The notes under the pieces: model-generated
Database searches by the model: none
Seen by the model: only the letters and a program-made list of their open reading frames with translations
What the model was told of the DNA's origin: nothing
Program-made: the position numbers and the translations under genes
Shown here: piece after piece, positions 1-64,000 of the stretch
Numbering within the stretch: the stretch's first letter is position 1
How the letters are laid out: each line of letters begins with the position of its first letter
DNA from: a virus
Taxonomy: Duplodnaviria > Caudoviricetes
Length of the DNA stretch: 64,000 nt
Virus record (IMG/VR): IMGVR_UViG_3300021387_000141
Location: 1-64,000 of that record
Strand: one strand, 5' to 3'

Positions 1-67
1 CCCGACTCGATACGGTGCGGTTGATACCAATCAGGTTTATGAAAATCTGCCGGAAGAGTACAAACAG

Positions 68-1741
68 GTGGAATATATCGAAAGTAATGCCAGTCAATAT
101 ATTAATACGGGCTATTATCCGAATGCAGCTACCCGTTTTATAGGGAAAATGACATTATCATCTACGAATTTGAACCGTTCCGAATGCTTATATGGCGTGG
201 TAAATGGCTCCAACCAAAGCACGTCCTGGGAACTGGTATACAACCCGGCAACAAAAATTCTGGAAAATCGTATCGGAACTGATACTTCGCATAGTTTGAA
301 ATTAACAAATGGAACAACTGTTGCTTTTGAATCCGGCATGCTGCGTTCGGTCATCAACCAAAACACAAAAAAAGTATCGTCGAATGCACTCGGCGGAGTT
401 TCGGCATACAGCGCTTTTATATTTGCTGAAAACTCAAACGGAAGCGTGCTGAATCAGACCGCCAGCCGTTTATATTTCTTTAAAATTCTTGAAGGCGATG
501 ATTTGGTTCGGAATTTTGTTCCGTGTTACCGGGTGAGCGATTCGGTAATCGGTCTTTATGAAACGGTGGAAGATGTTTTTTATCCGAATCTCGGAACCGG
601 TAATTTTACAAAAGGCGATGATGTAAATCCTCCGGATTATGACAAAATTTCAAATGACGAGCTGTTTCTTTATGTTTATGATACAGATTTTGATCTGCTG
701 GCTATATATGATGAATATTCATCATTGATCTGGGCGGATCGTTATGATGAAGCTGGCGATTTCGAATTATTGCTGCCATACAGCAAAAAGCATCTTGATA
801 TTTTACAGCAGGATTATTTCTGTCGGATAGATCTTTCGGATCGCTGTATGATCATCGAAGAACGCTCCTTTGAACAAAGTGATGATGGTGAGATCATGCT
901 GTCTATTAAAGGCCGATCTGCGGAAACGCTTTTGGAACGCCGGATCGTGATCAAGAAAAAAGAATTCGGAGAAGATGATAAAAAAGTCAGCGTTCAGAAT
1001 TCATTAAAAACACTTCTGAATGAAAATTTGATCTCTCCGACCGACGAAAAACGTCAGATACCGAATTTTATATTTCAGGAATCCAAAGATGAAGCGATCA
1101 CAAAATTAAAATTCGAAGAAACTTTTCTCGGTGAAGATTTATATTCGATCGTTTCTGATGTTTGTACCGATAAGCAGATCGGGTTCAAAGTTGTGCTGAA
1201 TGCCAAGTTCCAATTTATATTCAGTTTGTATGTTGGAAAAGACCGCAGCTTTAATCAGGACGACAATGAATTTGTAATATTTTCACCGTATTATGACAAT
1301 TTAAAAAACAGCCGATATTTCAGCACAACACAGGACTATAAAAACCTGATGTATGTGGAAAAAGATGAATTCAATCATTTGACGATTTACAATACGGAAC
1401 AGCCGGTTGGCGTAAAACGCCGTGAAATTTATATTAATCAAAGTGAATTGAAAAAGAACAGTTCCACAACAACCACTTTGTCTGATAAATCGCTGCGTAC
1501 CCGCGGAAAAAAGAAACTATCGGTCGATCATAAGATCAAAACCGGTTTTGAAGGTGAAATCATACCGGATGTTTTATATATCTATCGAACCGATTATTTT
1601 ATCGGAGACAAAATTCAGTTTGAAGATTCTCTTGGAAATAATCAGCCGCTTTATATTTCGGAGATTGTGATCTCCCGTGATGACAGCGGATTGACAGTTA
1701 TCCCGACATTCAAAGAAATTGAAGAAAAATGGGATGAGTAA
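68..1741 (+). CDS. Minor tail/baseplate protein: N-terminal beta-sandwich (lectin-like) domain fused to Siphovirus ReqiPepy6 Gp37-like domain; probably 5'-truncated by the window edge
   Basis: Frame is open from base 2 (..LPEEYKQVEYIES..). LYVYDTDFDLLAIYDEYSSLIWADRYDEAGDFELLLP recalls Sipho_Gp37. The N-terminal domain is paralogous to that of 5763..7046. Confidence 0.75.
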   Translation: MEYIESNASQYINTGYYPNAATRFIGKMTLSSTNLNRSECLYGVVNGSNQSTSWELVYNPATKILENRIGTDTSHSLKLTNGTTVAFESGMLRSVINQNTKKVSSNALGGVSAYSAFIFAENSNGSVLNQTASRLYFFKILEGDDLVRNFVPCYRVSDSVIGLYETVEDVFYPNLGTGNFTKGDDVNPPDYDKISNDELFLYVYDTDFDLLAIYDEYSSLIWADRYDEAGDFELLLPYSKKHLDILQQDYFCRIDLSDRCMIIEERSFEQSDDGEIMLSIKGRSAETLLERRIVIKKKEFGEDDKKVSVQNSLKTLLNENLISPTDEKRQIPNFIFQESKDEAITKLKFEETFLGEDLYSIVSDVCTDKQIGFKVVLNAKFQFIFSLYVGKDRSFNQDDNEFVIFSPYYDNLKNSRYFSTTQDYKNLMYVEKDEFNHLTIYNTEQPVGVKRREIYINQSELKKNSSTTTTLSDKSLRTRGKKKLSVDHKIKTGFEGEIIPDVLYIYRTDYFIGDKIQFEDSLGNNQPLYISEIVISRDDSGLTVIPTFKEIEEKWDE

Positions 1742-1749
1742 GGAGGAAT

Positions 1750-3081
1750 ATGGGTGTAACTTATGGCTTTTACAATTCCCAAAATAATGACCGTGTGTAT
1801 GACGCGGATCAATTTTCAAGTTTTTTAGATGGGATTGTATATGACGGCGTCTATGGCGCTTATGGAAATAAATTTTATGTGACTGCAGGAACCGGTTTGG
1901 AAGTGATCGTGGATACCGGCCGGGCATGGTTTGACCATACCTGGACTTTGAATGATACTTATTTATATTTGAGTGATCTTCCGGTATCGGATGTTCAGTT
2001 TGACCGGATCGATGCGGTAATTCTGGAAGTGAATAAAGATACCCGGGAAAATCAGATCCGATATATTACCGGTACCGCTTCTGAAAATCCGGTAAGACCG
2101 ACACTTACCAAAACACAGACACTGAAACAATATGCAATCGCATATATTACCCGTCCGGTAAACAGTGAAGTGATCCTGCAGAATAATATTGAATATGTTG
2201 TTGGCAGTGCGGAAACCCCGCTTTGTTCGGCGCTTTCTCTGGCAGGTGTTCCTTCCGGCGGTACCGTTGGTCAGGTGCTGGCAAAATCATCATCTGAATC
2301 CGGTGCCGTGAACTGGTATAACGTGAACCAGCTCCCAACGGAAGACTGGCTGCATCCGACCGGAGTGACGGACAGTGATATTATTGCCGCCTTTCGTTTT
2401 AAAGGTGCCGCCAGTGAAGCGGACGCTTTGCAGAGCGTGAACAACGGAACAAAATACACGCTTTCCAAATCAGGATCGAATGTGACCTGGTCCAGTGGGA
2501 ATGGCTTTTTTATTCCGGCAGCCCAAAATGTAGGGTTGAAAAATACCGATATTCAGAAATTGACCTGGGGCACTGTCGCCATAAAATATTCCGGCGCGCA
2601 AACCGGTGATGCGCAGGTAGGCTTGATTCATAAATCATACAGCGTCGGTTTATATGCCAATTTTGATATGATGTACCGTACAGCGTTAAGTGACGGCAGC
2701 GGATACGAACCGCATGAATTGATTCGCCATTATCCGACGGTGACTTTGGATAAGGAGGCTACAGCCGCGTATTATTCGACCGCTTTTGGTCAAAATAAAA
2801 CAGAAGGGGTGCTTTCCACAAATTTCAGCGGGAGTCATAATTTATATATGAACAGCATCTCCGGGAGTTTGTCCAGTTCCGGTTCAGGATCCACCTGGTC
2901 CGATAGCTCCGGGTATGTTGCTGATTATTTATTCGGCCAGCTGAAATACACCCGCACGTGGGCTACCAGTGACTGGAGCATTGCTTTTGGTTCCGTCTAT
3001 ATTCACGCTGCAATTATATTTAACCGGGTTCTGTCTGATACAGAGACTCAGCATTTGCATTCTTTGATGATGACGATGTAA
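1750..3081 (+). CDS. Receptor-binding/minor tail protein
   Basis: N-terminus GFYNSQNNDRVYDADQFSSFLDG typical of siphovirus minor tail proteins; GGTVGQVLAK linker; Ser/Gly-rich variable C-terminus paralogous to 7633..8526. Confidence 0.7.
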   Translation: MGVTYGFYNSQNNDRVYDADQFSSFLDGIVYDGVYGAYGNKFYVTAGTGLEVIVDTGRAWFDHTWTLNDTYLYLSDLPVSDVQFDRIDAVILEVNKDTRENQIRYITGTASENPVRPTLTKTQTLKQYAIAYITRPVNSEVILQNNIEYVVGSAETPLCSALSLAGVPSGGTVGQVLAKSSSESGAVNWYNVNQLPTEDWLHPTGVTDSDIIAAFRFKGAASEADALQSVNNGTKYTLSKSGSNVTWSSGNGFFIPAAQNVGLKNTDIQKLTWGTVAIKYSGAQTGDAQVGLIHKSYSVGLYANFDMMYRTALSDGSGYEPHELIRHYPTVTLDKEATAAYYSTAFGQNKTEGVLSTNFSGSHNLYMNSISGSLSSSGSGSTWSDSSGYVADYLFGQLKYTRTWATSDWSIAFGSVYIHAAIIFNRVLSDTETQHLHSLMMTM

Positions 3082-3092
3082 AGGAGATAATT

Positions 3093-3416
3093 ATGATAGT
3101 ACATTGGTATGAAGAATCATTTGAATGCGAAAAAGCGGTGCGGAAAGATGCAGAAGTTCTTTTATATGATGCTGAGAATAATTTGCAGAATCGTATTTTT
3201 AATATCCGCTTTAATGAATGGGATCATATCTGGCTGGAAGATGGTGACTGGTCTGCGGAATCTGATATCCCGACGGAAGACGAAAAACTTCGTGCGGAAA
3301 TCGATTTTCTGACAATGATGAATGAAAGCCTGGAAGAAGAAAATACAGAAATCAAATCTCAGCTGGAAATTGATCGGGCAGATCTGGATTATTGTCTGAT
3401 GCTTCTTGAAGAATAG
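3093..3416 (+). CDS. Tail-associated small protein, paralog of 8529..8798
   Basis: RBS aaggag; shares KAVRKD and ADxDYCLMLLEE motifs with 8529..8798. Confidence 0.7.
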   Translation: MIVHWYEESFECEKAVRKDAEVLLYDAENNLQNRIFNIRFNEWDHIWLEDGDWSAESDIPTEDEKLRAEIDFLTMMNESLEEENTEIKSQLEIDRADLDYCLMLLEE

Positions 3417-3424
3417 GAGGGCAT

Positions 3425-3760
3425 ATGGGTTTTTGCGCCTCTGATACAACGATCAGAATGACGCGCGGAGACACTGCCAAATTTAATGTTACGATCCGTA
3501 ACAAAAATACCGGAGAACCTTACGAGCCTGTTGAAGGAGAGATCGTAAGGTTTTCTTTAAAAAAGTATCTGACAGATCCCGCGCCGATGTTGGTAAAAGA
3601 TATTCCGATCGATACCATGATTCTGAAGATCAAACCCGAAGACACCAAATCGTTTCCGTTCGGTGTCTATCATTACGATATGGAATTGATCCACAGAAAT
3701 GGCGATACGGATACTTTTATCGAAGACAGTATTTTTGAACTTACCAGAGAGGTTGGGTAA
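3425..3760 (+). CDS. BppU-like Ig-fold baseplate/tail protein
   Basis: IRMTRGDTAKFNV...LKIKPEDTK...GVYHYDMEL...DTFI pattern seen in BppU-type small tail proteins. Confidence 0.6.
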   Translation: MGFCASDTTIRMTRGDTAKFNVTIRNKNTGEPYEPVEGEIVRFSLKKYLTDPAPMLVKDIPIDTMILKIKPEDTKSFPFGVYHYDMELIHRNGDTDTFIEDSIFELTREVG

Positions 3761-3761
3761 T

Positions 3762-4028
3762 ATGCCGAAAGAATTAGTAGGATATATTTCAGGAGTTTCC
3801 GAACTTCATGGAGAAATTTCTCAGGTAAAAGAGCTTACCGGAACACTATCAATGCCGGAAAGAGCTGGTGATCCGTATACCGGATCTTACGAAGTCGTTC
3901 CATCGGATAATTTTCAGCTGATGCCGACGGCGGACTGCTATCTGGAAGAAGATATTCTGGTGCATCCGATCCCTTATGCGGCAGTCAGCAATGAATATGG
4001 TGGAATCACAGTCACAATTGGAGAATAA
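3762..4028 (+). CDS. Small tail protein (start adjusted to ATG 3762)
   Basis: C-terminus VHPIPYAAVSNEYGGITVTIG is similar to the C-terminus of 4031..4633. Confidence 0.65.
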   Translation: MPKELVGYISGVSELHGEISQVKELTGTLSMPERAGDPYTGSYEVVPSDNFQLMPTADCYLEEDILVHPIPYAAVSNEYGGITVTIGE

Positions 4029-4030
4029 AT

Positions 4031-4633
4031 ATGGCTGAAAAAAATGTTAATAAAATAGTTTATGCCGGCGAGACTTTGATTGATCTTACTCAGGATACCG
4101 TCGATGAAAGTAAAGTTCTTGCTCCGGCAACATTTCATAAGCCGGATGGAAGCATTGCAACAGGTACAAATACATTTGATGCTGATACCAAGGATGCTAC
4201 CGCCACTGATGCTGAAATTTTAGCGTCAAAGACCGCTTATAAGAATGGCGCTAAAGTTACGGGTACGATGCCGAACCGCGGAAAACAGACCGGTTCAATT
4301 TCAACAAAAACACAGTCGGTAATCATTCAAAATGGTTATCATGATGGTTCAGGTGCAGTGTCTATTGACAGCACAGAGCAGGCGAAAATCATTGCCGGGA
4401 ATATTAAAAACGGTGTAGAGATTCTTGGCGTCGAAGGCACCTATACCGGTTCCGAACGGATCAAAGCAACGACTGGATCAGCGACTCCGGCGAAGACTTC
4501 TCAGCAGGTCCTTCCGAGCGGAAGTGGTGATTATGATTATTTTACCCAGTTTACCGTGAATGCGATCCCATATACGGAAACCGAAAATGCCGCCGGCGGT
4601 AAGACAGTTACCATTGCCGGTTCGGCTTCTTAA
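4031..4633 (+). CDS. Tail fibre-related protein
   Basis: Thr/Gly-rich; NKIVYAGETLIDLTQDTV N-terminus shared with 4645..5760; AGNIKNGVEILGVEG tail-fibre-type motif. Confidence 0.65.
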   Translation: MAEKNVNKIVYAGETLIDLTQDTVDESKVLAPATFHKPDGSIATGTNTFDADTKDATATDAEILASKTAYKNGAKVTGTMPNRGKQTGSISTKTQSVIIQNGYHDGSGAVSIDSTEQAKIIAGNIKNGVEILGVEGTYTGSERIKATTGSATPAKTSQQVLPSGSGDYDYFTQFTVNAIPYTETENAAGGKTVTIAGSAS

Positions 4634-4644
4634 TGAGGTGACAT

Positions 4645-5760
4645 ATGACAGAGGTCAATAAAGTAATATACGGAAGTGATGTCCTTATTGACCTTACTTC
4701 TGATACGGTTACTGAAAATTCTTTGGCAGCCGGAGCTACGGCGCATGCTGCGGATGGCAGTATTATTACCGGAACCGGTTATAAAAATATTTATTATGTA
4801 AAGGGAACTCAAGTTTCTTCGACGGGAGCCTGGACCGGAAATCTTCCTGAAGTTGAAGAACTGTATGATGGATTGGCAATAGATTATTGGCTGCCGTATG
4901 CGGGAAGCGGCAATGCAACATTAACATTAACTTTGAAAAATGGGAACGATGTTACTGCAAATTGTTATATACAGTCAAGTTCCAGATTAACAACACATAT
5001 TGCTGCAAACAATATTTGTCATTTGGTTTATCAAACCGTTACAATAAGCGGAACCAATTATTCCGGATGGTGGCTTGTTAAAGCATGGGATGTCAATGAT
5101 ACTGCGTATCAATTATTCAGAGGATACACCTATTTTACAGCAGACAGTGCGGTTTATCGGTATCAGTTATTGTTTTCGGTTGATGAAGATAGATTGACAC
5201 CGATGAATAATGATAATAATGTTACTGCAATGACAAAAACAATGCTCACTAATGTTGAGTTTGATCCGTTTGGCAGTATTTATTTTTACACGACGACTAC
5301 GACTTATAATGCAAATGCTCTGATACCTGCTCAGTATTTATATTATGGACGTGGCGGAATTGATCTGCGGTATTCATTTAATTGCGATGCTGCAACCCTT
5401 ACCGCGAATAAAAATTTATATTTAAAAGTCATTATTGGCACAAATGGAATGGCAAAAATCGCAGACAGCAGCCCCTTAGTGCAAAGTCTACCGTCGACAA
5501 ATGATGGTTATTATTACATTCTTTTGGGACGAACTCAATCGACTTCTTATCAATGCTGCTTATTTACGGAGCATCCGGTTTTTTATTACGATGGAAATAA
5601 GATACTTCAATATTTTAATGATGGCTTGGATAAAAAAGTCAATATTTCAGATTGCGGTGGTATTCAAGTTCGTCCGAATTATATTATCAGCAATGTAGAT
5701 TTGGTCGATGGAGTATCCGAGTTAGAGGCTGGTCAATTATATTTTTATTATGAGGCATAA
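4645..5760 (+). CDS. Tail fibre/receptor-binding-like protein
   Basis: RBS gaggtg; N-terminal repeat shared with the preceding gene; AT-rich, Tyr/Thr-rich body. Confidence 0.6.
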   Translation: MTEVNKVIYGSDVLIDLTSDTVTENSLAAGATAHAADGSIITGTGYKNIYYVKGTQVSSTGAWTGNLPEVEELYDGLAIDYWLPYAGSGNATLTLTLKNGNDVTANCYIQSSSRLTTHIAANNICHLVYQTVTISGTNYSGWWLVKAWDVNDTAYQLFRGYTYFTADSAVYRYQLLFSVDEDRLTPMNNDNNVTAMTKTMLTNVEFDPFGSIYFYTTTTTYNANALIPAQYLYYGRGGIDLRYSFNCDAATLTANKNLYLKVIIGTNGMAKIADSSPLVQSLPSTNDGYYYILLGRTQSTSYQCCLFTEHPVFYYDGNKILQYFNDGLDKKVNISDCGGIQVRPNYIISNVDLVDGVSELEAGQLYFYYEA

Positions 5761-5762
5761 TT

Positions 5763-7046
5763 ATGGACTTTAATACTTATGCCGGGGGGCCATATGCTCA
5801 TGAAATGAATTCGATTTATTTTGGTAAATCTGAAAATTATATTTTTCCGGAACAAGTGTATCAGCAGGTAGAATATCTTGAAACCGATGGTAAAGCTTAT
5901 ATTATGACGACACATCAGCCAAGTCAGAATACTCGCACCGTCGCTGAATTTTCGGGGGTTGATACTTCTATAGAAACGGACTGTCCTCTTTTTGGTGCAA
6001 GAGATGAGGGCTCGCTTAGAAGTTATTTTTCATATAGTCATAGCGATTCACAAGGTACACGAGGATATGTAACTTCTTTTGGTACAGAATGGCATTTGTT
6101 TTCATTGAATCCAGGTAGCAATAGATTTACTATTGATAAAAATAAGAATATTTCAACATTATACTATAATTCTGAATCTGAATCATTAACCCAAACCGAT
6201 GACACATTTACTAAAACGAATCTTTATGGTGTAATTTTTGGAATTGCATATACTAATGAAACACAGTACGCACAAAGCGGCGTTCGTCTGTATTCTTATA
6301 AAACTTATAATTCAGATACTTTAGCAAGGGACTACATTCCTTGTTACCGAAAATCAGACAATAAACCTGGATTATATGATGTTGTGCATGGCGTATTTTA
6401 TATAAATGCAAATTCAGAGGGTGAATTTGTATGCGGACCAAATATTCCTAAATATATCGAAATGGGCTTAACAACACGAATTTTAAAAGGCTATATTGGT
6501 GATTCAAATAATATTGCCAGACAGATATATCAGTATCGTTTATATTTATTTCACAATGGTATTGATAACACTGCTTTAACAGGTGGCTGGACAGGAAGTT
6601 TTACTCATAAAACAAACTCTGGTAGTAATTACACGATGACCAGAATGGCGAATGATGGAACTTATCTTTCTGGAAGTTTTTCATCTTCAAACGGTAGCTC
6701 TGAAAAAGCATTATATGTTCGCTCTGTAAATGCCATTGATTTTAGCAATTATAAGAAATTATGTTGTAATCTTGAATGGTATACATCGAGAGCATCATCA
6801 AGTTTAAGTCCATCTTCATTTGGAGTATTCAATTCTTCATATACAACATGTGAAACTGAGCAATTAGCGACTCGTTTTTTAGTTCGCGAACAGCATACAG
6901 CGAGTAAAAATAGTGAATATACTCCAGTTCATTTAGAAATTGATCTATCTAATTTTACAGGTTCCGGATTTATTTTATATGACAATTATCAGCCGAATAT
7001 GAATGCCGCGATTAATGTTCGTATCAAAGAAATATGGCTGGAATAG
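5763..7046 (+). CDS. Tail protein with lectin-like beta-sandwich domain
   Basis: YQQVEYLETDG...DYIPCYRKSDNKPGLYD aligns with VEYIESN...NFVPCYRVSDSVIGLYE of 68..1741. Confidence 0.65.
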   Translation: MDFNTYAGGPYAHEMNSIYFGKSENYIFPEQVYQQVEYLETDGKAYIMTTHQPSQNTRTVAEFSGVDTSIETDCPLFGARDEGSLRSYFSYSHSDSQGTRGYVTSFGTEWHLFSLNPGSNRFTIDKNKNISTLYYNSESESLTQTDDTFTKTNLYGVIFGIAYTNETQYAQSGVRLYSYKTYNSDTLARDYIPCYRKSDNKPGLYDVVHGVFYINANSEGEFVCGPNIPKYIEMGLTTRILKGYIGDSNNIARQIYQYRLYLFHNGIDNTALTGGWTGSFTHKTNSGSNYTMTRMANDGTYLSGSFSSSNGSSEKALYVRSVNAIDFSNYKKLCCNLEWYTSRASSSLSPSSFGVFNSSYTTCETEQLATRFLVREQHTASKNSEYTPVHLEIDLSNFTGSGFILYDNYQPNMNAAINVRIKEIWLE

Positions 7047-7056
7047 GAGATTTAAC

Positions 7057-7401
7057 ATGACAAATCAGGAAAGATATTCTTACTTTGAAAGCGGTGTACT
7101 TCAGCGCACAACTGCAGTAGAGCTGCTTGACTGGGCCGGATATTGGACAACTACCGGTTTGGGTGAAATCACAGACCCGCTGCAGAAACTGCAAACACGG
7201 TCAGCGATCCGCATGATCCTGACAAATTTGGCTGCAACAAATAAACTGGTAGCACATTTGGCTATCAGTTATGATGAAATTAAAAATGCCGAATTTGGCG
7301 AAGTTACAGATGAAATCATTCATACTGTTGTTGTTTCCATCATGGCTACCAAGCTCGAATGGATCACCGGGATCAACCAGGTTCCGGATACGTCTGAATA
7401 A
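7057..7401 (+). CDS. Hypothetical tail-module protein (start at ATG 7057)
   Basis: RBS aggag upstream of 7057; intact ORF in the operon. Confidence 0.65.
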   Translation: MTNQERYSYFESGVLQRTTAVELLDWAGYWTTTGLGEITDPLQKLQTRSAIRMILTNLAATNKLVAHLAISYDEIKNAEFGEVTDEIIHTVVVSIMATKLEWITGINQVPDTSE

Positions 7402-7433
7402 TCAGTAAATTTTATATTTTATGGAGGACAACT

Positions 7434-7616
7434 ATGTCACAGATGGTAATTTCAAAAAATATTGAAAAAAATGAATACGGCGATCAGCTGATTATGGATG
7501 TTCTTGAAGGTGCCGCCGCTCCCGCGGATGGTTCTTACTATGTCATGCAGGACGGCGCCTGGATCAAACTTGAAGATGCTTTGACCACATTGGGTGTAGA
7601 AGTTCCCAATAAATAA
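7434..7616 (+). CDS. Small tail-module protein
   Basis: RBS ggagg; N-terminus ISKNIEKNEYGDQLI duplicated in 7633..8526 (ISKDIEKSEFGDKLI). Confidence 0.65.
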   Translation: MSQMVISKNIEKNEYGDQLIMDVLEGAAAPADGSYYVMQDGAWIKLEDALTTLGVEVPNK

Positions 7617-7632
7617 ATTATAGGAGAAGCTT

Positions 7633-8526
7633 ATGGGATCCTTGATCATTTCAAAAGATATTGAAAAATCAGAATTCGGAGATAAGCTGATCTTTAATGT
7701 TATTTCTTCTGACTACGATCCGGAACCCCCGGTTGGTCCTGGCGGCGAAGGGAGTCTTCCTGCCGGCGGAACGACCGGTCAGGTTCTGGCAAAAGCTTCT
7801 GATGAAGATAACGATGTCGGTTGGTATAATGCCAACAAGCTTCCGACTGACAAATGGTATCTTCCGACGGGAATTTCAGAAGATCAGGTGATTGCAGCTT
7901 ATCAATTTGTTGGACTCTCTAACGAGACCGAAGCACTTAGCAACATCAATGAGGGCACCAAGTATGTTCTTACGAAAAATGGCGAAATGTCCTGGAATGT
8001 TGATACGGGGTTCTTCCTGCCTGCTGAAAACGGGAACGGTTTTATTCAAAATGGTTTGAATGAACTGTATGGAAATGTAAAATCCGGTGCTTTTGGTTTT
8101 AGCGGCGCTTCTAATACGGCGGCATTCAATGGCGGGATCATCATGAATATCGAAAGAGTTCTGAGTGTTAATACTGTTGTTTCTGCCGGAAATTATACCG
8201 GTGATTACTTGACCGGTTATGCTGTGAGCGGTCCGCGTGGAGTTCCTTATCGAACTTCTGATGTAAGTCGTTCCGGTGTGCTTTCTGCTGATTGGAAAAC
8301 CACACCGAATCTTTATTTCGATGGAGCCAGTAAATCGCTCTCTACGATTCCTACGAATTTTGGAGAAGCCATTTCCGGCAATTCCATCACTCTCGGACAT
8401 ATTAATAAGTCCAAGAACAATAATCTTGATATTTACTTTACTGCTTTTGTTCTTTACAGCACATACTTGAGTCCGGAACAGCATTTGGAGCTGTCAAATA
8501 AAATTCATGCTTTGGGAGGAATGTAA
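7633..8526 (+). CDS. Second receptor-binding-like protein, paralog of the C-terminal half of 1750..3081
   Basis: LPAGGTTGQVLAKAS..GWYNANKLPT..W..PTG..IAAYQF aligns with 1750..3081. Confidence 0.7.
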   Translation: MGSLIISKDIEKSEFGDKLIFNVISSDYDPEPPVGPGGEGSLPAGGTTGQVLAKASDEDNDVGWYNANKLPTDKWYLPTGISEDQVIAAYQFVGLSNETEALSNINEGTKYVLTKNGEMSWNVDTGFFLPAENGNGFIQNGLNELYGNVKSGAFGFSGASNTAAFNGGIIMNIERVLSVNTVVSAGNYTGDYLTGYAVSGPRGVPYRTSDVSRSGVLSADWKTTPNLYFDGASKSLSTIPTNFGEAISGNSITLGHINKSKNNNLDIYFTAFVLYSTYLSPEQHLELSNKIHALGGM

Positions 8527-8528
8527 TT

Positions 8529-8798
8529 ATGGTAACTTTGCGTTGGTATAAAGAAACATTCGCTGCCGATAAAGCAGTCCGAAAAGATGACAGCATTATT
8601 CTTTATGATGAGAATAACCGTGAGATCCAGCGGATCGTGCATATTTCCGTAAATGACTGGAAACATATCACGCTGGATGGCACCTGGACAAATGCGCTGG
8701 ATATTCCAACCGATGAAGAACGGATCAACTCTTTGATGATGCAGAACGAGCAGCAGCAGGCAGATATCGATTACTGCTTAATGTTACTGGAGGAATAA
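8529..8798 (+). CDS. Tail-associated small protein, paralog of 3093..3416
   Basis: WYKETF..DKAVRKD...ADIDYCLMLLEE. Confidence 0.7.
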   Translation: MVTLRWYKETFAADKAVRKDDSIILYDENNREIQRIVHISVNDWKHITLDGTWTNALDIPTDEERINSLMMQNEQQQADIDYCLMLLEE

Positions 8799-8920
8799 TG
8801 CGCAAACTTTTATATTGGATTATGAAACCGTATTTCGAAGCGCTCCGCGCTGATGTTGACTATTGCCTTATGCTTGAAGGCGAAAACAATTTTCCCAAAG
8901 AAAAAAAATCCCGGAGGTAA
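8798..8920 (+). CDS. 40-aa ORF with third copy of RADxDYCLML motif (not in ORF track)
   Basis: MRKLLYWIMKPYFEALRADVDYCLMLEGENNFPKEKKSRR; TAATG overlap with previous stop; RBS ggagga. Confidence 0.6.
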   Translation: MRKLLYWIMKPYFEALRADVDYCLMLEGENNFPKEKKSRR

Positions 8921-8923
8921 ATT

Positions 8924-9061
8924 ATGGAACACAGTCCGAAATTTGCATTGGTAAAAGGTTATTATGATCGTGGACTCTGGAGTGAAGCCCGTGTCCATGT
9001 AGCTGTCGGTAAATGGATCACGCAGGAAGAATGCGACGAAATCCTCGGCGTTAATGCCTGA
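8924..9061 (+). CDS. xkdX: XkdX family protein (45 aa, not in ORF track)
   Basis: MEHSPKFALVKGYYDRGLWSEARVHVAVGKWITQEECDEILG matches the XkdX pattern YYDxGLW...V..G.WIT.EE..EI.G; RBS ggaggt. Confidence 0.8.
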   Translation: MEHSPKFALVKGYYDRGLWSEARVHVAVGKWITQEECDEILGVNA

Positions 9062-9076
9062 TCATTAATTAAATAA

Positions 9077-9309
9077 AATGTAGGAATAGTGTACTTAGAA
9101 GCCATTTATTCATACACTATTCCTACATTAATTGATATTTTACGAGGAAAAATCGAGCTTTTAGAATTAGATTAATACGATTAAAGTTGTATTAGAGATT
9201 CTATTTACGCTCAGCTGCATTGAATTATACGCTATTTTATGGTTTAAAAAGCCCTTAATTGACACTTATTCATACATCACTCATACAGAAATTGATATTC
9301 ATTCCTACA
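9077..9309. other. Putative attP region with integrase arm-type repeats
   Basis: Non-coding, directly downstream of int. 17-bp inverted repeat 9077-9093/9113-9129; repeated (T/C)TC(A/C)TACA motifs at about 9109, 9120, 9269, 9280, 9302 bracketing an AT-rich core. Confidence 0.5.
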
Positions 9310-9311
9310 AC

Positions 9312-10541
9312 TTACGGGATCTTCTCAATCTCGGATTTTAACCAGGAAGTATCTCTCTGGGTGTAGACAGATTCGGTAATATCTTTAATCCGATGTCCAA
9401 CGATATACTTGATCGCGTACTCATCCATTTGATATTTCTTCGCCATGGTGACAAAAGTGACCCGGCCGTCGTGCGGCTTATGATCCGGATTTAATCCGAG
9501 CTGCTCGATGAGTTTATTCAAATTTTCGAAGTATCGTATGTAGGTCATCTGATCCGCTTTCCGGCCCATGGTCGTCGGTACACTGATCAGATATTCCCGG
9601 TTTTGTGATACCCCTTCCTGATACCAACGTTCCACAATCGGAAAAATTCGGGAATGGATCGGGACAATACGGTTTTTACCGGCTTTTGTCTTCATTCCAC
9701 CGGTAATAAGACCTTCCTGTAAATCAATGTTTGATATTTTCAGGCTTTCCAGTTCTTTCGGACGCCATCCGGTATAACATTGAAACAGGATCACTTTCGC
9801 TAACGGGAACGAATTGATATTTTCCCACAAAATCTTTAATTCCTTATCGGTATACGGAATATGAGCCGTTCGTTCTTCTTCCAGTAATTGTGAATCTTTT
9901 TTCGGAACGGATGCTTCTTTCGCATAGTTACGATCCACGATTTCATACTCCAGCGCATAATCAAACATTTTATTGAACAGCGTTTTCATGTTTTTCCGTA
10001 TGACCGGCGTAGTGTGCTTTTCAACCCCTTTTGATATTACGGTGCCTTCTTCAAAGCATTGCTTAATATGCCGGGCCCGAATTTCGCGTACTTTTACTTT
10101 TTTCAGCATATCGCAATAATTCCAGGCGCCTTTCAGGTTTTTGGATGAACCATACGGGGCGTCTTTAAAGTAATTTTCACCCCAGCGCTGATAAAGTTCT
10201 TCCAGGGTGATGTCTTTATTGATATCAAATGGGTTTTTACCATATTCCATCAAAGCCTGATAAGCTTCATTATAGGTTTTAAAATATGCTTCCGGCTGCA
10301 ATAATTTGCAAATCGGTTTCCCTTCGTCGGTTTTTCCGATCGTGATCATAGCTCGGAAAGGTTTACGAAGGTTTTGGCCTTTTAATTCAGAAATCTGGCC
10401 GAATCCATTTGGAAGACGTTTCCGTCTGTTTGATATTCTTCTTTTGGAAACAGCTTCTTTCTGTAATGGATAACCGCAATGGGGACATGCCAGTGCTTTA
10501 TCACTGACCGGCAATTCACATTCTGGGCATTTTGTCAGCAT
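9312..10541 (-). CDS. int: Tyrosine recombinase (phage integrase) with N-terminal zinc ribbon
   Basis: CPEC..CPHC N-terminus; catalytic set R (TGWRPKE), K (KTKAG), HxxR (HDGR), H (VGH), Y (SVY). Confidence 0.92.
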   Translation of the reverse strand: MLTKCPECELPVSDKALACPHCGYPLQKEAVSKRRISNRRKRLPNGFGQISELKGQNLRKPFRAMITIGKTDEGKPICKLLQPEAYFKTYNEAYQALMEYGKNPFDINKDITLEELYQRWGENYFKDAPYGSSKNLKGAWNYCDMLKKVKVREIRARHIKQCFEEGTVISKGVEKHTTPVIRKNMKTLFNKMFDYALEYEIVDRNYAKEASVPKKDSQLLEEERTAHIPYTDKELKILWENINSFPLAKVILFQCYTGWRPKELESLKISNIDLQEGLITGGMKTKAGKNRIVPIHSRIFPIVERWYQEGVSQNREYLISVPTTMGRKADQMTYIRYFENLNKLIEQLGLNPDHKPHDGRVTFVTMAKKYQMDEYAIKYIVGHRIKDITESVYTQRDTSWLKSEIEKIP

Positions 10542-10555
10542 TGATATTTTCTTTC

Positions 10556-10897
10556 ATTAATTAATAGAGTAACACAGAGATTGGGTTTTATAAAAACGAT
10601 TTAGTGTTTGCTATATTCAGCTAATAACACATTTATGCTGTTTGCAAAAACCAGGCAGGGTCTTTGCGGCATGGTTTCAAGCAAATGCTTCAGATATCTG
10701 CTTATTTCGATAATATCTAATTTTTTAAAATCGAGCATATCAGCTTGCTCCTTTCTATATTCAATTTCTCATTATGCGTTATGGAACTTTTATGCCATGG
10801 CGGTTCAATGGCCGCCTATGCTCAATTTTTTGTGAAATCAAGATCCAACCTTGATCCACATGCAACATCAAATCTCTGTGTTACTGTATTAATTAAT
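10556..10897. repeat. 27-bp inverted repeat pair (1 mismatch) flanking a 288-bp segment upstream of int
   Basis: 10556-10582 attaattaatagagtaacacagagatt is the reverse complement of 10871-10897 aatctctgtgttactgtattaattaat except at one base. Confidence 0.9.
10601..10738 (-). CDS. 45-aa ORF inside the inverted-repeat segment (not in ORF track)
   Basis: MLDFKKLDIIEISRYLKHLLETMPQRPCLVFANSINVLLAEYSKH with strong RBS gaaaggag on the minus strand. Confidence 0.55.
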   Translation of the reverse strand: MLDFKKLDIIEISRYLKHLLETMPQRPCLVFANSINVLLAEYSKH

Positions 10898-10972
10898 ACT
10901 GCATAAACTGTAAAATTACAAAAGTGTATGAATAAATATTACTCCTATATCGCGATCCGGCACCAGAATAAA

Positions 10973-10998
10973 TCGCAGTTTTTGCATCTCCTTAAATG
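10973..10998 (+). promoter_or_regulatory. Phage promoter-like motif TCGC-N7-RCA-N4-CT-N2-WWTG
   Basis: tcgc agttttt gca tctcct taaatg. Confidence 0.75.
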
Positions 10999-11045
10999 AG
11001 CAGACATGGATGATCTGCTCTTTATTTTTAAAAGGAGAAAAAAAA

Positions 11046-11270
11046 ATGAAAATTTTAAAAAAAATCAATTATATATTGACAATTGTTGTCAATATCGTAT
11101 TTGTTGGTTCCTTTATTAAAGGAGCCGTTTTGGAAGCTTATAAAAGCTTTGAAAAGAAAAATGCACCGAAATACGGTGCTGACGTATTTGGGATCGAAAT
11201 AGATGATCCCATAATCGAAGAAGAGGAACTGTCAGATTATGAACAGTTCATATTTAGAAGGAAGAAATAA
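11046..11270 (+). CDS. Small single-pass membrane protein (cassette ORF)
   Basis: RBS aaaggag; hydrophobic ILTIVVNIVFVGSFI; acidic tail. Confidence 0.7.
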   Translation: MKILKKINYILTIVVNIVFVGSFIKGAVLEAYKSFEKKNAPKYGADVFGIEIDDPIIEEEELSDYEQFIFRRKK

Positions 11271-11273
11271 AAA

Positions 11274-11297
11274 AGCCCGCAAGGGCTACTCTTTTTT
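11274..11297 (+). terminator. Intrinsic terminator of cassette family
   Basis: agccc-gcaa-gggct followed by a T run. Confidence 0.7.
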
Positions 11298-11322
11298 CGC
11301 GAAATTTACACGCCCTATAATG
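11297..11322 (+). promoter_or_regulatory. Phage promoter-like motif
   Basis: tcgc gaaattt aca cgccct ataatg. Confidence 0.75.
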
Positions 11323-11343
11323 AAAAGAAGAGTCTGCGTAAAA

Positions 11344-11399
11344 TCGCAATCGTAACATCTTCTTTTCTTTTTTTCGCCGGATTTACAACTTCTTTTATT
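11344..11399 (+). promoter_or_regulatory. Two degenerate tandem copies of the promoter-like motif (11344, 11374)
   Basis: tcgc aatcgta aca tcttct; tcgc cggattt aca acttct. Spacing kept, 3' end degenerate. Confidence 0.5.
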
Positions 11400-11429
11400 T
11401 TTTGCGCCGGTTTGTGCACTTTAACGGAT

Positions 11430-11774
11430 ATGATCATTCTTGAGTGCGAACCGGTCAATTATACTGACTTTATCCGGATCATTTATAAAAAGCCGGTTTA
11501 TTGTCCGGATTGTCAAACCGGGCTGGCGATGTGGCATTACGGTTATCGGAAGCGGAAGATCCGGGATTTTCAGGGAAATATCTACTGGATCCAGCTGCCG
11601 CGCTATCGATGCCAGCAGTGCGGGAAAATGTATCTGACGCTCCCCTCCTTTCTGATCCCTTATAAACAATATGACCGGTCCACGATCCAAAGCATTCAAA
11701 ATGGTTTGACCTATGGATGCGGCGCCAGTTATCAAAGTATCTATCTCTGGTCGCGATATGCGCAAGCCCTCTAA
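11430..11774 (+). CDS. Zinc-ribbon protein resembling DUF6431 (transposase-associated type)
   Basis: CPDC...YGYRKRKIRD..WIQLPRYRCQQCGK..LPSFLIPYKQY; no adjacent transposase catalytic gene seen. Confidence 0.6.
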   Translation: MIILECEPVNYTDFIRIIYKKPVYCPDCQTGLAMWHYGYRKRKIRDFQGNIYWIQLPRYRCQQCGKMYLTLPSFLIPYKQYDRSTIQSIQNGLTYGCGASYQSIYLWSRYAQAL

Positions 11775-11776
11775 TG
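11751..11776 (+). promoter_or_regulatory. Phage promoter-like motif
   Basis: tcgc gatatgc gca agccct ctaatg. Confidence 0.75.
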
Positions 11777-11818
11777 AGGAGAGACAAACTATATTACTAC
11801 TCTCCTCTGGAGGAAAAA

Positions 11819-12169
11819 ATGAAAAAGATTAATAAAATTTGTGTATTAATAGCAATAATCTTTGCTATTATAGCCGCTGCGGCGCTTGCCGCAGAATATT
11901 ATTTTTCGCGCAATGAAGTATTTGCGCAATCAAATACTGGTAGCTATTGCTACCGAAACGGCGAATGCCGTATCGCTGTCAAAGGTGATGAAAACGAAAT
12001 TTTCTTCGTTCTTGTAAATGGGGATGAAGAAATGATTAATGTAAAGTGGCATTTGGCCCCTATAGGCTTTAATGCTGATAGTCCTGAATGGGATGAATAC
12101 GAGTATATCTGGTGGAGTTCAAACCTGCCACCGGAATATGGGGATCGATACGTAATCCCCGAATTGTAA
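11819..12169 (+). CDS. Membrane-anchored/exported hypothetical protein (cassette ORF)
   Basis: RBS ggagg; signal-anchor ICVLIAIIFAIIAAAALAA. Confidence 0.7.
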   Translation: MKKINKICVLIAIIFAIIAAAALAAEYYFSRNEVFAQSNTGSYCYRNGECRIAVKGDENEIFFVLVNGDEEMINVKWHLAPIGFNADSPEWDEYEYIWWSSNLPPEYGDRYVIPEL

Positions 12170-12181
12170 TTATAAATAAGT

Positions 12182-12207
12182 AGCCCCTAACAAGGGCTCT
12201 TATTTTT
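12182..12207 (+). terminator. Intrinsic terminator of cassette family
   Basis: agccc-ctaacaa-gggct then tatttt. Confidence 0.65.
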
Positions 12208-12232
12208 CGCAAGATTTACAGCTCCTATATTG
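12207..12232 (+). promoter_or_regulatory. Phage promoter-like motif
   Basis: tcgc aagattt aca gctcct atattg. Confidence 0.75.
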
Positions 12233-12280
12233 AGAGACAGACAGTCTCTCATAAATTTTAATTTAAAGGAGGGTTTCCAG

Positions 12281-12463
12281 ATGGAAAATTTCTGGAATTT
12301 CATGATTGTATATTGGGTTGCAATGACCCTTGTAAGTATTATTGTTTTTGTTGTACCACCGATTCGTCGATGGTTCATTAGTATTATCGCCCAGATTTGG
12401 GCGGAAGGTATTGAGCTCGGTTTTAAAATGACCGAGAAAATTGAAGAAAAATTTGAAAAATAG
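12281..12463 (+). CDS. Small membrane protein (cassette ORF)
   Basis: RBS aaggagg; FMIVYWVAMTLVSIIVFVV hydrophobic helix. Confidence 0.7.
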   Translation: MENFWNFMIVYWVAMTLVSIIVFVVPPIRRWFISIIAQIWAEGIELGFKMTEKIEEKFEK

Positions 12464-12517
12464 AAAGGAGGAACGAGCCCTACATGGGCTCTAAATTTTC
12501 AACTCCTTTTATTTTTT

Positions 12518-12543
12518 TCGCATAAATCGCAGCTCCTAAAATA
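12518..12543 (+). promoter_or_regulatory. Phage promoter-like motif
   Basis: tcgc ataaatc gca gctcct aaaata. Confidence 0.7.
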
Positions 12544-12582
12544 GAGGACAAATGCCCTTTAATATTTTTACAGGAGTAAAAA

Positions 12583-12669
12583 ATGGAAAATGAAACTTTA
12601 GTTATTAACAAGTTGTCTCCCACAGCATTGTGGGAATTGGTTATTATGTACTGTTTTCATATGATTTGA
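12583..12669 (+). CDS. 28-aa peptide (not in ORF track)
   Basis: RBS caggag; MENETLVINKLSPTALWELVIMYCFHMI. Confidence 0.5.
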   Translation: MENETLVINKLSPTALWELVIMYCFHMI

Positions 12670-12680
12670 AAGGAATAAAA

Positions 12681-13046
12681 ATGGAAGATTACAGAATTGA
12701 CTTATGTCAAAAATATACAAATCCTTGGAATGTCGAGGATACTGAATTGAAATGTAAAGGAGCACTAATCGTGCTTAAAGAAACTGCATTTAATAAAAAC
12801 TGCGAAATAGTAAGCAGAGCAAATAAATGGATCTTTACTACTGGTAAAGATTTGTATGATTTTTTGGTTAAATGTGAAATACCATTTATTGAAGAGAATT
12901 ATGTTATTGAAGAAGATGAATACGAAATGAAATACGAATTAGAAGATGTAAAAGATAATCCTGGTGGATTTACATTACATTTTCATGGTCTTAAAGCAAA
13001 CTGGGTTTTATCCGTAGATTATGTACGGGTGTTAACATCAGAATAA
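12681..13046 (+). CDS. Hypothetical protein (start at ATG 12681)
   Basis: RBS aaagga; followed by terminator agcccgcaagggct at 13051. Confidence 0.7.
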   Translation: MEDYRIDLCQKYTNPWNVEDTELKCKGALIVLKETAFNKNCEIVSRANKWIFTTGKDLYDFLVKCEIPFIEENYVIEEDEYEMKYELEDVKDNPGGFTLHFHGLKANWVLSVDYVRVLTSE

Positions 13047-13163
13047 ACTAAGCCCGCAAGGGCTTTTATTTTTTACATCTCCTTTTAAATTTTCAGTACG
13101 ACTTTTTATTTTAGATTACGTTTGGCTATCTTAGAATAGATTTCAGCGAAAGGAGCCTATTCT

Positions 13164-13412
13164 ATGAAAGATTTTATGAATGGCAATGTGCCGGTATCGA
13201 TAGCGGCAAAAGTGTATGGCAAAGACCCCAGCTGGGTTCGGGCCGGTTTGATCAACGGATGGCTGCCGATCGGGAATGCCACCCGGAACGGAAAACGAAT
13301 AACTTCGATCGAAGAAATGGACAGCCGGTTGGGGCGGATCAACTATTATATTTCCCCAAAGCTGCTGTATGAGCAGACGGGCTATATCTGGAAAGGAGAA
13401 CGGCATTTATGA
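13164..13412 (+). CDS. Small HTH-like DNA-binding protein (excisionase/Cro-like candidate)
   Basis: VPVSIAAKVYGKDPSWVRAGL...YYISPKLL resembles winged-HTH Xis-type proteins; RBS aaggag. Confidence 0.5.
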   Translation: MKDFMNGNVPVSIAAKVYGKDPSWVRAGLINGWLPIGNATRNGKRITSIEEMDSRLGRINYYISPKLLYEQTGYIWKGERHL

Positions 13413-13825
13413 GCACCGATATCCGCCCGGAAATTTCCAAACGCAATTCGTATTGGATCAGCAAACACCGTTTCTACGAGCTGAAGCACTTCTGTCTGCA
13501 GTATCCGGAATGGCAGGAAGAGCTGAAATTGATATCCGTCGGGAAGCATCCGCTGGCAGAAGAAAAAATCGGAAAATCCGCCGGTCCTGGAGACCCGGTT
13601 TTGGCCTGTGTGCTGCGCAGGGAAGTTTTATCCGATCATATTGATATTCTCAATCAGGCGGCAAAAGGTTGCAGGGAGGAACTGAGAAAATATGTCTTTA
13701 AGGGAGTTACTGAGGGCATTTCGTACGAGCATCTGGCTGCTCAGACAGGTCTGCCCTGTTGTAAAGAAATGTATTATGAGAATTTCCGGAGGTTCTTCTG
13801 GGCGCTCTCGAAACTGCGGAAATAA
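13409..13825 (+). CDS. Putative phage transcriptional regulator (ArpU/sigma region 4-like)
   Basis: ISKHRFYELKHFCLQYPEW N-terminus; C-terminal GVTEGISYEHL helical segment. Confidence 0.45.
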   Translation: MSTDIRPEISKRNSYWISKHRFYELKHFCLQYPEWQEELKLISVGKHPLAEEKIGKSAGPGDPVLACVLRREVLSDHIDILNQAAKGCREELRKYVFKGVTEGISYEHLAAQTGLPCCKEMYYENFRRFFWALSKLRK

Positions 13826-13826
13826 T

Positions 13827-13852
13827 TCGCGAAATTTACATGTTCTATAGTG
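13827..13852 (+). promoter_or_regulatory. Phage promoter-like motif
   Basis: tcgc gaaattt aca tgttct atagtg. Confidence 0.7.
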
Positions 13853-13894
13853 AGATTCAGAAGGAGGATCTCTCTATTTAGAAAGGAGTGTGTT

Positions 13895-13903
13895 ATGAAA
13901 TAA
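13895..13903 (+). other. Two-codon minigene ATG AAA TAA
   Basis: AAAGGAG RBS (13882-13888) 6 nt upstream; only ORF between promoter 13827 and terminator 13914. Confidence 0.55.
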
Positions 13904-13913
13904 GTTGTAAAAA

Positions 13914-13940
13914 GAGCCCTTACATGGGCTCTCATTTTTT
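13914..13940 (+). terminator. Intrinsic terminator of cassette family
   Basis: gagccc-ttacat-gggctc then T run. Confidence 0.7.
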
Positions 13941-13941
13941 A

Positions 13942-13967
13942 CCGCGAAATTTACATGGCCTAAAGTG
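13942..13967 (+). promoter_or_regulatory. Phage promoter-like motif
   Basis: ccgc gaaattt aca tggcct aaagtg. Confidence 0.65.
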
Positions 13968-14000
13968 GAGCTAGTTTACATTTTATAGAAAGGAGTAAAA

Positions 14001-14036
14001 ATGGACTGGCCTTTAGAGTTTGGAGAAGAGCTTTAG
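14001..14036 (+). CDS. 11-aa peptide MDWPLEFGEEL overlapping a 10-bp stem (14022-14031/14073-14082)
   Basis: Strong RBS gaaaggag; the only ORF in its cassette. Confidence 0.4.
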   Translation: MDWPLEFGEEL

Positions 14037-14097
14037 AAGGTTTATAAGCGACTGCGCAGCGCTGTAAATCACGCTCTTCTCCTTTTATTTTTCAGGT

Positions 14098-14123
14098 TCG
14101 TGATAAAAACATGGACTCTAATG
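14098..14123 (+). promoter_or_regulatory. Phage promoter-like motif
   Basis: tcgt gataaaa aca tggact ctaatg. Confidence 0.6.
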
Positions 14124-14210
14124 AAAAGAAGTTAAAGCAGCGTAAGCTGTGAGTGGGCGACGGGTCTTGTCTGCCCGCCTGGAATGGTTCGATTCCGTTC
14201 AACTTCTTTT
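14124..14210 (+). ncRNA. tRNA-like structured RNA, possibly Y RNA-like (YrlA-type)
   Basis: Closing stem aaaagaagtt/aacttctttt; hairpin gcagc-gtaa-gctgt; stem gggcgac-gggtctt-gtctgccc; T-arm gaatgg-TTCGATT-ccgttc; no CCA and non-canonical anticodon loop. Confidence 0.65.
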
Positions 14211-14246
14211 ATTTTTTTTTATTTGGTTTGAATTGGAGGAAATTGT

Positions 14247-15008
14247 ATGTTTATTGATAATAATAAATTATTTGTTAAAAATTGGGACAAAATCGAATTA
14301 ATAGCTGATATCGAAGAAAAAGAAGATCAGATTCAGGCGATGATCAAATACGACGATCATGGCGACGAATTCATTTATATTCGGACAAAGAAAGGTCCTG
14401 ATTATGAATACGGATGGTATTTGAATCGGAGAGGATATCCTGAATACGATGAGCTGGATAATTATATGTCTCGCTGGTATTCGAACTTATTTATACGAAA
14501 GCCGATCTTGCTTGCCGGTTATCCAAAAAATTCGGACGAATCAAATGAGATTTATTTTTATACAAAAGAGATCTTATTTGATCAAGATAAATGGCATTGG
14601 TTTTCAGATGATCGATATAAAAAATATGATCAATCCAAATCTGCACAGTCTAACTTTGATTTCTATTTTGATATTATAGAAGGAATATATGAAAATCATA
14701 AAACCGCATATCACACAAATCATTGTGATGATGTGATGGGATATTTAAGGGTAAATCAGATTGAAACTGAAGAAAATCTGGCTAAGGTCAGGGAACTGGC
14801 CCATTTTTATCGGATTGGTGCTATTGATGGTACCGCTGGTAAAAAAGAAATTTCAGATAATGATTCTTTATATGGTGATTCTGTAATTTGGGTCTGGCGA
14901 AATAATAAATTTCTTAATAAAGGCGAATATAAAATCCGCAGAACACGTGAGACTGATGAGTGGGGCTGCGATCAGTTTAAGCTGAATTTGAAACAGTTTG
15001 ATAAATAA
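14247..15008 (+). CDS. Hypothetical protein
   Basis: 253-aa ORF with RBS ggagg. Confidence 0.75.
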   Translation: MFIDNNKLFVKNWDKIELIADIEEKEDQIQAMIKYDDHGDEFIYIRTKKGPDYEYGWYLNRRGYPEYDELDNYMSRWYSNLFIRKPILLAGYPKNSDESNEIYFYTKEILFDQDKWHWFSDDRYKKYDQSKSAQSNFDFYFDIIEGIYENHKTAYHTNHCDDVMGYLRVNQIETEENLAKVRELAHFYRIGAIDGTAGKKEISDNDSLYGDSVIWVWRNNKFLNKGEYKIRRTRETDEWGCDQFKLNLKQFDK

Positions 15009-15020
15009 ATTGGAGGAAGA

Positions 15021-15452
15021 ATGACTGAATCTGAAAAGATTGAAAAATTGCTGCAGGATCGTGAAAATCTGTCCATTTTTATTTTATTCAAAAAACTGCA
15101 GGAAGCCGGAATTCCATGCGAGTTCAATGACCGGAGCACTCCGGATGATGGATACGGCGGAACATTTCGCTATCAGATTTGCTATCCGGATATTGAGCAT
15201 CAGAAAGCGGATGTTCTTCAGGCGTATTTAATATCAGCCCGTTTTATGAATATTCCCGATGCTTATACCAGCATGTCTTATGGCGCTGAAGATAATTTGA
15301 TGGAAGCCTACGGCTTTGATGAACTCCCGGATGGAGACGTCCGCGGATGGCTGGATGTTGATGCCGCTTTTGAAATGTTCAAAAACGAGTATTACGGCCT
15401 TAACCGCCGGGAGAAAAAAGATGCTGATTTTACATTGTGGAACGGAGATTAA
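15021..15452 (+). CDS. Hypothetical phage protein
   Basis: RBS ggagg; intact ORF. Confidence 0.75.
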   Translation: MTESEKIEKLLQDRENLSIFILFKKLQEAGIPCEFNDRSTPDDGYGGTFRYQICYPDIEHQKADVLQAYLISARFMNIPDAYTSMSYGAEDNLMEAYGFDELPDGDVRGWLDVDAAFEMFKNEYYGLNRREKKDADFTLWNGD

Positions 15453-15455
15453 TGC

Positions 15456-15776
15456 ATGAAACTTTATATTGTCCGAAATAACAAGATCAACGTTCTTTCA
15501 GAAGCTCACAAAAGAGCGAATGAATTCAATGAACGGTTTACTGATGAAATCCAGAAAAATCTGCAGCGAAACTATATCCAGGAAGTCCGCCGAAAAAACG
15601 GAAAGAAAGACATGGATATTATCGAATGTTACGAAAGCGCGGTTCTTGCGCATGAACTGTACGCCTGTCTGGTGGAAGAAGATCCGGAAAGGCTCCGGGA
15701 ATGCGTTCAGCATCTGGCAGATGAAAAGTTGAACCGAATCGTTCCGATTTTATATGAAATCGGTTATGTAATCTGA
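15456..15776 (+). CDS. Hypothetical protein
   Basis: RBS ggag; operon position. Confidence 0.7.
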   Translation: MKLYIVRNNKINVLSEAHKRANEFNERFTDEIQKNLQRNYIQEVRRKNGKKDMDIIECYESAVLAHELYACLVEEDPERLRECVQHLADEKLNRIVPILYEIGYVI

Positions 15777-15793
15777 TTCAAAATGGGAGGAAT

Positions 15794-16588
15794 ATGCAGA
15801 ATCCGTTTTGGTATGATGCTTTAACAAATTCGTGTTTTTGTGCCTGTGAAAATGACATTCGGCATTTTCAGGATAAGATCAAAAATGGTTTTGAAGAAAA
15901 GGAGCAGCCCATGACAAAAATCGAAACTCACGCCGCGATTTGTAAAGAATTAACCGATTTGTACGAACGTAAAAACGCCGACTACGGCGATAGTTTTGCT
16001 GAACTTCGGAAGGAATTTCCGAATTCCATCACTTACCGCCTGACAGATAAACTGAACCGGCTGAAGAAACTCTATGATCCGGAGCATCAGCAGCAGGTAA
16101 AAGATGAATCTGTTGATGACACCCTGAAAGATATCGCCAATTACGCGATCCTGGAGCTGATCGAACGGGGATATGAACCGGATTATGAGAATGTTACGAA
16201 CATAACTCCGAATAAGCGTTTTCATCGGGTATTCAGCATATCTAATGAAAATTATAGCGATAATGATGGAAGAAATTTGTATTATTTGCATTTAGTAGAA
16301 CAAACAGTAAATAATACATTGCAAGGCAGAACCACCGATACAACCAACGGATGGGTTTTTTTAAATGAAGTTCTTGTGCCGCTTGGCTTTAAACCAACAG
16401 CTGAAGGCTTTCAGTATGGCTGGGTTTACAGCAAATTTGATCAGAAATATATGAATACTCGAATTGAATTTGAAATACGCTCAATTCCGATTTATACGCC
16501 AATGAGATACAATCTTTTTTTCGATTGCGTCCGGATCGATTTTGAAAAAGATCTGAATATTGGTTCTGAAATCACCGTACGCGGGTGA
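15794..16588 (+). CDS. DUF1599-like (nucleotide-modification-associated) domain fused to a DUF6353-like C-terminal domain
   Basis: LYERKNADYGDSF...RLTDKLNRL...ESVDDTLKDIANYAIL; C-terminal NGWVFLNEVLVPLGFKPTAEGFQYGWVYSK aligns with 23381..24310. Confidence 0.65.
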   Translation: MQNPFWYDALTNSCFCACENDIRHFQDKIKNGFEEKEQPMTKIETHAAICKELTDLYERKNADYGDSFAELRKEFPNSITYRLTDKLNRLKKLYDPEHQQQVKDESVDDTLKDIANYAILELIERGYEPDYENVTNITPNKRFHRVFSISNENYSDNDGRNLYYLHLVEQTVNNTLQGRTTDTTNGWVFLNEVLVPLGFKPTAEGFQYGWVYSKFDQKYMNTRIEFEIRSIPIYTPMRYNLFFDCVRIDFEKDLNIGSEITVRG

Positions 16589-16637
16589 CAATTCAAAATG
16601 GTATATTTTTAGTGTGAAAAATTCCCGGGAGAAAAAA

Positions 16638-16817
16638 ATGAAAAACTTTTTAGTTCGTGTTATCTATTTATTTGCAGGCATGATTTTGGGTGCCGGCTGT
16701 GTTTATAAAGTCATACTTGATATGCTAAACAACAGTGAATGGTGCTGTAAAAATAAATATATTCCAAAAGTCGCCGGAACTGATTACACAAGTAAATATA
16801 AAAGGTGGGATCAATAA
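16638..16817 (+). CDS. Small membrane protein
   Basis: VIYLFAGMILGAGCVY hydrophobic helix; RBS ggag. Confidence 0.6.
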   Translation: MKNFLVRVIYLFAGMILGAGCVYKVILDMLNNSEWCCKNKYIPKVAGTDYTSKYKRWDQ

Positions 16818-17098
16818 TGGGTGCTTTTCTTTTATCTTTGCCGGACTGGGCGCTGGCGATTCTGGTTTTTGTGATCTCTGCGCCGATCGGATGGCTTGCC
16901 GGAAAATTGGTCATGAAATCCATTGATAACCGAATTGAGAAAAAATTGCCAGAGCCGGCAGGGACGCTTTTTATCATAACCAGCCATTCAGCTGACTCGA
17001 TAGAATGTTATATGGAAATTGCTGATCGGGAAAGTCTGGTGAAAGCCGCTGAAGAAGGGTACGCTGTTTTATCTGTAAAACATTCGGTTGTGGAGTGA
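16817..17098 (+). CDS. Membrane protein
   Basis: WALAILVFVISAPIGWLAG helix; translational coupling. Confidence 0.6.
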   Translation: MGAFLLSLPDWALAILVFVISAPIGWLAGKLVMKSIDNRIEKKLPEPAGTLFIITSHSADSIECYMEIADRESLVKAAEEGYAVLSVKHSVVE

Positions 17099-17124
17099 TC
17101 GCAAAATTTTCATCTCCTTAAATG
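17099..17124 (+). promoter_or_regulatory. Phage promoter-like motif
   Basis: tcgc aaaattt tca tctcct taaatg. Confidence 0.7.
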
Positions 17125-17173
17125 AAGAGACTGCAGGGTCTCTTTTATTTTTTAAATAAGGAAAGGAAAACGA

Positions 17174-17644
17174 ATGAAAACCAAATTTAAAAACTGTAAC
17201 GAAGAAGATTTTGAAGAGTTCGATGATGAACTTGAACTCGAACTGGATGAAGAAATCGAAGAGGACGAAGAAATCCTTGACGAATATGAAAAAGGCAGCA
17301 ACAAGCTGCTGAAGGAAGTGAATGAACTCCCCAACGGGGAGGATCGCTCTCGGGCGATTAAAGATCTTGAGGTTATGTCGCGGATTGCGAATGACCGGAA
17401 GAAATTGCGGAATGAAAACCGCAAAATTAAGAAGGAATTGGCCCTTCGTGAAGAAGAGGTCGATAATGTAAAGCGCAACGGTGTGCTGAACACCATTGTG
17501 AATATCGGCGGCACGATTGTGTCATTTGTGGCCTACGGAATCTTGTTAGGCCGTCAGAACCGCTTTGAAAGCGGAGAAACGTATACGACATCAGGTTCCC
17601 GTAACCTGGTGAACAGTATCAATAGGATCATTAAACGGTCCTGA
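17174..17644 (+). CDS. Protein with acidic N-terminus, coiled coil and C-terminal membrane helix
   Basis: EEDFEEFDDELELELDEEIEEDEEILDEYE; IVNIGGTIVSFVAYGILLG. Confidence 0.7.
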   Translation: MKTKFKNCNEEDFEEFDDELELELDEEIEEDEEILDEYEKGSNKLLKEVNELPNGEDRSRAIKDLEVMSRIANDRKKLRNENRKIKKELALREEEVDNVKRNGVLNTIVNIGGTIVSFVAYGILLGRQNRFESGETYTTSGSRNLVNSINRIIKRS

Positions 17645-17701
17645 TTCAAAATGGAGTATGTGCTTCGGCATGTACTCCTCTTTTTATTTTTAGAGGTCAT
17701 T

Positions 17702-17944
17702 ATGCAAAAATACGAAAATCGAACGATATACGAGTGTGAAGTATGCGGGCTGCTGTATGCAAAAAGAGAAGACGCGATACAGTGTGAAGAAAATCACATC
17801 GATAAATTGACCGAAGCCAAGATCATTTATCCTCCCACCCCGGCCGGATTTTACAGTGTAAGAATGTTTGATGGGGTTTATCCAAATGCGATCACCGTCA
17901 ATTTTTGTGACGGAAGCAAACATATTTATAAACTTTTGCGGTAA
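17702..17944 (+). CDS. Small zinc-binding protein
   Basis: YECEVCG...CEENH. Confidence 0.6.
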   Translation: MQKYENRTIYECEVCGLLYAKREDAIQCEENHIDKLTEAKIIYPPTPAGFYSVRMFDGVYPNAITVNFCDGSKHIYKLLR

Positions 17945-17947
17945 ATC

Positions 17948-18307
17948 ATGCGCTATCACTATACCCCGTCCGACCATGGAGATGACGTCTATGGCCGGCT
18001 TTATTTTTGTGACCATCCAGTTTATAACCGCTGCACTTTATTTTTGATCCGGGGCCGCGGACTGGCGGTGATCCGGCAGTATTTCAATAAAAAAGACAAA
18101 CGCACTTACTGGCGGGAAATTGGACGAAATATCGCTGCGGACATTTACCTGAATCCGAAATTTCCGGAGATTTTTGAAAAACGGGCAAAGCCTTGTAAGG
18201 ACGGCCTTTATCCGACAATGACCGTCCGTCAAATCATGTGGGCTTTACGCATGAAGCCCTTACCGAAAAAACGTTGGGAAACTGTTTTTGACAGAAAGGA
18301 TATTTGA
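17948..18307 (+). CDS. Hypothetical phage protein
   Basis: Intact ORF in operon. Confidence 0.7.
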   Translation: MRYHYTPSDHGDDVYGRLYFCDHPVYNRCTLFLIRGRGLAVIRQYFNKKDKRTYWREIGRNIAADIYLNPKFPEIFEKRAKPCKDGLYPTMTVRQIMWALRMKPLPKKRWETVFDRKDI

Positions 18308-18308
18308 G

Positions 18309-18524
18309 ATGAACAAGATTACAAAATGCGATATCCATCGCTGTATCAGTGATCCTACGCTGATGGGCGTTTTTGTGTGGATCGATGATGATCCTGACTG
18401 GAAATTATTGTTTACTTATTATCCGAACGAATTGGTTTTTGATGCTGATGAATTTATTGGTTTGACCGAAGAAGACGCACTGGACCTTCACTGGCAGCGC
18501 GATCTGGAATATTTTCAATCATAA
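18309..18524 (+). CDS. Hypothetical protein
   Basis: RBS aaagga; operon position. Confidence 0.65.
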   Translation: MNKITKCDIHRCISDPTLMGVFVWIDDDPDWKLLFTYYPNELVFDADEFIGLTEEDALDLHWQRDLEYFQS

Positions 18525-18533
18525 GGAGCTATT

Positions 18534-18830
18534 ATGAATAATCATGAAAACATTTATTACCCCTTGCAAAATTTTATGCCGCCGGTTAAAGAAGAAAAAA
18601 TTTCTTTGCGGGAATGCAAAATCAGCAAAATTCAATGGGAATTGGAAAAATATATTACCCGTTCCCGAGCAGCATCATTAACCAAAATCCTTGAAGAAAA
18701 CGGTTTTACCTATTTTCAAAAATTGCTGGATGCGAATTTTGATCAATTCCGTGCGATCAAAGGGATCGGTCCGGTTTCATTGGACGCGATCCGGTCGGTT
18801 CGAAAAGCTTATGGTGTAAAGGAGAACTAA
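18534..18830 (+). CDS. RNA polymerase alpha-CTD-like (helix-hairpin-helix) protein
   Basis: RAASLTKILEENGFTYFQKLLDANFDQFRAIKGIGPVSLDAI parallels alpha-CTD RSYNCLKRAGINTVQEL...VRNLGRKSLEE. Confidence 0.6.
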   Translation: MNNHENIYYPLQNFMPPVKEEKISLRECKISKIQWELEKYITRSRAASLTKILEENGFTYFQKLLDANFDQFRAIKGIGPVSLDAIRSVRKAYGVKEN

Positions 18831-18832
18831 AT

Positions 18833-19156
18833 ATGGTAGCTACTTCAGAAAACTCAAACATTTCTATCGAAAAAATTATTGTCACCCGTCATCAGGGACT
18901 TGTTGACTGGCTGGAACGTCAGGGCATCACCGGAGAAGTAAAACCCAGCGTAACCGTAGATGATATCAAAGGAAAACATGTGATCGGCGCTTTGCCGGCG
19001 CATATTGCCCAGCATGCTTATCTGGTTACTTCCGTGGATTACACCTGCCCGTTTGAAAAGCGCGGTAAAAATCTGACCGCTGATGAACTGGACGAACTCG
19101 GCGCAAAGCTGTTTACGTACCGTGTTGTCCCGGTGTCCTGTGTTTCATTCAACTGA
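18833..19156 (+). CDS. csx16: Csx16 (VVA1548)-like protein; candidate viral ring nuclease
   Basis: IIVTRHQGLVDWLERQG...VIGALPAHIA...RGKNLTADELDELGAKLFTYRV matches the Csx16 pattern SRHxGAxxW...VIGTLP...RGRELSAEEL...GARLExY. Confidence 0.7.
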   Translation: MVATSENSNISIEKIIVTRHQGLVDWLERQGITGEVKPSVTVDDIKGKHVIGALPAHIAQHAYLVTSVDYTCPFEKRGKNLTADELDELGAKLFTYRVVPVSCVSFN

Positions 19157-19176
19157 TATTTCAAAATGGAGGAAAT

Positions 19177-19623
19177 ATGAAGGCAAAATATATCTTTACA
19201 AAAATCGGTTATCGCAAAAACGATCTTGAAGTAATGAATATCGTTCCGGAAACGGATGAAGATTATGATGTTGCTGATATTTTTCTCTCTGATTATTATT
19301 CTGATGAAGGGGAAACGATCTCGGTGGAAGCGAATGACCTGGATGAAGCAGTCGAACAGGCAAACCGTTGGTTCGGCACCTGTGCCACGGCGAATAATGT
19401 GCTGATCTCCTACACCTGCGATAATGCACCGGCATTGTCCAAAAATGATCATTATCGGGATATTCCGATCCCGGTGAAGACCCTTCATCATAATTTTCCG
19501 AAATGGTCAACCCTGACGGATAAACGCACCCGGAAATATTACGGAAAAAAGACCCAGCGTCCGGTTTATGACCCGGAAGGCTTGATTTTTGATTACCGGC
19601 AGTATACTTACCAGCCATACTGA
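19177..19623 (+). CDS. Hypothetical protein
   Basis: RBS ggagg; intact ORF. Confidence 0.7.
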   Translation: MKAKYIFTKIGYRKNDLEVMNIVPETDEDYDVADIFLSDYYSDEGETISVEANDLDEAVEQANRWFGTCATANNVLISYTCDNAPALSKNDHYRDIPIPVKTLHHNFPKWSTLTDKRTRKYYGKKTQRPVYDPEGLIFDYRQYTYQPY

Positions 19624-19624
19624 T

Positions 19625-19650
19625 TCGCGAAATTTACACCTCCTTAAATG
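19625..19650 (+). promoter_or_regulatory. Phage promoter-like motif
   Basis: tcgc gaaattt aca cctcct taaatg. Confidence 0.75.
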
Positions 19651-19702
19651 AAGAGACATTTGGTCTCTTTTAATTTTTTGTAATTTAAACTAAGGAGGTT
19701 TA

Positions 19703-19828
19703 ATGACAGCTATTGTATTAGCTTTATGTGGAATTTTTGTTTATAGCGACATTCGTGTCGCGTTATATGTTGGGATAGGCTTTCTATTAGCGAAAGCCTT
19801 AATTAATAGTGTCTTGAAACATAAATAA
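19703..19828 (+). CDS. 41-aa membrane peptide (not in ORF track)
   Basis: RBS aaggagg; MTAIVLALCGIFVYSDIRVALYVGIGFLLAKALINSVLKHK. Confidence 0.65.
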   Translation: MTAIVLALCGIFVYSDIRVALYVGIGFLLAKALINSVLKHK

Positions 19829-19885
19829 TTGTAATAAAAAGCGTAAGCATTGCTTGCGCTTTTATTTTTTACGAAAGGAAACAAA

Positions 19886-20251
19886 ATGAAAAAATTATTC
19901 GCAAAAATTAAGAAATTCGCCGGAAAGTGCTGGCGCAAGTTTAAGAAACTCTGTAAGTTCGTTGTCGATGAAATCAAAAACGCCGCTCAGTGGTGCATGG
20001 ATAATCAGGAAGTTGTTTATGTCATCAGCGGAATTTCCACAATTGCTTATTCTATTATAAAAAAGATTCGTAAGAACGCTGTGCTGAAAGAACAGGAATT
20101 TCATCGCACACATATTTTTGACCGGAGCCTCAACCATTGGTGGAGCTTAAAACGGGACTTGACGACCAATGAAATGCTCGAATATGAGCACCGCCGGGCG
20201 ACCGGAGAAACCATTGGCGAGATTTTGGAAAGTATGAAGGTCCTTGCTTAG
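19886..20251 (+). CDS. Conserved-type phage hypothetical protein (start at ATG 19886)
   Basis: RBS gaaagga; basic amphipathic N-terminus. Confidence 0.7.
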   Translation: MKKLFAKIKKFAGKCWRKFKKLCKFVVDEIKNAAQWCMDNQEVVYVISGISTIAYSIIKKIRKNAVLKEQEFHRTHIFDRSLNHWWSLKRDLTTNEMLEYEHRRATGETIGEILESMKVLA

Positions 20252-20260
20252 GAGGGATTT

Positions 20261-21034
20261 ATGAATTTGGTAAAAACCGGAGGCATGATTGCCAGAGTTA
20301 TCGGCAAAAATGCCCCGATACTGATCAGCGCTGCGGCCGGGATTGGTCTGATAGCGCTTTATATTTTAACGATCAAAGAAACAGAAGAAGCACAGGAAGT
20401 ATTGAATGAAATGCCTGAGGAGGAGACTCAGGGTTTCAAAACTGCGGGAAAAATCGTAAAAATTTATGCTCCTTCTTTTATTTGCCTGATCGTTACCCTG
20501 TTTTGTATCGTAAGTTCGGCTTTGATCAGCCATCATCGGATCCGGGATCTGACGGCGTATGCCGCGGGGCTTAGTGCGGCATTCAATCAATATCGCCAGC
20601 AGATCATTTTTCAAAATGGAAAAGAGATGGATCAGAAAGTGATGGCAAAAGTGGCCAGAGCCCGTGTTGAAGAAGATCCTCCTAAAGATAAAGATGACGA
20701 CAGTGTTTTATGTCTGCTGCCCGGGTATGACTGCTTTTTTCATGTTCCAAGCACGGCGAATGTCTCGGAAGCATTTTTGGAATTGAACAAAAAGATCAAA
20801 GATGGCTATCGGGTGATCGAATTTCCGGAGTTTATGAAACTGGCCAAGGCAAAAGAACCGGTAAAACCGAAATTTTTATGTTATGGCTGGGAAACTTTTT
20901 ATCTGGAAGATAATTACCAGACGGATGCGTTTTATCCGAACATTTTCAAAGAAACAGATGACGATGGTCTGGAATATTATGTGATCGATAATGTTCCGAT
21001 GCCGAGACTGCTGGAAGAAAGGATATTCTTTTGA
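20261..21034 (+). CDS. DUF6353-like protein, paralog 1
   Basis: Two hydrophobic segments then AAYAAGLSAAFNQYR-type helix; same architecture as 21394 and 23381. Confidence 0.6.
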   Translation: MNLVKTGGMIARVIGKNAPILISAAAGIGLIALYILTIKETEEAQEVLNEMPEEETQGFKTAGKIVKIYAPSFICLIVTLFCIVSSALISHHRIRDLTAYAAGLSAAFNQYRQQIIFQNGKEMDQKVMAKVARARVEEDPPKDKDDDSVLCLLPGYDCFFHVPSTANVSEAFLELNKKIKDGYRVIEFPEFMKLAKAKEPVKPKFLCYGWETFYLEDNYQTDAFYPNIFKETDDDGLEYYVIDNVPMPRLLEERIFF

Positions 21035-21384
21035 TGGTTTATTACAATCCGGAGGATGAAGAACTGGATCCTCCGGATCTGTTATTTGATGTGCAGAATG
21101 CCTTGGACGCAATCACCGGATTCACGGACGCTGAATACAGCTATCCAGTATATCCGATATCCAAAGAAAAAGAACTGGAGATCTGTTACAAACGGCAGGG
21201 TCTGGATGAGCTGAAAAAGTTTATTGTTGAGCATCGTTATGAAGATCGTGTTGTAAACCTGGTTGACCGGTTCAGCTGCCGAATGAATATTCAGGCGGCA
21301 AAAAGTGTACCGGGCAGTGAAGCGTATCAACTCTTCTGCATGATGCGTGATGCAGCGGAAGAAGTAGCAGTAAGGTTTTTATAG
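21031..21384 (+). CDS. Hypothetical protein
   Basis: Intact ORF coupled to neighbours. Confidence 0.7.
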   Translation: MMVYYNPEDEELDPPDLLFDVQNALDAITGFTDAEYSYPVYPISKEKELEICYKRQGLDELKKFIVEHRYEDRVVNLVDRFSCRMNIQAAKSVPGSEAYQLFCMMRDAAEEVAVRFL

Positions 21385-21393
21385 GAGAAACTA

Positions 21394-22185
21394 ATGATAA
21401 AAATTCCATTTGGTGCTGCTGCCAGGAGTGTGCTCACCCTGGCAAAAGCAAACGCCACTCCGATTTCCACCGCAATGGTGATCCTCGGAATGGTTTCTGC
21501 GGTCGTTCTGGCGGTAAAAGCCGGAAAAGAATCTGTTGAAGATATTGAGGAAGCCAAAGAAGAGCTTGAAACGGATGAGCTGACTTTCGGAGAAATCATC
21601 CGTGCGACATGGAAACGCTTTCTTCCGGTATTTTTGATCCTTGGTCTGTCGATCGCCTGTCTGGTGGTGAACACGAATCGAATGATGAAGCGCTATGCCG
21701 CATTATCGACAGCATATGCGCTTTCTGAAAGTTATTTGAAAGATTATATGGAAACCACCAAGGAAACGGTCGGCGCGAAAAAAGAACAGCAGATCCGTGA
21801 TGATGTTATGGATAAACAGGTGAAGGACCATCCGTTTGATAAAGAAGCTGAACGTGGGATCGTTGAAACCGGAAAAGGCAATACTTTATTTTATGACGCG
21901 ATCACAACCCGGTTTTTTCGTTCATCCATGGATAAGGTAAAAGCCGCGGAGCGTGACCTTGCCGGGATTTATGCAACGGAAGATGTCGTATATCTGGATG
22001 ATTATACCAATGCTCTCGGGCTTGGTAAATATTCAGAATGCGGAAATTATCTCGGCTGGCAGAAAACCGGTAAATTTGACGGATCCGAAAATCTGATGTT
22101 TGATTATTCTTCCGGTTTGACAGCCAGCGGTGAACCGTATGTGGCAATTTATCATTATCGCAACCGATTGAGCGTTATCCGCTGA
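21394..22185 (+). CDS. DUF6353-like protein, paralog 2
   Basis: KRYAALSTAYALSESYLKDY...TLFYDAITTRFF...LGW. Confidence 0.65.
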   Translation: MIKIPFGAAARSVLTLAKANATPISTAMVILGMVSAVVLAVKAGKESVEDIEEAKEELETDELTFGEIIRATWKRFLPVFLILGLSIACLVVNTNRMMKRYAALSTAYALSESYLKDYMETTKETVGAKKEQQIRDDVMDKQVKDHPFDKEAERGIVETGKGNTLFYDAITTRFFRSSMDKVKAAERDLAGIYATEDVVYLDDYTNALGLGKYSECGNYLGWQKTGKFDGSENLMFDYSSGLTASGEPYVAIYHYRNRLSVIR

Positions 22186-22186
22186 A

Positions 22187-22212
22187 TCGCGAAAAAAACA
22201 AAGGCTTTAAAG
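22187..22212 (+). promoter_or_regulatory. Phage promoter-like motif
   Basis: tcgc gaaaaaa aca aaggct ttaaag. Confidence 0.65.
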
Positions 22213-22266
22213 AGAGACAGACAGTCTCTCTTTATTTTTTCAAAAAAGGAACGAAAGGAAAATATT

Positions 22267-22719
22267 ATGTCTAACAATAATAATGTTGTTGAAGGGACTA
22301 CGGTCCCGTTTGTTGAACCCGCTGATAATAGCGGGGTGGAAATCGTCCCTGTTAATCAGGGCGAAATTGAAGAAATCACCCCGGGCCAAATGGCTCTGGG
22401 ATTAGGTGTAACCGCATTGGTCGGTTACGGAATTGGGAAGCTCGGTGAGCTTTTCTATAATAAAATAATTTTGCCCGGCTATGTTAAAGCCGTGGACAAA
22501 ATAGAAGAAAACAAAAAGAAAAGGAACAAAAAGCTGCGCCGAAAGGCAAAGCGCAATGAAGTAATCGTTGAGGCTGAAGAAGCCGAAGACGATAATTTGG
22601 AAGCTCTTGAGGAAGAAGAGCTGGAATATGAAGAAGATGATGAGGAAACTGAAGAAGAACCTCGTCAGGTTTCGAAAAAGGCGGCTAAAAAAGCCGCAAA
22701 GAAAAAGAAGCGTCATTAA
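22267..22719 (+). CDS. Membrane-anchored protein with acidic tract and histone-like basic tail
   Basis: LGLGVTALVGYGIG; EEEELEYEEDDEETEEE; KKAAKKAAKKKKRH. Confidence 0.7.
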   Translation: MSNNNNVVEGTTVPFVEPADNSGVEIVPVNQGEIEEITPGQMALGLGVTALVGYGIGKLGELFYNKIILPGYVKAVDKIEENKKKRNKKLRRKAKRNEVIVEAEEAEDDNLEALEEEELEYEEDDEETEEEPRQVSKKAAKKAAKKKKRH

Positions 22720-22789
22720 TATGACGTATCGTCCGGAGAAGAATGAATAATTCTTCTCCTCTTTTTTTTCTTTTAAATAAAGGAGGACC

Positions 22790-23371
22790 GTGAGTAACGA
22801 AAATGAAAGAAAAACCCAAATCGCCAACGGATCCATGCGCAGAAAAAACATTTTTAAATTTCTGATGGATGAGATCATTCTAAAAAACTTTCAGGATATC
22901 AAAACCAATTTTATCGAAGATGTAATTCTTCCGAGTACTGTCGATTGGCTTTATGATGTTGGAGAAAGTTTCGTCGGCAATATGTTCAAAAGCCCCGGAG
23001 GCGGAAGCCGCGGCAGTACCCTGCCGAAACAGTACAGCCGGACTTCTTATTCCAATTATTATAAAAGTTCTTCCCGTTCATCTAGAAGAGATTATCGGGA
23101 AGAAGCAGATGAAAACGATGTGGCTTCGTATGAGGATATTAATTTTAAATCCCGTGCAGAAGCCGAAAAAATTCTGGCGGCCATGCGCGATGATTTAAAG
23201 CATGGCTATATTGTCAGCGTGATGGACCTGTGCGATTATTCCGGCGTCGGCTCCAGCTGGGCAGATAACAGCTATGGCTGGACAAGCCTGGATAAAGCAC
23301 GTGTGATCCGCGGAAGAGATGGAAGATTTTATCTGGACCTTCCGAAACCGCACCCTATTGATAATGACTAA
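22790..23371 (+). CDS. Conserved-type phage hypothetical protein
   Basis: GTG start with RBS aggagg; FKSRAEAEKILAAM...WADNSYGWTSL...YLDLPKP. Confidence 0.75.
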   Translation: MSNENERKTQIANGSMRRKNIFKFLMDEIILKNFQDIKTNFIEDVILPSTVDWLYDVGESFVGNMFKSPGGGSRGSTLPKQYSRTSYSNYYKSSSRSSRRDYREEADENDVASYEDINFKSRAEAEKILAAMRDDLKHGYIVSVMDLCDYSGVGSSWADNSYGWTSLDKARVIRGRDGRFYLDLPKPHPIDND

Positions 23372-23380
23372 GGAGAAACG

Positions 23381-24310
23381 ATGAATTTAAAACTGATTTT
23401 AGCCAAAACCGGGCTTGTCTTAAAACAGGCAAGCCCTGAACTTTTAACCGGCGGCGGGATTATTCTGAGTATTGCTGCTCTGATCACTGCCTGTTCGAAA
23501 ATGAAAGAAACCGAAGAAGTAAATGAAGAAATCCAGGATGAAATTGAAACCATTCAGGATGAAGAAGAACGCGGAACAAAAGAATATGTCGGCCGCATGT
23601 TTAAACTTGCGATGAAGGCCGTCTGGAAGTATCTGAAGATTTTCTGGATCCCAGTGCTGTTGGAATTGATGTCGATTTTCGGCATCTGGTATTCTCATGG
23701 GATCATGGTGAAACGGAATGCCGATCTGGCTTCAGCGGCAGTGATCCTAACCCAGCAAATGGATAAATATCGAGCCCGGGTCCGGGATAAAGTCGGCGAA
23801 GAAACGGAAAATGATCTGTTTTACGGTCTGACCAATAAAAAAGTCGGTGAAGTGACTGAAGATCTCGGTGATGGAAAAACCAAAAAGCGCCCTATTTATG
23901 AAAAAGAAATGACGGATGGCGCTGAAGGTCCGTTTGACCGTATTTTTGACCGATCGAATCATAACTATCAAAGCACTCCGGGCGCGAACATGGTTTTTCT
24001 GGATATGGTCCGGAAATCCTGTAAAAGCATTATGGAAGGCCGCGCAACGAACCATTCCAACGGCTGGTATTTGATGAGCGAAGTTTACCAGCAGCTTGGT
24101 TACGAACCGACTGCCGAAAGTTTCCATTGGGGCTGGGTCTGGAGTAAGTATGATCCGAAATTCAGCGGTACATTCATTGATTTTGGTATCAATGATTACA
24201 GCGATTCGGTTGTACACGACTTTGTAAATGGTTTGGAACCGGCGATCCCGCTGCATTTCAACTGCCAGCCGGTGGATGTATTTAAAGATCTCAACCTGAT
24301 GAAGATCTAA
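23381..24310 (+). CDS. DUF6353-like protein, paralog 3
   Basis: KRNADLASAA...KYRARVRDKVGEE...EVYQQLGYEPT..GW..IDFG. Confidence 0.65.
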   Translation: MNLKLILAKTGLVLKQASPELLTGGGIILSIAALITACSKMKETEEVNEEIQDEIETIQDEEERGTKEYVGRMFKLAMKAVWKYLKIFWIPVLLELMSIFGIWYSHGIMVKRNADLASAAVILTQQMDKYRARVRDKVGEETENDLFYGLTNKKVGEVTEDLGDGKTKKRPIYEKEMTDGAEGPFDRIFDRSNHNYQSTPGANMVFLDMVRKSCKSIMEGRATNHSNGWYLMSEVYQQLGYEPTAESFHWGWVWSKYDPKFSGTFIDFGINDYSDSVVHDFVNGLEPAIPLHFNCQPVDVFKDLNLMKI

Positions 24311-24320
24311 AGGACTACGG

Positions 24321-24416
24321 ATGAAAAAGATATTATCTCTTTCATTAGGCGCTTTGTCTACATTTTTGATGATCAGCGGAATCGTGGTCCTGAATGGCGG
24401 AGATAACCGGGAATGA
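24321..24416 (+). CDS. 31-aa membrane peptide (not in ORF track)
   Basis: MKKILSLSLGALSTFLMISGIVVLNGGDNRE; RBS aagga. Confidence 0.55.
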   Translation: MKKILSLSLGALSTFLMISGIVVLNGGDNRE

Positions 24417-24577
24417 TCGATAAACTGGATTATTTTCTTTCGACCATTGATGGTTTGCTGGATACGAACCGGAAACGTCATTTATTCGGCGGGCTCTTAA
24501 TGAGCCTGTCGTTTTTATTTGGCGGAATGTCAATCACCGTGATAACAGTAAAGGAAGATAAAAAAGATGAACAATGA
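24413..24577 (+). CDS. 54-aa membrane protein (not in ORF track)
   Basis: MIDKLDYFLSTIDGLLDTNRKRHLFGGLLMSLSFLFGGMSITVITV; ATGA overlap with previous ORF. Confidence 0.65.
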   Translation: MIDKLDYFLSTIDGLLDTNRKRHLFGGLLMSLSFLFGGMSITVITVKEDKKDEQ

Positions 24578-25274
24578 AATTTTGAAAGGAATCCTTCTGT
24601 TTCTTGCAGGAGGAGCGGCCGGTGCAGGCGTTACCGGTTTTATATTTAAACGAAAATTAAATGAAATGGAAGAATCGATTGACGATATCGTTGAAGAACG
24701 CGTTGAAGAGATCGCCGAGATTCGTATGGACGAAGATTTTGATGACGAAGAAGAGGACGAGGAAGAAGATGATGAACTGGATGAAGAAAGTGATGACGAA
24801 GATGATTCGGATATTGATGAGGAAAAACTGACGGAGATCACACAAAGCGTCGTGAAAAAGATCAACCGGGCGCGCACCGCAAAACCCGATCCGATCGAAC
24901 TGGCAAAAGAACTGGTTGATAAAAACAATTATGTCAGTTATTCCGGAAAAAAAGATCCCGTAACGAAAAACGAAACCCCTGATGATTACTGGGTCGAACA
25001 GAACGAACCGGAAGATATCGAAATCATCAGCCCACAGGAATTCGGCGACATCGCCGGTTATGATAAGGTTAATTTATATTTCCTCAGCCGGGATGAAGTC
25101 CTGGTCGATGATGAAGGGAACCCGGTAGAGAACATCGTTTCCTTGATCGGTCCGGACGCATTGGAGAATTTCGGTACTTATGAACCGGATTCTGTCTGCG
25201 TGCGGAACAACCGCCTGGAAACTGATTTTGCGATTTTTATCCGGAACGAGACCCTTTCCAATTTCTCATTATAA
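24567..25274 (+). CDS. Membrane-anchored highly acidic protein
   Basis: N-terminal ILLFLAGGAAGAGVTGFIF; long D/E tract. Confidence 0.75.
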   Translation: MNNEILKGILLFLAGGAAGAGVTGFIFKRKLNEMEESIDDIVEERVEEIAEIRMDEDFDDEEEDEEEDDELDEESDDEDDSDIDEEKLTEITQSVVKKINRARTAKPDPIELAKELVDKNNYVSYSGKKDPVTKNETPDDYWVEQNEPEDIEIISPQEFGDIAGYDKVNLYFLSRDEVLVDDEGNPVENIVSLIGPDALENFGTYEPDSVCVRNNRLETDFAIFIRNETLSNFSL

Positions 25275-25287
25275 ATAAGGAGCAGTT

Positions 25288-25842
25288 ATGCGAGATTATG
25301 AGCTTGAAGAACAATACTTTAATTGGCTCTATAATCTCGTCTGCAGTGACGGTTATGTGAAGAAGCTCAGTTATTATGAGCTTCTTTTTCATTTGCATCA
25401 TATGGATTTTGTTTATATTCTTTCCCGGGACGAAAACCGGTATGCGGATGGGATCAATCTCCGTTACCGGTTTGGTTCCGAAAATGATATTCCTTACCGC
25501 TGCATCAGCCGGATCCTGGATGTTCGGCCGTGCAGTGTTTTGGAAATGATGGTCGCATTGGCGCTTCGCTGTGAAACGGAAATTATGATGGATACCGAGA
25601 TCGGCGACCGGACCTGGAAATGGTTCTGGAAGATGATGACAAATATGAATCTCGGTGGGATGACCGATGATAAATATGATGAAGAATATGTAGACAGAAT
25701 TATAGAGCGTATGCTGGTTCGTAAGTACGAAGCCAACGGAAGAGGAGGCCTGTTTACTATAGCGAATTGCAAAGAAGATTTACGAAATGTTGAGATCTGG
25801 ACACAGCTGTGCTGGTATCTCAACTCCATGAATGAGGTCTGA
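25288..25842 (+). CDS. Conserved-type phage hypothetical protein
   Basis: RBS aaggag; DENRYADGINLRYRF...PCSVLEMMVALA. Confidence 0.75.
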   Translation: MRDYELEEQYFNWLYNLVCSDGYVKKLSYYELLFHLHHMDFVYILSRDENRYADGINLRYRFGSENDIPYRCISRILDVRPCSVLEMMVALALRCETEIMMDTEIGDRTWKWFWKMMTNMNLGGMTDDKYDEEYVDRIIERMLVRKYEANGRGGLFTIANCKEDLRNVEIWTQLCWYLNSMNEV

Positions 25843-25843
25843 T

Positions 25844-26056
25844 ATGTTTGATATTTACAAACCGAAAAATTTAACGATCGAAGCCGAACATCTGAAAACG
25901 GATGTGGAGCTGACGGTCCCGGTTAAAGGAACCAAGATTTATGTCCAGGGCGGAAATTATCTGATTAAAACACCGAACGGACGGGTTTATCCGGCAAAGA
26001 AAGATCTTTTTGAGTTTTTATTTGAGAAAGTTGAGGAAAACAATGAAATTCAATAA
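25844..26056 (+). CDS. Hypothetical protein
   Basis: RBS gaggt; GNYLIKTPNGRVYP. Confidence 0.65.
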   Translation: MFDIYKPKNLTIEAEHLKTDVELTVPVKGTKIYVQGGNYLIKTPNGRVYPAKKDLFEFLFEKVEENNEIQ

Positions 26057-26303
26057 CCATAAGAAATATGACAACAATGATTTTTATCAAAACGGGAAAG
26101 ATCTGCAGCGTCTTGAAGATCAGATGACCATGCAGCAGCTTATCAATAAAGATCATGACCGCAGGCTGCGTTTTGCCGGACTCGGGATCATCACCCTTTC
26201 CGGGCTGACTTATTTGTGTGTCAGCTGTATCAAAGAACTTTATCAGCGCATAAGAAAACTGGAAGAACGGAACGAACCGACCGAAAAGAATGATGAGGCC
26301 TGA
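26043..26303 (+). CDS. Small membrane-anchored protein
   Basis: FAGLGIITLSGLTYLCV helix; overlaps start of the polymerase gene. Confidence 0.6.
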   Translation: MKFNNHKKYDNNDFYQNGKDLQRLEDQMTMQQLINKDHDRRLRFAGLGIITLSGLTYLCVSCIKELYQRIRKLEERNEPTEKNDEA

Positions 26304-29300
26304 TGGATTTTTTAGAGATCACCGAATCTGAAACAAAAAAAGGTACGGAGATCTATCCAAGCTTCATTGTCAACAACAAAACAACTGATCTGATGGTTCG
26401 CGGTAAAGATTTTTATGCCGTGTGGGTCGAAGAAAAAGGAATGTGGTCCACGGACGAACAGGACCTGATCGAACTGGTCGACAGCGAACTGGACCAATAT
26501 TACGAAGCAAACAAGGGCAAATGGGAACGGCGTCCGAAAATTCTTCATCTTCGCCGTGGAAACACAAAGATGATCGATGTTTTTCATCATTACTGCAAAG
26601 ATCAGATGCGTGAAAACTTTCATCCGCTGGATGAAAAATTGATATTTGCAAACCAGAAAACGAAAAAGAAGGACTATGCCAGTAAAAGATTGAACTATCC
26701 TTTGGAAAAAGGTCCGATCACCGCATGGGACCATATCCTGTCCGTTTTATATTCTGATGAAGAACGTCATAAGATCGAATGGTCCATTGGTTCGATCATC
26801 AGCGGAGATTCGAAAACGAATCAGAAGTTCGCGGTATTTTACGGACCCCCGGGTTCCGGTAAATCCACCATTCTGGACGTTATTGAGAAACTGTTCAAAG
26901 GATATTATTGTGTGTTCGATGCAAAATCGTTAGGCTCTTCCAACAGCCGTTTTGCATTGGAACCGTTCAAGATCAATCCGCTGGTCGCGATCCAGCATGA
27001 CGGTGATCTATCCAAAATTGAAGATAACCATTTGCTGAATTCGATCGTTTCTCATGATGAAATCCAAATCGAAGAAAAATTCAAAAGCCAATACCCGATG
27101 CGCTTTAAATGTTTTCTCTTTATGGGGACAAACAAGCCGGTGCGGATCACAGATGCAAAGTCCGGTCTGCTGCGGCGTCTGATTGATATTTCCCCGAAAG
27201 GGAAAGAAAAAATTCCCCGAAAAGAGTACAACGCACTGATCAAAATGATCGACTTTGAACTTGGTGCGATCGCGTGGCACTGCAAACAGGTCTATCTGGA
27301 AGACCCGCAGTATTACGACGACTATGTACCTTTGAAGATGTTGAACGCGTCAAATGATTTCTTTAATTTTGTCGCGGACAACTATTTTGTATTTAAAAAT
27401 GAAGACGGAATTACCCGGAATGCCGCTTATGAAAAGTATAAGGCTTATTGTGATGAAGCCAAGGTGACCTATCCGCTTTCCAGGCGCGCTTTCGGGGAAG
27501 AACTGACAAACTATTTTGATAATTTTGCGGACCGTGTTGTTCTGGAAGACGGGACCCGTGTACGAAGCTGGTACAGCGGTTTCCGTTCTGATAAATTTGA
27601 ACAGCAATGGAAAAAGAAGGATGAACCGGCAGAAAAGGATCCGAAAGAAAGATCCTGGCTGGAATTCAACAGCAAAGTAAGCCTGTTGGATGAAATGTTG
27701 AAAGATTGCCCTGCGCAATATGCAAACAGTGAAGGAACACCTCAGAAAGCATGGGACAGCTGTTTTACCAAACTTTCCGGGATCGATACGCATAAACTGC
27801 ATTATGTGAAAGTTCCGCTGCAGCATATTGTTATTGACTTTGATATTCCGGATGAAAACGGAAATAAGTGCTTTGAAAAAAATCTGGAAGCAGCTTCAAA
27901 ATGGCCACCGACTTATGCCGAACTCAGCAAAAGCGGAGCCGGGATCCACCTTCATTATATTTATCAGGGGGATCCGCTGGAACTGCGGATGAATTATGAT
28001 GACCACATTGAGATCAAGGTTTTTAATGGCGGCAGCAGCCTGCGAAGAATGCTGACACTGTGTAATACGATTGCCGTAGCCGTGATCAGTTCCGGTCTCC
28101 CCTTGAAGGAGAAAAAGAAAGTGGTAAATTTCAAGTCGTTCATCAACGACAAAGCGCTGATCAAAGCCATTGAACGAAACCTGAACAAAGAAAATGTGAA
28201 CGGCACATACAACAGCGTCAATCTGATCTATAAGGATCTGGAACGGGCTTATGCGGACGGCCTCCGTTATGACGTGCGGAAAATGAAGGACTCAATCCAT
28301 GATTTCGCCGCCAATTCGACGCATCATGACAAAGAAGCGATCAAGCTGGTCAACAAAATGAAGCTCTGTTCGGATGATTTTCTGGAACCTGAACCGATCC
28401 CTGAAGAGCAACCACAGACGAACTTCCCATTGATATTTTTCGATGTGGAAGTTTTTATTAATCTGCTGCTGATCTGCTGGAAGTATCCGGGTCCGGATAA
28501 AAAAGTCATACGGATGTTCAACCCCAGTCCCGAAGAGGTCTACTCACTGATGACCAATTACCGGCTGGTCGGGTTCAACTGCCGCAGATATGACAACCAT
28601 ATTCTGTATGCAAGAGCGCTCGGAAAAAACCTGAAACAGATCTATGAAGTTTCTCAGGGCATTATCAATAAAGATAAAAATGCATTTTTCCGGGAAGCGT
28701 ATGATGTTTCCTATACGGATATTTATGACTTCAGCAGTGTGAAACAATCTCTGAAAAAATTTGAGATCGATCTCGGGATCCATCATAAGGAATTGCCGAT
28801 CCCATGGGATCAGCCCTGTCCGGAGGAACGATGGAATGAAGTAGCGGAATATTGTGATAATGATGTGATCGCTACGGAAGCGGTGTTCAACGCCCGTCAG
28901 GATGATTTTCTGGCAAGGGAAATTCTGGCAGACATTGCCGGAATGAACGTAAACACCACGACCAACACGCTGACCACGCGGATCATTTTCGGAACAGACC
29001 GCGCGCCGCAGAACCAGTTCAATTATCGGAACCTTGCGGAACCGGTCGGTGCGGATCAGTATCAGAAGTATCGTGAACTTTTTGGAGCGGATTATGAATT
29101 TCGAGTATTTGACGAACGGGGATTGCCGCTGTACGAAACCTATCAGGGAGGACAGCTCTCGGCTGGATACTCTATCCTTCCGTTCTTCCCCGGATATGAA
29201 TTCGATGCCGGCAAATCCACCTATCTTGGTGATGAGATCGGAGAAGGCGGACGTGTATATGCTGAACCCGGCATGTATGCAGATGTGGATGCGGAAGACG

Positions 29301-30322
29301 TGACCTCCATGCACCCGCATTCGATCTGGGCGGAACGCTTGTTCGGTCCGAAATACAGCAAAAAGTTCTATGACCTGGTTGAGATCCGTGTAGCGATCAA
29401 AAAGGCGATCAAAACCGGAAATTATGACGATGCTTCCATGCTGATGGAAGGCAAGCTGACGAAATGGCTGACCAACGAAGACCAGGCAAAAGGCCTCGCG
29501 AACGCTTTGAAGATCGCGATCAACTCCGTATACGGTCTGACCAGCGCCCGGTTTGAAAACCCGTTCCGTGATATTCGGAACAAGGACAACATCGTTGCCA
29601 AACGCGGCGCTTTATTTATGACACTGCTGAAGCAGGAAGTCCAAAAGAGGGGTTTTCAGGTCTGCCATATTAAGACCGACTGTATCAAGATCCCGAATGC
29701 CACCCCGGAGATCATTGATTTCGTAAGGACATTCGGTAAAGAATTCGGTTACAGTTTCGAATGTGAAGCGCTTTATGACCGGTTCTGTCTGGTTAACGAC
29801 GCCGTTTATATTGCTCATGATAAAAACTGGCGCAAAGCGGTCGAAAAAGAAAAGGACCCGGTGAAAAAAGCAAAACTGGAACTGCTGAAAGGCTGGACCG
29901 CGACCGGGACCCAATTCCAGATCCCGTATGTGTTCAAAACCTTATTCACCCGGGAGCCGATCGAATTTGAAGATATGTGCGAAACCAAGCAGGTTACCAC
30001 CTGTTTATATCTGGATAAAGATGAAAATCTTCCGGAAGGTGAGCATGATTATCAATTCGTCGGACGCGTCGGCCAGTTTTGTCCGGTGAAATCCGGGCGG
30101 AACGGCGGACGGCTCGTTCGGGAAGCGACCGATAAAAACGGAAACGTCAAATACGATTCCGCCACCGGTGCGAAAGATTACCGCTGGATGGAATCGGAAG
30201 ATATCCGTGACTTCGGAAACGCAGATTATTGGATCGACCGCGGATATTATGACCGTCTGGTGGATGAAGCAGTCAATGATATTTCACAGTATGGCAATAT
30301 CGATTGGTTCCGTGATGTGTAA
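26303..30322 (+). CDS. Fused SF3 helicase - primase-like - family B DNA polymerase (with 3'-5' exonuclease)
   Basis: Walker A GPPGSGKST; IVIDFD...ELSKSGAGIHLHY prim-pol-like motifs; Exo I FFDVEV, Exo II GFNCRRYD, Exo III YCDND; PolB motifs DVTSMHP, KIAINSVYG, KTDC. Confidence 0.88.
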   Translation: MDFLEITESETKKGTEIYPSFIVNNKTTDLMVRGKDFYAVWVEEKGMWSTDEQDLIELVDSELDQYYEANKGKWERRPKILHLRRGNTKMIDVFHHYCKDQMRENFHPLDEKLIFANQKTKKKDYASKRLNYPLEKGPITAWDHILSVLYSDEERHKIEWSIGSIISGDSKTNQKFAVFYGPPGSGKSTILDVIEKLFKGYYCVFDAKSLGSSNSRFALEPFKINPLVAIQHDGDLSKIEDNHLLNSIVSHDEIQIEEKFKSQYPMRFKCFLFMGTNKPVRITDAKSGLLRRLIDISPKGKEKIPRKEYNALIKMIDFELGAIAWHCKQVYLEDPQYYDDYVPLKMLNASNDFFNFVADNYFVFKNEDGITRNAAYEKYKAYCDEAKVTYPLSRRAFGEELTNYFDNFADRVVLEDGTRVRSWYSGFRSDKFEQQWKKKDEPAEKDPKERSWLEFNSKVSLLDEMLKDCPAQYANSEGTPQKAWDSCFTKLSGIDTHKLHYVKVPLQHIVIDFDIPDENGNKCFEKNLEAASKWPPTYAELSKSGAGIHLHYIYQGDPLELRMNYDDHIEIKVFNGGSSLRRMLTLCNTIAVAVISSGLPLKEKKKVVNFKSFINDKALIKAIERNLNKENVNGTYNSVNLIYKDLERAYADGLRYDVRKMKDSIHDFAANSTHHDKEAIKLVNKMKLCSDDFLEPEPIPEEQPQTNFPLIFFDVEVFINLLLICWKYPGPDKKVIRMFNPSPEEVYSLMTNYRLVGFNCRRYDNHILYARALGKNLKQIYEVSQGIINKDKNAFFREAYDVSYTDIYDFSSVKQSLKKFEIDLGIHHKELPIPWDQPCPEERWNEVAEYCDNDVIATEAVFNARQDDFLAREILADIAGMNVNTTTNTLTTRIIFGTDRAPQNQFNYRNLAEPVGADQYQKYRELFGADYEFRVFDERGLPLYETYQGGQLSAGYSILPFFPGYEFDAGKSTYLGDEIGEGGRVYAEPGMYADVDAEDVTSMHPHSIWAERLFGPKYSKKFYDLVEIRVAIKKAIKTGNYDDASMLMEGKLTKWLTNEDQAKGLANALKIAINSVYGLTSARFENPFRDIRNKDNIVAKRGALFMTLLKQEVQKRGFQVCHIKTDCIKIPNATPEIIDFVRTFGKEFGYSFECEALYDRFCLVNDAVYIAHDKNWRKAVEKEKDPVKKAKLELLKGWTATGTQFQIPYVFKTLFTREPIEFEDMCETKQVTTCLYLDKDENLPEGEHDYQFVGRVGQFCPVKSGRNGGRLVREATDKNGNVKYDSATGAKDYRWMESEDIRDFGNADYWIDRGYYDRLVDEAVNDISQYGNIDWFRDV

Positions 30323-30336
30323 AGGAGAAAGAAATT

Positions 30337-30606
30337 GTGAGAAAAATTGTATTGTTTTTATTGAATAAGATCGTAACGACTCTGACGGTCGTATGGACGG
30401 TCCTGGCATTCATTCCGCTGCTGCTCGGCGGATTCATGATTGATATTTTGCTTCGCATTATGGGGGTCGAAAAGATGTTCATGATGCTGACGAACCTGGC
30501 AAACTGGTGCGAATTGGTCAGCATTTATCTGAAGACCCGTAAAAGTAAAAATAATTTAGAAAAAAATAATAATGAACCTTTAGGAGAAAATAAAGAATAT
30601 GTCTGA
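30337..30606 (+). CDS. Membrane protein
   Basis: GTG start, RBS aaggag; long hydrophobic segment. Confidence 0.6.
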   Translation: MRKIVLFLLNKIVTTLTVVWTVLAFIPLLLGGFMIDILLRIMGVEKMFMMLTNLANWCELVSIYLKTRKSKNNLEKNNNEPLGENKEYV

Positions 30607-31165
30607 TATGAGATTTATTGTCAATGATCATGGTAAAGAACAGTTGGTGATTGAAGATGCGGTTATCCGTTTTCATAATTATTCCGGTCTGCAGACTGAA
30701 TTCAACAACCCGGGAAACCGGAATTTTGATGTGATCCTGCCGAACAATGATATGGCCGTTGAAATGGGTGAAAAAGGCTGGAATGTCAAGATCCGCAAAC
30801 CGCGCGATCCGGAAGAAGAGCCGTATTATACCCTGAACGTGAAGATCAACATGGACAGCAAATGGCCTCCGACGATCGAAGAAGTCTGCCGCAATAAGCA
30901 TATTACTTATGATAAGGAAATGGTCGGCCAGTTTGATCCGAAACACCCGGACAAATACCTAGATAATAATAAGGGCATGGATGGTATTCCGATGACGGAT
31001 ATCGGCCTGGTCATCAACGGTTCCGAGTGGGATTCCAAATTTGGACATGGCATCAAGGCCTACCTGGACCAGTTCTATTTCCGCACGAAGCCTTCGATCT
31101 TCGGCAATAAATATGATGTCGAAGAAACCGCTGCACCCGTTGAAGAAGACGACATTCCGTTCTAA
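30599..31165 (+). CDS. ssb: Putative single-stranded DNA-binding protein
   Basis: Acidic C-terminal tip EEDDIPF; position after the polymerase. Confidence 0.7.
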   Translation: MSDMRFIVNDHGKEQLVIEDAVIRFHNYSGLQTEFNNPGNRNFDVILPNNDMAVEMGEKGWNVKIRKPRDPEEEPYYTLNVKINMDSKWPPTIEEVCRNKHITYDKEMVGQFDPKHPDKYLDNNKGMDGIPMTDIGLVINGSEWDSKFGHGIKAYLDQFYFRTKPSIFGNKYDVEETAAPVEEDDIPF

Positions 31166-31229
31166 CGAACCGTAACACAAAGGAGCAGGATTAATATTCT
31201 GCTCCTTCACTTTTTAAAAAGGAAATGAA

Positions 31230-31385
31230 ATGGCGCTGGTTCTATTGATATTTGCTTTGGAACTATTGCTCAGCGGGCTGATCTTCCGGGTTCTCGGCGA
31301 ATTAACGCTCGGACTTCTCGGAGGCGTCCTGCTGCTTGACGGGGTCTTCCTGCTGCTCGGGGCGATCCTGGCATTGATATTTTAA
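31230..31385 (+). CDS. 51-aa extremely hydrophobic two-helix peptide (not in ORF track)
   Basis: MALVLLIFALELLLSGLIFRVLGELTLGLLGGVLLLDGVFLLLGAILALIF; RBS aaagga. Confidence 0.6.
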   Translation: MALVLLIFALELLLSGLIFRVLGELTLGLLGGVLLLDGVFLLLGAILALIF

Positions 31386-31397
31386 AGGCAGGGAAAC

Positions 31398-31841
31398 ATG
31401 TTCCTTACCAGTAACCATGAGCGCTGGATGGCTTATCTGAAACATAAAAAGACCGTCTATGAGCTCATGCATGAAGAATTAAATGAATTTATGGAGAAAA
31501 AAATTATGGCAAAAAAAGTTGAAAAACAGGAAGGCGTTGAACTCGCTAATACATATATGCTGAAAAAAATCGCGGCGTTTCTGGCCGGCAAGAAATTCTA
31601 TGGAAAAGAGCTGCCTGATGCGGAACAGATGAAAAAAGCGGCGTTTGATATTTCCAAACGCGGAAAGCTTTACAAGATGCTGGCTGCTGCCGGTATCCAA
31701 ACGCACTTCGATCTTGCCATGGGTACAGAAAAGACCAACATCAATGAAGCCTCTTTCGGTATTTATGCAAAGATCATTCAGCAGTATCGTGCACAGGTGA
31801 TCAAAAAGTCTTTTGCGCATCGTAAGGACGAATGCAAATGA
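31398..31841 (+). CDS. Hypothetical protein with weak alpha-CTD-like segment
   Basis: RGKLYKMLAAAGIQTHFDLA. Confidence 0.6.
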   Translation: MFLTSNHERWMAYLKHKKTVYELMHEELNEFMEKKIMAKKVEKQEGVELANTYMLKKIAAFLAGKKFYGKELPDAEQMKKAAFDISKRGKLYKMLAAAGIQTHFDLAMGTEKTNINEASFGIYAKIIQQYRAQVIKKSFAHRKDECK

Positions 31842-32515
31842 TAAGCATTTCCGATTGGTCTGTTTATGGCTGGCAGGAAGCGATCCGCGGAGCACGAAAC
31901 AGCTGGCATTCACATGAAAGATGCGACAGCGAATTTGATACTCACGGTAATCTGCTGTCGCTGGGGAATAATGACTACAGCTTGCTGAAAATGCTTTCGG
32001 AAGCCGGCGGCTCTCATGCAAAATACCGCAGAATGATCGCGGTTTACTGTGATATTACCGCACCGCTTTACTGGTGGAAGGAATTTGATACCTATAAAGT
32101 CGGAACTGTGGCAAATTCCGAAAGCACGATGCACACCCTTCTGGATAAACCGCTTGATATTTCCCGGTTCAGTGTGGATCAACTTTTCATCAAACCGTGG
32201 GAAGATAAAAATCAGACGAAATCTTCAATGGACACCATGACAGTGGTCATTAATCAGATGAATTTCTGGCGGGATCTTTATCTGGATGAACCGGATCCAA
32301 AGGTTAAAAAAGATATTTGGTACCAGATCATCCAGCTGCTGCCTTCTTCTTTCAACCAGAAACGGACGGTCATGCTGAACTACGAAGTCCTGGCAAACAT
32401 TTATAAAGACCGGAAGAACCATAAACTGGAAGAATGGCAGGAATTCTGTAAATGGATCAAATTCTTTATACCGTATTCTTATCTGATCACCGGTGAAGAA
32501 ACACATGGTATTTAA
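31832..32515 (+). CDS. thyX: ThyX-like (flavin-dependent thymidylate synthase family) protein, divergent motif
   Basis: HAKYRRMIAVYCDITAPLYWWKEFDTY...NSESTMH...QLLPSSF..RTVMLNYEVL; located next to dUTPase. Confidence 0.55.
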   Translation: MQMISISDWSVYGWQEAIRGARNSWHSHERCDSEFDTHGNLLSLGNNDYSLLKMLSEAGGSHAKYRRMIAVYCDITAPLYWWKEFDTYKVGTVANSESTMHTLLDKPLDISRFSVDQLFIKPWEDKNQTKSSMDTMTVVINQMNFWRDLYLDEPDPKVKKDIWYQIIQLLPSSFNQKRTVMLNYEVLANIYKDRKNHKLEEWQEFCKWIKFFIPYSYLITGEETHGI

Positions 32516-32536
32516 TTTGAAACGAAAGGGAAACAA

Positions 32537-33055
32537 ATGATTCGATTTTTCAGAGTAAGCGACGAACAGTTGAAACGCGATTGGGAAAAATTGCACTGGC
32601 CGATGACCGACGAAAACAGTCTGGAAGATGCGGTCTTCCGGATGCCGACACGAGCCACGATGGACAGCGCCGGGTATGATATTTTCGCCCCGATCAACCT
32701 GCTGCTGCGGGCCGGAGAATCCATGACCATCCCTACCGGATGGAAAGTGGCTTTGCCGACCGGATCATTTTTGATGCTGGTCCCGCGGTCGGGGCTGGGG
32801 TTCAAATATCAGATCGGTCTGGCAAACACCGTCGGGATCATTGATGCTGATTATTATGATAATCCCGACAACGAAGGCCACATCATGGTGAAACTGGTCA
32901 ACCGCGGAGATAAAGACTGCCGGATCTATGCCGGAAAAAACGCGATCTGCCAGGGGATCATTCTGGATTATTTGATCACAGATGATGATTTCCCCGGAAA
33001 AGATATTCGCGCCGGCGGATTCGGTTCGACGGATGTGATTAAGGAGAACTTATGA
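32537..33055 (+). CDS. dut: Trimeric dUTPase
   Basis: Motifs SAGYDI, PRSGLG, GIIDADY, CQGI, RAGGFGST. Confidence 0.92.
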   Translation: MIRFFRVSDEQLKRDWEKLHWPMTDENSLEDAVFRMPTRATMDSAGYDIFAPINLLLRAGESMTIPTGWKVALPTGSFLMLVPRSGLGFKYQIGLANTVGIIDADYYDNPDNEGHIMVKLVNRGDKDCRIYAGKNAICQGIILDYLITDDDFPGKDIRAGGFGSTDVIKENL

Positions 33056-33318
33056 TCGTTTTATATTCAACCGGATGCCCGCTTTGTAAAACTCTTGAAA
33101 TGAAGTTAAACCAGGCGGGCGTCTCTTATACCAAAATTACGGATACCGAAGAGATGGAAAAGCTTGGTTTGCAATCTGTGCCGGTGCTTTCCGTGAATGG
33201 TGAACTGATGTATTTTTCAGATGCGATGAAATACGTATCCGGTAACCTTTCAGGAAGCATCCACATGGCTAACGAGGAGAACCGAATAAATGAAGATCAA
33301 CATCAAACTGGATCCTGA
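33052..33318 (+). CDS. nrdH: Glutaredoxin/NrdH-like redoxin
   Basis: YSTGCPLC CxxC motif; SVPVL cis-Pro motif. Confidence 0.8.
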   Translation: MIVLYSTGCPLCKTLEMKLNQAGVSYTKITDTEEMEKLGLQSVPVLSVNGELMYFSDAMKYVSGNLSGSIHMANEENRINEDQHQTGS

Positions 33319-35209
33319 TTTTTCTTATGAATTTACAAAATTGAAAAGCATTTATGGTGAAGATCTGGCTGCGCTGAACGGACTTTCGGACAGCCAACTG
33401 GATTACACCGATTTTATTGATAACTTTATTGATACCGAAACGGTGGCGGACGCTTCCGTGGATGCAAATGCCAACGTTTCCAACAAATCCGTAGTCACGC
33501 TGCTGAATGAAATGGCAAAACCGCATCAGAAGCTGCTGGCTTTCAATAAGATATTTTATGAAATGAAAAAGAAATATGGCCTCGAAACTGCCAGACACTG
33601 GCTGGAAACGGAATGGATCGGTGCGCTTTATATGCATGATGCGCATCATGCCTCTTACCTGCATTACTGCTGGGCATCCAGCCTGCAGGACCTGGCGGAA
33701 AAAGGCCTGTACTTCATTGATAATTTCAATGCGGAACCCCCGAAACATTTGGGGACTTTTGTTGATTTTGTCAAGGAGTTCATCAGCTTCTGCGCAAACA
33801 GCTCCTCCGGTGCGGTCGGGCTCCCGGATCTGATCATCTATATGTATTATTTCTGGGATCGGGATATCCAAAAAGACTATTACACCGAAACACCGGTGAA
33901 GTACGCTAAACAGCAGATCCAGCGGCTGATCTATGCTTTGAACCAGCCGTTCCTGCGCGGAAACATTCAATCCGCTTTTACCAATACTTCTATTTTTGAC
34001 CATCCTTATCTGGAAGCGCTGTTCGGCGGGATGACTTTTCCGGATGGAAAGCTCATGTATGACGAGATCGAAGAGATCATGAATTTCCAGAAACTTTTTA
34101 TGGAAACCATGCATGAAATTCGGGAAAAGAACATGATGACTTATCCGGTCAACACGATCAGTCTGCTGAAAGATGAAAACGGAAACTTTGTGGATGAGCC
34201 TTTTGCTGAATGGGCCTGCGAACAGAACATGAAGTGGTGCGACAGCAATTTCTTCATTGATGACTCGGTCACCAGCCTCAGTTCCTGCTGCCGGCTTTCC
34301 AACAACGTGAAAGACCTTTACATGAACTCGATCGGCGGCACCGCGCTGAAGGTCGGTTCGGAAAAGGTGAACACGATCAATCTGGCGATGATCGCTTATG
34401 AATCCAAAGGTGAAAAGGACAAATACTTTGATATTCTGAAAGATCGTGTTGAGATCTGCCTGAAGGCTTTGGATGTCGTCCGTCATATCATCCAGCGGAA
34501 TATCGAAAAAGGGCTGATGAAGAACTTTGATAAAGGCATCGTGGAAATGGATAAACTGTATTCCACGATCGGGATCATCGGGATCTATGAAACACTGGAA
34601 AAATTCGGCTATGTAAAAAAAGACGATTTCGGCTACACCACCTATACGGAAGAAGGATTGACATTTGCCGAAGAGATCCTGAAGTTCATCCATAAAATGA
34701 AAGATGAATTTAAAAAGGATCAGGCCGTTGACTACATGATCAACATCGAAGCCGTCCCGGCGGAAAGCGCCGCGGCAAAGCTGATGCAGAAAAACAAGAT
34801 TCTGTTCCCGGATGAAAAGTATGACCTTCCGCTTTACGCGAACCAGTGGATTCCGCTGGCGGTTCGCACTTCGATCCAGAACAAGATTGATATTTCCGCA
34901 CGGCTGGATGAAGCCTGTACCGGCGGGTCGATCTGCCATATTAATATTGACAGCCCATTCCAGAGCTTTGATATTGCCTGGGACCTGCTGCGGGATCTGG
35001 CGAAATCCGGCGTGAAGTATTTCGCTTTCTGCACCCGGATCAGCGCCTGTAAACACAACCATGGTTTTTACGGCGAAACCTGTCCGGTCTGCGGAGAAAA
35101 GAAAGTGACGACTTACCAGCGGATCGTCGGATTTCTGACACCCGTACGGAGCTACAGTGAGCCGCGTAAGGAGGAATTCTATATGCGGGATTGGATGAAA
35201 GTCGAATGA
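33290..35209 (+). CDS. nrdD: Anaerobic (class III) ribonucleoside-triphosphate reductase, no ATP cone
   Basis: YMHD N-terminal motif; SSCCRL finger loop; EAVPAESAA; C-terminal CKHNH..CPVC zinc site and glycyl-radical loop YQRIVGFL. Confidence 0.9.
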   Translation: MKINIKLDPDFSYEFTKLKSIYGEDLAALNGLSDSQLDYTDFIDNFIDTETVADASVDANANVSNKSVVTLLNEMAKPHQKLLAFNKIFYEMKKKYGLETARHWLETEWIGALYMHDAHHASYLHYCWASSLQDLAEKGLYFIDNFNAEPPKHLGTFVDFVKEFISFCANSSSGAVGLPDLIIYMYYFWDRDIQKDYYTETPVKYAKQQIQRLIYALNQPFLRGNIQSAFTNTSIFDHPYLEALFGGMTFPDGKLMYDEIEEIMNFQKLFMETMHEIREKNMMTYPVNTISLLKDENGNFVDEPFAEWACEQNMKWCDSNFFIDDSVTSLSSCCRLSNNVKDLYMNSIGGTALKVGSEKVNTINLAMIAYESKGEKDKYFDILKDRVEICLKALDVVRHIIQRNIEKGLMKNFDKGIVEMDKLYSTIGIIGIYETLEKFGYVKKDDFGYTTYTEEGLTFAEEILKFIHKMKDEFKKDQAVDYMINIEAVPAESAAAKLMQKNKILFPDEKYDLPLYANQWIPLAVRTSIQNKIDISARLDEACTGGSICHINIDSPFQSFDIAWDLLRDLAKSGVKYFAFCTRISACKHNHGFYGETCPVCGEKKVTTYQRIVGFLTPVRSYSEPRKEEFYMRDWMKVE

Positions 35210-35394
35210 GCCTGGATAAAGCGATCGAGCATAAAAAGGAACATCGGAAGCCTTACCGCGGTGCCAAAGCCATCGACAGCACCTGCCGGAATCACGGGTC
35301 CTGTCCCTGGTGCCGCAGCAACCGGCTGCATAAATTCAGGAAAAAAGAGCCAGAGGATGAGATTGATATTTCTGAAACGGAGGAAGAGCGTTGA
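35206..35394 (+). CDS. Small basic Cys/His protein
   Basis: KEHRKPYRGAKAIDSTCRNHGSCPWC. Confidence 0.7.
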   Translation: MSLDKAIEHKKEHRKPYRGAKAIDSTCRNHGSCPWCRSNRLHKFRKKEPEDEIDISETEEER

Positions 35395-35639
35395 AAAATT
35401 TACCGCTTACATGGGAAGAAATCCAAGAAATGAATAACTGTCCGGTCTGGATCAAGATCGGCTATAGTGGTTTTTGGGCGGTCATTGAAGCTCATTCGTA
35501 TAACAACTTCATGTATGATTGCATTGATTTTTATACCAATCCGAAATTATTCGACAAACGCGGTTTGACGGCCAGCGTTCTTCATCGATTCCAGATGGGT
35601 GAATTTTGGGAAGCTTATCGGGACGATCCTCATGGATAG
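35391..35639 (+). CDS. Hypothetical protein; PLTWEEIQ..CPVW motif shared with 47156..47623
   Basis: TTG start with RBS ggagg; internal paralogy. Confidence 0.65.
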   Translation: MKNLPLTWEEIQEMNNCPVWIKIGYSGFWAVIEAHSYNNFMYDCIDFYTNPKLFDKRGLTASVLHRFQMGEFWEAYRDDPHG

Positions 35640-35904
35640 TTATATGCTTAGATTAATGTATGCTGACAAAAGCTATCGGGATTACGGCATGATATTTGAA
35701 GAATCCGTCAGTACTGCGGAATCTCAGCATTTTGTTGAACAGTTTTTAGAAGGAAATGACTTCAAAAAATGCTCGGAAAACTTATGGATAAATCAAAATA
35801 CCGGAACTCAGGTTTTTGTCATGTATAAAAAAATTGAGAAAGAGGAAATAAATGGAAAAAATGATTCACTGCCGTCTGGAAGCGCCGACGGAAATATTGA
35901 ATAA
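35632..35904 (+). CDS. Hypothetical protein
   Basis: Intact ORF in operon. Confidence 0.55.
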   Translation: MDSYMLRLMYADKSYRDYGMIFEESVSTAESQHFVEQFLEGNDFKKCSENLWINQNTGTQVFVMYKKIEKEEINGKNDSLPSGSADGNIE

Positions 35905-36499
35905 ATACATTATTAATGAAGAGTTCAACTTCCATGAAGTGATCCCGAGACCGGGGATTTATGACGATCCGGAACTGTCGGAGGACAATGACCCGAACGC
36001 CTGCATCTACTGGTATCTCAGCCGGCGCGGAAAACTAAGCATTGCCGAGGTTTTGGAGCAGTATCCTGATTCTAAATATTTCAAAACACCGTCCGCAGGT
36101 GCTTTAATTCAGGAATTGGTTGACTCTATTGATGAATTAAAACAGGGCTCCGATTGGTTTTATCATCTCGGTGAAAAATTCGTGGATGCCATTCAGCGTT
36201 ACGGATACCGCAGCTGGTATTACTGGGATCTGGCAAATTGGGGAACAAAATATAACGCGCTGAATACCGATTATGACTGGGAATTACCGGACTTTCATTA
36301 TGTGGAATTTGATGCTGCCTATACTCCGCCCATGGATGTCATCTATAAGATATTTAAATGCCATCCGGATGATTTTCTTCACTTTGAATGGTGGGAAGCA
36401 AATAAATATGACAGCGATCATTATGGTCTTATAAAAGATGAATGCGGAGAATGGACCCAGATCCATAGCTGGAAGGAAATCCCGGATGCAGCTGTTTGA
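35852..36499 (+). CDS. DUF1281/YubB ferredoxin-like domain protein
   Basis: FNFHEVIPRP...WYYWDLANWGTKYNA...EFDAAYTPP. Confidence 0.6.
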   Translation: MEKMIHCRLEAPTEILNKYIINEEFNFHEVIPRPGIYDDPELSEDNDPNACIYWYLSRRGKLSIAEVLEQYPDSKYFKTPSAGALIQELVDSIDELKQGSDWFYHLGEKFVDAIQRYGYRSWYYWDLANWGTKYNALNTDYDWELPDFHYVEFDAAYTPPMDVIYKIFKCHPDDFLHFEWWEANKYDSDHYGLIKDECGEWTQIHSWKEIPDAAV

Positions 36500-36731
36500 T
36501 ATTTTCCCGAAACCGCAAGTAGTTTATACAAAATGGGTCCGTATCTGTAAAGTTACCGGATGCGGGCTAGATTGTATAGAATGTCCTTATGGCAAAACAG
36601 TTCGTGAAAACACCTGCTTTGATATTTGCCTGAAGGGCGATTGGGACTTATGGATGCACTACTACGATATGTCCAAGCCTTTGCTGCGCCGGTACATCGG
36701 ACCGTATGAATGGGAGAAAGACGAATGCTGA
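36486..36731 (+). CDS. Cys-rich hypothetical protein
   Basis: CKVTGCGLDCIECPYG..C..C. Confidence 0.55.
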   Translation: MQLFDIFPKPQVVYTKWVRICKVTGCGLDCIECPYGKTVRENTCFDICLKGDWDLWMHYYDMSKPLLRRYIGPYEWEKDEC

Positions 36732-36892
36732 TGCGGACATTACAAATATTGATGGAAATCAATTTAATGCTTTTTCTCATGACTTCTTTTGGCGCATACG
36801 TATTGAAAAGCGATGAATTCAAAGGCGCGACGATCATTCTGCTGATAGAGATGATCATTCTCGGCGGATGTTTATATTACGGAGGTGCATGA
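36725..36892 (+). CDS. Small two-helix membrane protein
   Basis: Two hydrophobic segments. Confidence 0.55.
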   Translation: MLMRTLQILMEINLMLFLMTSFGAYVLKSDEFKGATIILLIEMIILGGCLYYGGA

Positions 36893-36925
36893 CATGAAGC
36901 TTGTAAACCTGATTGAAGAGGTAAA

Positions 36926-37504
36926 ATGAGTTACTTGACAACAATGTGGAAACATTTTAAAACTGTATGCCGGCATAAGATATATGTTTTTCAGGAATGC
37001 CGGGCCTGCGGAATAACCTGGCAGGGGATAACACACGATCTATCCAAGTTCAGCTGGGTCGAGTTCGGTCCGGCCGCAAGATATTTTCAGGGGAACCGGA
37101 GTCCGATCGAGGCGGAAAAAGAAGATCTGGGATATTCCTTTGCCTGGCTGCATCACAAAGGCATCAATCCGCATCACTGGGAATTCTGGACTGATTTTGC
37201 GGAAGAAGACGGAAGCATCATCACCAACAAGATCCCGTTCAACTATGTTGTTGAGATGGTCTGTGATTGGGTCGGCGCCGGGAAAGCCTACCAGAAAGAA
37301 CAGTGGACCACAGATTCTCCGATGAATTATTTCATAAAGACGCGGAAAGGCCGCCATTTTCATCCGGACACGGAAGACCTGATTGTGCTGTTTTTGGACG
37401 GCATCAAATTTAAAGGTCTGGCTGAATTCCATAAAATGGCTAAATGTGAATCCCCTTATTCGTATTTGCGTGTTGATTACGAAGGGAAGTATTATATACC
37501 ATGA
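36926..37504 (+). CDS. DUF5662-like His-rich metal-binding (HD-like) protein
   Basis: RHK...HDLSKFS...WLHHKGINPHHWE...EMVCDWVGA. Confidence 0.65.
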   Translation: MSYLTTMWKHFKTVCRHKIYVFQECRACGITWQGITHDLSKFSWVEFGPAARYFQGNRSPIEAEKEDLGYSFAWLHHKGINPHHWEFWTDFAEEDGSIITNKIPFNYVVEMVCDWVGAGKAYQKEQWTTDSPMNYFIKTRKGRHFHPDTEDLIVLFLDGIKFKGLAEFHKMAKCESPYSYLRVDYEGKYYIP

Positions 37505-37719
37505 TATTTCTATATAATAAAGCAGCTAAGAAAAACGGAAAACTCTATTTAGGTACACAAAAGACTTTTTATTATCCAGAAGAATGCTATGATGCATTAC
37601 TGAAAGATATGAAAGATGGTGAAACCGTATACATTATCGAAAAACTACAGGAGTCATCCATTATTCATGATGTATGGGATGAAAAACAACAGGCAGAAGT
37701 TCGGGGAAAATTTGGATAA
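37501..37719 (+). CDS. Hypothetical protein
   Basis: Overlapping-stop coupling; intact ORF. Confidence 0.6.
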   Translation: MIFLYNKAAKKNGKLYLGTQKTFYYPEECYDALLKDMKDGETVYIIEKLQESSIIHDVWDEKQQAEVRGKFG

Positions 37720-37722
37720 GTT

Positions 37723-38286
37723 ATGAAATTAGTTAACTTAATTGAAGAAGATTTTACAAACTTTAAAAAGCCGGGGATGTTCCTCGGCTTTCCTTATTGT
37801 TCCGGTAAATGTAACAGCCCGGGAATGACCGTCTGTCAGAATGAGGAACTCCGCCATGTTCCGGAACGGGATCTGATTGATATTTCAGCAGAAGAAATCG
37901 TCGAACGATATGCTAAAAACCCGATCACAAAGTGTTTGATCATCGGCGGTTTAGAGCCTTTTGACAGTTTTGATGATCTTTGTGAAATTGTAAAAGCACT
38001 GCGACTTGCATGTTGGCGTAATATCGCAGACGAAAAAAATGGCCGCCTTTGGTGGTTGGATCCTATCGTGATCTATACCGGGTATTATCCATTTGAAATT
38101 AAAGATAAGATCAAAAAACTTTTAGAAAACAACCGATACAGAACGATGATCATTAAGTTCGGAAGATATATTCCCGGACATCAGCCGCATTATGATGAAG
38201 TTTTGGGAGTAAATCTCGCTTCTGATAATCAGTATGCATTAATGTATGCGGCATTCGACGGTGAGGAATGGGGCACTTTTATATGA
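37723..38286 (+). CDS. nrdG: Anaerobic RNR activating enzyme (radical SAM)
   Basis: CSGKC...CQN cluster motif; IIGGLEPF; IYTGY; NLASDNQ. Confidence 0.82.
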   Translation: MKLVNLIEEDFTNFKKPGMFLGFPYCSGKCNSPGMTVCQNEELRHVPERDLIDISAEEIVERYAKNPITKCLIIGGLEPFDSFDDLCEIVKALRLACWRNIADEKNGRLWWLDPIVIYTGYYPFEIKDKIKKLLENNRYRTMIIKFGRYIPGHQPHYDEVLGVNLASDNQYALMYAAFDGEEWGTFI

Positions 38287-38302
38287 CAGGGATTGATATT
38301 TC

Positions 38303-39481
38303 ATGATTGAACTTTACGACTACCAGGCGGATGCGGTTCGGCGCATGAAAAACGGCTGCATCCTCTGCGGTGGAGTCGGAAGCGGAAAATCCAGAACGGC
38401 ATTGGCCTATTATTTTACACAATACGGCGGAGATCTGAAAAAGCCCAAAAAGCTGAAAGGAGCTCCGCCTCTTTTTATTATCACAACGGCCCGCAAACGG
38501 GACACACAGGAGTGGGAGAAGGAACTGGAACCGTTTAATATTTCGGCGAAGGTGATCGATTCCTGGAATAAGATCAAAGATTACCGTGAGGTGGAAAATG
38601 GGTTCTTTATATTTGATGAGCAGCGTGTCGTGGGATATGGCACCTGGGCAAAAAGTTTCATCCGTATCGCCAGACATAACCGATGGATACTTCTTTCGGC
38701 CACGCCGGGAGACACCTGGTCTGACTATATACCTGTCTTCATCGCCAACGGATTTTACAAAAACAAATCTGAGTTTGTATCAAGACATGTTATATGGAGT
38801 CACTTCGCCAAGTTTCCAAAGATCGACCATTATGTCGGACAGGCCGTTCTGAACCGTTACCGGAAAGATATTCTGGTGACAATGGACTTTCATCGGGAAG
38901 CGGTGCAGCACCATGAAGATATCTGGTGCGAGTATGACCCACTGATTTATAAAAGTCTGATCAAGACACGCTGGGATCTTTTCAAAGAGAAACCGATGGA
39001 AAACGCCGGAGAGCTTTGTTATTGTCTCAGAAGGGTCGTAAATACGGACGACACCCGTGCACAGGAGATCCAACGCCTGACTAAACAGCACCCGAAGGTG
39101 ATCATTTTCTACAACTTTGACTATGAGCTGGAGCTGCTGAAAGATATTTCGTATACCCAAGGGACTACAGTCGCGGAATGGAACGGGCATAAGCATGAGC
39201 CGATTCCGGAGACGGACCGCTGGGTCTACCTGGTGCAGTATACCGCCGGATGCGAAGGCTGGAACTGCACGGAAACGGATACGATCATATTTTTCAGCCA
39301 GAATTATTCTTATAAAGTCATGCTGCAGGCGTCGGGACGCATCGACCGCCTGAACACGCCATTTAAAGATCTTTATTATTATCACCTGAAGTCGCACAGC
39401 AGCATCGACCTGGCGATCCTCAAAGCGCTGAAGCTGAAAAAGAATTTTAACGAAAAAAGTTTCGTCGAAGGATCGCAATAA
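38303..39481 (+). CDS. Superfamily 2 DNA helicase
   Basis: LYDYQ Q-motif, GVGSGKS Walker A, FDEQ, LSATP, QASGRIDR motif VI. Confidence 0.88.
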   Translation: MIELYDYQADAVRRMKNGCILCGGVGSGKSRTALAYYFTQYGGDLKKPKKLKGAPPLFIITTARKRDTQEWEKELEPFNISAKVIDSWNKIKDYREVENGFFIFDEQRVVGYGTWAKSFIRIARHNRWILLSATPGDTWSDYIPVFIANGFYKNKSEFVSRHVIWSHFAKFPKIDHYVGQAVLNRYRKDILVTMDFHREAVQHHEDIWCEYDPLIYKSLIKTRWDLFKEKPMENAGELCYCLRRVVNTDDTRAQEIQRLTKQHPKVIIFYNFDYELELLKDISYTQGTTVAEWNGHKHEPIPETDRWVYLVQYTAGCEGWNCTETDTIIFFSQNYSYKVMLQASGRIDRLNTPFKDLYYYHLKSHSSIDLAILKALKLKKNFNEKSFVEGSQ

Positions 39482-39498
39482 GAACATCTCCTCATATG
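39473..39498 (+). promoter_or_regulatory. Phage promoter-like motif
   Basis: tcgc aataaga aca tctcct catatg (overlaps the helicase stop). Confidence 0.7.
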
Positions 39499-39512
39499 AA
39501 AGGAGATTAAAA

Positions 39513-39632
39513 ATGAAAAATTTTATAATTGATGCTATCATCGTGATGGCATTTTTATACTTTTTATTGTTGTGCTCCGGTTTATTGCCGGAGACTTTAA
39601 ATTGGTTTAATTTAAACCCCAGCCTTTGGTAA
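39513..39632 (+). CDS. 39-aa membrane peptide (not in ORF track)
   Basis: RBS gaaaggag; MKNFIIDAIIVMAFLYFLLLCSGLLPETLNWFNLNPSLW. Confidence 0.65.
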   Translation: MKNFIIDAIIVMAFLYFLLLCSGLLPETLNWFNLNPSLW

Positions 39633-39655
39633 AAAGAGCTGGGGCTCTTAAATTT

Positions 39656-39681
39656 TCGCATAAATAACATATGCTAATATG
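39656..39681 (+). promoter_or_regulatory. Phage promoter-like motif
   Basis: tcgc ataaata aca tatgct aatatg. Confidence 0.65.
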
Positions 39682-39886
39682 GAAAACTAATTTGTAGTTT
39701 TTTGTAAATATGAGCCGAGTAGCAAGCTGCTGTGAAAGGCTGGAAGTATAGTATGCAGCGGTTTATTTTGTAAATTCCGGTACAAAATAAATGCGAATTA
39801 TCCCGGAATAGTACTGTAATTTATGTGGTTTTAGCAGTACTGGATATATAAACCACAAATGAATAAGAGCCCTTCATGGGCTCTTA
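39682..39886 (+). ncRNA. Candidate structured RNA with two tandem H-type pseudoknots
   Basis: No RBS-led ORF between promoter 39656 and terminator 39866-39885; pairings listed under findings. Confidence 0.6.
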
Positions 39887-39891
39887 AAATT

Positions 39892-39917
39892 TCGCAGGAT
39901 TTGCATCTCCTAAAATG
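39892..39917 (+). promoter_or_regulatory. Phage promoter-like motif
   Basis: tcgc aggattt gca tctcct aaaatg. Confidence 0.75.
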
Positions 39918-39957
39918 GAGGACAAAAGTCCTCTAAAAATTTTTTAGGAGAAAAAAA

Positions 39958-40404
39958 ATGGAAAAAATTCAAAATATTGTTGTTTTGATCGCTGCGGTGA
40001 TCATTGTGCTGTTTGCGATCTATAAGGTCGCGGAAAACATTGCAGGTTTTATTGCCCGCAAAATTGTAGAAAAGCGTTCACAAAATGAACGCATTAACAA
40101 AAAGCTTGATTGTCAATGGACGACGATCAAAGAAATAAAAAAAGAAATCCTTGCTCTCCAACAGGAGAATAAGAAACATTGGTCTGTAGTTAACGGTGTG
40201 AATGCCACCGTTCTGCGAACAGAAAAAGCTTTGAAAGAAGCTTATGATCCCGATAATTTTTATACTTATCGGATGAATAAAACAGAATTTGGAACCTTTC
40301 TCGCGAAATGCGAGGAATGGCTCAACCGTCTTGAAAAAGACGGAACAATTGATTTGGAAGATATTAAAGAAAATCTTTCAAAGGAAGAAAAACCCGCTGA
40401 ATAA
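39958..40404 (+). CDS. Membrane-anchored coiled-coil protein (cassette ORF)
   Basis: IVVLIAAVIIVLFAIY anchor; RBS aggag. Confidence 0.72.
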   Translation: MEKIQNIVVLIAAVIIVLFAIYKVAENIAGFIARKIVEKRSQNERINKKLDCQWTTIKEIKKEILALQQENKKHWSVVNGVNATVLRTEKALKEAYDPDNFYTYRMNKTEFGTFLAKCEEWLNRLEKDGTIDLEDIKENLSKEEKPAE

Positions 40405-40415
40405 GCAGGTAAAAA

Positions 40416-40440
40416 AGAGTCCGCAAGGACTCTTAAATTT
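40416..40440 (+). terminator. Intrinsic terminator of cassette family
   Basis: aagagtcc-gcaa-ggactctt. Confidence 0.7.
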
Positions 40441-40466
40441 TCGCGTAAATTACAGCTCCTGTAATG
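40441..40466 (+). promoter_or_regulatory. Phage promoter-like motif
   Basis: tcgc gtaaatt aca gctcct gtaatg. Confidence 0.75.
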
Positions 40467-40509
40467 AGAGGACATGGATGATCCTCTTATTAATTTATAG
40501 GAGTAAATT

Positions 40510-40710
40510 ATGAGAAATATTTTAGGTATAATCGCAGGCGCGATTGGATTATTAATAGCTATTTATAATATAAAAAGTTATTATAATGAAATTAAAAAGA
40601 TTCAGGAAACTGATAAATCAATAAAAGATATGGATTTGCAATTAGAAATGTTGCTTAAATCATGTACATTATATGATTATAAAAAAGATACGGCAGTATC
40701 TGATAAATAA
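40510..40710 (+). CDS. Small membrane-anchored protein (cassette ORF)
   Basis: ILGIIAGAIGLLIAIY; RBS aggag. Confidence 0.7.
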   Translation: MRNILGIIAGAIGLLIAIYNIKSYYNEIKKIQETDKSIKDMDLQLEMLLKSCTLYDYKKDTAVSDK

Positions 40711-40743
40711 TTAATAAAAAGAGTCCGCAAGGGCTCTTATTTT

Positions 40744-40769
40744 TCGCATAAATTACAACTCCTATAATG
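40744..40769 (+). promoter_or_regulatory. Phage promoter-like motif
   Basis: tcgc ataaatt aca actcct ataatg. Confidence 0.75.
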
Positions 40770-40816
40770 AGAGGACACGGATGATCCTCTTATTATTTTT
40801 AAAAAAGGAGATAATT

Positions 40817-41356
40817 GTGGGAATTTGGACTCACACTAATAATATTGTTAAAGTCGATTGCAAAAATAAAATCGATGATTTTTCCGAATACTTTGGAAAA
40901 GAAATTGTATATATGGTACATTCAGAGAATTACAGGAATAAAAAAACATGGAAAATTGATTGGGATCGATATGATCTCGCTAAGAAAAAAGAATTTGAAA
41001 GCCATAAAAAACTATGGGATGAATATAAAGTGCATCCCGAATTGTTTCTGCCTATGGGCAGTGAAGGAAGTCTGCATTTAAAAAGCAGGCTGCTAACAAG
41101 AGTGAAAAATTCTTTATACCCTTACCGGTATAAAGTTGAAATTTATGGTGATCTTCGCGATCACTATGATGTAGAGGAAGTTATTGACTGCATCCGAAAT
41201 GGAGTCAATAAATTAAAAGCGCGGCATGACTGTTGTATATCAACAGAGGCCAACGTTCGTAATTATTTGGACGGAATGGCATCGTATAAATTTGAAGATG
41301 CTTATTTTCGTAATAAAGATTTCTATAAAATCAGGGAGCCTTATAAAGGATCCTGA
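40817..41356 (+). CDS. Hypothetical protein (GTG start)
   Basis: RBS aaaggag upstream of 40817; terminator agccctaacaagggct follows. Confidence 0.7.
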   Translation: MGIWTHTNNIVKVDCKNKIDDFSEYFGKEIVYMVHSENYRNKKTWKIDWDRYDLAKKKEFESHKKLWDEYKVHPELFLPMGSEGSLHLKSRLLTRVKNSLYPYRYKVEIYGDLRDHYDVEEVIDCIRNGVNKLKARHDCCISTEANVRNYLDGMASYKFEDAYFRNKDFYKIREPYKGS

Positions 41357-41402
41357 TTATGAAAGCCCTAACAAGGGCTATTTATTTTTTTCTGAGGAGC
41401 CA

Positions 41403-41606
41403 ATGAAGAGAGTTTATTTGGTATTGTACAGTCCGTTTTGGAATGGAATGATTGCACCGGAATGTATTGAAAAAGCATTCGCATCTAAACATATGGCAGA
41501 AGAATATATTCATGATCAGTGTATTAAATGTGGCTGCGACAGATCCTCTTATGAAATTTACAGTATTAATGTAGAAAATTCATCGCGATATGAACAAAGC
41601 CTTTAA
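41403..41606 (+). CDS. Small hypothetical protein
   Basis: RBS gaggag; MKRVYLVLY...KAFASKHMAEEYI. Confidence 0.6.
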   Translation: MKRVYLVLYSPFWNGMIAPECIEKAFASKHMAEEYIHDQCIKCGCDRSSYEIYSINVENSSRYEQSL

Positions 41607-41608
41607 TA
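41583..41608 (+). promoter_or_regulatory. Phage promoter-like motif
   Basis: tcgc gatatga aca aagcct ttaata. Confidence 0.65.
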
Positions 41609-41742
41609 GAGAAAGAGAAAGGTCGTAAGGACGCATCAAAGGACTGAACACCCATTGATGAACGGATCACTGTCAAAGTTCAGGGCAGTATTCGTACAAG
41701 AGGGAATTACGGCCCCTTGAGTATCAGGTACTTTTATTTTTT
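41609..41742 (+). ncRNA. Candidate non-coding cassette RNA
   Basis: Between two promoter motifs, no well-spaced RBS-ATG; stems ctgaac/gttcag, gtc-gtaag-gac, caag.ggg/ccc.cttg; ends in a T run. Confidence 0.35.
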
Positions 41743-41745
41743 CAA

Positions 41746-41771
41746 TCGCGATTTAAACAGCTCCTTTAATG
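41746..41771 (+). promoter_or_regulatory. Phage promoter-like motif
   Basis: tcgc gatttaa aca gctcct ttaatg. Confidence 0.75.
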
Positions 41772-41815
41772 AAGAGAGACAAGCAGTCTCTCTAATTTTT
41801 TAAAGGAGATAAAAA

Positions 41816-42052
41816 ATGAAAAAGATTAATTTAATTTATGGATGCATTCTGCATCCAGAAAAAAATGTCGTAAAAATTATTGCCGGCAAAATTCTGTCGG
41901 CTTTGATTGGATACAAAATTTGGGGCGTTTTTGCCTCAAACAAACGGTGCTATGCATTTGGCACCAAAAAACAGGCGATTAATTTCGCCAAAGCAATCTG
42001 GGATTGTAATGGACACAATCCTGTAATAGTAGTGGAACAACACTACTATTAA
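41816..42052 (+). CDS. Small hypothetical protein (cassette ORF)
   Basis: RBS aaaggag. Confidence 0.7.
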   Translation: MKKINLIYGCILHPEKNVVKIIAGKILSALIGYKIWGVFASNKRCYAFGTKKQAINFAKAIWDCNGHNPVIVVEQHYY

Positions 42053-42066
42053 ATAAAAATTTAAAA

Positions 42067-42090
42067 AGGAGTCTTACAAAGACTCCTGAA
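42067..42090 (+). terminator. Terminator-like hairpin duplicated at 42361
   Basis: aggagtct-tacaa-agactcct, identical copy at 42362-42382. Confidence 0.6.
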
Positions 42091-42102
42091 TTTCGTGTAG
42101 AT

Positions 42103-42128
42103 TCGCAAAATTTACAGCTCCTTTAATG
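42103..42128 (+). promoter_or_regulatory. Phage promoter-like motif
   Basis: tcgc aaaattt aca gctcct ttaatg. Confidence 0.75.
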
Positions 42129-42170
42129 AAGAGAGACAAGCAGTCTCTCTAAATTTTTAAGGAGATAAAA

Positions 42171-42356
42171 ATGGAAGTTTTAAAAACAGAACAGCTCCCT
42201 GATGGGAGCAAAAAGTATTATTTTGTGGATGGTACATCGACCATCCTGTCTAAGGAATTTCTCGCACGTTGCGAGAAAATTAGTCGGAAAAACCCGTCCG
42301 TTGGACGGAAGAACGCGAATTGCCCCAGAATGAGGGCAATAGTTGTAAATAAATAA
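42171..42356 (+). CDS. Small hypothetical protein (cassette ORF)
   Basis: RBS aaggag. Confidence 0.7.
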   Translation: MEVLKTEQLPDGSKKYYFVDGTSTILSKEFLARCEKISRKNPSVGRKNANCPRMRAIVVNK

Positions 42357-42431
42357 AAATAAGGAGTCTTACAAAGACTCCTAAAATTTTTGTTATACTT
42401 GTTTCATAGAAAAGGAGCAAAAGATGTAGAA

Positions 42432-42713
42432 ATGATTAATAAATGGCTATGTTGTTTACTTGTTTTAATTGCATTTGGGTTAGGAGCATTGCTTGTTGCA
42501 ATATATCATAAAAAAGCATATGAAAAAGGCGTTCAGGATGGAAAGAATCTTGTCATGAATGAATGGGTTCAATATATGACCCCGGAAGAAGTGATAGATA
42601 TTTGCCATGAATTTTTGGAAGATGATGATCATTGTCCTTTACTATTAATTCGACCGGATAAATACGATTATATTGATGGTCATGGTGAAGGCATACAAAA
42701 GATATTTCAATAA
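42432..42713 (+). CDS. Membrane-anchored hypothetical protein
   Basis: WLCCLLVLIAFGLGALLVAIY. Confidence 0.65.
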   Translation: MINKWLCCLLVLIAFGLGALLVAIYHKKAYEKGVQDGKNLVMNEWVQYMTPEEVIDICHEFLEDDDHCPLLLIRPDKYDYIDGHGEGIQKIFQ

Positions 42714-42783
42714 ACCTCATACTCACTGATCTTTAGAACAGCTCGCATTACGCGGGCTTTTTTATTTAATCGAAAGGAAACAA

Positions 42784-43638
42784 ATGACTAGTTTTATCTC
42801 TATGCTGGGCGGCGCGGATGCCAAATCGATCGAAGCCAAATTCAATGATATTTCTGAGAATCTGAACGTGCTTTCTTCCAGAATTGCTGAGCTGGATGCA
42901 GTTGTGACTAAGCTGGACAAATACACGATGAATCTGGAAGCCGGTATTCGCAATAACGAGATCTGCTGCACTGAACTGAAGCAAAAATACAGCAGCGAAG
43001 GCCTGACCAAGCGGGTTGATGACGTCGATCGCATGGTCCGGTATTTCCAATCCTCTCACGGCAAGGTACTGAATGATATTCGGGACCTGAAAAAGGAACT
43101 CCATGGTTTGTACGGACGCCAGTGCCCGCCCCCACAGGAAGAACTGGATAAATCCATCGCGAAGGACAACAGCGAGATCCTGCTGAGTGATATTATTACG
43201 AACCTGATTCCGGAATACCATGAACGCGGATGTGTATTAAAAGCCATGAAACGAAATGGTTGGAAGACCGTTTCCGATCTGCTGGCGGTTCCTTATTCTC
43301 AGCTTCCGGACAGGCCATGGCTCGGTAAGAAAGTCCTTGCAGTTTTTCAGTGCATTTACGAACAATACGGGAAGATCGACCCGAAGGCCGTATCGGATGA
43401 TATTCCGGACACGGATCTGAAAAAGGCAATCTTTGACATGGAAGGCAGCACCAAGACCAAATCCAGGGTCTATAACATGCTGAAAAAAGAGGGCATTTTT
43501 ACGCTTGAACAGCTGGCGCAGAAATCCTTGCTGCAGTTATGCACGGATCATCCCGATTTTCGTAAAGGCCGTGCAGGCGATCTTTTGTCGGCTGTTTATA
43601 CCAAATACATCTGGACCGAAGGAGAAAAGGATGCGTAA
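42784..43638 (+). CDS. Coiled-coil protein with two C-terminal RNAP alpha-CTD-like domains
   Basis: CVLKAMKRNGWKTVSDLLAVPYSQL..RPWLGKK and RVYNMLKKEGIFTLEQLAQKSLLQL. Confidence 0.65.
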   Translation: MTSFISMLGGADAKSIEAKFNDISENLNVLSSRIAELDAVVTKLDKYTMNLEAGIRNNEICCTELKQKYSSEGLTKRVDDVDRMVRYFQSSHGKVLNDIRDLKKELHGLYGRQCPPPQEELDKSIAKDNSEILLSDIITNLIPEYHERGCVLKAMKRNGWKTVSDLLAVPYSQLPDRPWLGKKVLAVFQCIYEQYGKIDPKAVSDDIPDTDLKKAIFDMEGSTKTKSRVYNMLKKEGIFTLEQLAQKSLLQLCTDHPDFRKGRAGDLLSAVYTKYIWTEGEKDA

Positions 43639-43879
43639 TTTTTTCAAAGGCTTTTGGGAATATCTCAAAAACTGGGCATGGTCTTTGTTTGCCATGGCTT
43701 TATGGATGTTCGTCGGGATCGTGATCAGCTTGTTTTGTGTCTGGTACGGAATTATCGGCACCGGACCGGTGTTTATGATTGACCCCAAATTCATTGATTT
43801 TCTCCGGGAAGCTGCCGACAAAAGTGAGGAGCTCCGAAAGAAACGTTTAGAAGAGGAAATTGAAAATGAAGAAAATTAA
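43631..43879 (+). CDS. Membrane protein
   Basis: WAWSLFAMALWMFVGIVISLFCVWYGII. Confidence 0.65.
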   Translation: MRNFFKGFWEYLKNWAWSLFAMALWMFVGIVISLFCVWYGIIGTGPVFMIDPKFIDFLREAADKSEELRKKRLEEEIENEEN

Positions 43880-44090
43880 AAGCTATTTAAGAAACTGGAT
43901 GGATTTTCTGACTATGAGCTTTCTATTGTTTGTCCTAAGTTTCATGGACTTCATCACTGGATTTTTTGCTGCACTTACCAACAATCAGGGCTGGTGGTAT
44001 CGTATAGTTCATATTTATAAAAATATGGGTGATCGTATGTATGCGGTTATGGAAAAGGAGAAGGAAGATGGAAACGATGAAACCATTTGA
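43866..44090 (+). CDS. Membrane protein
   Basis: FLTMSFLLFVLSFMDFITGFFAAL. Confidence 0.6.
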   Translation: MKKIKSYLRNWMDFLTMSFLLFVLSFMDFITGFFAALTNNQGWWYRIVHIYKNMGDRMYAVMEKEKEDGNDETI

Positions 44091-44475
44091 TTTTTGGGTC
44101 GAATACGGTCCTGAAGGCAAACTTCAGACAATCAGCTTTATGGATATTTCATTGACCGATGCTTTATCGGCGCTCCTTTTTTTGAAAAACACGGAACCCT
44201 GTGATTCAGAACCCAACCCGGAAGCCCGTCCGAAATCGATTTTTGAAAACCCGATGGTGGCGGTTAAAGACTACATCGGAAAGTATCCCGTTTGCTATTT
44301 TACGCCGCAGGGTCAGTATTTTGAAGTCAAGACTTATTTACCGAAAGATAAAGGCTGGATCTGCCATTTGATGACCTATACCGGAAACGATAACGACGGT
44401 TATCGCTGGTACCATGCCGATGACAGCATTTATATTTACGATGCTTATCTCACATTGGTTCGTAAGGAGGGGTAA
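44068..44475 (+). CDS. Hypothetical protein
   Basis: RBS aaggag; intact ORF. Confidence 0.65.
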   Translation: METMKPFDFWVEYGPEGKLQTISFMDISLTDALSALLFLKNTEPCDSEPNPEARPKSIFENPMVAVKDYIGKYPVCYFTPQGQYFEVKTYLPKDKGWICHLMTYTGNDNDGYRWYHADDSIYIYDAYLTLVRKEG

Positions 44476-44759
44476 TGGAACCTACAATGATTGCTGTATC
44501 CGGCGAGGAATCCCGGATCATTTCGATCGAAGATCAATATTATGTGATCACCGATTACAAAACTGCCGCGGACATGGAAGAAGAAAACTGGCACGCATTC
44601 AAAGTCGTGCGCTTTAATAATTCCTGGTGGCAGCCGCAGCTGAACGAGCGGTATTTGATCAACCGGGAAACGCTGGAGATCACGGACGATCCCCGGGAAT
44701 ATTATGAAGAGCCGGTTATTCCGGATGAACCTGTTGAAGAAGAGGAGCCCAATGAATAG
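44475..44759 (+). CDS. Hypothetical acidic protein
   Basis: RBS aaggagg; TAATG coupling. Confidence 0.7.
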   Translation: MEPTMIAVSGEESRIISIEDQYYVITDYKTAADMEEENWHAFKVVRFNNSWWQPQLNERYLINRETLEITDDPREYYEEPVIPDEPVEEEEPNE

Positions 44760-45063
44760 TTATCTGATCGCAGCCTGTGTTCCGTTAGCTGTTTTGGTAT
44801 TAGAACTGTTAAGTGAACAATACAACCTTCGGAAAAAGAATCGTGAAATATCGGAAGATATTTTTAATATCAGTTCTGAAATGACAGATTTGAGAATGTT
44901 TTATGACCGGCAGCAGAAAGAGCTGACGAAATTGCGCGCAGAGCTGGAAAAAGTCAGCAATGAACTCGTTGGGACGAAAGAGATGATCACCCAGATGCAG
45001 GAGAACTACGGCCGGTTTTTCGGCGACGCGCAGATCGAAGGACAGTATAAACTTCACTTTTAA
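44752..45063 (+). CDS. Membrane-anchored coiled-coil protein
   Basis: RBS aggag; YLIAACVPLAVLVL then coiled coil. Confidence 0.65.
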   Translation: MNSYLIAACVPLAVLVLELLSEQYNLRKKNREISEDIFNISSEMTDLRMFYDRQQKELTKLRAELEKVSNELVGTKEMITQMQENYGRFFGDAQIEGQYKLHF

Positions 45064-45064
45064 T

Positions 45065-45090
45065 TCGCAGGATTTACAAAGCCTATATTG
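45065..45090 (+). promoter_or_regulatory. Phage promoter-like motif
   Basis: tcgc aggattt aca aagcct atattg. Confidence 0.75.
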
Positions 45091-45136
45091 AGCAGACATG
45101 GATGATCTGCTCTTTATTTTTAAATAGGAGAAAAAA

Positions 45137-45355
45137 GTGGAAACTATTGTTGTAGTTTGTGCTGTTGTCGCTACTGCGACATTTGTTGTTAAAACAATCG
45201 TTTCCTGGATTAAATCCGGGAAATACGAAAAGGAAGCGGCTTTGCGCCGCAAAGAAAATGAAACGCGAAGGGCGACCTTCGCAGAAGCCAGGCTGAACCG
45301 CCTGGAAGAAAAACTGAAAGAAAAAGAAAATGTCAATGAGGACATTGATTGGTAA
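45137..45355 (+). CDS. Small membrane-anchored protein (cassette ORF, GTG start)
   Basis: IVVVCAVVATATFVV; RBS aggag; terminator gagtccgcaagggctc follows. Confidence 0.7.
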   Translation: METIVVVCAVVATATFVVKTIVSWIKSGKYEKEAALRRKENETRRATFAEARLNRLEEKLKEKENVNEDIDW

Positions 45356-45437
45356 ATGAAAAGAGAGTCCGCAAGGGCTCTTATTTTTTTCAATCGCTGG
45401 CTGACCACAAGTCACCAGCCACTAAAGGAGAAATCTT

Positions 45438-45599
45438 ATGTCTAAAACTTTGAAAACTGTATTGTTCGGCATTTTTGGCCTGGTCGTTGTCGGTGTGTTG
45501 GGTTATGGGATCTACAGCTACGCCACCCATACCGGATATTTTGCTCCGGCAGAAACGGAAGTAACGGAAACGGTCGAAGAAGTAGAAATCAGCGAATAA
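45438..45599 (+). CDS. 53-aa membrane protein with acidic tail (not in ORF track)
   Basis: RBS aaaggag; MSKTLKTVLFGIFGLVVVGVLGYGIYSY...ETEVTETVEEVEISE. Confidence 0.7.
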   Translation: MSKTLKTVLFGIFGLVVVGVLGYGIYSYATHTGYFAPAETEVTETVEEVEISE

Positions 45600-45602
45600 A
45601 GA

Positions 45603-45628
45603 TCGCGATATGCGCATGGCCTCTAATG
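45603..45628 (+). promoter_or_regulatory. Phage promoter-like motif
   Basis: tcgc gatatgc gca tggcct ctaatg. Confidence 0.75.
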
Positions 45629-45670
45629 AGGAGAGATAAACTATATTACAACTCTCCTCTGGAGGAAAAA

Positions 45671-46066
45671 ATGACATCAATGTATAAAGTAGTTGTATCC
45701 ACTATTGGATACAATCCAAATAATGAATGCCCAGAAAATCTCTGGGTAAATGTGAGCGATCCTAAACGGATCGTATCAAATAAAGCGCTTGGGCGTTTAA
45801 ATGCCCAAGTGATAAAATTGAACAATGAAGTCGAAAGACTTCAATCTACTAATGGGTATTATGTACCCAGAAGAGACTACTTTTTCTACGTCGAAAAAGA
45901 CGTAGAACATATAGGTAGGATTCAAATCCGCTATGAAGATAATGGCGGATACACTTACGAACCAGAGTACGAGTTGGTTATTACTGCCAACTCGGCTAGA
46001 CAGGCCCGAAGATGGGCCTTGAAGTGGACATTATTTAAAGTCCATAAATGGGAGATAGAGGATTAA
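45671..46066 (+). CDS. Hypothetical protein (cassette ORF)
   Basis: RBS ggagg; leader nearly identical to that of 11819. Confidence 0.72.
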   Translation: MTSMYKVVVSTIGYNPNNECPENLWVNVSDPKRIVSNKALGRLNAQVIKLNNEVERLQSTNGYYVPRRDYFFYVEKDVEHIGRIQIRYEDNGGYTYEPEYELVITANSARQARRWALKWTLFKVHKWEIED

Positions 46067-46095
46067 TTTCCTCACTCCCTATTTTTTTTTCAACT

Positions 46096-46222
46096 TCACC
46101 TCTCATTAAAAGCACATACAGCAAGTCGTTATTTTGGAAGAGATGGCCGGGGAACTCCCGGCGATGCTTTGTCCGGAGAGGTGAGCATTGAGGAGCATGA
46201 AACATTGCTCCTCTTTTTTTTC
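46096..46222 (+). ncRNA. Candidate structured intergenic RNA/leader
   Basis: tcacctctc/gagaggtga (46096-46104/46176-46184), aaagca/tgcttt, gccggg-gaact-cccggc, then gaggagca..tgctcctc plus T run. Confidence 0.35.
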
Positions 46223-46240
46223 TTAGTGAAAGGAAACAAA

Positions 46241-46720
46241 GTGGAATATTCTAAAAAAGAGATCACAGCAAAAGATAAGATCAAAAAATTAATGGACTAT
46301 GTACAAGCTGCGCAGGAGTTTACAAACCAATTGATCAATTATTTAAAGGGGATCGACTGCATGACTCACAACAGCGAAGGCGTTTACGCGGATGAGATTG
46401 AAGAAAGCGAACTGCACGGTTTTGACTGGGATGACGGTCACGCTTATTTAGCTACGGATTTTACCATTGATGAACTTCCGGAAGCTTTAGCCTCTATCAG
46501 CAATGACATGGATGAAAAAATACGGGATCTTGAAGAAAAAGATCGAATGAATGACGCATATCGAAAGATCTATACTTATTTTAAAAATGATCCGTCCTTA
46601 TGTTTCAGTTCTGTTTCAGAAACAAAACTGAAGGAATTTTATCATGTCTGCCTGAACATTGCCGAAATGTCGGAAAGCAAATTCATTGAAAATGTTTTTG
46701 AAGCGCAGAAAGGAAAATAA
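46241..46720 (+). CDS. Hypothetical acidic protein (GTG start)
   Basis: RBS gaaagga 6 nt upstream. Confidence 0.65.
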   Translation: MEYSKKEITAKDKIKKLMDYVQAAQEFTNQLINYLKGIDCMTHNSEGVYADEIEESELHGFDWDDGHAYLATDFTIDELPEALASISNDMDEKIRDLEEKDRMNDAYRKIYTYFKNDPSLCFSSVSETKLKEFYHVCLNIAEMSESKFIENVFEAQKGK

Positions 46721-46722
46721 GT

Positions 46723-47154
46723 ATGTCCATGTTTTTTGTAGTGCAGTGCAACGGCAAATTCGATAAAAAAGATCACCTCTGGGATGACGGCATTACTTTA
46801 TTCCAGGAACCTGATCATATGACCAAAAGAGAGGTCCTTGAATTCATTGATATTCTCAAAGCAGACATGCCGAACCTGGATAAGTCAACCTGCCCGGACG
46901 TGCAGGAGCTGCAGTGCCGGGAACCGGACACCGGGATGCGTCTGGTGATTTTACTGGTGAAAGCCAAGGGCTATCAGCAGGCGGCGGAAAAAGCGCGGAA
47001 ATTCTGTGATATTTGGTATAAGCCGAAAAAGACCCCGCGTAAAAAGCAGTTCACGGCCAAAGAACTGCTCAATGCTATTCCGAAAGGGATCCGGCAGGCT
47101 TCGCAAGGGCAATATGATTTTCCCTATTATTCCAAACGCCTGAACTGGAGATGA
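46723..47154 (+). CDS. Hypothetical protein
   Basis: Intact ORF in operon. Confidence 0.7.
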   Translation: MSMFFVVQCNGKFDKKDHLWDDGITLFQEPDHMTKREVLEFIDILKADMPNLDKSTCPDVQELQCREPDTGMRLVILLVKAKGYQQAAEKARKFCDIWYKPKKTPRKKQFTAKELLNAIPKGIRQASQGQYDFPYYSKRLNWR

Positions 47155-47155
47155 A

Positions 47156-47623
47156 ATGAACCTTGATAAACTGAATGAATTATTTCCGATAAACGATGAG
47201 ACGGTCAATATTGACTGGACTCACAAATCAACTTCGACCGCTCCCGAGGGTTATTCCAAAACAAATGGTAATGTCTATTCTCCGTCTGATAAATGGACAG
47301 CTGAACCGATTTCGGAAAAAAACTTTGAAATCTGTCATCCGGTCCAGGTTATGTCCGGAGAACAAAATACTGAAGTATTGAATAATCCGCTGACCTGGGA
47401 AGAGATCCAGAATTATGTCGGCTGTCCGGTTTGGACGGTGCCGGATAACAGTAAAGAATTACCGGCATGGAGTTTACTTGTCAGAACGCAGAACATTTTT
47501 GATGCCGGCAGCTGGGATACAAAGAAAACGGTCGTGATCACTTCGATAATTTCGTTCGATCGGGTCGTTGATTTTTGCAAGTATCGGTTTTACAAAGAAC
47601 CACAGCCGGTCGATAAAAGGTGA
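47156..47623 (+). CDS. Hypothetical protein, partial paralog of 35391..35639
   Basis: NPLTWEEIQNYVGCPVW. Confidence 0.7.
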   Translation: MNLDKLNELFPINDETVNIDWTHKSTSTAPEGYSKTNGNVYSPSDKWTAEPISEKNFEICHPVQVMSGEQNTEVLNNPLTWEEIQNYVGCPVWTVPDNSKELPAWSLLVRTQNIFDAGSWDTKKTVVITSIISFDRVVDFCKYRFYKEPQPVDKR

Positions 47624-48192
47624 TCAACATGAATGAAGAGATAAATTGGAATGTTCCGTACGCGTCATTTTTTAATGCCGGTGAATGGAACGCGACGATC
47701 GAAATAGACGAACTCAATGAAAATGCAATAAAGGATATTTTTGATATGAACAATAATGATGTGAAATCTTACACTTTTAAATTGGTTTACCCATGGTGTA
47801 AACAGGATGAAGAAAAAACGACTGAACCCCTTGGGAAAGTCAAACTTGAAAATGCGAATCAGGCGATGCTCCGATTTTTACAGAGCAACGGCTTTGTGAT
47901 CTACAAAGATATTTACGACGCTTTCGGCATGAAGTACAAAAAAGCAGACCCGGAAGTCTTTCGTTTTTACTGCGGGGATTACAAAGCTTACCAGCTTTAT
48001 CTTCGGAAACTGATCGCCGTCGGGAAAGAACGTGTGACCGGCGCGGAAGCGAATGCTGACGGCCTGCACCGGGACGCTGAACGTTATCTTAACCTTGAGC
48101 AGCGCGAACGGGAAAAAGCGAAACGATGGAACGAAGACGCGAACCGGCTGCAGGATTTTCTGGATTTTACTTATGAAAAGGAAGAGGATTAA
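47620..48192 (+). CDS. Hypothetical protein, F/LYCGD motif family member 1
   Basis: FRFYCGDYKAYQLY; also FVIYKDIYDAFG segment. Confidence 0.7.
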   Translation: MINMNEEINWNVPYASFFNAGEWNATIEIDELNENAIKDIFDMNNNDVKSYTFKLVYPWCKQDEEKTTEPLGKVKLENANQAMLRFLQSNGFVIYKDIYDAFGMKYKKADPEVFRFYCGDYKAYQLYLRKLIAVGKERVTGAEANADGLHRDAERYLNLEQREREKAKRWNEDANRLQDFLDFTYEKEED

Positions 48193-48563
48193 TGATAGAA
48201 AAAGATATTTACATCAAGCTGACGCTTCAGATCGAAGATGAATCAAAAGATGAGCAAAATCTGCGCGAAGCATTTTCCGAACTGATCAAACGCCGGAAGC
48301 GCTGCGGATTTTTGATCGCCCATGACCTGGATGCTCTGTTGGATCTGGAATCGGAGAATCCTTATATTCTCTACTGCGGTGATAAGAAGCTTTACCGCGA
48401 ATGGATCGATTTACAAATTAAACTTTGTTCAATACGAAAATCATATTTTAGGGATTATTATAAACAATACCCATGGCTTTTGGAAAACACGATAAAAGAA
48501 ATTTCCGATGAAGAAACACAGATGAGAATGGCTTTAAAAGAACTGGATAAGGACGAAGAATGA
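48192..48563 (+). CDS. Hypothetical protein, F/LYCGD motif family member 2
   Basis: ENPYILYCGDKKLYREW. Confidence 0.7.
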   Translation: MIEKDIYIKLTLQIEDESKDEQNLREAFSELIKRRKRCGFLIAHDLDALLDLESENPYILYCGDKKLYREWIDLQIKLCSIRKSYFRDYYKQYPWLLENTIKEISDEETQMRMALKELDKDEE

Positions 48564-48955
48564 TCGAAAAAACTTTTACCTTTGATAACAATACCATGCC
48601 GATGGTAAACATCAAGATCGATTTTGACATTGTGGGCTATGATCCTGCCGATGACAAACTTTGTGAAGGTTTTTCAAAATTGATGCAGCTCCGCAATAAC
48701 AGAAAGTTTTTGATCATGAAGGATCTGAAAGACTGTCTTAATCTGAAATCTATTGAAAATCCTTATATTTTCTACTGCGGTGATAAAAAAATTTATCGCC
48801 AATGGGCCGATAATGAACTGCAGATGCTTTTAGTTGAACTTAGAATGAATGGTGTTAATCATTGGAATTCCTGTTTTAAAGATTATGAAATGAGAAAAAA
48901 ACTCGATCTTATTCGATCAGCTATAATAGCTGATGAATTGGACAAGGAGAACTGA
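48560..48955 (+). CDS. Hypothetical protein, F/LYCGD motif family member 3
   Basis: ENPYIFYCGDKKIYRQW. Confidence 0.7.
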   Translation: MIEKTFTFDNNTMPMVNIKIDFDIVGYDPADDKLCEGFSKLMQLRNNRKFLIMKDLKDCLNLKSIENPYIFYCGDKKIYRQWADNELQMLLVELRMNGVNHWNSCFKDYEMRKKLDLIRSAIIADELDKEN

Positions 48956-49494
48956 TGAAAAAAGCATATATTGTTCTGCTGTTTATCATTTTTGTGATGC
49001 TCCTGACCGGATGTGATAGCTTTTACACGCCCAGTGAAAAGGAAGTCAAAAGTCAGATGAATATTGCGGACCGCATGGTCGAAGCTCAGCCAATCCCTCA
49101 GGATATCGAATACTCGCTGGAACGCTATAACCTGATCCGGCGGGCTTATTGGGTGAACGGACAGCGGGAGAAGGCTAACTCCTTCCCCTGTATCGTTTCC
49201 AAACCGCTGGGTTATATTCTGCTCTTCACCGAATCCGGTTCCATCGTCGGGAATTTCATCGTTGACGGAAAAGTATCTTCCCTGAATGCATATTTAACAC
49301 CGGACAGTGAATACTATTCCACCACCAGCAGTTTTAATGCCTGGCTGGCAGATGTGGATGGAAGCTACGGCCAAAACGACTCCGGCATTTTCTTCTTCAC
49401 GCCGGACGGTAAATACATCGAATGGACCGGGATCTATTTATATTCCGATATCCCGTTCGAAGTCGAAACGACTTTGTTGACCATAGGAAAGTGA
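48955..49494 (+). CDS. Phage lipoprotein
   Basis: Signal peptide with lipobox LLTGC. Confidence 0.75.
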   Translation: MKKAYIVLLFIIFVMLLTGCDSFYTPSEKEVKSQMNIADRMVEAQPIPQDIEYSLERYNLIRRAYWVNGQREKANSFPCIVSKPLGYILLFTESGSIVGNFIVDGKVSSLNAYLTPDSEYYSTTSSFNAWLADVDGSYGQNDSGIFFFTPDGKYIEWTGIYLYSDIPFEVETTLLTIGK

Positions 49495-49495
49495 T

Positions 49496-49888
49496 ATGAA
49501 TAAATTCTTGTATACTTTACTGCTCGTTATTCTGGTGCTTGCCCTCGCGGCAGGCTTTTATTTTACCTGTTTCCCTCAGGGACGTGCTATGTGGAACACC
49601 TACCAAAACTCTCTTCATAAAATCGACGACCGGACCACGTATGAACAGCGCAAGCTGGTCGAAGACACCTGCCGTTCGATGATCGCATCCTGGAATGCGG
49701 ATATTCTGATCTATAAACAATATCGTAAGTCCGACTCGCCCGAAAAGCAGAGTTGGGCGGAAGAAGCCCTGATGCGTGCCAACAAAACGGCCGTGACTTA
49801 CAACGAGTATATTCTCAAGAACAGCTATGTCTTCCAGGGCAACATCCCTTCTGATATTTATGCTGTCATCACTCCGATCACGGATTAA
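49496..49888 (+). CDS. Membrane-anchored protein paired with the lipoprotein
   Basis: N-terminal LLLVILVLALAAGFYF; periplasmic/extracellular helical domain. Confidence 0.7.
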   Translation: MNKFLYTLLLVILVLALAAGFYFTCFPQGRAMWNTYQNSLHKIDDRTTYEQRKLVEDTCRSMIASWNADILIYKQYRKSDSPEKQSWAEEALMRANKTAVTYNEYILKNSYVFQGNIPSDIYAVITPITD

Positions 49889-49897
49889 GGAGAAACA

Positions 49898-50272
49898 ATG
49901 AAAGCGACTGACTTGCAAGGTATTGAACTGTCTTATAACGAAAACGGTGAGATCGAATTTCTGGTGTCCTATGGTTACGGCGCCGGTTGGCTGACCTGGA
50001 ACGGTTATGATTACCGCCTGATATTTGACAAGCGTATCATCGATTATCTGCGTGAGCATCAGGGCAATATTAATCGAATAAATGATGATGAAGTCAAAGC
50101 ATTTTTCAAGCAGCTCGGCTACTATGACGATGACCACTATTTATATTTCGGCGGCTTTTGGAAATGTCAAATCGAATCTCTTCCGAAAGGAACCATATTT
50201 CGGCTTGACGAGTATGATGGATCGGAAAGCGTTGAAATTTATGATCCCGATTATTCTTTTATGGAAGTTTAA
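49898..50272 (+). CDS. Conserved-type phage hypothetical protein
   Basis: SYGYGAGWLTWN...LPKGTIFRLDEYDGSE; RBS aaggag. Confidence 0.75.
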   Translation: MKATDLQGIELSYNENGEIEFLVSYGYGAGWLTWNGYDYRLIFDKRIIDYLREHQGNINRINDDEVKAFFKQLGYYDDDHYLYFGGFWKCQIESLPKGTIFRLDEYDGSESVEIYDPDYSFMEV

Positions 50273-50290
50273 TATGAATAAGGAAGGTAC

Positions 50291-50770
50291 ATGGAATACA
50301 CACTGCAGAATTGTATTTTAAACGCAAGCAGACTGAAACGCCGTGAACATGTTCTCAGCGTCCTGACGGACAATGATATTCTGAACTTCACCGACCTTGT
50401 GAACCGGCCGCTCCCGACCAAAGGCCTCTGGAAATCGGAGTTCGCATATTTGCGGGATCTTCGGCAGAAAGAAGCCGCGCTTCAATCCATGTTCCACCAC
50501 AGCGAGATCGAATTGAAACGGACGCTGGATGGATATTTTACCAAACATGAGGCCAGCCGGGTATTCCACGTTTTGACGGCAAATAAAATCTCGTCGGTAC
50601 GCTTACTGGCCAGTGCCAGCATCAGCAGACTCCGGGATATTTACGGCATCGGCCCCAAGTCGATTGATATTTTGATGAAACTCAAAACCGATCTCTGGAA
50701 TCGGGCGGAAGAAGACGCAAAGTATAAAGCGCAGTACACGCAAACTGCCGTGTCTTTGACCGCCTTCTGA
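50291..50770 (+). CDS. Protein with tandem RNAP alpha-CTD-like domains
   Basis: RVFHVLTANKISSVRLLASASISRLRDIYGIGPKSIDIL and a more degenerate N-terminal copy. Confidence 0.65.
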   Translation: MEYTLQNCILNASRLKRREHVLSVLTDNDILNFTDLVNRPLPTKGLWKSEFAYLRDLRQKEAALQSMFHHSEIELKRTLDGYFTKHEASRVFHVLTANKISSVRLLASASISRLRDIYGIGPKSIDILMKLKTDLWNRAEEDAKYKAQYTQTAVSLTAF

Positions 50771-50852
50771 GCTTCATACTCACTGATATTTCAAACCAAG
50801 GCCCGTGAGATTTGCACGGGCTTTTATTTTTTAAAGGAGAACAACAAATACT

Positions 50853-51035
50853 ATGCCGGGAGATCCCTATCGCAAAGAACAACTGGTATTAAAAATTTAC
50901 AAGTATCTGGATGAAGGATATTTGGTCAGCGAGATCGCTGAAATTCTGGACATGCCGGAAGAAAAGATCTGGCAGATCATTGAGTCCGTTGAAAAGGAAG
51001 ACGAACCGAAAGGTTATGAATATTATCGAAGGTAA
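50853..51035 (+). CDS. Small HTH protein
   Basis: EGYLVSEIAEILDMPEEKIWQII. Confidence 0.7.
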   Translation: MPGDPYRKEQLVLKIYKYLDEGYLVSEIAEILDMPEEKIWQIIESVEKEDEPKGYEYYRR

Positions 51036-51038
51036 GCC

Positions 51039-51308
51039 ATGAACACATGCTACTGGAACTGCCTCAGCTGGAACAAGCTCACTTCTCCTGAAATGATCGA
51101 CAAAGATATTCTGATCATTTACCGCGGACCGGACTTTGATGATATTCATCTGGCCCCGCAGAAAGTCGTTCAGATCATCGGGACCGATCATGTGGAGAAC
51201 GAGCGGGTCCTCATTGTTTATGATCACGATGAGGATGATATTTTTCTGATCACCCGGGAGGGCAAAGGCCGTCTCTGGGAGACCTATCAGATCATGGAAG
51301 GGTTTTGA
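51039..51308 (+). CDS. Hypothetical protein
   Basis: Intact ORF in operon. Confidence 0.65.
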   Translation: MNTCYWNCLSWNKLTSPEMIDKDILIIYRGPDFDDIHLAPQKVVQIIGTDHVENERVLIVYDHDEDDIFLITREGKGRLWETYQIMEGF

Positions 51309-51311
51309 TTT

Positions 51312-51512
51312 ATGACACAGCCGATCAGTAATGTTATTTCCGGTGTGAAATGCTGCATCAGTGATTGCGGGACCGCTTCCCACTGCAAGAGTTGTCCGTA
51401 CGACTCTTTAGATCCCGAAAAGGAATCCTGCGAGGATGCGCTGGCCCGTGACATTTTAGTATATTTAACAAACTATGAAGAACTTTTAGAAAAAGTTCCT
51501 TGTACGGAGTAA
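51312..51512 (+). CDS. Cys-rich small protein
   Basis: CC..C...C..CPY..C...L; paralog of the next gene. Confidence 0.65.
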   Translation: MTQPISNVISGVKCCISDCGTASHCKSCPYDSLDPEKESCEDALARDILVYLTNYEELLEKVPCTE

Positions 51513-51514
51513 GA

Positions 51515-51796
51515 ATGGCAATCAGAAAAGATCTTGATCAAGTGATCGAAGGATTTTTACAATGTGAATATCGAGACTGCACCTGTACCGCCTGTCCTTA
51601 TAACGAATCAGACGATTGTACGGCCGAACTGCGGGATGATATTTGGTATTACCTGCATCAGTTATATTTGCAGGAACAACCGACGACGATCGAACAGCCG
51701 CCGCTTCCGGGTCTGGAAGCAGAACCCGAGACGTTTGAAGACAAGCTGGAACGGATCGCGGATATTTTGAAAGAGAAACAACATGAACGAAGATGA
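51515..51796 (+). CDS. Cys-rich small protein, paralog of 51312..51512
   Basis: C...C.C.ACPYN...C..EL..DI..YL. Confidence 0.65.
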   Translation: MAIRKDLDQVIEGFLQCEYRDCTCTACPYNESDDCTAELRDDIWYYLHQLYLQEQPTTIEQPPLPGLEAEPETFEDKLERIADILKEKQHERR

Positions 51797-51962
51797 TGAA
51801 CTGGATCCGCTGGTCCGACAATATTTTGATGCACTTCGGAAGATTGGTGCGCTGTTCATAGAAGCCGCCGATAATTTTCAGAATGACTGTCCTGAACCTG
51901 ACGATGTTGTCGAAGTTTATGAAGTGAAACGGGAGCTTCCGGAGGGTAAAAAAGAATCGTAA
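51783..51962 (+). CDS. 59-aa acidic protein (not in ORF track)
   Basis: MNEDDELDPLVRQYFDALRKIGALFIEAADNFQNDCPEPDDVVEVYEVKRELPEGKKES. Confidence 0.55.
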   Translation: MNEDDELDPLVRQYFDALRKIGALFIEAADNFQNDCPEPDDVVEVYEVKRELPEGKKES

Positions 51963-51974
51963 GGACGCGATTTT

Positions 51975-52260
51975 CTGTGCCCACTTTTGTGGCCAGAAAG
52001 AAGCCAATGCCCACTTTTTTTGAAAACTTGATGATTTTCAGCCTTGGCCAAAATGCAAAATGGCCAGAAAAAGTGGGCACGTGGCCAGTTTTTTTTAAAA
52101 AGTGGGCACGGATTTTTTAGCAATTTCCCGAGTAAAATCGGGCAAAAAAGGGCTTTCTGCCCACTTGCCCACTTTTTTTTCTTATTTAATGCGCAAAGTA
52201 AAAAAATTAAAATATATAATAAATAGAGAAAAAAACTGGCCATCTGGCCACAGCCCATTT
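51975..52260. repeat. Putative replication origin with interspersed repeats
   Basis: Six TGCCCACTT/AAGTGGGCA copies in both orientations and six TGGCCA palindromes, A/T tracts and an AT-rich segment (about 52199-52226) in non-coding DNA. Confidence 0.65.
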
Positions 52261-52332
52261 TTTTACTGATAAAAGGCCCCTCCTTCTGATTTTTCATGCT
52301 ATACTTTGAAAACAGAAAGGAGGTCGAATTCA

Positions 52333-52629
52333 TTGCCCGGTTATTTTTACGATCCTGATTACGGAGCCCGTTTTATGGATCAGTTGGAAGAAGTGTATGA
52401 TCACCACGGAAACTGTATTTTAACAGAATGCTGCGGCGTCTATTGGATGTGGGATCCGTATCATGAAAACTATATTTGTCCGAAGTGCGGAAGAACGGTG
52501 TCACGCAGCTCATTTTTGAAAAACTACGTTCCGGCATACGGCCCGGAATGTTTCAGCTGTCGGACCAACTTTCCGCAGTGTGTTATTTGTCATAAGAACC
52601 ATCAGAAAGAGTTAGATGATAGGGAATAG
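52333..52629 (+). CDS. Zinc-finger protein (TTG start)
   Basis: RBS gaaaggagg; ECCG, CPKCG, CFSC..FPQCVIC. Confidence 0.7.
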   Translation: MPGYFYDPDYGARFMDQLEEVYDHHGNCILTECCGVYWMWDPYHENYICPKCGRTVSRSSFLKNYVPAYGPECFSCRTNFPQCVICHKNHQKELDDRE

Positions 52630-52722
52630 GTCATAGGGACTGGGGAATAGTTTTAATAAGATGACAGCGAAGCTGTCTTCCTATTTTTAACTAGCCCCTA
52701 ATCCCTAACCCCTAAAAAGCTC

Positions 52723-52748
52723 TCGCGAAATTTACATCCCCTCTTATA
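52723..52748 (+). promoter_or_regulatory. Phage promoter-like motif upstream of the nuclease/RNAP operon
   Basis: tcgc gaaattt aca tcccct cttata. Confidence 0.65.
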
Positions 52749-52830
52749 GAGAGAAGTAGATATTACATCGACTTTTCGGTTTTGTCTTACAAGACTTTTT
52801 GAGACCATGAACACATGGCCTCTTCTTTTT

Positions 52831-52997
52831 TAAGAACAGCGTTTGTCCGCTTTCCACTTTTCAGCCCACTTCCAATGTTTGGCTTAATCGTGCTAACGAC
52901 CTTTTTCATTTTTACTCCTTTCAAATAGATGAATCCTTCTAAATAATCAACATTTTCCGCTCCGGACGTAAGTGGAAGGCGGATGAGCGCTGTTCTT
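52831..52997 (+). ncRNA. Long stem-loop RNA 1 (28-bp helix, loop antisense to phage RBS/start regions)
   Basis: 52831-52858 pairs with 52970-52997 at all 28 positions (4 G.U). Confidence 0.7.
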
Positions 52998-53020
52998 ATT
53001 TTTTAACAGGAGGAGCTATA

Positions 53021-53311
53021 ATGCTCGAACGAAAGTTTCAATCCAAAGTTATTTCTGAATTGAAAGAGCTCTTTCCCGGCTGCGTTATTTTAAAGAATGA
53101 CGCGAACTATCTTCAGGGGATCCCTGATATTTTGATCCTCTATGAAGATCGCTGGGCTATGCTCGAAACAAAAAAATCTGCAAAAGAACATAAACAACCT
53201 AATCAGGAATATTACGTCGACAAGCTGAATCGCATGTCCTTTTCAAAATTTATTTATCCGGAGAACAAGGAGGAAGTTTTTTATGAACTTCAACGTGCAT
53301 TCAAATCTTGA
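53021..53311 (+). CDS. VRR-NUC family nuclease (Holliday junction resolvase-like)
   Basis: ERKFQSKV...GIPDILIL...MLETK PD-(D/E)xK pattern. Confidence 0.8.
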   Translation: MLERKFQSKVISELKELFPGCVILKNDANYLQGIPDILILYEDRWAMLETKKSAKEHKQPNQEYYVDKLNRMSFSKFIYPENKEEVFYELQRAFKS

Positions 53312-53846
53312 AGGCCGCCATGCATTTTTAGGTGCGAGCAAATACCATTGGATCAACTATGACGAAAGCAAGATCGCTGAAGCATACCGAAATGACCTGG
53401 CAAAAGAACGCGGAACCATATTGCATGATTTTGCTTCCCAGTGTATTCGGCTGAACCAGCGTCTGCCGAAATCCTCGCAGACATTGAACATGTTTGTGAA
53501 TGACGCGATCGGCTATAAGATGCGTTCCGAACAGCCGCTATATTTCAGCGAGAACTGTTTCGGGACCGCGGATGCGATCTGTTTTCGGAAGAACCTGCTG
53601 CGCATCCATGACCTGAAGACCGGTTTCACACCGGCGCATATGGAGCAGCTCTATATTTACAATGCGCTATTTTGCCTTGAGTACCATTTCGATCCGCATG
53701 AGATCGAGACCGAACTTCGTATTTATCAGTCGAATGAGGTCTTATGTGAAGAACCGGATCCGGACAATATTTCTGAAATTATGGAAAAGATCAAAGCTTT
53801 TGACAAAATTTTACGAGATATTCAGCTGAAGGAGAGTGAAGCCTGA
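53283..53846 (+). CDS. PD-(D/E)xK (Cas4/DUF2800-like) exonuclease
   Basis: RGTILH...SEQPLY...FGTADAI...IHDLKTG...QLYIY. Confidence 0.75.
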   Translation: MNFNVHSNLEGRHAFLGASKYHWINYDESKIAEAYRNDLAKERGTILHDFASQCIRLNQRLPKSSQTLNMFVNDAIGYKMRSEQPLYFSENCFGTADAICFRKNLLRIHDLKTGFTPAHMEQLYIYNALFCLEYHFDPHEIETELRIYQSNEVLCEEPDPDNISEIMEKIKAFDKILRDIQLKESEA

Positions 53847-56655
53847 TATGAGCAATAGTACAGCAATTAATATTTTAATTACCATGGCTAAGAAAGCCAA
53901 AAACCCGACGGTCAAGGATATTTTGCTTAGCGCAGCGGACATGAGCGATTCCGATTTTATTATGCATTACGGAACAAAGCGTCACTCCGGACGATATCCC
54001 TGGGGTTCAGGCGACAATCCATATCAGCATGAAATCGATTTTTTGAATCGTGTCCGCAAGATGCGGAACAAGGGATATTCCGAACTGACCATTGCAAAGA
54101 AGTGCGGATATTCTACGACCAGCGAACTGCGTTCCGCAGTCCGTTCGGCCAATAATGACATTTCTCAATATCGTATCCAGTGGGCCAACCAGTTATTAAA
54201 AGATGGCTTGACCCAGACCGAAGCCGCCCGGCGCATGGATATTCCGGAATCGACATTTCGTTCGATCATGGACAAACAGCGACAGGCCCGCGCTAATAAA
54301 GCGCAGTCGACTGCTAATTTTCTGAAATCCGTTGTTGACGAACGCGGCCCGATCGATATTGGTGCCGAAGTCAACCGTGAATTGAATATTTCCAACGAGA
54401 AACTGACACAGGCAGTCGATATTTTAAAGAAGCAGGGTTATGAAGTCCGTGTCGGTTCCATGCCTCAGGTAACGAATGAGCATGGCCAGCGGACGACCCT
54501 TAAAATTTTATGTCCTCCCGGATCTCCGAAGAACCAGGCATATTTGTATGACGATATTTCTCCGTTATTTGACTATGCCAAAGAATATTCTTCTTCCGAT
54601 GGAGGCAAAACTTTCGATAAATTCGAATATCCTGCATCCATGGACTCCAAAAGAATATTTGTCCGATATTTGGAAGACGGCGGTGCGGACCGTGACGGAT
54701 TAATTGAACTCCGCCGCGGTGTTGAGGATTTATCGCTCGGCGGTTCCCGATATTCTCAAGTCCGAATATTAGTGGACGGGAATAAATATATGAAAGGAAT
54801 GGCCGTATATTCCGACAATATTCCGGATGGCTACGATGTTATTTACAACAGCCGTAAGTCCAGGGAAAAGGGCGAAGACCCGTTTAAGGATATTAAAAAA
54901 GATGACCCGACGAACCCCTTCGGTTCCTATATTTCACCAAGGGGTCAGAGCCATTATATTGACTCGAAGACCGGAGAACGAAAATTATCTCTGATCAATA
55001 AACGTGCCGACGAAGGCGACTGGAACGACTGGTCCAAGTCCCTGCCTTCCCAATTTTTGTCCAAGCAGAACAAGAAGCTGATCGAGAATCAGTTAAATTT
55101 GTCCATTGCTGACAAGATGGCCGAGTACGAGGATATTTGCAACCTGACCAACCCGACCGTAAAGCGCCGATTATTAGAGACCTTTGCTGAGGATTGTGAC
55201 GCGACTTCCGTCCATCTGGACGCGGCTGCCCTTCCCAGACAGCGCTATCAGGTTATTATTCCGCTGCCCTCCCTAAAGAAGGATCAAATTTATGCTCCGA
55301 ATTTTAAGGATGGCGAGAAAGTGGCTTTGGTCCGCTACCCTCATGGCGGGATTTTTGAGATCCCCGTCCTTACCGTAAATAACAAAAATCGGGAAGGGAT
55401 TTCTATATTATCTAAAAATCCGACCGACGCCGTAGGCATCAATATTGAGGCCGCCAAACAGCTGTCCGGCGCGGACTTTGACGGTGACACGGTCATGGTG
55501 ATCCCGTTATCCTCTAAGGTGCAGGTCTCTCACAGACCATATTTGGACGCCCTGAAAGGCTTCGACCCTGAAGTCGAATATCCGAAACGTGAAGGCATGA
55601 AGCCCATGCAGCGTACGGATATTGAGATGGGCAAGATCACCAATCTTATTATGGACATGACTCTTGCAGGCGCCCCTGAAGACGAGGTTGCCCGTGCCGT
55701 CAAGCACTCCATGGTTGTTATTGACGCCAAGAAGCACGAGCTTGACTGGCAGCTCTCTGAAGAACAGAACAAGATCAAGGAGCTGAAGGACAAGTATCAG
55801 GGCCACTATGATGAGAACGGCCGCTGGCGCCATGGTTCGGGTACCATCGTGACCCGTGCCAAGAGCCCGGAACGCGTCACCAAACGCCGTGGTGAGTTCG
55901 ACATCGATCCCGAGACAGGCAAGAAGATCTGGAAGGAAGCCTTCGATGCTCACTACGAAGACGCAAAGGGCAAGCCCAAGACGCGTACTCAGGAAAGCTA
56001 CCGAATGCTCGAGACCGATGACCCTTACAGTCTTGTCTCCGGCATGAACACGCAGACCGAACAGCTTTACGCCCGCTATGCGGCGCAGCTGAAAGCGCTG
56101 GCCAATCAGGCACGTAAAGAGTACAAGTACAACACGCCGAACCTGGAATACAGCCCTTCGGCTCACAAAGTGTACAAGAAGGAAGTCGATTCCCTCACTG
56201 AAAAGCTGCGCCAAAGCCGCTTGAACGCTCCCCGTGAACGTGAAGCGCAGCGCCGCGCCAATGTGCAGCTGGAACGGCTTTTTAAAGAAAATCCGGAACT
56301 CCGGGACGATAAAAAACAAAGAGGCAAATACGCTCAGCAATATTTGACCGCTGCCCGTGTGGCAGTAGGCGCTCAGCGCTATAAGATTGAGATCACGCCG
56401 GCCGAATGGACCGCGATCCAGGCCGGAGCAATATCTGACAGCCTGCTGAAGCAAATATTAGACGCAACGGACACCAATACGGTGCGCGAATACGCGACTC
56501 CGCGCAATTCAGACACCATGTCCAATGCTAAAAAAGCCAGATTATTTTCTCTTCGTCGTTCCGGTTACAGTAATGCGGAGATCGCAGACGCGCTCAATGT
56601 GCCTGTCTCGACGATCCTTTATTACGTACGCCAGGAAAAAGAAGGCAAACTCTAG
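53836..56655 (+). CDS. Putative single-subunit two-barrel (DPBB) DNA-dependent RNA polymerase with terminal HTH domains
   Basis: LSGADFDGD (55468-55488) catalytic loop preceded by LVRYP; QVRI..KG; HSMVVIDAKKH; HTHs TQTEAARRMDIPESTFRS and SNAEIADALNVPVSTI. Confidence 0.72.
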   Translation: MKPDMSNSTAINILITMAKKAKNPTVKDILLSAADMSDSDFIMHYGTKRHSGRYPWGSGDNPYQHEIDFLNRVRKMRNKGYSELTIAKKCGYSTTSELRSAVRSANNDISQYRIQWANQLLKDGLTQTEAARRMDIPESTFRSIMDKQRQARANKAQSTANFLKSVVDERGPIDIGAEVNRELNISNEKLTQAVDILKKQGYEVRVGSMPQVTNEHGQRTTLKILCPPGSPKNQAYLYDDISPLFDYAKEYSSSDGGKTFDKFEYPASMDSKRIFVRYLEDGGADRDGLIELRRGVEDLSLGGSRYSQVRILVDGNKYMKGMAVYSDNIPDGYDVIYNSRKSREKGEDPFKDIKKDDPTNPFGSYISPRGQSHYIDSKTGERKLSLINKRADEGDWNDWSKSLPSQFLSKQNKKLIENQLNLSIADKMAEYEDICNLTNPTVKRRLLETFAEDCDATSVHLDAAALPRQRYQVIIPLPSLKKDQIYAPNFKDGEKVALVRYPHGGIFEIPVLTVNNKNREGISILSKNPTDAVGINIEAAKQLSGADFDGDTVMVIPLSSKVQVSHRPYLDALKGFDPEVEYPKREGMKPMQRTDIEMGKITNLIMDMTLAGAPEDEVARAVKHSMVVIDAKKHELDWQLSEEQNKIKELKDKYQGHYDENGRWRHGSGTIVTRAKSPERVTKRRGEFDIDPETGKKIWKEAFDAHYEDAKGKPKTRTQESYRMLETDDPYSLVSGMNTQTEQLYARYAAQLKALANQARKEYKYNTPNLEYSPSAHKVYKKEVDSLTEKLRQSRLNAPREREAQRRANVQLERLFKENPELRDDKKQRGKYAQQYLTAARVAVGAQRYKIEITPAEWTAIQAGAISDSLLKQILDATDTNTVREYATPRNSDTMSNAKKARLFSLRRSGYSNAEIADALNVPVSTILYYVRQEKEGKL

Positions 56656-56669
56656 AAAGGAGCTCAATC

Positions 56670-56987
56670 ATGGAGAAAGATCAGACCTGTTACCTGACAA
56701 CGTTCGACAATCCGTTCAATCCTGACACACAGTTCGATCTATGGTTGGACTTCGACATCGATCACGGCTATTACAGCTGCGCTTACCTGGATCGGATCGC
56801 CAAGATCAGTCCCGCAATGAGCGAGATCGAGAAGGAACTGGAGATTGAACGCGCGATTGACGAGATCATCAAATATGACTTCCGAAATATATACACAAAA
56901 ATATACGTAAAAAAACAAAATGACACCCCCGTTGTTGATGACGACGAGGATTTTGACAAATTAATTGACCGCAGCCATTACGCATAA
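56670..56987 (+). CDS. Conserved-type phage hypothetical protein
   Basis: RBS aaggag; LTTFDNPFNPDTQFDLW..FD..HGY. Confidence 0.75.
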   Translation: MEKDQTCYLTTFDNPFNPDTQFDLWLDFDIDHGYYSCAYLDRIAKISPAMSEIEKELEIERAIDEIIKYDFRNIYTKIYVKKQNDTPVVDDDEDFDKLIDRSHYA

Positions 56988-56992
56988 AATAG

Positions 56993-57070
56993 ACACACCC
57001 CGGGGGGATAGGCGAAAATCCCACCCCCTCCCCCAATCGCGGGGGTCTCCAAAAATTCTCCGGGGGAGTT
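56993..57070. other. Putative genome terminus (cos-like) region
   Basis: Non-coding G/C homopolymer tracts (ccccggggggg, cccaccccctccccc, cgcgggggtct, ccggggg) between the RNAP operon and the packaging genes. Confidence 0.4.
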
Positions 57071-57133
57071 TTTTAGGACGCGTTTTATATTTTAGCGTGG
57101 TGTTAATAACTTTAGTAAAAAATTTATATTTGT

Positions 57134-57170
57134 AATAGCCCTTTGAAGAGTGATTCAAAGGGCTTTGTTT
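57134..57170. terminator. Hairpin upstream of packaging operon
   Basis: agccctttgaa-gagtga-ttcaaagggct, 11-bp perfect stem. Confidence 0.5.
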
Positions 57171-57206
57171 AATGAAAGAAAAGACAAATGGATATTTTAG
57201 AAGGAT

Positions 57207-57326
57207 TTAGAAAGTACTTTCAGGGGCTCAAGGTTTCCATTTGTTTCCTTTCGTTCCTAACATTATTCGTCTTATGATATGTGCTTGGTTTTTTCGTTGC
57301 TTTGAGCCTCTGAAAGTACTTTCTAA
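57207..57326 (+). ncRNA. Long stem-loop RNA 2 (26-27-bp helix, loop antisense to phage RBS/start regions)
   Basis: 57207-57232 pairs with 57301-57326 at all positions (2 G.U). Confidence 0.65.
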
Positions 57327-57351
57327 CAAAGGAAAAGAATGAGGTAAGCGT

Positions 57352-57696
57352 ATGAGAAAGAAAGAGAAAGACCTTGAAACTCCGGTAAAGCGAAAACAAA
57401 GGCCGGGAATGTCGGTCGAAGCTCGTGAAAATCAGCTCATTTCGCTTGCCGTTGATCTTGCTGAAAAACAATTATTGGAAGGAACAGCTTCGTCACAAGT
57501 AATTACACATTATTTGAAGCTTGGTTCTACAAAAGAACGATTAGAAAAAGAAATTTTAAAACAACAAAAAGAATTAATTGAAGCGAAGACTGAAGCTTTG
57601 CATTCATCGAAACGAATAGAAGAATTATATTCAAACGCATTGAATGCTATGCGGAATTATCGCGGTGACATTAATTCTGATGAAGATGAAGACTAA
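57352..57696 (+). CDS. Putative terminase small subunit
   Basis: First gene of the packaging operon; helical, ARENQLISLAVDLAEKQL..GTASSQVITHYLKLGS. Confidence 0.45.
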   Translation: MRKKEKDLETPVKRKQRPGMSVEARENQLISLAVDLAEKQLLEGTASSQVITHYLKLGSTKERLEKEILKQQKELIEAKTEALHSSKRIEELYSNALNAMRNYRGDINSDEDED

Positions 57697-58119
57697 ATGG
57701 ATACTCTGCGAACATATACAGAATTAATAAAACGTTCAACTTTTATGGATCGTTTTAATTATCTAAAACTGGATGGAAAAATCGGTGAAGATACTTTTGG
57801 ATTCGATCGATATTTGAATCAAATATTATATCGTTCTCCAGAATGGCGAAAAGTTCGGGACATTGTAATTGTCAGAGATAATGGAAATGATTTAGGATTG
57901 GAAGGTTTTCAGATCGGTAAAAAGAATCTGATTGTCCATCATATGAATCCGATCACGTATCATGATATTGTCCAAAAGAATGATGAGATCATGAACCCTG
58001 AATTTTTAATATGTGTATCCCGACTGACGCATCAAGCGATCCATTATGGTAATTTGGATCTTTTGCCAAAAGAACCAATAGAAAGATCATTGAATGATAC
58101 CTGCCCCTGGCGGCATTAA
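57697..58119 (+). CDS. HNH endonuclease (packaging-associated)
   Basis: W..VR..V..RD...IVHHMNPI...N..LICVS..THQAIH. Confidence 0.85.
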   Translation: MDTLRTYTELIKRSTFMDRFNYLKLDGKIGEDTFGFDRYLNQILYRSPEWRKVRDIVIVRDNGNDLGLEGFQIGKKNLIVHHMNPITYHDIVQKNDEIMNPEFLICVSRLTHQAIHYGNLDLLPKEPIERSLNDTCPWRH

Positions 58120-58141
58120 ATATTATTAGGAGAAAATCAAA

Positions 58142-58360
58142 ATGAAAACCAGTAATCCGCTTTATGCGGTTGTTGTAAATTGCTTATGGGCTCCGGTTCA
58201 TGAAAAACCGAATAATCAATCAGATGTTATTTGCGAGCTGGCGTGTTTAAGCGAAGTTGAAGTTCTTGAAGAAAAGTCAATTGACGTTTTCTATTATATT
58301 TGTGCGCCTTCGGGAGATGAGGGATACTGTTTAAAAGAGTATCTGGTTTTAAGAAAATAA
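58142..58360 (+). CDS. SH3-like domain protein
   Basis: VVNC.....HEKP...S.VI..L....EVEV...FY.I....G.EGYC...YL. Confidence 0.6.
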   Translation: MKTSNPLYAVVVNCLWAPVHEKPNNQSDVICELACLSEVEVLEEKSIDVFYYICAPSGDEGYCLKEYLVLRK

Positions 58361-58389
58361 TTAAATAATTCAGCGATAGGAGAAACATT

Positions 58390-58734
58390 ATGGATGAAAG
58401 TATATTGAACTCGATAAAAAAATTGCTCGGTATCGCTGAATTTGATACCAGTTTTGATCAGGATATTATTATTCACATAAATACAATATTAGTAATTTTA
58501 TGGCAGATGGGGGTGGGTCCTACATCCCCTCTTCGAATTTCGGGTCCTGAGGAAAAATGGAGTGATTTTGCGGAAGATTTATCAAAAATTGAGATGGTGA
58601 AGTCTTATATTCACCTAAGAGTGGCACAATTGTTTGATCCGACAACCAGTACAGCGGTAGATGAAAGTCGAAATAATTTAATTAAAGAACTGGAATGGCG
58701 GTTATATGTAAGCGGAGATAGTGATATTTTATAA
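58390..58734 (+). CDS. Head-tail connector (gp6/gp15-like) protein
   Basis: SILNSIKKLLG....FDQDII.HIN...VKSYI.L.V..LFDP...E.EWRL. Confidence 0.6.
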   Translation: MDESILNSIKKLLGIAEFDTSFDQDIIIHINTILVILWQMGVGPTSPLRISGPEEKWSDFAEDLSKIEMVKSYIHLRVAQLFDPTTSTAVDESRNNLIKELEWRLYVSGDSDIL

Positions 58735-59049
58735 TTTAATTGCAATTGCAGATAAAAAAAGTACTGACAGCACTATTATTATAAGCAAAGCGATAATTAT
58801 TTTAAATTCAAAAGAATCTTTATTTGATCGGTATTTAAAATATTTACTTATTTGTTTCGTTTTTTCTTTTTCTTTTTTTAAATAATTTAAAGATTGTTTA
58901 GAGCGTTCTTTTTCTGATAAAAGATGCTCCAAATTGTTTATATCTAAAAATAACTTAGAGCCACAATATTGGCAATATGCTTGTAAATGATCTAAATCCA
59001 AAACTAAATCAGCACCGCATTTTTTACATTTCATTTCGATAGTTTTCAT
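58729..59049 (-). CDS. Zinc-ribbon protein with C-terminal membrane helix; moron-like insertion
   Basis: CKKCG...CQYCG; IIIALLIIIVLSVLFLSAIAI; very AT-rich; opposite strand to the operon. Confidence 0.65.
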   Translation of the reverse strand: MKTIEMKCKKCGADLVLDLDHLQAYCQYCGSKLFLDINNLEHLLSEKERSKQSLNYLKKEKEKTKQISKYFKYRSNKDSFEFKIIIALLIIIVLSVLFLSAIAIKL

Positions 59050-59082
59050 ATTATCAATTTTACTACAAAATAAGGAGGTCCC

Positions 59083-59646
59083 ATGGATTTTGACGAATTA
59101 AAACATTGGGGAATCTTTGGTATGAAATGGGGCGTCCGTCGTTATCAAAATGAAGACGGCTCTTTGACAGATGAAGGGCGGGAACATTATAATGTCGGCC
59201 CTGCTAGAACCAAAGGCTATGAACGAGCAGAAGGCAATTTTAATAGAAATCGTTCTGATAATTATAACATTTCTAAAAAAAATAAGAGCTCTATATTTGA
59301 TTCTAAAAACAAAAAACAAAAATTGCCGGAATTAATGTCAGATGATGAATTGTTTAAGATGACAAAAAGATTTAAAAGCCAGGCAAATTTTTATAATGCG
59401 CAAAATGACTATATAAAAAGTAAAGCATATAATGCTGAACTCACCAAAAAGAAAAGCAAATTAGGACAATTTTTAAATAAAATATTAGTCCAACCCGCAG
59501 AAAATGTATTATCAAGAAGTGTTGAATTTGGATTATCTGTAAGTACTGCGGCCTTTCTGGATTCTATAGATTCAAAATATGCAGATGATTATACAAAATT
59601 TGTTCTAAAAAGTGGTAATAAAAATAAAAAGAAAGATGATGATTAA
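59083..59646 (+). CDS. ELxHxG..GMKWG (DUF7211-like) tagged protein 1
   Basis: MDFDELKHWGIFGMKWGVRRYQNEDGSLTDEGREHY. Confidence 0.75.
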   Translation: MDFDELKHWGIFGMKWGVRRYQNEDGSLTDEGREHYNVGPARTKGYERAEGNFNRNRSDNYNISKKNKSSIFDSKNKKQKLPELMSDDELFKMTKRFKSQANFYNAQNDYIKSKAYNAELTKKKSKLGQFLNKILVQPAENVLSRSVEFGLSVSTAAFLDSIDSKYADDYTKFVLKSGNKNKKKDDD

Positions 59647-59651
59647 TTATT

Positions 59652-61382
59652 ATGCTTTCAAATACCGCTACACCACGTTATTACGGCGAATTTCGTCAGA
59701 AAGTTTTGCGGGGTGAAATACCGGTTCCAAAAACCATAGAAATGGAAATGAATCGGATCGATGATCTGATTCGAAACCGTGGAATTTATTATGATGATCA
59801 AGCCGTAGAAGGATTTATTCGTTATTGTGAAAATGAATTGACATTAACGGATGGATCTGATCTGAAATTATTAGACACTTTTAAACTTTGGGCAGAACAA
59901 ATTTTTGGTTGGTATTATTTCGAAGAGCATTCTATTTACGATCCCAAAAAGAAAAGATATGTAAACCGCCGAATAAAGAAACGCCTTGTAAATAAGCAAT
60001 ATTTAATCATTGCCCGTTCGGCTGCTAAATCTTTATATGCATCCTCAATCCAAAGTTATTTTTTAACGGTTGATACGACAACTACGCACCAAATTACGAC
60101 CGCTCCAACGATGAAACAGGCAGAAGAAGTTCTTTCGCCGATTCGTACTGCGATCAGCAGATCCAGAGGGCCTTTATTTTCATTTTTAACAGAAGGCTCT
60201 ATTCAAAATACGACCGGATCCAAAATGGACCGGGTGAAATTGGCGGCAACAAAAAAGGGTGTCGAGAATTTTTTGACCGGATCCCTACTTGAAGTTCGTC
60301 CGATGAGCATTTCGAAACTTCAAGGACTTCGCTGTAAAATCGCGACGGTTGATGAATGGCTTTCCGGTGATATTCGTGAGGATGTGATCGGTGCAATCGA
60401 ACAGGGTGCTGCAAAAGTAGATGATTATTTGATCCTGGCAGTATCTTCAGAAGGAACTGTCCGAAATGGTGCCGGTGATACGATCAAGATGGAATTGATG
60501 GATATTCTCAAAGGAGAATATATTAATCCGCATGTTTCCATTTGGTATTATAAGCTTGACTCAATCGATGAAGTAAATCAACCGGAAATGTGGCCGAAAG
60601 CGAACCCGAATCTTGGCTATACCGTTAGTTACGAAACTTATCAGTTGGATAAAGAACGGGCTGAAAAAGCTCCGGCAGCCAGAAATGATATTTTGGCAAA
60701 ACGTTTTGGTATTCCGATGGAAGGATATACCTATTATTTTACTTATGAAGAAACACTTCCGCATCGTAAACGAGATTATTGGAATATGCCCTGCGCTATG
60801 GGTTGCGATCTGTCTCAGGGGGATGATTTTTGCGCTTTTACATTTTTATTCCCCTTACGCGGAGGAGCTTTTGGCATTAAAACCAGAAATTATATTTCTT
60901 CTACAACTTTAAATAAACTTCCTGCAGCTATGCGTATTAAATACGATAGCTTTATGAATGAAGGGTCTTTGATCGTATTAAATGGTCCGGTCTTAAATAT
61001 GATGGAAGTTTATGAAGACCTGGATGCGCATATTAATCGCTGTGGCTATGATATTCGCTGTGTTGGCTACGATCCCTATAATGCCCGGGATTTTATTGAA
61101 CGCTGGGCATCTGAAAATGGTCCTTATGGAATTGAGAAAGTAAAACAGGGCTCACGGACAGAATCTGTACCTTTGGGAGAATTAAAGAAACTTTCGGAAG
61201 AGCGAATGCTTTTGTTTGATGAAGACCTGATGACTTTTACTATGGGTAATTGTATTACGCTTGAAGATTCCAATGGTAATCGTAAATTATATAAGAAACG
61301 CTATGACCAGAAAATCGATGCTGTTGCGGCTATGATGGATGCTTATATAGCATTTAAACTGAATCGAGAATCTTTTGAATAA
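59652..61382 (+). CDS. terL: Terminase large subunit
   Basis: IARSAAKS Walker A; ATVDEW Walker B; VSSEG; nuclease GCDLSQGDD and KIDAVAAMMDA. Confidence 0.92.
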   Translation: MLSNTATPRYYGEFRQKVLRGEIPVPKTIEMEMNRIDDLIRNRGIYYDDQAVEGFIRYCENELTLTDGSDLKLLDTFKLWAEQIFGWYYFEEHSIYDPKKKRYVNRRIKKRLVNKQYLIIARSAAKSLYASSIQSYFLTVDTTTTHQITTAPTMKQAEEVLSPIRTAISRSRGPLFSFLTEGSIQNTTGSKMDRVKLAATKKGVENFLTGSLLEVRPMSISKLQGLRCKIATVDEWLSGDIREDVIGAIEQGAAKVDDYLILAVSSEGTVRNGAGDTIKMELMDILKGEYINPHVSIWYYKLDSIDEVNQPEMWPKANPNLGYTVSYETYQLDKERAEKAPAARNDILAKRFGIPMEGYTYYFTYEETLPHRKRDYWNMPCAMGCDLSQGDDFCAFTFLFPLRGGAFGIKTRNYISSTTLNKLPAAMRIKYDSFMNEGSLIVLNGPVLNMMEVYEDLDAHINRCGYDIRCVGYDPYNARDFIERWASENGPYGIEKVKQGSRTESVPLGELKKLSEERMLLFDEDLMTFTMGNCITLEDSNGNRKLYKKRYDQKIDAVAAMMDAYIAFKLNRESFE

Positions 61383-61391
61383 GGAGTTTTT

Positions 61392-62033
61392 ATGAATGAC
61401 TATGAATTGAAACATTATAGAACTCCGGGTTCAAAAAACGGAGTTCGCAAGTATCAAAATTATGATGGGACTTTGACGCCATTGGGTTATATACATTATG
61501 GTATAGAAAAAAACGGAAAAAGCTACAGCGGAAATAAAACATTAGAGAAAAAAAGCGGATGGAATACTGTTAAAACTATAAATAAATATAACCCAAGCCG
61601 TTTGCTTAGAGAACCTATTGATATAGCTATAAATATGCATGATGGTTCTAATATAAGAAAACGTAAAAATGTTACGGGCGGAGTATCTATTTCTAAAAAA
61701 GAAAATGATCAAACTGTACAAAATATACAGGAATCTTATAAACCCGTAGAGCAGCAATTAGAGAAAGCTGCACAAGAACATTATGACGGTGTTTATTTGT
61801 CAGATTTAATGAGTAATGCAAACCGTCAAATATTGGCAGCCGGTGATCAATTTGTTCATAGTCCTATCGTTAAAGAAAAAATGATACGAGGTGGTTTTAC
61901 TGAGTCATTGATTAGAGTAATTCAATATTTATCTAAAAATCCGGACGACTATTCTAAAAATAGATCCATTATAAAATCTCCGGCCTATTGGATGAACTTT
62001 GGTGGTAGACCAAGAATTAATCAAACACGATAA
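61392..62033 (+). CDS. ELxH-tagged (DUF7211-like) protein 2
   Basis: YELKHYRTPGSKNGVRKYQNYDGTLTPLG. Confidence 0.7.
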   Translation: MNDYELKHYRTPGSKNGVRKYQNYDGTLTPLGYIHYGIEKNGKSYSGNKTLEKKSGWNTVKTINKYNPSRLLREPIDIAINMHDGSNIRKRKNVTGGVSISKKENDQTVQNIQESYKPVEQQLEKAAQEHYDGVYLSDLMSNANRQILAAGDQFVHSPIVKEKMIRGGFTESLIRVIQYLSKNPDDYSKNRSIIKSPAYWMNFGGRPRINQTR

Positions 62034-62043
62034 AGGAGGTTAT

Positions 62044-62958
62044 ATGCTGGATTTAGTACATACAGATATTTATCCCAATGATGAATTGAAACATTGGGGT
62101 GTTTTAGGAATGAAATGGGGCATCCGGCGTTTTCAAAATCCAGATGGATCATTAACTCCTGAAGGAAGAGAAAGATATGGAGTTAAATCTGCTCATGAAG
62201 CCAGAAAATTATCTTATGCTAAAGAATATTTAGTATTAAAACAAAAGAAAAATAGAACAGAAAAAGAAAATGAACGACTTAAAATCCTTGAAAAAGGAAA
62301 AAAACATTTTGAAAGAAGTATTAATGATGCTGATTATTGGGAAAAAATGAAAGATAATTATAGCTTAGATGAATATGAAGACGCTTCACAGGCTTATCAA
62401 CAATATTTTAATTCTACTAATTATGGTAAAGGCATGAATGAAGCTAAAGCTTTAATGAGCATTCCTACGACTATAATTGGGGCTGCAATAGATGCCGGTG
62501 CTATTTATGCACAATTTAATCTCGGTTCGCCGGTCGCTTTTTATGGTATTCCAACTGCTTTAGGACTTGGAATAGGTGCTAATATTGGTGAATCAAAATA
62601 TGAAGAAAAGCATTTAGAAGAATTAAAGAAAGAATTAAATAGCAATAATACTAAAAATAAAAATTATGAGTTTGAAAAGCATATTGTTAAAAATCCTAAA
62701 AAAGAATTAAATGACTATCACAATAGGCTTGAAAAACGGAGAAAAAATTCAAATTCATCTTATTATCGTGATGCAACAGCTGTTAATTCAGCTGCTAAAA
62801 AGGCAATTGAAATAATAAATGAAGATAAAGCGTATTCAATGGTATTTTCAAACCCTAATTATTATTTAAATAACGGCCAATGGACATTTGAAGGTAAAAC
62901 ATATGGATCTGTAGATGGCCTTGTGAACGCTTTAATAAAAAGTGATGTTATAAAATAA
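62044..62958 (+). CDS. ELxH-tagged (DUF7211-like) protein 3 (start at ATG 62044)
   Basis: RBS aaggagg; DELKHWGVLGMKWGIRRFQNPDGSLTPEGRERY; internal hydrophobic Gly/Ala segment. Confidence 0.75.
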   Translation: MLDLVHTDIYPNDELKHWGVLGMKWGIRRFQNPDGSLTPEGRERYGVKSAHEARKLSYAKEYLVLKQKKNRTEKENERLKILEKGKKHFERSINDADYWEKMKDNYSLDEYEDASQAYQQYFNSTNYGKGMNEAKALMSIPTTIIGAAIDAGAIYAQFNLGSPVAFYGIPTALGLGIGANIGESKYEEKHLEELKKELNSNNTKNKNYEFEKHIVKNPKKELNDYHNRLEKRRKNSNSSYYRDATAVNSAAKKAIEIINEDKAYSMVFSNPNYYLNNGQWTFEGKTYGSVDGLVNALIKSDVIK

Positions 62959-62974
62959 ATCGGAGGAAATTCAT

Positions 62975-63799
62975 ATGTATAGTAATTATATGTATAGTAA
63001 TGCACCTGCATCCAGCCGCAGAGGTGGTGGATCCTGGGTTTATGTAAATGGAGAACTTTATCATTTTGGTATTAAAGGTATGAAATGGGGTGAACATCTT
63101 CCATTTACTGATTATTGGAAAGTTGGCAAGAATGCTTATGGCAATTATATGAAAAAAAACACAACAGTAGGATTTAATAAAGATGCTAACGGTGTAATGA
63201 CAACTTATAATAAAAAGCCTAGCAAGCTTAAAGCTTTTGGATATGCAGTCAATGCAGCTGGTACTTATGCTCGCAATCGAGCTCGTAATGATATTCGTCG
63301 TGCTAAAGACGCCGCTATAAATAAACGTAATGCTATTAACCAGAACATTCGATATAAAACCACAGACCGATATTATAGTAATTTAAATAATTTTTCAGAG
63401 GGCATGAAAAATATGCCGACGTCACATTTGGAAGAACGAATGGGGAAATTGCTAAATAGAGGCAATGATTATATTGAAGCTCTCAAACAGAATCCAAATA
63501 GCGGCATTGCAGTATTGAATTTGGCTATTAAAAATGCACAATTTAATGTACTGAATGGCATTAATAGTTTTCTTAAAAAAACAGGACTTGATAAAAAAGT
63601 AGATAAATTCTTAAGCAAATTCTTGGGTGAATCCAATGCTGTTAAAAGTGCTCGCTTAGCTGAAAAATCTGCTAATTTACCAAAGATTGGACCTACCAAC
63701 ACTCGGGGCTATGATCGTGCCGAAGCTGCTTCGCCAAGTTATACATTTGACACAAGAGTTAAACGAGCTGCTAAAAAACCTAAAGGTGTTTTAGTATAA
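62975..63799 (+). CDS. ELxH-tagged (DUF7211-like) protein 4, very basic
   Basis: GELYHFGIKGMKWG; Lys/Arg/Asn-rich body. Confidence 0.75.
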   Translation: MYSNYMYSNAPASSRRGGGSWVYVNGELYHFGIKGMKWGEHLPFTDYWKVGKNAYGNYMKKNTTVGFNKDANGVMTTYNKKPSKLKAFGYAVNAAGTYARNRARNDIRRAKDAAINKRNAINQNIRYKTTDRYYSNLNNFSEGMKNMPTSHLEERMGKLLNRGNDYIEALKQNPNSGIAVLNLAIKNAQFNVLNGINSFLKKTGLDKKVDKFLSKFLGESNAVKSARLAEKSANLPKIGPTNTRGYDRAEAASPSYTFDTRVKRAAKKPKGVLV

Positions 63800-63822
63800 A
63801 AGATTAGGAAGAATAATTCAAA

Positions 63823-64000
63823 ATGGAGCTAACATTCACAGCCAGGCTGAAACAGGCCTGGAATGCTTTTTTAAATAACAAGGATCCGACAATACCGGAG
63901 TACCGCGATATTGGAACATCATATGCAATTCGTCCAGATCGGCCCCGGCTGACTCCGGGGAATGAGCGCTCCATTATTACTTCGGTATTTAATCGGATTG
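63823..64000 (+). CDS. Portal protein, N-terminal fragment (runs off the window)
   Basis: MELTFTARLKQAWNAF...RPDRPRL..GNERSIITSVFNRI; position after the terminase. Confidence 0.7.
   Translation, partial: MELTFTARLKQAWNAFLNNKDPTIPEYRDIGTSYAIRPDRPRLTPGNERSIITSVFNRI

Follow-up and report, generated by a model that had tools for sequence, protein, structure and literature searches.

What is the short sequence that recurs on one strand through the early and replication genes of this phage, and what reads it? The window analysed here is the first 64 kb of a 90,190-bp virus record, for which the first-pass annotation had listed 24 fixed-spacing copies of a motif and taken them for cognate promoters of a putative phage RNA polymerase. 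The pattern is present at all 24 places, and its CG (positions 2-3), CA (13-14) and CT (19-20) are invariant in every copy, as had been claimed. With a 34-nt weight matrix built from these copies, 22 of the 24 score 25-45 bits. The number of working copies should nevertheless be lowered to 22-23: copy 11374 is degenerate (22 bits, without the G at position 26), and copy 11344 scores a weak 13 bits, has no TAATG end and sits within the hairpin downstream of copy 11297, so that it is probably not a working copy.

10973-11004, +: motif copy, 35.5 bits, first after the integrase/switch region; leader with hairpin, RBS and ATG 11046 (74 aa)
11297-11328, +: motif copy, 40.9 bits, 10 nt past terminator 11274-11287; then a long hairpin and T-run without an ORF, an orphan unit
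11344-11375, +: weak look-alike, 13.2 bits
11374-11405, +: degenerate copy, 22.4 bits; then a structured, ORF-free region to 11750
11751-11782, +: motif copy, 33.2 bits; hairpin, RBS, ATG 11819 (116 aa)
12207-12238, +: motif copy, 38.0 bits, terminator 12182-12198 upstream; hairpin, RBS, ATG 12281 (60 aa)
12518-12549, +: motif copy, 31.7 bits, terminator 12475-12491 upstream; A at 26 and G at 27; short hairpin, RBS and ATG about 40 nt on
13827-13858, +: motif copy, 33.6 bits, 1 nt past the stop of gene 13409-13825; then a hairpin and only a two-codon mini-ORF
13942-13973, +: motif copy, CCGC variant, 29.7 bits; terminator 13913-13932 upstream
14098-14129, +: motif copy, TCGT variant, 27.8 bits; structured 124-nt leader, ATG 14247 (253 aa)
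17099-17130, +: motif copy, 40.0 bits, abutting a stop codon; hairpin, operon from ATG 17174
19625-19656, +: motif copy, 43.3 bits, 1 nt past a stop codon; hairpin, operon from ATG 19703
22187-22218, +: motif copy, 25.1 bits, 1 nt past a stop codon; heads a 17-kb replication operon (DNA polymerase 26303-30322, NrdD 33290-35209, helicase 38303-39481) with no internal motif copy
39473-39504, +: motif copy, 35.9 bits, sharing 9 nt with the 3' end of the helicase gene; RBS at motif positions 29-33, ATG 39513, 15 nt past position 26
39656-39687, +: motif copy, 29.5 bits; heads an ORF-free unit to about 39890, a candidate non-coding RNA
39892-39923, +: motif copy, 37.6 bits, hairpin 39864-39886 upstream; hairpin, RBS, ATG 39958 (148 aa)
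40441-40472, +: motif copy, 39.0 bits, hairpin 40415-40434 upstream; hairpin, RBS, ATG 40510 (66 aa)
40744-40775, +: motif copy, 40.7 bits, terminator 40719-40738 upstream; hairpin, gene start 40781 or 40817
41583-41614, +: motif copy, 30.0 bits, A at 26 and G at 27; ORF-free stretch to 41745, a unit with a counterpart at 72915 in a near relative (G001)
41746-41777, +: motif copy, 37.6 bits; hairpin, RBS, ATG 41816 (78 aa)
42103-42134, +: motif copy closest to the consensus, 44.9 bits; hairpin, RBS, operon from ATG 42171
45065-45096, +: motif copy, 33.4 bits; hairpin, RBS, GTG 45137 (72 aa)
45603-45634, +: motif copy, 37.4 bits, 3 nt past a stop codon; hairpin, RBS and ATG 45671, head of an operon of about 5 kb
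52723-52754, +: motif copy, TTATAGAGAGA subclass, 36.3 bits, last before the roughly 45-kb packaging/head/tail block; 273-nt structured leader, then an operon of endonuclease, Cas4-like exonuclease and RNA polymerase

The both-strand check of enrichment and strand bias that the first-pass annotation had suggested comes out in its favour. Scanning the whole 90,190-bp record gives 23 matches of at least 15 bits on the + strand and none on the - strand, and at 10 bits or more, both strands together, 25 matches against 0.46 in first-order Markov shuffles of the genome. No match of at least 15 bits falls in 1-10,900 or 56,700-90,190, where the head, tail and lysis genes lie, which bears out the reported absence from the head and tail modules; sub-threshold look-alikes occur at 3191 (12-13 bits) and, within the polymerase gene, at 54745 (14-15 bits). 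Mean pairwise identity is 67% in the motif but only 28-33% in the flanking sequence, so recent duplication does not account for most copies; the exceptions are the pairs 11751/45603 and 10973/45065, which have their leaders in common too. The conserved bases are spaced at positions 2-4, 13-14, 19-20 and 24-26, with no paired structure within the motif.

The 23 credible copies all lie between genes, in the orientation of the genes themselves. A stop codon ends 0-3 nt upstream of the motif start in five of these copies, a GC-rich terminator hairpin lies 10-27 nt upstream of about nine, and a stem-loop begins at motif positions 22-29 (most often 26; median -10.5 kcal/mol) in 19 of the 23, with an RBS and start codon usually 40-55 nt beyond position 26. 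The typical unit thus runs terminator or stop codon, motif, hairpin, RBS, start codon, the setting in which the copies had originally been described. Because the terminator hairpins are directly upstream, transcription has to restart at about nine copies.

This need for a restart bears on the idea that the motif acts in RNA, as a processing or nuclease site freeing hairpin-RBS-gene units from a long precursor. A defined hairpin at a fixed distance downstream would suit such a site, as would the position of the motif in front of tRNA-like genes in relatives, since 5' ends of tRNAs normally come from processing. We nonetheless consider processing very improbable: the strong terminator-like hairpins just before about nine copies would stop the precursor, base identity is conserved at spaced positions without any pairing inside the motif, and copy 10973 follows a divergent integrase region, with no + strand operon upstream to process.

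If the copies mark starts in DNA, the simplest candidate would be an ordinary host promoter, and the spacing is wrong for one. The TATAAT-like block lies 5 bp from TTTACA and 13 bp from TCGCGA, as against the 16-18 bp required for sigma-A, and position 21, which would be the invariant A of the -10 element, has this base in just 9 of the 24 copies. Sigma-70-like sites in the motif regions are at shuffle level (42 versus 38 +/- 7; 38 versus 41 +/- 7). In phage FP_oengus a tRNA-like gene begins at motif position 27 and in another relative (G003) at position 29, while relatives have their RBS at roughly positions 27-33 and start codons 12-19 nt past position 26. The motif is therefore not a sigma-A promoter, because neither the spacing nor the key -10 base fits and the tRNA-like genes start 1-3 bases past the conserved G; the non-sigma70 character proposed at first stands. 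The tRNA-like genes and RBS positions imply that RNA starts no later than position 27, rather than 6-8 nt past a -10 hexamer, and so force the start to the last motif bases, where it had been predicted, although this is an inference without mapped start sites.

The gene put forward for the reading enzyme lies about 1 kb downstream of the last copy.

53283-53846, +: Cas4-like exonuclease (PHROG 3953, 3.5e-80)
53836-56655, +: predicted single-chain two-barrel RNA polymerase, 935-939 aa (PHROG 4291, 1084 bits)

The RBS-supported start of the polymerase ORF is 53848, and its conserved upstream neighbour is the Cas4-like exonuclease gene, annotated likewise in FP_oengus and Mudcat. Pfam places HTH domains at residues 113-149 and 902-933, one of them resembling sigma region 4, and a weak RdRP match at 538-603 that contains DFDGD (547-551); the catalytic region has many invariant residues and the DFDGD loop is intact. 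By sequence, no similarity to PDB chains was detectable. An AlphaFold model (mean pLDDT 79) has as its best PDB folds in Foldseek QDE-1 (E 5e-7) and RDR2, followed by the Thermus-phage enzymes P32 gp64, P74 gp62 and P23-45 gp96, with bacterial beta' after these. At the level of sequence and predicted fold the identification as a two-barrel RNA polymerase is real, with no enzyme assay behind it, and we found no paper with an assay of any member of this family. No other candidate reader came to light: a search of the genome for Sigma70_r2 found no match, its controls being positive; one for T7-like polymerases also found none, with its control silent. The tape measure protein (5,224 aa) has no DxDxD motif, and the polymerase is not fused to it. 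At its N-terminus, HYGTKRHSGRYPWGSG, the polymerase is similar to the HWGxxGMKWG tag found on four proteins of the head module of the same phage.

The motif and this gene occur together well beyond the one genome. All eight other polymerase-bearing genomes examined (five IMG/VR records, FP_oengus, Lactococcus phage 1706 and Arthrobacter phage Mudcat) have 7-20 motif copies on the strand of the polymerase. By tblastn, polymerase identity is 74% for the nearest IMG/VR relative and 43-49% for the others, and below 60% for the three named phages. Hosts of these relatives are Firmicutes and Actinobacteria, the G+C of the phage genomes ranges from 34 to 50%, and the motif is nearly identical across both groups. 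Genome order is the same in this phage, 1706, FP_oengus and Mudcat. Copies resembling 52723, with a TTTTAT(A/G) ending, precede the polymerase gene by about 1 kb in G001, G003 and FP_oengus; G002, G004 and G005 have them in the equivalent region. An exact 17-base version of the motif is found in at least 119 IMG/VR stretches. The polymerase gene is present in 46 of 60 motif-bearing records tested, 27 of 28 that are at least 90% complete and all nine with terminal repeats, and motif and gene share a strand in 46 of 46. The record G065, rated complete, has seven same-strand copies and no polymerase gene; it is probably truncated, because this linear contig ends inside the replication module, before the polymerase-gene site of its relatives, which is a reading and not proof. 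Across five prophage-carrying host genomes (2.7-5.7 Mb), 38 of 55 matches cluster in prophage-sized stretches on the polymerase strand, and all but one of the clusters span the polymerase locus or fall within about 20 kb of it; scattered matches elsewhere number 1-7 per genome.

The wider distribution also speaks to a regulatory alternative, in which the copies are binding sites of a phage regulator rather than promoters. The model is the stoperators of Cluster A mycobacteriophages, asymmetric intergenic sites in one orientation where the immunity repressor blocks elongation. Many asymmetric copies in short intergenic gaps, in one orientation relative to transcription, in a phage with an integrase, resemble this arrangement. 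Stoperators are not absent from the structural operon (phage L5), unlike this motif, whose 26-32 nt, AT-rich end and ensuing purine run are promoter-like, and copies directly past terminators and directly before tRNA-like genes require a new start. The motif is also kept where no integrase is annotated, in 1706 and in the 20-59 kb part of Mudcat. Phage 1706 is reportedly virulent, going by the title of Garneau et al. 2008. Klyczek et al. 2017 describe Galaxy as the sole integrase-bearing phage of their set. Taken as a whole, we hold out little prospect for the regulator-site explanation.

A stronger competitor, though still an unlikely one, keeps the motif as a promoter and has it read by host RNA polymerase redirected by a phage protein, in the manner of the middle promoters of T4, at which MotA and AsiA stand in for -35 recognition. 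The TCGCGAAA/TTTACA half would be bound by a specificity factor, either the 939-aa protein or some other conserved protein of the phage, and the AT-rich half would fall to host sigma or core. The downstream half is indeed TATAAT-like in many copies, TTTACA is like a -35 hexamer, and the 939-aa protein has its sigma region 4-like domain; a prophage under induction needs host polymerase at the outset, and co-inheritance suits a specificity factor as well as it does a polymerase. What weighs against redirection is that no A is conserved at position 21, where the -11 A would be, that the tRNA-like genes and RBS at 27-33 exclude a start 6-8 nt past a -10 hexamer, that the intact DFDGD loop and invariant catalytic-region residues would be unexpected in a mere DNA-binding factor, and that nearly the same motif occurs in phages of Firmicutes and Actinobacteria. 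Co-inheritance by itself cannot separate the polymerase alone, the polymerase with a partner, or another conserved phage protein that redirects the host enzyme.

We therefore favour, at a probability of roughly 70%, a phage-specific promoter whose most likely reader is the single-chain two-barrel RNA polymerase that the phage itself encodes (ORF 53836-56655). The cognate-promoter proposal of the first-pass annotation gains support from the sequence and fold of the polymerase, the non-sigma-70 motif, its confinement to carriers of the polymerase gene and the shared orientation, the identity of the reader remaining an inference. The promoter would be a compact element of about 26 bp, TCGCGAAAtTTACA-N4-CT-N-(T/A)-(A/T)-ATG, with RNA starting at or beside the conserved G at position 26 and running into purine-rich GAGAGA. 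The fused HTH domains, one of them sigma region 4-like, may replace a sigma factor. The 22-23 working copies would divide the early/replication half into short units, each made up of a terminator, a promoter, a 5' hairpin, an RBS and one or more genes. The 5' hairpin is present in this phage and its closest relative, where it probably stabilises the transcript, and is mostly missing in more distant relatives, so it is inferred not to be part of the promoter. Copy 52723 would drive the polymerase operon, from which positive feedback, as first proposed, may result; with the genome ends joined, it may also supply transcription to the structural genes, which lack the motif. A difficulty for this reading is how an induction begins: the phage encodes an integrase and a motif copy stands in front of the polymerase gene too, and something else must make the first polymerase when the prophage is induced; no convincing host-type promoter for the polymerase gene was found.

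Many copies on one strand, a contiguous element of about 23-26 bp leading into a purine-rich initially transcribed sequence, and transcripts with 5' stem-loops are also features of T7 and SP6. Their enzymes are right-hand single-subunit polymerases of the Pol A family, whereas the one predicted here has an unrelated two-barrel fold. With N4 and crAss-like virion RNA polymerases the same logic is possible, an injected enzyme transcribing early genes, although virion packaging is untested here; promoters of N4 consist of DNA hairpins located before the start, whereas here the hairpin is downstream and often missing in more distant relatives. Thermus phage P23-45 has a virion enzyme, gp96, with an AT-rich motif and a non-virion enzyme, gp64, with a GC-rich one, its promoters mapped by ONT-cappable-seq and ChIP-seq (PMC10770324). 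There, as here, a phage-encoded single-polypeptide two-barrel polymerase goes with its own multi-copy non-host motif before early genes, both common to related phages, and Thermus enzymes (chains 8f72, 8f5m and 8h2m) are among the Foldseek matches; the motif sequence and the HTH domains at both polymerase ends differ, and our promoters are predictions. YonO of the Bacillus prophage SPbeta transcribes late genes from a single start site with an undefined promoter sequence (PMC5467207). It too is a single-chain two-barrel DNA-dependent RNA polymerase, as is predicted here, of a temperate Firmicutes phage, with its gene just upstream of a long late operon in the same direction (PMC5467207), but here 22-23 copies precede early and replication genes and none the structural genes.

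ORF 53836-56655 is a full-length member of PHROG 4291, the 'HTH / putative RNA polymerase' signature protein of Lactococcus phage 1706, FP_oengus and actinophages of clusters AM, AU, AW, BI, CC, DJ and EL, for which RdRP-like motifs and HTH domains at both ends were already predicted (10.1101/842583). That preprint never uses the word 'promoter', and we found no paper on these promoters; what is added here is the promoter-like motif shared across the family. A gut phage would thus have its early and replication genes under one 26-base signal in 23 copies, and that signal and the polymerase gene go together in phages whose hosts belong to two bacterial phyla.

We propose that the 26-bp element repeated along this phage genome would be the promoter of the phage's own single-chain, two-barrel polymerase, with both the start sites and the dependence on this enzyme being inferred. 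The pattern is present at all 24 positions listed in the first-pass annotation, with CG, CA and CT invariant, and its consensus is TCGCGAAATTTACA-N4-CT-N-T-A-ATG, followed by GAGAGA. The whole 90,190-bp genome, an IMG/VR record that carries a 107-bp terminal repeat and whose first 64 kb make up the window, was scored on both strands with a 34-nt weight matrix at a cut-off of 15 bits. The + strand had 23 matches at or above this cut-off and the - strand had none, so the predicted enrichment and strand bias are real; Markov-shuffled genomes yield 0.46 matches of at least 10 bits vs 25 observed. Of the original 24 copies, 22-23 are taken to be functional. The one at 11344 scores 13 bits, sits within the hairpin downstream of copy 11297 and is probably spurious, and copy 11374 is degenerate. 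The copies are 67% identical within the motif vs about 30% in the flanks, indicating that most copies are independent of one another. Two cassettes of promoter and leader are duplicated (11751-11830 with 45603-45680, and 10973-11050 with 45065-45140), with 84-90% identity across positions +26 to +75. The members of each pair precede different genes, which hints at promoter-leader modules being mobile or exchanged by recombination inside the genome.

All credible copies are intergenic, and the setting first described for them, after a stop codon or terminator and before a hairpin and RBS, applies to most. Five start 0-3 nt past a stop codon and about nine sit 10-27 nt after a GC-rich hairpin with a T-tail. 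A stem-loop begins at motif positions 22-29 in 19 of 23 copies, most often at 26, and is followed by an RBS and start codon, usually 40-55 nt past position 26. Terminator-like sites are 3.5- to 4.4-fold more frequent than in shuffles of the motif-bearing regions, and sigma-70-like sites in the same regions are no more frequent than in shuffles. The reported absence from structural genes also holds, as no match of at least 15 bits falls within 1-10.9 kb or 56.7-90.2 kb, where the head, tail and lysis genes lie. This absence bears on the idea that the copies are repressor sites of the stoperator kind. Stoperators are tied to the immunity repressor of a temperate phage and are present across the structural operon, whereas this motif is missing from the structural genes here. 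It is also kept in Lactococcus phage 1706, which we take to be virulent, and in Arthrobacter phage Mudcat as far as that genome was read, with no integrase annotated in either, and we give the stoperator reading very little credence.

The 5' hairpins vary in sequence from copy to copy with pairing kept, and several also satisfy the definition of a terminator. Those at a predicted RNA 5' end whose T-rich tails pass an intrinsic-terminator scan lie at 12231-12251, 17124-17145, 19650-19670, 22208-22234, 39916-39935, 41773-41793 and 42130-42150; besides protecting the 5' end, such hairpins might block read-through by the host polymerase. The hairpin is frequent in this phage and in the relative whose polymerase is 74% identical, whereas in more distant relatives it follows only 2/9 to 10/17 copies. 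One could also take the motif for an RNA processing signal, which strikes us as a very improbable function for it. Stretches without ORFs are headed by copies 11297, 39656 and 41583, and a 273-nt leader follows copy 52723. These promoter-headed units without a usable ORF (11323-11750, 39682-39890, 41609-41745 and 52749-53020) are candidate small RNAs or structured leaders; searches of the window with Rfam (gathering threshold) and ARAGORN gave no match, in these units or elsewhere. The corresponding slots of relatives hold tRNA-like genes with abnormal anticodon loops (2935-3006 in Faecalibacterium phage FP_oengus; 26591-26664 in the IMG/VR relative G003).

Sigma-70/sigma-A promoters have -35 and -10 hexamers 16-18 bp apart, a -10 hexamer whose second base is almost always A, and a start site 6-8 nt downstream of that hexamer. 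The motif is off on all three counts, in agreement with its initial description as non-sigma70. Its TTTACA is 5 bp, and its TCGCGA 13 bp, from the TATAAT-like block. Position 21, where the -10 A would be required, is A in 9, C in 5, G in 1 and T in 9 copies here; when six genomes are pooled, 45 of 90 sites have A. A tRNA-like gene begins at motif position 27 in FP_oengus and at position 29 in G003, and relatives have their RBS at about positions 27-33 and their start codons 12-19 nt past position 26. These features place the RNA start at position 27 or shortly before it, and a start 6-8 nt after the -10 hexamer is excluded because it would fall inside the tRNA-like genes and RBS. Initiation at the conserved G of position 26 (G26) fits these limits, on indirect evidence only.

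Other readers of the motif were also considered. A Sigma70_r2 search of the genome was empty while positive controls were detected, so a phage sigma factor as the reader was rejected. The host polymerase could still be redirected to the motif by some phage factor, a reading that we consider improbable without dismissing it. No T7-like Pol A-family polymerase (PF00940) was matched in the genome, but control genomes were equally silent; the sole polymerase candidate in the genome is of the two-barrel type. In N4-type promoters, the recognition element is a DNA hairpin that is conserved and precedes the start. The hairpin here lies downstream and is variable in sequence and loop length, and the motif does not fit the N4 type.

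The association that the proposed polymerase-promoter pairing predicts was seen in both directions. All 8 of 8 further polymerase-bearing genomes carry the motif. Five IMG/VR relatives, whose polymerases are 43-74% identical and whose G+C content is 34-48%, have 11-20 copies each, all on the polymerase strand. A family matrix built from 90 sites finds 14 copies in FP_oengus, 11 in phage 1706 (as the variant CACAwGTTTTACA-N5-CTATAGTAGAAAGA) and 7 in Mudcat (non-structural part only), all on the gene strand. In five bacterial genomes of 2.7-5.7 Mb with such prophages, a pattern of 11 fixed bases gave 55 matches, 38 of them clustered on the polymerase strand in prophage-sized stretches. All but one of these clusters span or adjoin (within about 20 kb) the polymerase locus, and only 1-7 scattered matches per genome lie outside the clusters. 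For the reverse test, an exact pattern with 17 fixed bases picked at least 119 IMG/VR stretches, and 60 records were tested. The polymerase gene is present in 46 of these 60, in 27 of the 28 with at least 90% completeness, and in all 9 with terminal repeats, and it is co-oriented with the motif in 46/46. This co-occurrence is compatible both with an enzyme that acts unaided and with one that does not. Among records rated complete, the only exception is G065, a linear contig that has 7 copies and no polymerase gene. We judge this apparent counter-example to be probably truncated, because it ends inside the replication module, upstream of the place that the polymerase gene occupies in relatives. 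The same contig has a reverse-transcriptase gene (PHROG 1423; L261, 1630-2826) adjoining a tail-protein-like gene, and this may be a diversity-generating retroelement.

The polymerase ORF has a full-length match to PHROG 4291 that scores 1084 bits and pairs residues 34-932 with positions 4-906 of the 909 in the profile. Pfam places one HTH domain at residues 113-149 and a second, which is also matched by Sigma70_r4_2, at 902-933, and gives a weak RdRP match around the DFDGD loop at residues 547-551; the surrounding SGADFDGD stretch is invariant across 26 sequences. Comparison with PDB sequences by phmmer returned nothing, and matches came only from the fold. An AlphaFold model built from 26 homologues (mean pLDDT 79) has as its best Foldseek matches in the PDB two two-barrel polymerases, QDE-1 (E 5e-7) and RDR2. 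Next come P32 gp64 (2.3e-5), P74 gp62 and P23-45 gp96 of Thermus phages, with bacterial beta' ranking after these. The family numbers more than 8,000 database proteins at E 1e-10 or better. Members of PHROG 4291 were predicted to be polymerases earlier, with promoters unmentioned (10.1101/842583). We found no assay of any member in the literature, and DNA-dependent RNA synthesis is inferred. An alignment gave no interpretable co-variation between the HTH recognition helices and the motif variant of phage 1706, which has CACA for CGCG. In relatives G037, G050, G057, G059, G061, G026 and G019, several polymerase homologues contain exactly one in-frame TGA in a match that is otherwise open over about 907-919 aa; recoding, use of another genetic code and sequencing error are all possible explanations.

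In the mechanism we envisage, the enzyme would recognize the upstream half of the motif (TCGCGAAA and TTTACA) through its fused HTH domains, with melting of the AT-rich TAAT block and transcription proceeding from G26 into the purine run. The 5' hairpin would act at the RNA level, through transcript stabilization, a stop to read-through, or both. Copy 52723 does head the operon of an endonuclease, a Cas4-like exonuclease and the polymerase, as had been noted, and this layout is consistent with the positive feedback inferred from it, for which there are no functional data. The operon would be at the probable right end of the packaged genome, and once the genome ends join, its transcript could continue into the structural genes, which have no copy of their own. 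Between the polymerase operon and the packaging genes, at about 57000-57080, is a GC-rich tract with C and G runs around AATCGCGGGGGTCTCC. The contig ends of the relative with the 74% identical polymerase map there, near 57,046, so the tract is probably a cos site or physical genome end.

Beyond the tract, the structural genes include, at 72198-87872 of the record and outside the window (L059), a single ORF of 5,224 aa that begins with a tape-measure domain (PF20155) and also contains a protease-like segment (DUF2268). Its size implies an exceptionally long tail, comparable to that of Thermus phage P23-45, but the tape measure here lacks a fused polymerase motif. The P23-45 arrangement, in which polymerase and tape measure are fused, was considered and rejected, since the ORF has no DxDxD motif and only tape-measure and protease-like Pfam matches. 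The motif-free replication operon encodes the anaerobic ribonucleotide reductase NrdD (33290-35209), which fits an anaerobic gut host. The same operon encodes a 1,339-aa protein (PHROG 4210; 26303-30322) that combines a primase/helicase-like segment (DUF5906, D5-like) with a DNA-polymerase region. No close relative of the DNA polymerase gene turned up when the phage collection was searched with it by megablast.

The N-terminus of the polymerase, HYGTKRHSGRYPWGSG, is identical in phage 1706 and FP_oengus and resembles a tag, HWGxxGMKWG, carried by four head-module proteins. The shared form, H(W/Y/F)G-x(2-6)-G-x-(K/R/Y)-WG, is found on head-module proteins, with a variant on the polymerase, and occurs in the window as follows.

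ORFs with the shared N-terminal motif (window coordinates)
53836-56655, + strand: polymerase, motif site at 53965
59083-59646: ORF with motif site at 59104
61392-62033: ORF with a similar motif
62044-62958: ORF with motif site at 62092
62975-63799: ORF with motif site at 63062

The N-terminal motif is also in orf7 of phage 1706, which is annotated as a structural protein, and in gp69 of FP_oengus, and it may be a capsid-targeting tag. Such a tag would fit delivery of the first polymerase in the virion, not prophage induction. A more ambitious version, which we hold only tentatively and think rather less probable than its negation, is a self-contained, sigma-free system. In it, the enzyme would read the 26-bp duplex unaided through its HTH domains, enter the capsid by means of the HYG...SGRYPWGSG tag conserved at its N-terminus, and be injected with the DNA to transcribe early genes without the host polymerase, the pair being kept from phages of Clostridia and Lactococcus to actinophages.

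Phage polymerases with their own promoters are already known from T7, N4, P23-45 and AR9/phiKZ, and two-barrel single-chain enzymes such as YonO and those of P23-45 have been studied as minimal relatives of cellular RNA polymerase. P23-45 is the closest case with mapped promoters (PMC10770324), and the promoter of YonO is still undefined (PMC5467207). Keyword and literal motif searches of the literature found no description of the present motif, although mention of a repeat in the phage 1706 or ReqiPepy6 papers is not excluded. The polymerase gene is found in prophages of cultured gut Clostridia and in phages isolated on Lactococcus, Faecalibacterium and actinobacteria. Cultured lysogens identified in the analysis are Hungatella hathewayi WAL-18680, [Ruminococcus] torques ATCC 27756, Cuneatibacter caecimuris DSM 29486, Blautia faecis DFI.3.66 and Lachnospira hominis NSJ-43. 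With the motif, there is a precise and mutable promoter for a very large, experimentally uncharacterized branch of the two-barrel polymerases, which makes directly testable how a sigma-less polymerase with fused sigma-4-like HTH domains finds its promoters. It would set right two labels used in databases, "RNA-dependent RNA polymerase" and "HTH DNA-binding protein", would help to annotate transcription units better in hundreds of phages already sequenced, and could yield an orthogonal expression system for Gram-positive bacteria.

Follow-up and report, generated by a model that had tools for sequence, protein, structure and literature searches.

A Csx16-family protein of a temperate phage as a candidate cyclic oligoadenylate ring nuclease countering type III CRISPR immunity

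A temperate phage carries, in a cassette of small genes, a member of the Csx16 (Cas_VVA1548) family, which related phages have long kept in the same place. We propose that this protein is probably a cyclic oligoadenylate (cOA) ring nuclease, most likely acting on cA4, that counters type III CRISPR. The gene is a 107-aa ORF on the + strand (18833..19156) of the window, i.e., the whole stretch of DNA that we analysed. The window corresponds to the first 64 kb (bases 1-64000) of an IMG/VR virus record of 90,190 bp, which bears direct terminal repeats and has a completeness rating of 100%. Its product would be a small Rossmann-like (CARF-like) enzyme, probably dimeric, expressed from the cassette during infection and possibly also in lysogens. 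It would bind the cyclic oligoadenylate made by the host Cas10, most likely cA4, and cut the ring to linear products, so that effectors with CARF domains (of the Csx1, Csm6, Can2 or Card1 type) would stay inactive and type III CRISPR immunity would be blunted. The idea of phage Csx16 as an anti-CRISPR has been anticipated in print (Hoikkala et al. 2025, PMC12409355). The present analysis is most useful for three new points: the slot of the gene is conserved in a widespread lineage of gut prophages, viral Csx16 seems to be abundant in metagenomes, and the choice between cA4 and cA6 becomes a question.

The assignment of the product to the Csx16 family, made by sequence comparison, is secure. 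In a Pfam search, PF09652 (Cas_VVA1548) matched the 107-aa protein over profile positions 2-90 of 91 with 68.5 bits (E 5.9e-19), and a six-frame search of the phage genome reproduced this match. Since the gathering score of PF09652 is 25 bits, the match lies far beyond chance. A profile search against Cas_VVA1548/Csx16 was one of the checks proposed in an earlier, sequence-only reading of this DNA, and the Pfam family aligns end to end. The NCBIfam model TIGR02620 ("Csx16") covers this span as well with 33.4 bits, under its cut-off of 46.35 bits; this model is narrow, and it gives 96 and 120.6 bits to the proteins of the CRISPR loci of Stappia and Dechloromonas, respectively. Its cut-off does not divide phage from cellular forms, since P0047, a homologue found in a phage-like context, passes it with 50.5 bits while other homologues score 16-38. 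The sequence-only reading had started from three strings of the Csx16/VVA1548 pattern, and we recovered all of them, in an ORF lying exactly at 18833-19156 (+): T18-R19-H20-Q-G-L-V-D-W, V50-I-G-A-L-P-A-H-I-A, and R77-G-K-N-L-T-A-D-E-L...G-A-K-L-F-T-Y-R-V. It had also placed the protein outside the AcrIII-1 family; at the level of sequence profiles, PF08960 (AcrIII-1/DUF1874) does not match the 107-aa protein, for which PF09652 is the sole Pfam family at E ≤ 1. The AF2 model (pLDDT 94, pTM 0.81) displays alternating beta-alpha units, and with this model Foldseek returned no match at E ≤ 0.001 in either the PDB or BFVD. In PHROGs, the protein matched no family. When its sequence was compared with the PDB, only ankyrin/DARPin proteins came up, through the string "LPLHLAA", and these matches were discarded as spurious.

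The residues that define the family are all in place. In an unbiased alignment of 53 sequences, G52 and P55 are invariant, R19, H20 and G78 reach 90% conservation or more, and A59 belongs to the same set (at least 90% conserved or invariant); the phage protein keeps every one of them. Its family signature is complete (T18-R19-H20, G52-x-L54-P55-x-H57, R77-G78), and it has T-R-H, G-x-L-P, A59, R-G and L81 in common with the CRISPR-locus proteins of Stappia and Dechloromonas. The conserved residues are also found in 27 other viral copies, in part because the search patterns were built on them. Such conservation bears on a different mode of action, which we judge quite improbable: Csx16 would act as a sponge for cOA, or cleave it only very slowly, and would sequester the signal rather than destroy it. 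Phage proteins of the Tad/Acb2 type are sponges, and some members of the present lineage have lost signature residues. Indeed, one orthologue located in the same phage slot (L092, 8001-8387; sequence P0042, seen on 15 contigs) carries both H20R and G78M, while two other same-slot orthologues (L003, 6001-6318; L094, 1396-1740) are devoid of R77. These variants persist on many contigs. Judging from their substitutions, they may be sponge-like or otherwise altered, and catalysis may be dispensable for the role in this lineage. A precedent exists in Csx15, a related CARF-like protein that is a good sponge and a poor nuclease (PMC13148439). On the other hand, the phage copy under study retains the full T-R-H and R-G signature, and the one cellular Csx16 characterised degrades cA4 fully at 100-fold excess, and neither cA6 nor cA3 (Hoikkala et al. 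2025, PMC12409355).

The proposed ring nuclease activity is also consistent with the genomic context of cellular homologues. The sequence-only reading held that Csx16 is normally found in type III loci and has been reported to degrade cA4; the published degradation of cA4 (PMC12409355) and two loci that we inspected agree with this. In Stappia, the 98-aa homologue is encoded directly 3' of a 747-aa RAMP protein, 6.3 kb downstream of a Cas10 palm-domain match. In Dechloromonas sp. CP059264.1 (L091:9986-11787), 6 kb downstream of a strong Cas10 match, a stand-alone Csx16 is followed by a 501-aa protein in which Csx16 is fused to a Card1 CARF-endonuclease. Card1 is a cA4-activated effector, and the fusion may constitute a self-limiting cA4 effector, analogous to Csx1-Crn2. 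A third homologue, from Trueperaceae (L089), was dropped as a Cas10-adjacent case because the ORF map places the Cas10 match on another contig.

The phage copy lies outside any type III locus, as expected of a viral copy. Neither a CRISPR-like array nor a Cas10 palm domain was found in the complete phage genome, which agrees with the earlier statement that there is no CRISPR array or other cas gene in the window, and a carrier virus that itself lacks both is what one would look for in an anti-CRISPR. Compared with CRISPR-embedded Csx16 (PF09652/TIGR02620; PMC12409355), to which it is only 32-40% identical, the phage protein is encoded in a genome free of cas genes, scores under the TIGR02620 cut-off and groups in a clade for which every member sampled comes from a phage.

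These contexts also weigh on the notion that Csx16 is unrelated to defence, acting for instance as a phosphodiesterase on RNA ends or nucleotides in phage nucleotide metabolism. The gene of P0047 (46% identity) indeed sits between ribonucleotide reductase and dCTP deaminase genes, and the family comprises more than 1,100 metagenomic clusters, many of them with extensions of no known function. However, in this lineage the gene stands apart from the nucleotide-metabolism genes, the cellular members of known context either belong to type III loci or are fusions with Card1, and such an activity is unreported for the Csx16 family. We thus consider this explanation very improbable.

Several viral proteins offer points of comparison. 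AcrIII-1/Crn2 (DUF1874, PF08960), reportedly described by Athukoralage et al. in 2020, is an established viral cA4 ring nuclease anti-CRISPR; its conserved residues differ from those of phage Csx16. To our knowledge, AcrIII-1 is so far the only ring nuclease for which the anti-CRISPR role has been shown directly. If active, phage Csx16 would join the ring nucleases with a demonstrated role of this kind. Crn4b and Csx20 (PMC12830947, PMC12409355) are also ring nucleases of CRISPR type found in phages or plasmids and presumed to be anti-CRISPRs; Crn4, which has a broad cOA specificity, is unrelated to the Csx16 fold, and Csx20 is only distantly related to it. Among 28,114 phage genomes, AcrIII-1 was found in 36, Csx20 in 4 and Csx16 in 2 (PMC12409355), and later papers from the laboratory of Hoikkala et al. 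generally take viral ring nucleases as anti-CRISPRs. Among cultured phages, we obtained matches only in Methanobacterium virus Drs3 and Bacillus phage Shbh1, which are presumably the two carriers counted by Hoikkala et al. 2025. The Drs3 "putative CRISPR-associated protein" and Shbh1 gp42 ("CRISPR related domain") likewise contain a Csx16 domain, stand-alone or extended, and are encoded by tailed viruses outside any cas context. They are 33-36% identical to the phage protein described here and come from other virus families, whose hosts are a methanogen (Drs3) and an alkaliphilic Bacillus (Shbh1); gp42 of the latter carries, in addition, an extra N-terminal region of about 80 aa.

The phage genome encodes, among others, a Sipho_Gp37-type tail protein, a single-stranded DNA-binding protein, NrdD, a helicase, TerL, a primase-helicase of 1,339 aa (DUF5906/D5-type), a tyrosine integrase (9312-10541, - strand), and four DUF6353 paralogues (15794-16588, 20261-21034, 21394-22185 and 23381-24310), one of which also contains DUF1599. 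The cluster of DUF6353 genes is a conserved landmark of the phage lineage. A 284-aa protein (42784-43638) matches the C-terminal domain of the RNA polymerase alpha subunit and may be transcription-related, and a 939-aa protein (53836-56655) has HTH domains on both ends. A search for tRNA genes in the phage gave none. Species-representative genomes yielded no close match to the receptor-binding part of the tail protein, the similarity to other proteins being confined to its conserved N-terminal 160-210 residues. Relatives of TerL with 75-82% identity are found integrated in isolates of Hungatella hathewayi, Clostridium leptum, Cuneatibacter caecimuris, Blautia glucerasea and Lachnospira hominis, and also in many gut MAGs. 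From these integrated relatives, the host is most likely a member of the anaerobic gut Clostridia.

The integrase and the related elements integrated in isolate chromosomes establish that the phage is temperate. If active, Csx16 would provide a natural example of an enzyme directed against type III CRISPR, from a prophage lineage common among Clostridia of the human and animal gut, where phage-host arms races are poorly charted. The temperate lifestyle, together with the position of the gene near the integrase side of the genome, would also suit a protein that mainly serves the lysogen, by damping the type III signalling elicited by prophage transcripts (self-targeting) and thus favouring stable lysogeny over lytic escape. 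We grant this role a slender chance, as Csx16 is oriented like the lytic genes, opposite to the integrase, and lies in an element-bounded cassette.

This cassette consists of seven + strand genes, overlapping or tightly packed, between 17174 and 19623 (17174-17644, 17651-17944, 17948-18307, 18288-18524, 18534-18830, 18833-19156 and 19177-19623), of which Csx16 is the sixth. The Csx16 ATG starts 2 nt past the stop of the preceding gene, and a Shine-Dalgarno motif (AAGGAG, 18820..18825, + strand), read from the sequence, precedes it by 8 nt. No promoter-like element lies inside the cassette. Upstream, its boundary (17099..17145, + strand) is made of a promoter-like element followed by a hairpin (17124-17145) and a T-run; downstream (19625..19670, + strand), the next copy of the element is again combined with a hairpin and a T-run. 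The element, TCGCR-N7-CA-N4-CT-N4-T (25 nt), is present in 20 exact copies versus 0.2 expected in the window, all on the + strand and spanning 10973-52747 (e.g., 17099, 19625, 40744 and 42103), most of them directly 5' of a hairpin and T-run. It precedes many non-structural operons and is absent among the structural genes. This element could act as a promoter, recognised by a phage-specific polymerase or sigma factor, or could unite a terminator and a promoter in one unit. The cassette itself is located in the non-structural region, with the integrase on one side and the replication module on the other. Hence, of the earlier description of Csx16 as lying among small early genes, the small genes stand, in the form of this tightly packed + strand cassette, while "early" was read from position only.

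The neighbours of Csx16 have weak or no Pfam matches (DUF7128; a helix-hairpin-helix motif below threshold). The motif below the Pfam threshold belongs to the gene directly 5' of Csx16 (18534-18830), which may be transcription-related. Conserved partners among the neighbours were ruled out, since the upstream genes vary among the related contigs L003, L004, L092 and L094. In one of these, a related phage of 89.6 kb, the same small-gene region contains a Lar-type restriction-alleviation gene (L004:1156-1425), as one would expect of a region in which counter-defence genes accumulate.

As to the possible targets in the host, type III-A Cas10 (Csm1) is present in 34 of the 401 genomes sampled from the family of Hungatella. 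We inspected five type III-A loci of this candidate host family, and each has a Csm6 lying within 6-9 kb (TIGR02672, about 500 bits). Characterised Firmicutes Csm6 enzymes respond to cA6. A family specific for cA4 set against candidate hosts bearing Csm6 makes a concrete and testable question of substrate specificity. It is possible that the real host uses cA4 effectors, that the phage clade differs in specificity, or that the benefit is partial. The second of these would amount to the same fold and binding site with a shifted or broader substrate (cA6, cA3 or another cyclic nucleotide), directed against Csm6-bearing type III-A or CBASS-type systems of gut Firmicutes rather than against cA4 signalling. 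The Firmicutes-type Csm6 of these five loci points in this direction, as do the TIGR02620 scores (33 bits for the phage protein versus about 96-121 for the proteobacterial CRISPR Csx16). PF09652 has zero matches in the 401 genomes sampled from the candidate host family, which would fit a phage clade that evolved on its own. However, the only biochemistry at hand indicates strict cA4 specificity (PMC12409355), the conserved pocket residues are identical in phage and CRISPR-linked forms, and the host might carry cA4 effectors; we therefore hold a shifted substrate to be unlikely. The same zero among 401 genomes leaves unsupported a recent capture from the host and, with it, the earlier description of the gene as "captured".

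The distribution of the relatives points to a long residence in phages. A word-indexed search returned 41 near-length homologues, many of them 65-96% identical and carried on contigs of 72-90 kb. Related phage contigs of about 67-90 kb carry Csx16 in the same slot at 44-96% identity; in four contigs at 44-78% identity, this slot lies past the integrase-proximal small genes, with the DUF6353 cluster and the primase following after about 1 kb. As the slot is kept down to 44% identity, Csx16 is a long-standing resident of the phage lineage. Pairwise Nei-Gojobori dN/dS values of 0.13-0.5, with dS near saturation, indicate at the codon level that it is under purifying selection in related phages. 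Csx16 is nevertheless accessory, since PF09652 has no match in five isolate genomes with related prophages (TerL 78-82% identical); a search of five genomes with related prophages for AcrIII-1 (PF08960), which could have replaced it functionally in the slot, gave no match either. The query for related loci was an alignment of 12 sequences, the one of 53 being too diverse for this purpose, and the nearest sampled contexts of Csx16 were phage-like in five cases out of five.

At a larger scale, an exhaustive phmmer search of metagenomes yielded 1,114 clusters (at 50% identity) with E ≤ 0.001, including 203 with E ≤ 1e-10. A scan of IMG/VR that used two peptide patterns only added another 26 viral contigs, 5-192 kb long, whose homologues are 35-65% identical. 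These figures suggest that uncultured phages carry Csx16 far more often than one would expect from the 2 carriers among 28,114 cultured genomes. Csx16 could be, like AcrIII-1/Crn2, a chiefly viral family, with a large, old phage-resident clade independent of host CRISPR loci and perhaps endowed with a cA6 range or, in the variants devoid of His20, a sponge mode; we put this forward as a tentative proposal, with low confidence.

Many metagenomic homologues depart from the 107-aa architecture. In the long ones (150-309 aa), a scan for fused domains with Pfam recognised the Csx16 domain alone. Part of the homologues have N- or C-terminal extensions of 60-200 aa that match no Pfam family. Many others, of about 200-260 aa (P0043, P0063, P0067, P0074, P0082 and others), contain two tandem Csx16 domains and are possible single-chain "dimers".

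Follow-up and report, generated by a model that had tools for sequence, protein, structure and literature searches.

A conserved, covarying long-stem hairpin with an anti-Shine-Dalgarno loop motif in the leader of a phage nuclease operon

The leader of a three-gene operon in a gut phage contains a hairpin that is a real, evolutionarily kept and covariation-supported RNA family absent from Rfam. The stalk of the hairpin comprises 29 consecutive base pairs (52831-52859 with 52970-52998; four G·U pairs on the plus strand) and closes a 110-nt loop; the preliminary description had the helix and its four G·U pairs right, but its register was off by one, giving 28 bp and a 111-nt loop. Comparison with related phages establishes the structure, conservation, covariation, strand, and position of the RNA, the presence of a conserved loop motif predicted to be unpaired, and the absence of a conserved minus-strand gene. 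We favor, at a little less than even confidence, the interpretation that the element is a plus-strand leader RNA that combines an RNase III-type stalk (a putative substrate) with an anti-Shine-Dalgarno (anti-SD) loop.

Genome setting and architecture of the leader

The window, i.e. the whole 64,000-nt stretch of DNA analyzed here, covers the initial 64 kb of a phage genome that is complete at 90,190 bp and bears direct terminal repeats; near-identical genomes of ~90.1 kb are present in other assemblies. The sequencing runs that carry the phage are recorded as animal gut metagenomes, sheep and bovine included; it is a ruminant-gut phage. A megablast search against cultured phages returned 0 matches; the nearest cultured relative at the protein level is Faecalibacterium phage FP_oengus (61% identity). 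The plus strand carries almost all genes, and the phage encodes no RNase III domain. The hairpin is located within a 391-nt gap between a 107-aa zinc-ribbon ORF (ending at 52629) and the three-gene operon. The features of the leader and the operon are as follows:

52723..52757, plus strand: phage-specific promoter-like motif TCGCR-N7-CA-N4-CT-N4-T, final member of a set of 20 exact copies within the window
52751..52783, plus strand: promoter-proximal hairpin 1 (GAGAAG / CTTTTC) and T-rich run; a homologous hairpin is present in relative G001
52805..52830, plus strand: terminator-like hairpin 2 (CCATG-AACA-CATGG; 52805-52818) and pyrimidine/T run, from a terminator scan
52831..52859, plus strand: stalk 5′ arm of the 29-bp stem, with covariation
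52860..52969, plus strand: loop, 110 nt, poorly conserved save for one motif
52902..52922, plus strand: pyrimidine-rich motif UUUUUCAUUUUUACUCCUUUC, complement of the consensus SD-spacer-AUG region
52970..52998, plus strand: stalk 3′ arm of the 29-bp stem, with covariation
52999..53023, plus strand: T6 run, SD sequence AGGAGGAG (53008-53015), and VRR-Nuc ATG (53021)
53021 (start), plus strand: operon gene 1, 96 aa; neighboring homologues are annotated VRR-Nuc
53283 (start), plus strand: operon gene 2, 187 aa; Cas4-family exonuclease (homologue annotation, Pfam match)
Following in the operon, plus strand: operon gene 3, 939 aa; helix-turn-helix domains and a weak RdRP/YonO-type signal (Pfam)

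The weak signal in gene 3 suggests that its product may be a YonO-like RNA polymerase.

The preliminary description had placed the hairpin downstream of a promoter motif at 52723, and the motif proves to be real: all 20 of its exact matches in the window are on the plus strand, against 0.2 expected by chance. Nearly every copy is followed by a short hairpin (with varying sequence and preserved pairing), a T-run, an SD sequence, and a start codon. Within this intergenic region, the copy at 52723 is the sole stretch conserved in ~80 related phages, always 5′ of VRR-Nuc. The distance from motif to ATG is 297 nt here versus 83-124 nt in most of ~200 distant relatives, and the extra length consists of hairpin 2 with its T-run plus the stalk-loop of 168 nt, which lies exactly between that T-run and the SD sequence: the pyrimidine/T run that follows hairpin 2 abuts the stalk 5′ arm, and the stalk terminates 9 nt 5′ of the SD sequence. 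Homologues of hairpin 2 and its T-run are present in G001, L224, L103, and L100. Neither promoter type faces the opposite way in the leader region.

Structure, conservation, and strand of the hairpin

The hairpin has a minimum free energy (MFE) of -61.7 kcal/mol, versus -32.3 ± 4.2 kcal/mol for shuffled sequences (z = -7.1; 0 of 200 shuffles as good). Its stem is the longest uninterrupted hairpin stem of the 90-kb genome; the second longest is that of an element at 57207 (28 pairs), and the third comprises 17 pairs. No Rfam match reaches the gathering score anywhere in the window, and a permissive Rfam search of 52600-53100 yielded three chance-level matches (E 0.09-0.7), none overlapping the hairpin.

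Ranking loci on the adjacent VRR-Nuc protein revealed homologous hairpins at the same leader site, after hairpin 2 and its T-run and just 5′ of the SD sequence, in three lineages: L224, L103 (VRR-Nuc 73% identical to that of the window), and L100 (81% identical). These supply the conserved stem with covarying pairs for which the preliminary description had proposed a search of related genomes. Specifically, a six-sequence alignment contains 26 consensus pairs, with 96.8% of pair cells paired and with compensatory double changes, altering both sides, at 11 of the 26. When the partner is slid by 1-3 columns, pairing falls to 42-56%, and none of 500 shuffles matches the observed percent paired, number of double-change pairs or cells, or covariation score; a fifth covariation measure, for further pair types, was not above the 500 shuffles. 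The inner stem, GUCCGCYUUC / GGAAGGCGGAU, is common to the homologues, and the outer stem differs on both arms. Among near-identical population variants there are five substitutions in the loop and 0 in the 58 stem bases, and one extends the helix to 31 pairs. Contig 24 of run X7 (~95% identical) keeps both arms, with a joint from 52858 to 52971 and with 92 other bases replacing 112.

Unrelated long hairpins are found directly 5′ of the VRR-Nuc SD sequence in L121 and L127 (27 pairs; loops of 120-131 nt with CCCUCCUC), similar hairpins end at the same place in L189 and L217, and a hairpin in L168 ends 69 nt before the ATG. The presence of unrelated hairpins at the same position in other lineages indicates that the architecture recurs. 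Across the leader hairpins, loop length ranges from 72 to 131 nt.

The closest whole-genome relative, G001 (Cas4 83% identical), has no stalk: its sequence is continuous across the site, and a similar CU-rich motif occurs only elsewhere in its leader. The VRR-Nuc of G001 is just 65% identical, indicating that its leader-plus-nuclease module comes from another lineage. The absence of the stalk in G001, together with the short leaders of most of the ~200 distant relatives, indicates that the element is dispensable for the operon. A covariance model (R1) matches the homologous leader sites only, with no further members among ~220 related loci. The distribution of the element follows the VRR-Nuc lineage, a pattern that fits vertical inheritance better than mobility.

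The structured RNA is on the plus strand, as the preliminary description had held. Four lines of evidence bear on this: covariation, a G·U bias, greater stability of the plus-strand RNA, and location in a plus-strand 5′ UTR without a minus-strand promoter. In particular, the plus-strand RNA is more stable than the minus-strand RNA by 5.6-28 kcal/mol in 8 of 11 leader hairpins, and long-range G·U pairs number 41 on the plus strand versus 9 on the minus strand (eleven leader hairpins and the I1 control). Two G·U pairs are common to the window type, L224, and L103. The 34-bp inverted repeat beside the integrase, used as a control, exhibits no strand bias in G·U pairs or stability.

The second-ranked stem of the genome, at 57207, precedes the next (packaging) operon and again follows a terminator-like hairpin. 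In agreement with the claim of the preliminary description that the phage has two elements of the same design, the 57207 hairpin is likewise conserved in sister phage G001. Between the two genomes, its stem differs by a single compensatory double change and by six changes compatible with Watson-Crick or wobble pairing, and two pairs are broken; all 21 nt of its loop tract CAUUUGUUUCCUUUCGUUCCU are the same. The corresponding minus-strand ORFs of the two genomes have 6 and 3 codons. Covariance model R1 reveals no link between the two hairpins of the phage, which are analogous, not homologous.

The loop motif and alternative readings of the element

Within the loop, a 16-nt block, UUUUUCAUUUUUACUC, and its counterparts share 42 of 48 identities, versus a mean of 32.6 and a maximum of 37 in shuffles (0 of 500 reach 42), statistics that rest on four lineages. 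The conserved block runs on into CUCCUUUC, of which L224 and L103 have a second tract; the remainder of the loop has diverged beyond alignment. The motif is predicted to be 0.8-0.98 unpaired in the homologues, and, in the MFE fold of the window sequence, its ACUCCUUUC part lies within a 15-nt apical loop. The prediction thus places an exposed C/U-rich seed, of the kind used by trans-acting sRNAs such as RNAIII, RoxS, and CJnc190, in the loop. The antisense reading of the block is a consensus SD-spacer-AUG-AAA, and the block, being such a sequence read backward, matches many gene starts. The complements listed in the preliminary description are exact: 52907-52922 pairs with 13988-14003 (16 nt), and 52901-52913 pairs with the starts at 11819 and 41816. 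Its proposal that the loop is specific to one class of ribosome-binding site (RBS) fails, since a control set, the antisense of 40 real start regions picked at random, performs as well as the loop. Specifically, the mean of the ten best duplexes is -19.0 kcal/mol for the loop and the control alike, and the loop has 30 targets at or below -15 kcal/mol versus a control mean of 23 and maximum of 46. The complementarity of the loop to ribosome sites is real and is not target-specific. The conserved motif, as a sequence, could be read equally well as a minus-strand ribosome site. Two further features enter the alternative readings:

52787..52909, minus strand: ORF of 40 codons, a gene-finder call, judged not to be a gene
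9312-10541: tyrosine recombinase (Pfam Phage_integrase, 1.4e-18), adjoined by a 34-bp inverted repeat of its own

Two alternative readings start from the motif itself. The preliminary description had the loop act in trans as an anti-RBS sRNA that would impose a timed shut-off of early "cassette" genes, with the 57207 element serving another gene set. The exact 16-nt and 13-nt complements to real gene starts favor this reading, as do the conservation and predicted accessibility of the motif in four lineages that have no conserved minus-strand ORF, the 21-nt anti-RBS loop tract that 57207 keeps in G001 while its stem changes, and precedents for the design in CJnc190 (PMC8687705), P1 c4 RNA, and the C-rich loops of Firmicute sRNAs. 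However, any real start region of the genome, taken in antisense, does as well, and complementarity at the level of this control indicates that the tract merely looks like a start region read backward; moreover, the element has no promoter or terminator of its own, and G001 manages without the stalk. We consider this reading unlikely. Taken on the other strand, the motif would be the real RBS and ATG of a small peptide (40 aa here), flanked or regulated by the inverted repeat. The preliminary description had offered this alternative with a 26-aa ORF, the translation of which is wrong after residue 17; retranslation gives 40 aa (52909..52787). In favor of this reading, the ATG is preceded, at a spacing of 7 nt, by a strong SD sequence (AAAGGAG); the 40-aa ORF is among the genes called in every assembly of the phage; both of the 2 substitutions that fall within it among population variants are synonymous; and in L121 and L127 the start position changes from ATG to TTG, still a start codon. 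Against this, the ORF has 40, 14, 3, and 1 codons in the window, L224, L103, and L100, respectively, with only M-K-K, the motif itself, in common. It also runs 44 nt past the stalk 5′ arm, beyond the conserved element and into non-homologous sequence; it has no minus-strand promoter of either kind; and the G·U pairs of the plus strand would be A·C mismatches in a minus-strand RNA. A search of 5.8 billion proteins (lengths 22-70 residues) matched the 40-aa product to its own 3-member cluster only, with no homologues outside near-identical genomes, and the product does not resemble a type I toxin, being hydrophilic, lysine-rich, devoid of a hydrophobic stretch, and not conserved. We therefore reject the minus-strand peptide on the non-conservation of its ORF, and regard it as very improbable.

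The two remaining alternatives concern the stem. The arms could be a DNA-level inverted repeat, either a switch flipped by the tyrosine recombinase or a small MITE-like palindromic insertion, and covariation of the two arms would also arise from such a repeat; concerted evolution of the arms would mimic it. The components of an inverton are present, in the form of the 29-bp arms and the tyrosine recombinase at 9312-10541 (1.4e-18) with its own adjoining inverted repeat. The genome has five backward-facing RBS-plus-ATG sites in 90 kb, three of which lie one each inside the three largest inverted repeats; a chance origin of these three is unlikely, though a true minus-strand gene 5′ of the integrase may lie within the repeat at 10556-10897. 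In addition, T5-6 adjoins each end of the element in the window and in L224, G001 resembles an empty site, and the leaders of most relatives are ~175 nt shorter. The Clostridioides difficile flgB and cwpV switches, which lie between promoter and first gene and are acted on by the RecV recombinase, are similar in that imperfect inverted repeats flank a 100-200 bp segment between promoter and first gene and in that a tyrosine recombinase is encoded. The arms are 21 bp in the flgB switch versus 25-35 bp here. In contrast to those switches, the element has one orientation in every lineage, and the orientation of the motif is identical in all six independent lineages and in both copies of 57207; mismatches are far more often G·U on the transcribed plus strand than A·C; and assembled contigs, which drop minority forms, contain no strand-changing joint in four metagenomic runs. 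Neither orientation nor G·U bias supports an inverton. A unique recent insertion or MITE, suggested by G001 and by the 297-nt leader versus 83-124 nt elsewhere, was dropped on account of the homologues in L224, L103, and L100 and of the absence of extra copies: searches of the genome, of IMG/VR, and of one genome each for 185,579 species gave no further copy. The T-run flanks, furthermore, are not kept in L103 or L100, which lack the second run, and a T-run is expected anyway after hairpin 2; the presence of the element follows the VRR-Nuc lineage, i.e. vertical descent. We judge a DNA-level repeat to be highly doubtful. The other possibility is that the hairpin is a plain structural feature serving RNA stability only, as a barrier to 5′-3′ exonuclease or as a leftover terminator, with a loop motif kept through recent descent. 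Consistent with this are the T6 run that immediately follows the stalk in both the window and L224, the absence of the element from most relatives, and the mere four lineages behind the loop-conservation statistics. The T-run, however, is not kept in L103, L100, L121, or L127, and a loop of 72-131 nt is atypical of intrinsic terminators, observations on which we reject an intrinsic terminator. The 16-nt block, for its part, is kept while the remainder of the loop is unalignable, and analogous hairpins with CU-rich loops recur at the same place in unrelated sequence and before the packaging operon. A purely structural role accordingly appears distinctly unlikely to us.

Proposed mechanism and comparison with known systems

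In our preferred reading, of a leader RNA with an RNase III-type stalk and an anti-SD loop, the RNA would be transcribed from the putative phage-specific promoter at 52723, through the two short terminator-like hairpins, and would fold so that the 29-bp stalk closes the 110-nt loop 9 nt before the SD sequence. The stalk would then, as the most likely mechanism, be a substrate of the double-strand-specific RNase III of the host. The cut would separate the coding message from the leader with its two terminator-like hairpins, changing message stability and ribosome access, and would release the loop as a separate RNA some 110-150 nt long, the exposed anti-SD/anti-AUG tract of which would be able to pair with ribosome-binding regions. 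Both the cut by RNase III and any influence on translation, be it in cis or in trans, are inferred.

In models of the full leaders, the SD sequence is predicted to be largely paired, with an unpaired probability of 0.17-0.44; some of this pairing involves the upstream pyrimidine run, which the stalk places next to it. Cutting the stalk is predicted to unmask the SD sequence in L100 (0.33 to 0.77) and L121 (0.17 to 0.64) and, slightly, in three others, with no unmasking predicted in the window itself (0.28 to 0.25). These models point weakly to a cis effect on the SD sequence of the operon.

RNase III processing hairpins are known from the lambda N leader, the T7 early intercistronic sites, SP82 early mRNA, and the pnp and rnc leaders, and a near-perfect duplex of 26-35 bp is a classic RNase III substrate. 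The stalk, with 29 pairs, and its homologues, with 26-35 long-range pairs, have the largely uninterrupted duplex of ~20 bp or more that is expected of such a substrate. Like the RNase III leader sites, which are located in 5′ UTRs or between cistrons, the stalk is a near-perfect stem of >20 bp positioned directly 5′ of an SD sequence on a phage polycistronic message. Those sites are compact, with small or internal loops, whereas the loop here is 72-131 nt long and has a conserved motif, and cleavage here is predicted; in its large loop, the stalk is more like the stalks that flank pre-rRNA.

The c4 antisense RNA of phages P1 and P7 (Rfam C4) is ~77 nt long, is matured by RNase P, and has a′ and b′ loops that match a2 and b2 targets. 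Like the hairpin, c4 is a small structured RNA in a phage operon leader; it is processed from the transcript of the operon, and its loops pair with the downstream ribosome-binding region; unlike c4, the hairpin region has no Rfam C4 match.

Closer parallels to the two parts of the proposed mechanism come from cellular RNAs. In Campylobacter jejuni CJnc190, RNase III cuts an intramolecular duplex, and the mature RNA blocks a G-rich RBS (PMC8687705). The hairpin likewise combines an intramolecular duplex with a tract complementary to a purine-rich RBS, its processing being predicted only. CJnc190 is chromosomal and has its own promoters and a cis-encoded antagonist, whereas the hairpin belongs to a phage operon leader; there is no sequence similarity between the two. 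In Staphylococcus aureus icaR mRNA, an anti-SD motif pairs with the SD sequence of the same message, blocks initiation, and creates an RNase III substrate (PMC3868564). The presumed Firmicute setting and the presence of a pyrimidine-rich anti-SD tract in the same mRNA as the SD sequence are shared; the icaR motif, however, acts from the 3′ UTR on the 5′ UTR of its own message, whereas the tract here is in a leader loop, with predicted own-SD pairing of ~7 bp that includes two G·U pairs. Taken together, CJnc190 and icaR indicate that both halves of the RNase III/anti-SD model occur in bacteria. An unannotated non-coding RNA likewise stands at the head of the late operon that YonO transcribes in phage SPbeta (PMC5467207).

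Processing hairpins and anti-SD regulatory RNAs are thus known as kinds, whereas the hairpin family described here and its design are uncatalogued. The design comprises a long stalk and a large loop with one fixed anti-start-region tract, positioned between a leader terminator and the SD sequence in key operons of phages.

The preferred reading may be extended, though we regard the extension as rather improbable: RNase III would excise the loop as an sRNA, the tract of which would mimic the 3′ end of 16S rRNA, extended across the early-gene spacer and start codon, and, with the packaging-operon element, this sRNA would constitute an RNA-only shut-off of early translation as the nuclease/polymerase and late operons start. 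Such a shut-off, if true, would be an RNA counterpart of T4 RegB/RegA.

The regulatory RNAs of uncultured gut phages are almost unmapped, and the hairpin sits at a key control point, the leader of an operon that may encode a YonO-like RNA polymerase. The packaging operon is preceded by an element of the same design, and other phages of the group have such elements with unrelated sequences. At present, a spurious 40-aa gene within the hairpin is annotated by gene callers. Should the element be merely a processing or stability element, its recognition would still be useful for annotation; should the stalk be cut by RNase III and so release an RNA directed against ribosome sites, it would provide a simple, portable means of timing phage translation.

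A second long hairpin and the block upstream of it

A second long hairpin is present upstream of the 57352 operon, and is kept in G001, the closest whole-genome relative (sister phage).

57207–57326 (G001:86–205): hairpin of 28 pairs
56990–57100 (ends of G001): G/C-rich conserved block, 5′ of the hairpin in both sister phages

Comparison of the window with G001 reveals a single double compensatory change in the stem. Six further substitutions there retain pairing, either Watson–Crick or wobble, and two pairs are broken. The 21-nt loop tract, CATTTGTTTCCTTTCGTTCCT, is identical in the two phages, and the minus-strand mini-ORF at the hairpin differs in length between the two genomes, at 6 and 3 codons. 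The G/C-rich block, a candidate that may represent a promoter of a different, late type, reads CCACCCCCTCCCCCAA ... TCTCCAAAAATTC.CCGGGGGA ... GTTTTATATTTTAG.

Elements near promoter-like sequences and the recombinase

The following elements are located in the window.

10973–52757, plus strand: promoter-like motif, 20 exact copies
52008–52251: cluster of AAGTGGGC and GCCCACTT copies, direct and inverted, with TGGCCA palindromes
52619–52720: G-rich arm (TAGGGA.. / GGGGAATAG) and C-rich arm (CCCCTAATCCCTAACCCCTA)
9312–10541, minus strand: tyrosine recombinase with an N-terminal zinc ribbon
10556–10897: imperfect inverted repeat of 34 bp enclosing 274 bp, immediately upstream of the recombinase

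In nearly all copies of the motif, a short hairpin sits directly 3′ of the motif, with its stem overlapping the motif 3′ end; beyond it come a T-run, SD, and start codon. The stem sequence varies, the pairing is retained, and the arrangement resembles a terminator set immediately downstream of a promoter.

The repeat cluster adjoins the nuclease-operon promoter on the upstream side, and comparable clusters occupy the equivalent position in many relatives (L104, L009, L028, L048, L054, and G001:85277–85551). These clusters look like iterons or protein-binding sites, and perhaps serve as a replication origin. The G-rich and C-rich arms bracket a terminator-like hairpin (52663–52677) 3′ of the zinc-ribbon ORF; in metagenomic run X7, 55 other bases stand in place of a 91-nt stretch of this region.

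The 274-bp segment inside the inverted repeat contains a minus-strand RBS and ATG and a 45-codon ORF. Candidate readings of the repeat region are attP, a regulatory region, and an invertible switch.

Gene calls and short hairpins in VRR-Nuc leaders

Automatic annotation places ORFs inside the VRR-Nuc leader, and these calls are unreliable; leaders of some relatives carry a short hairpin in place of the long stalk.

52787–52909, minus strand: ORF of 40 aa, called in assemblies of the window phage
L224:1121–1300, plus strand: called ORF of 59 aa, spanning the homologous hairpin
L109:1400–1495, and also in L125 and L112: short hairpin

In the short hairpin, the pairing partner of CCUCCU(UUC) is a decoy AGGAGG immediately 5′ of the true SD, GAAAGGAG; this anti-SD also matches the true SD itself, over 8 nt. 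Because one anti-SD matches both decoy and true SD, the hairpin looks like a two-state translational switch.
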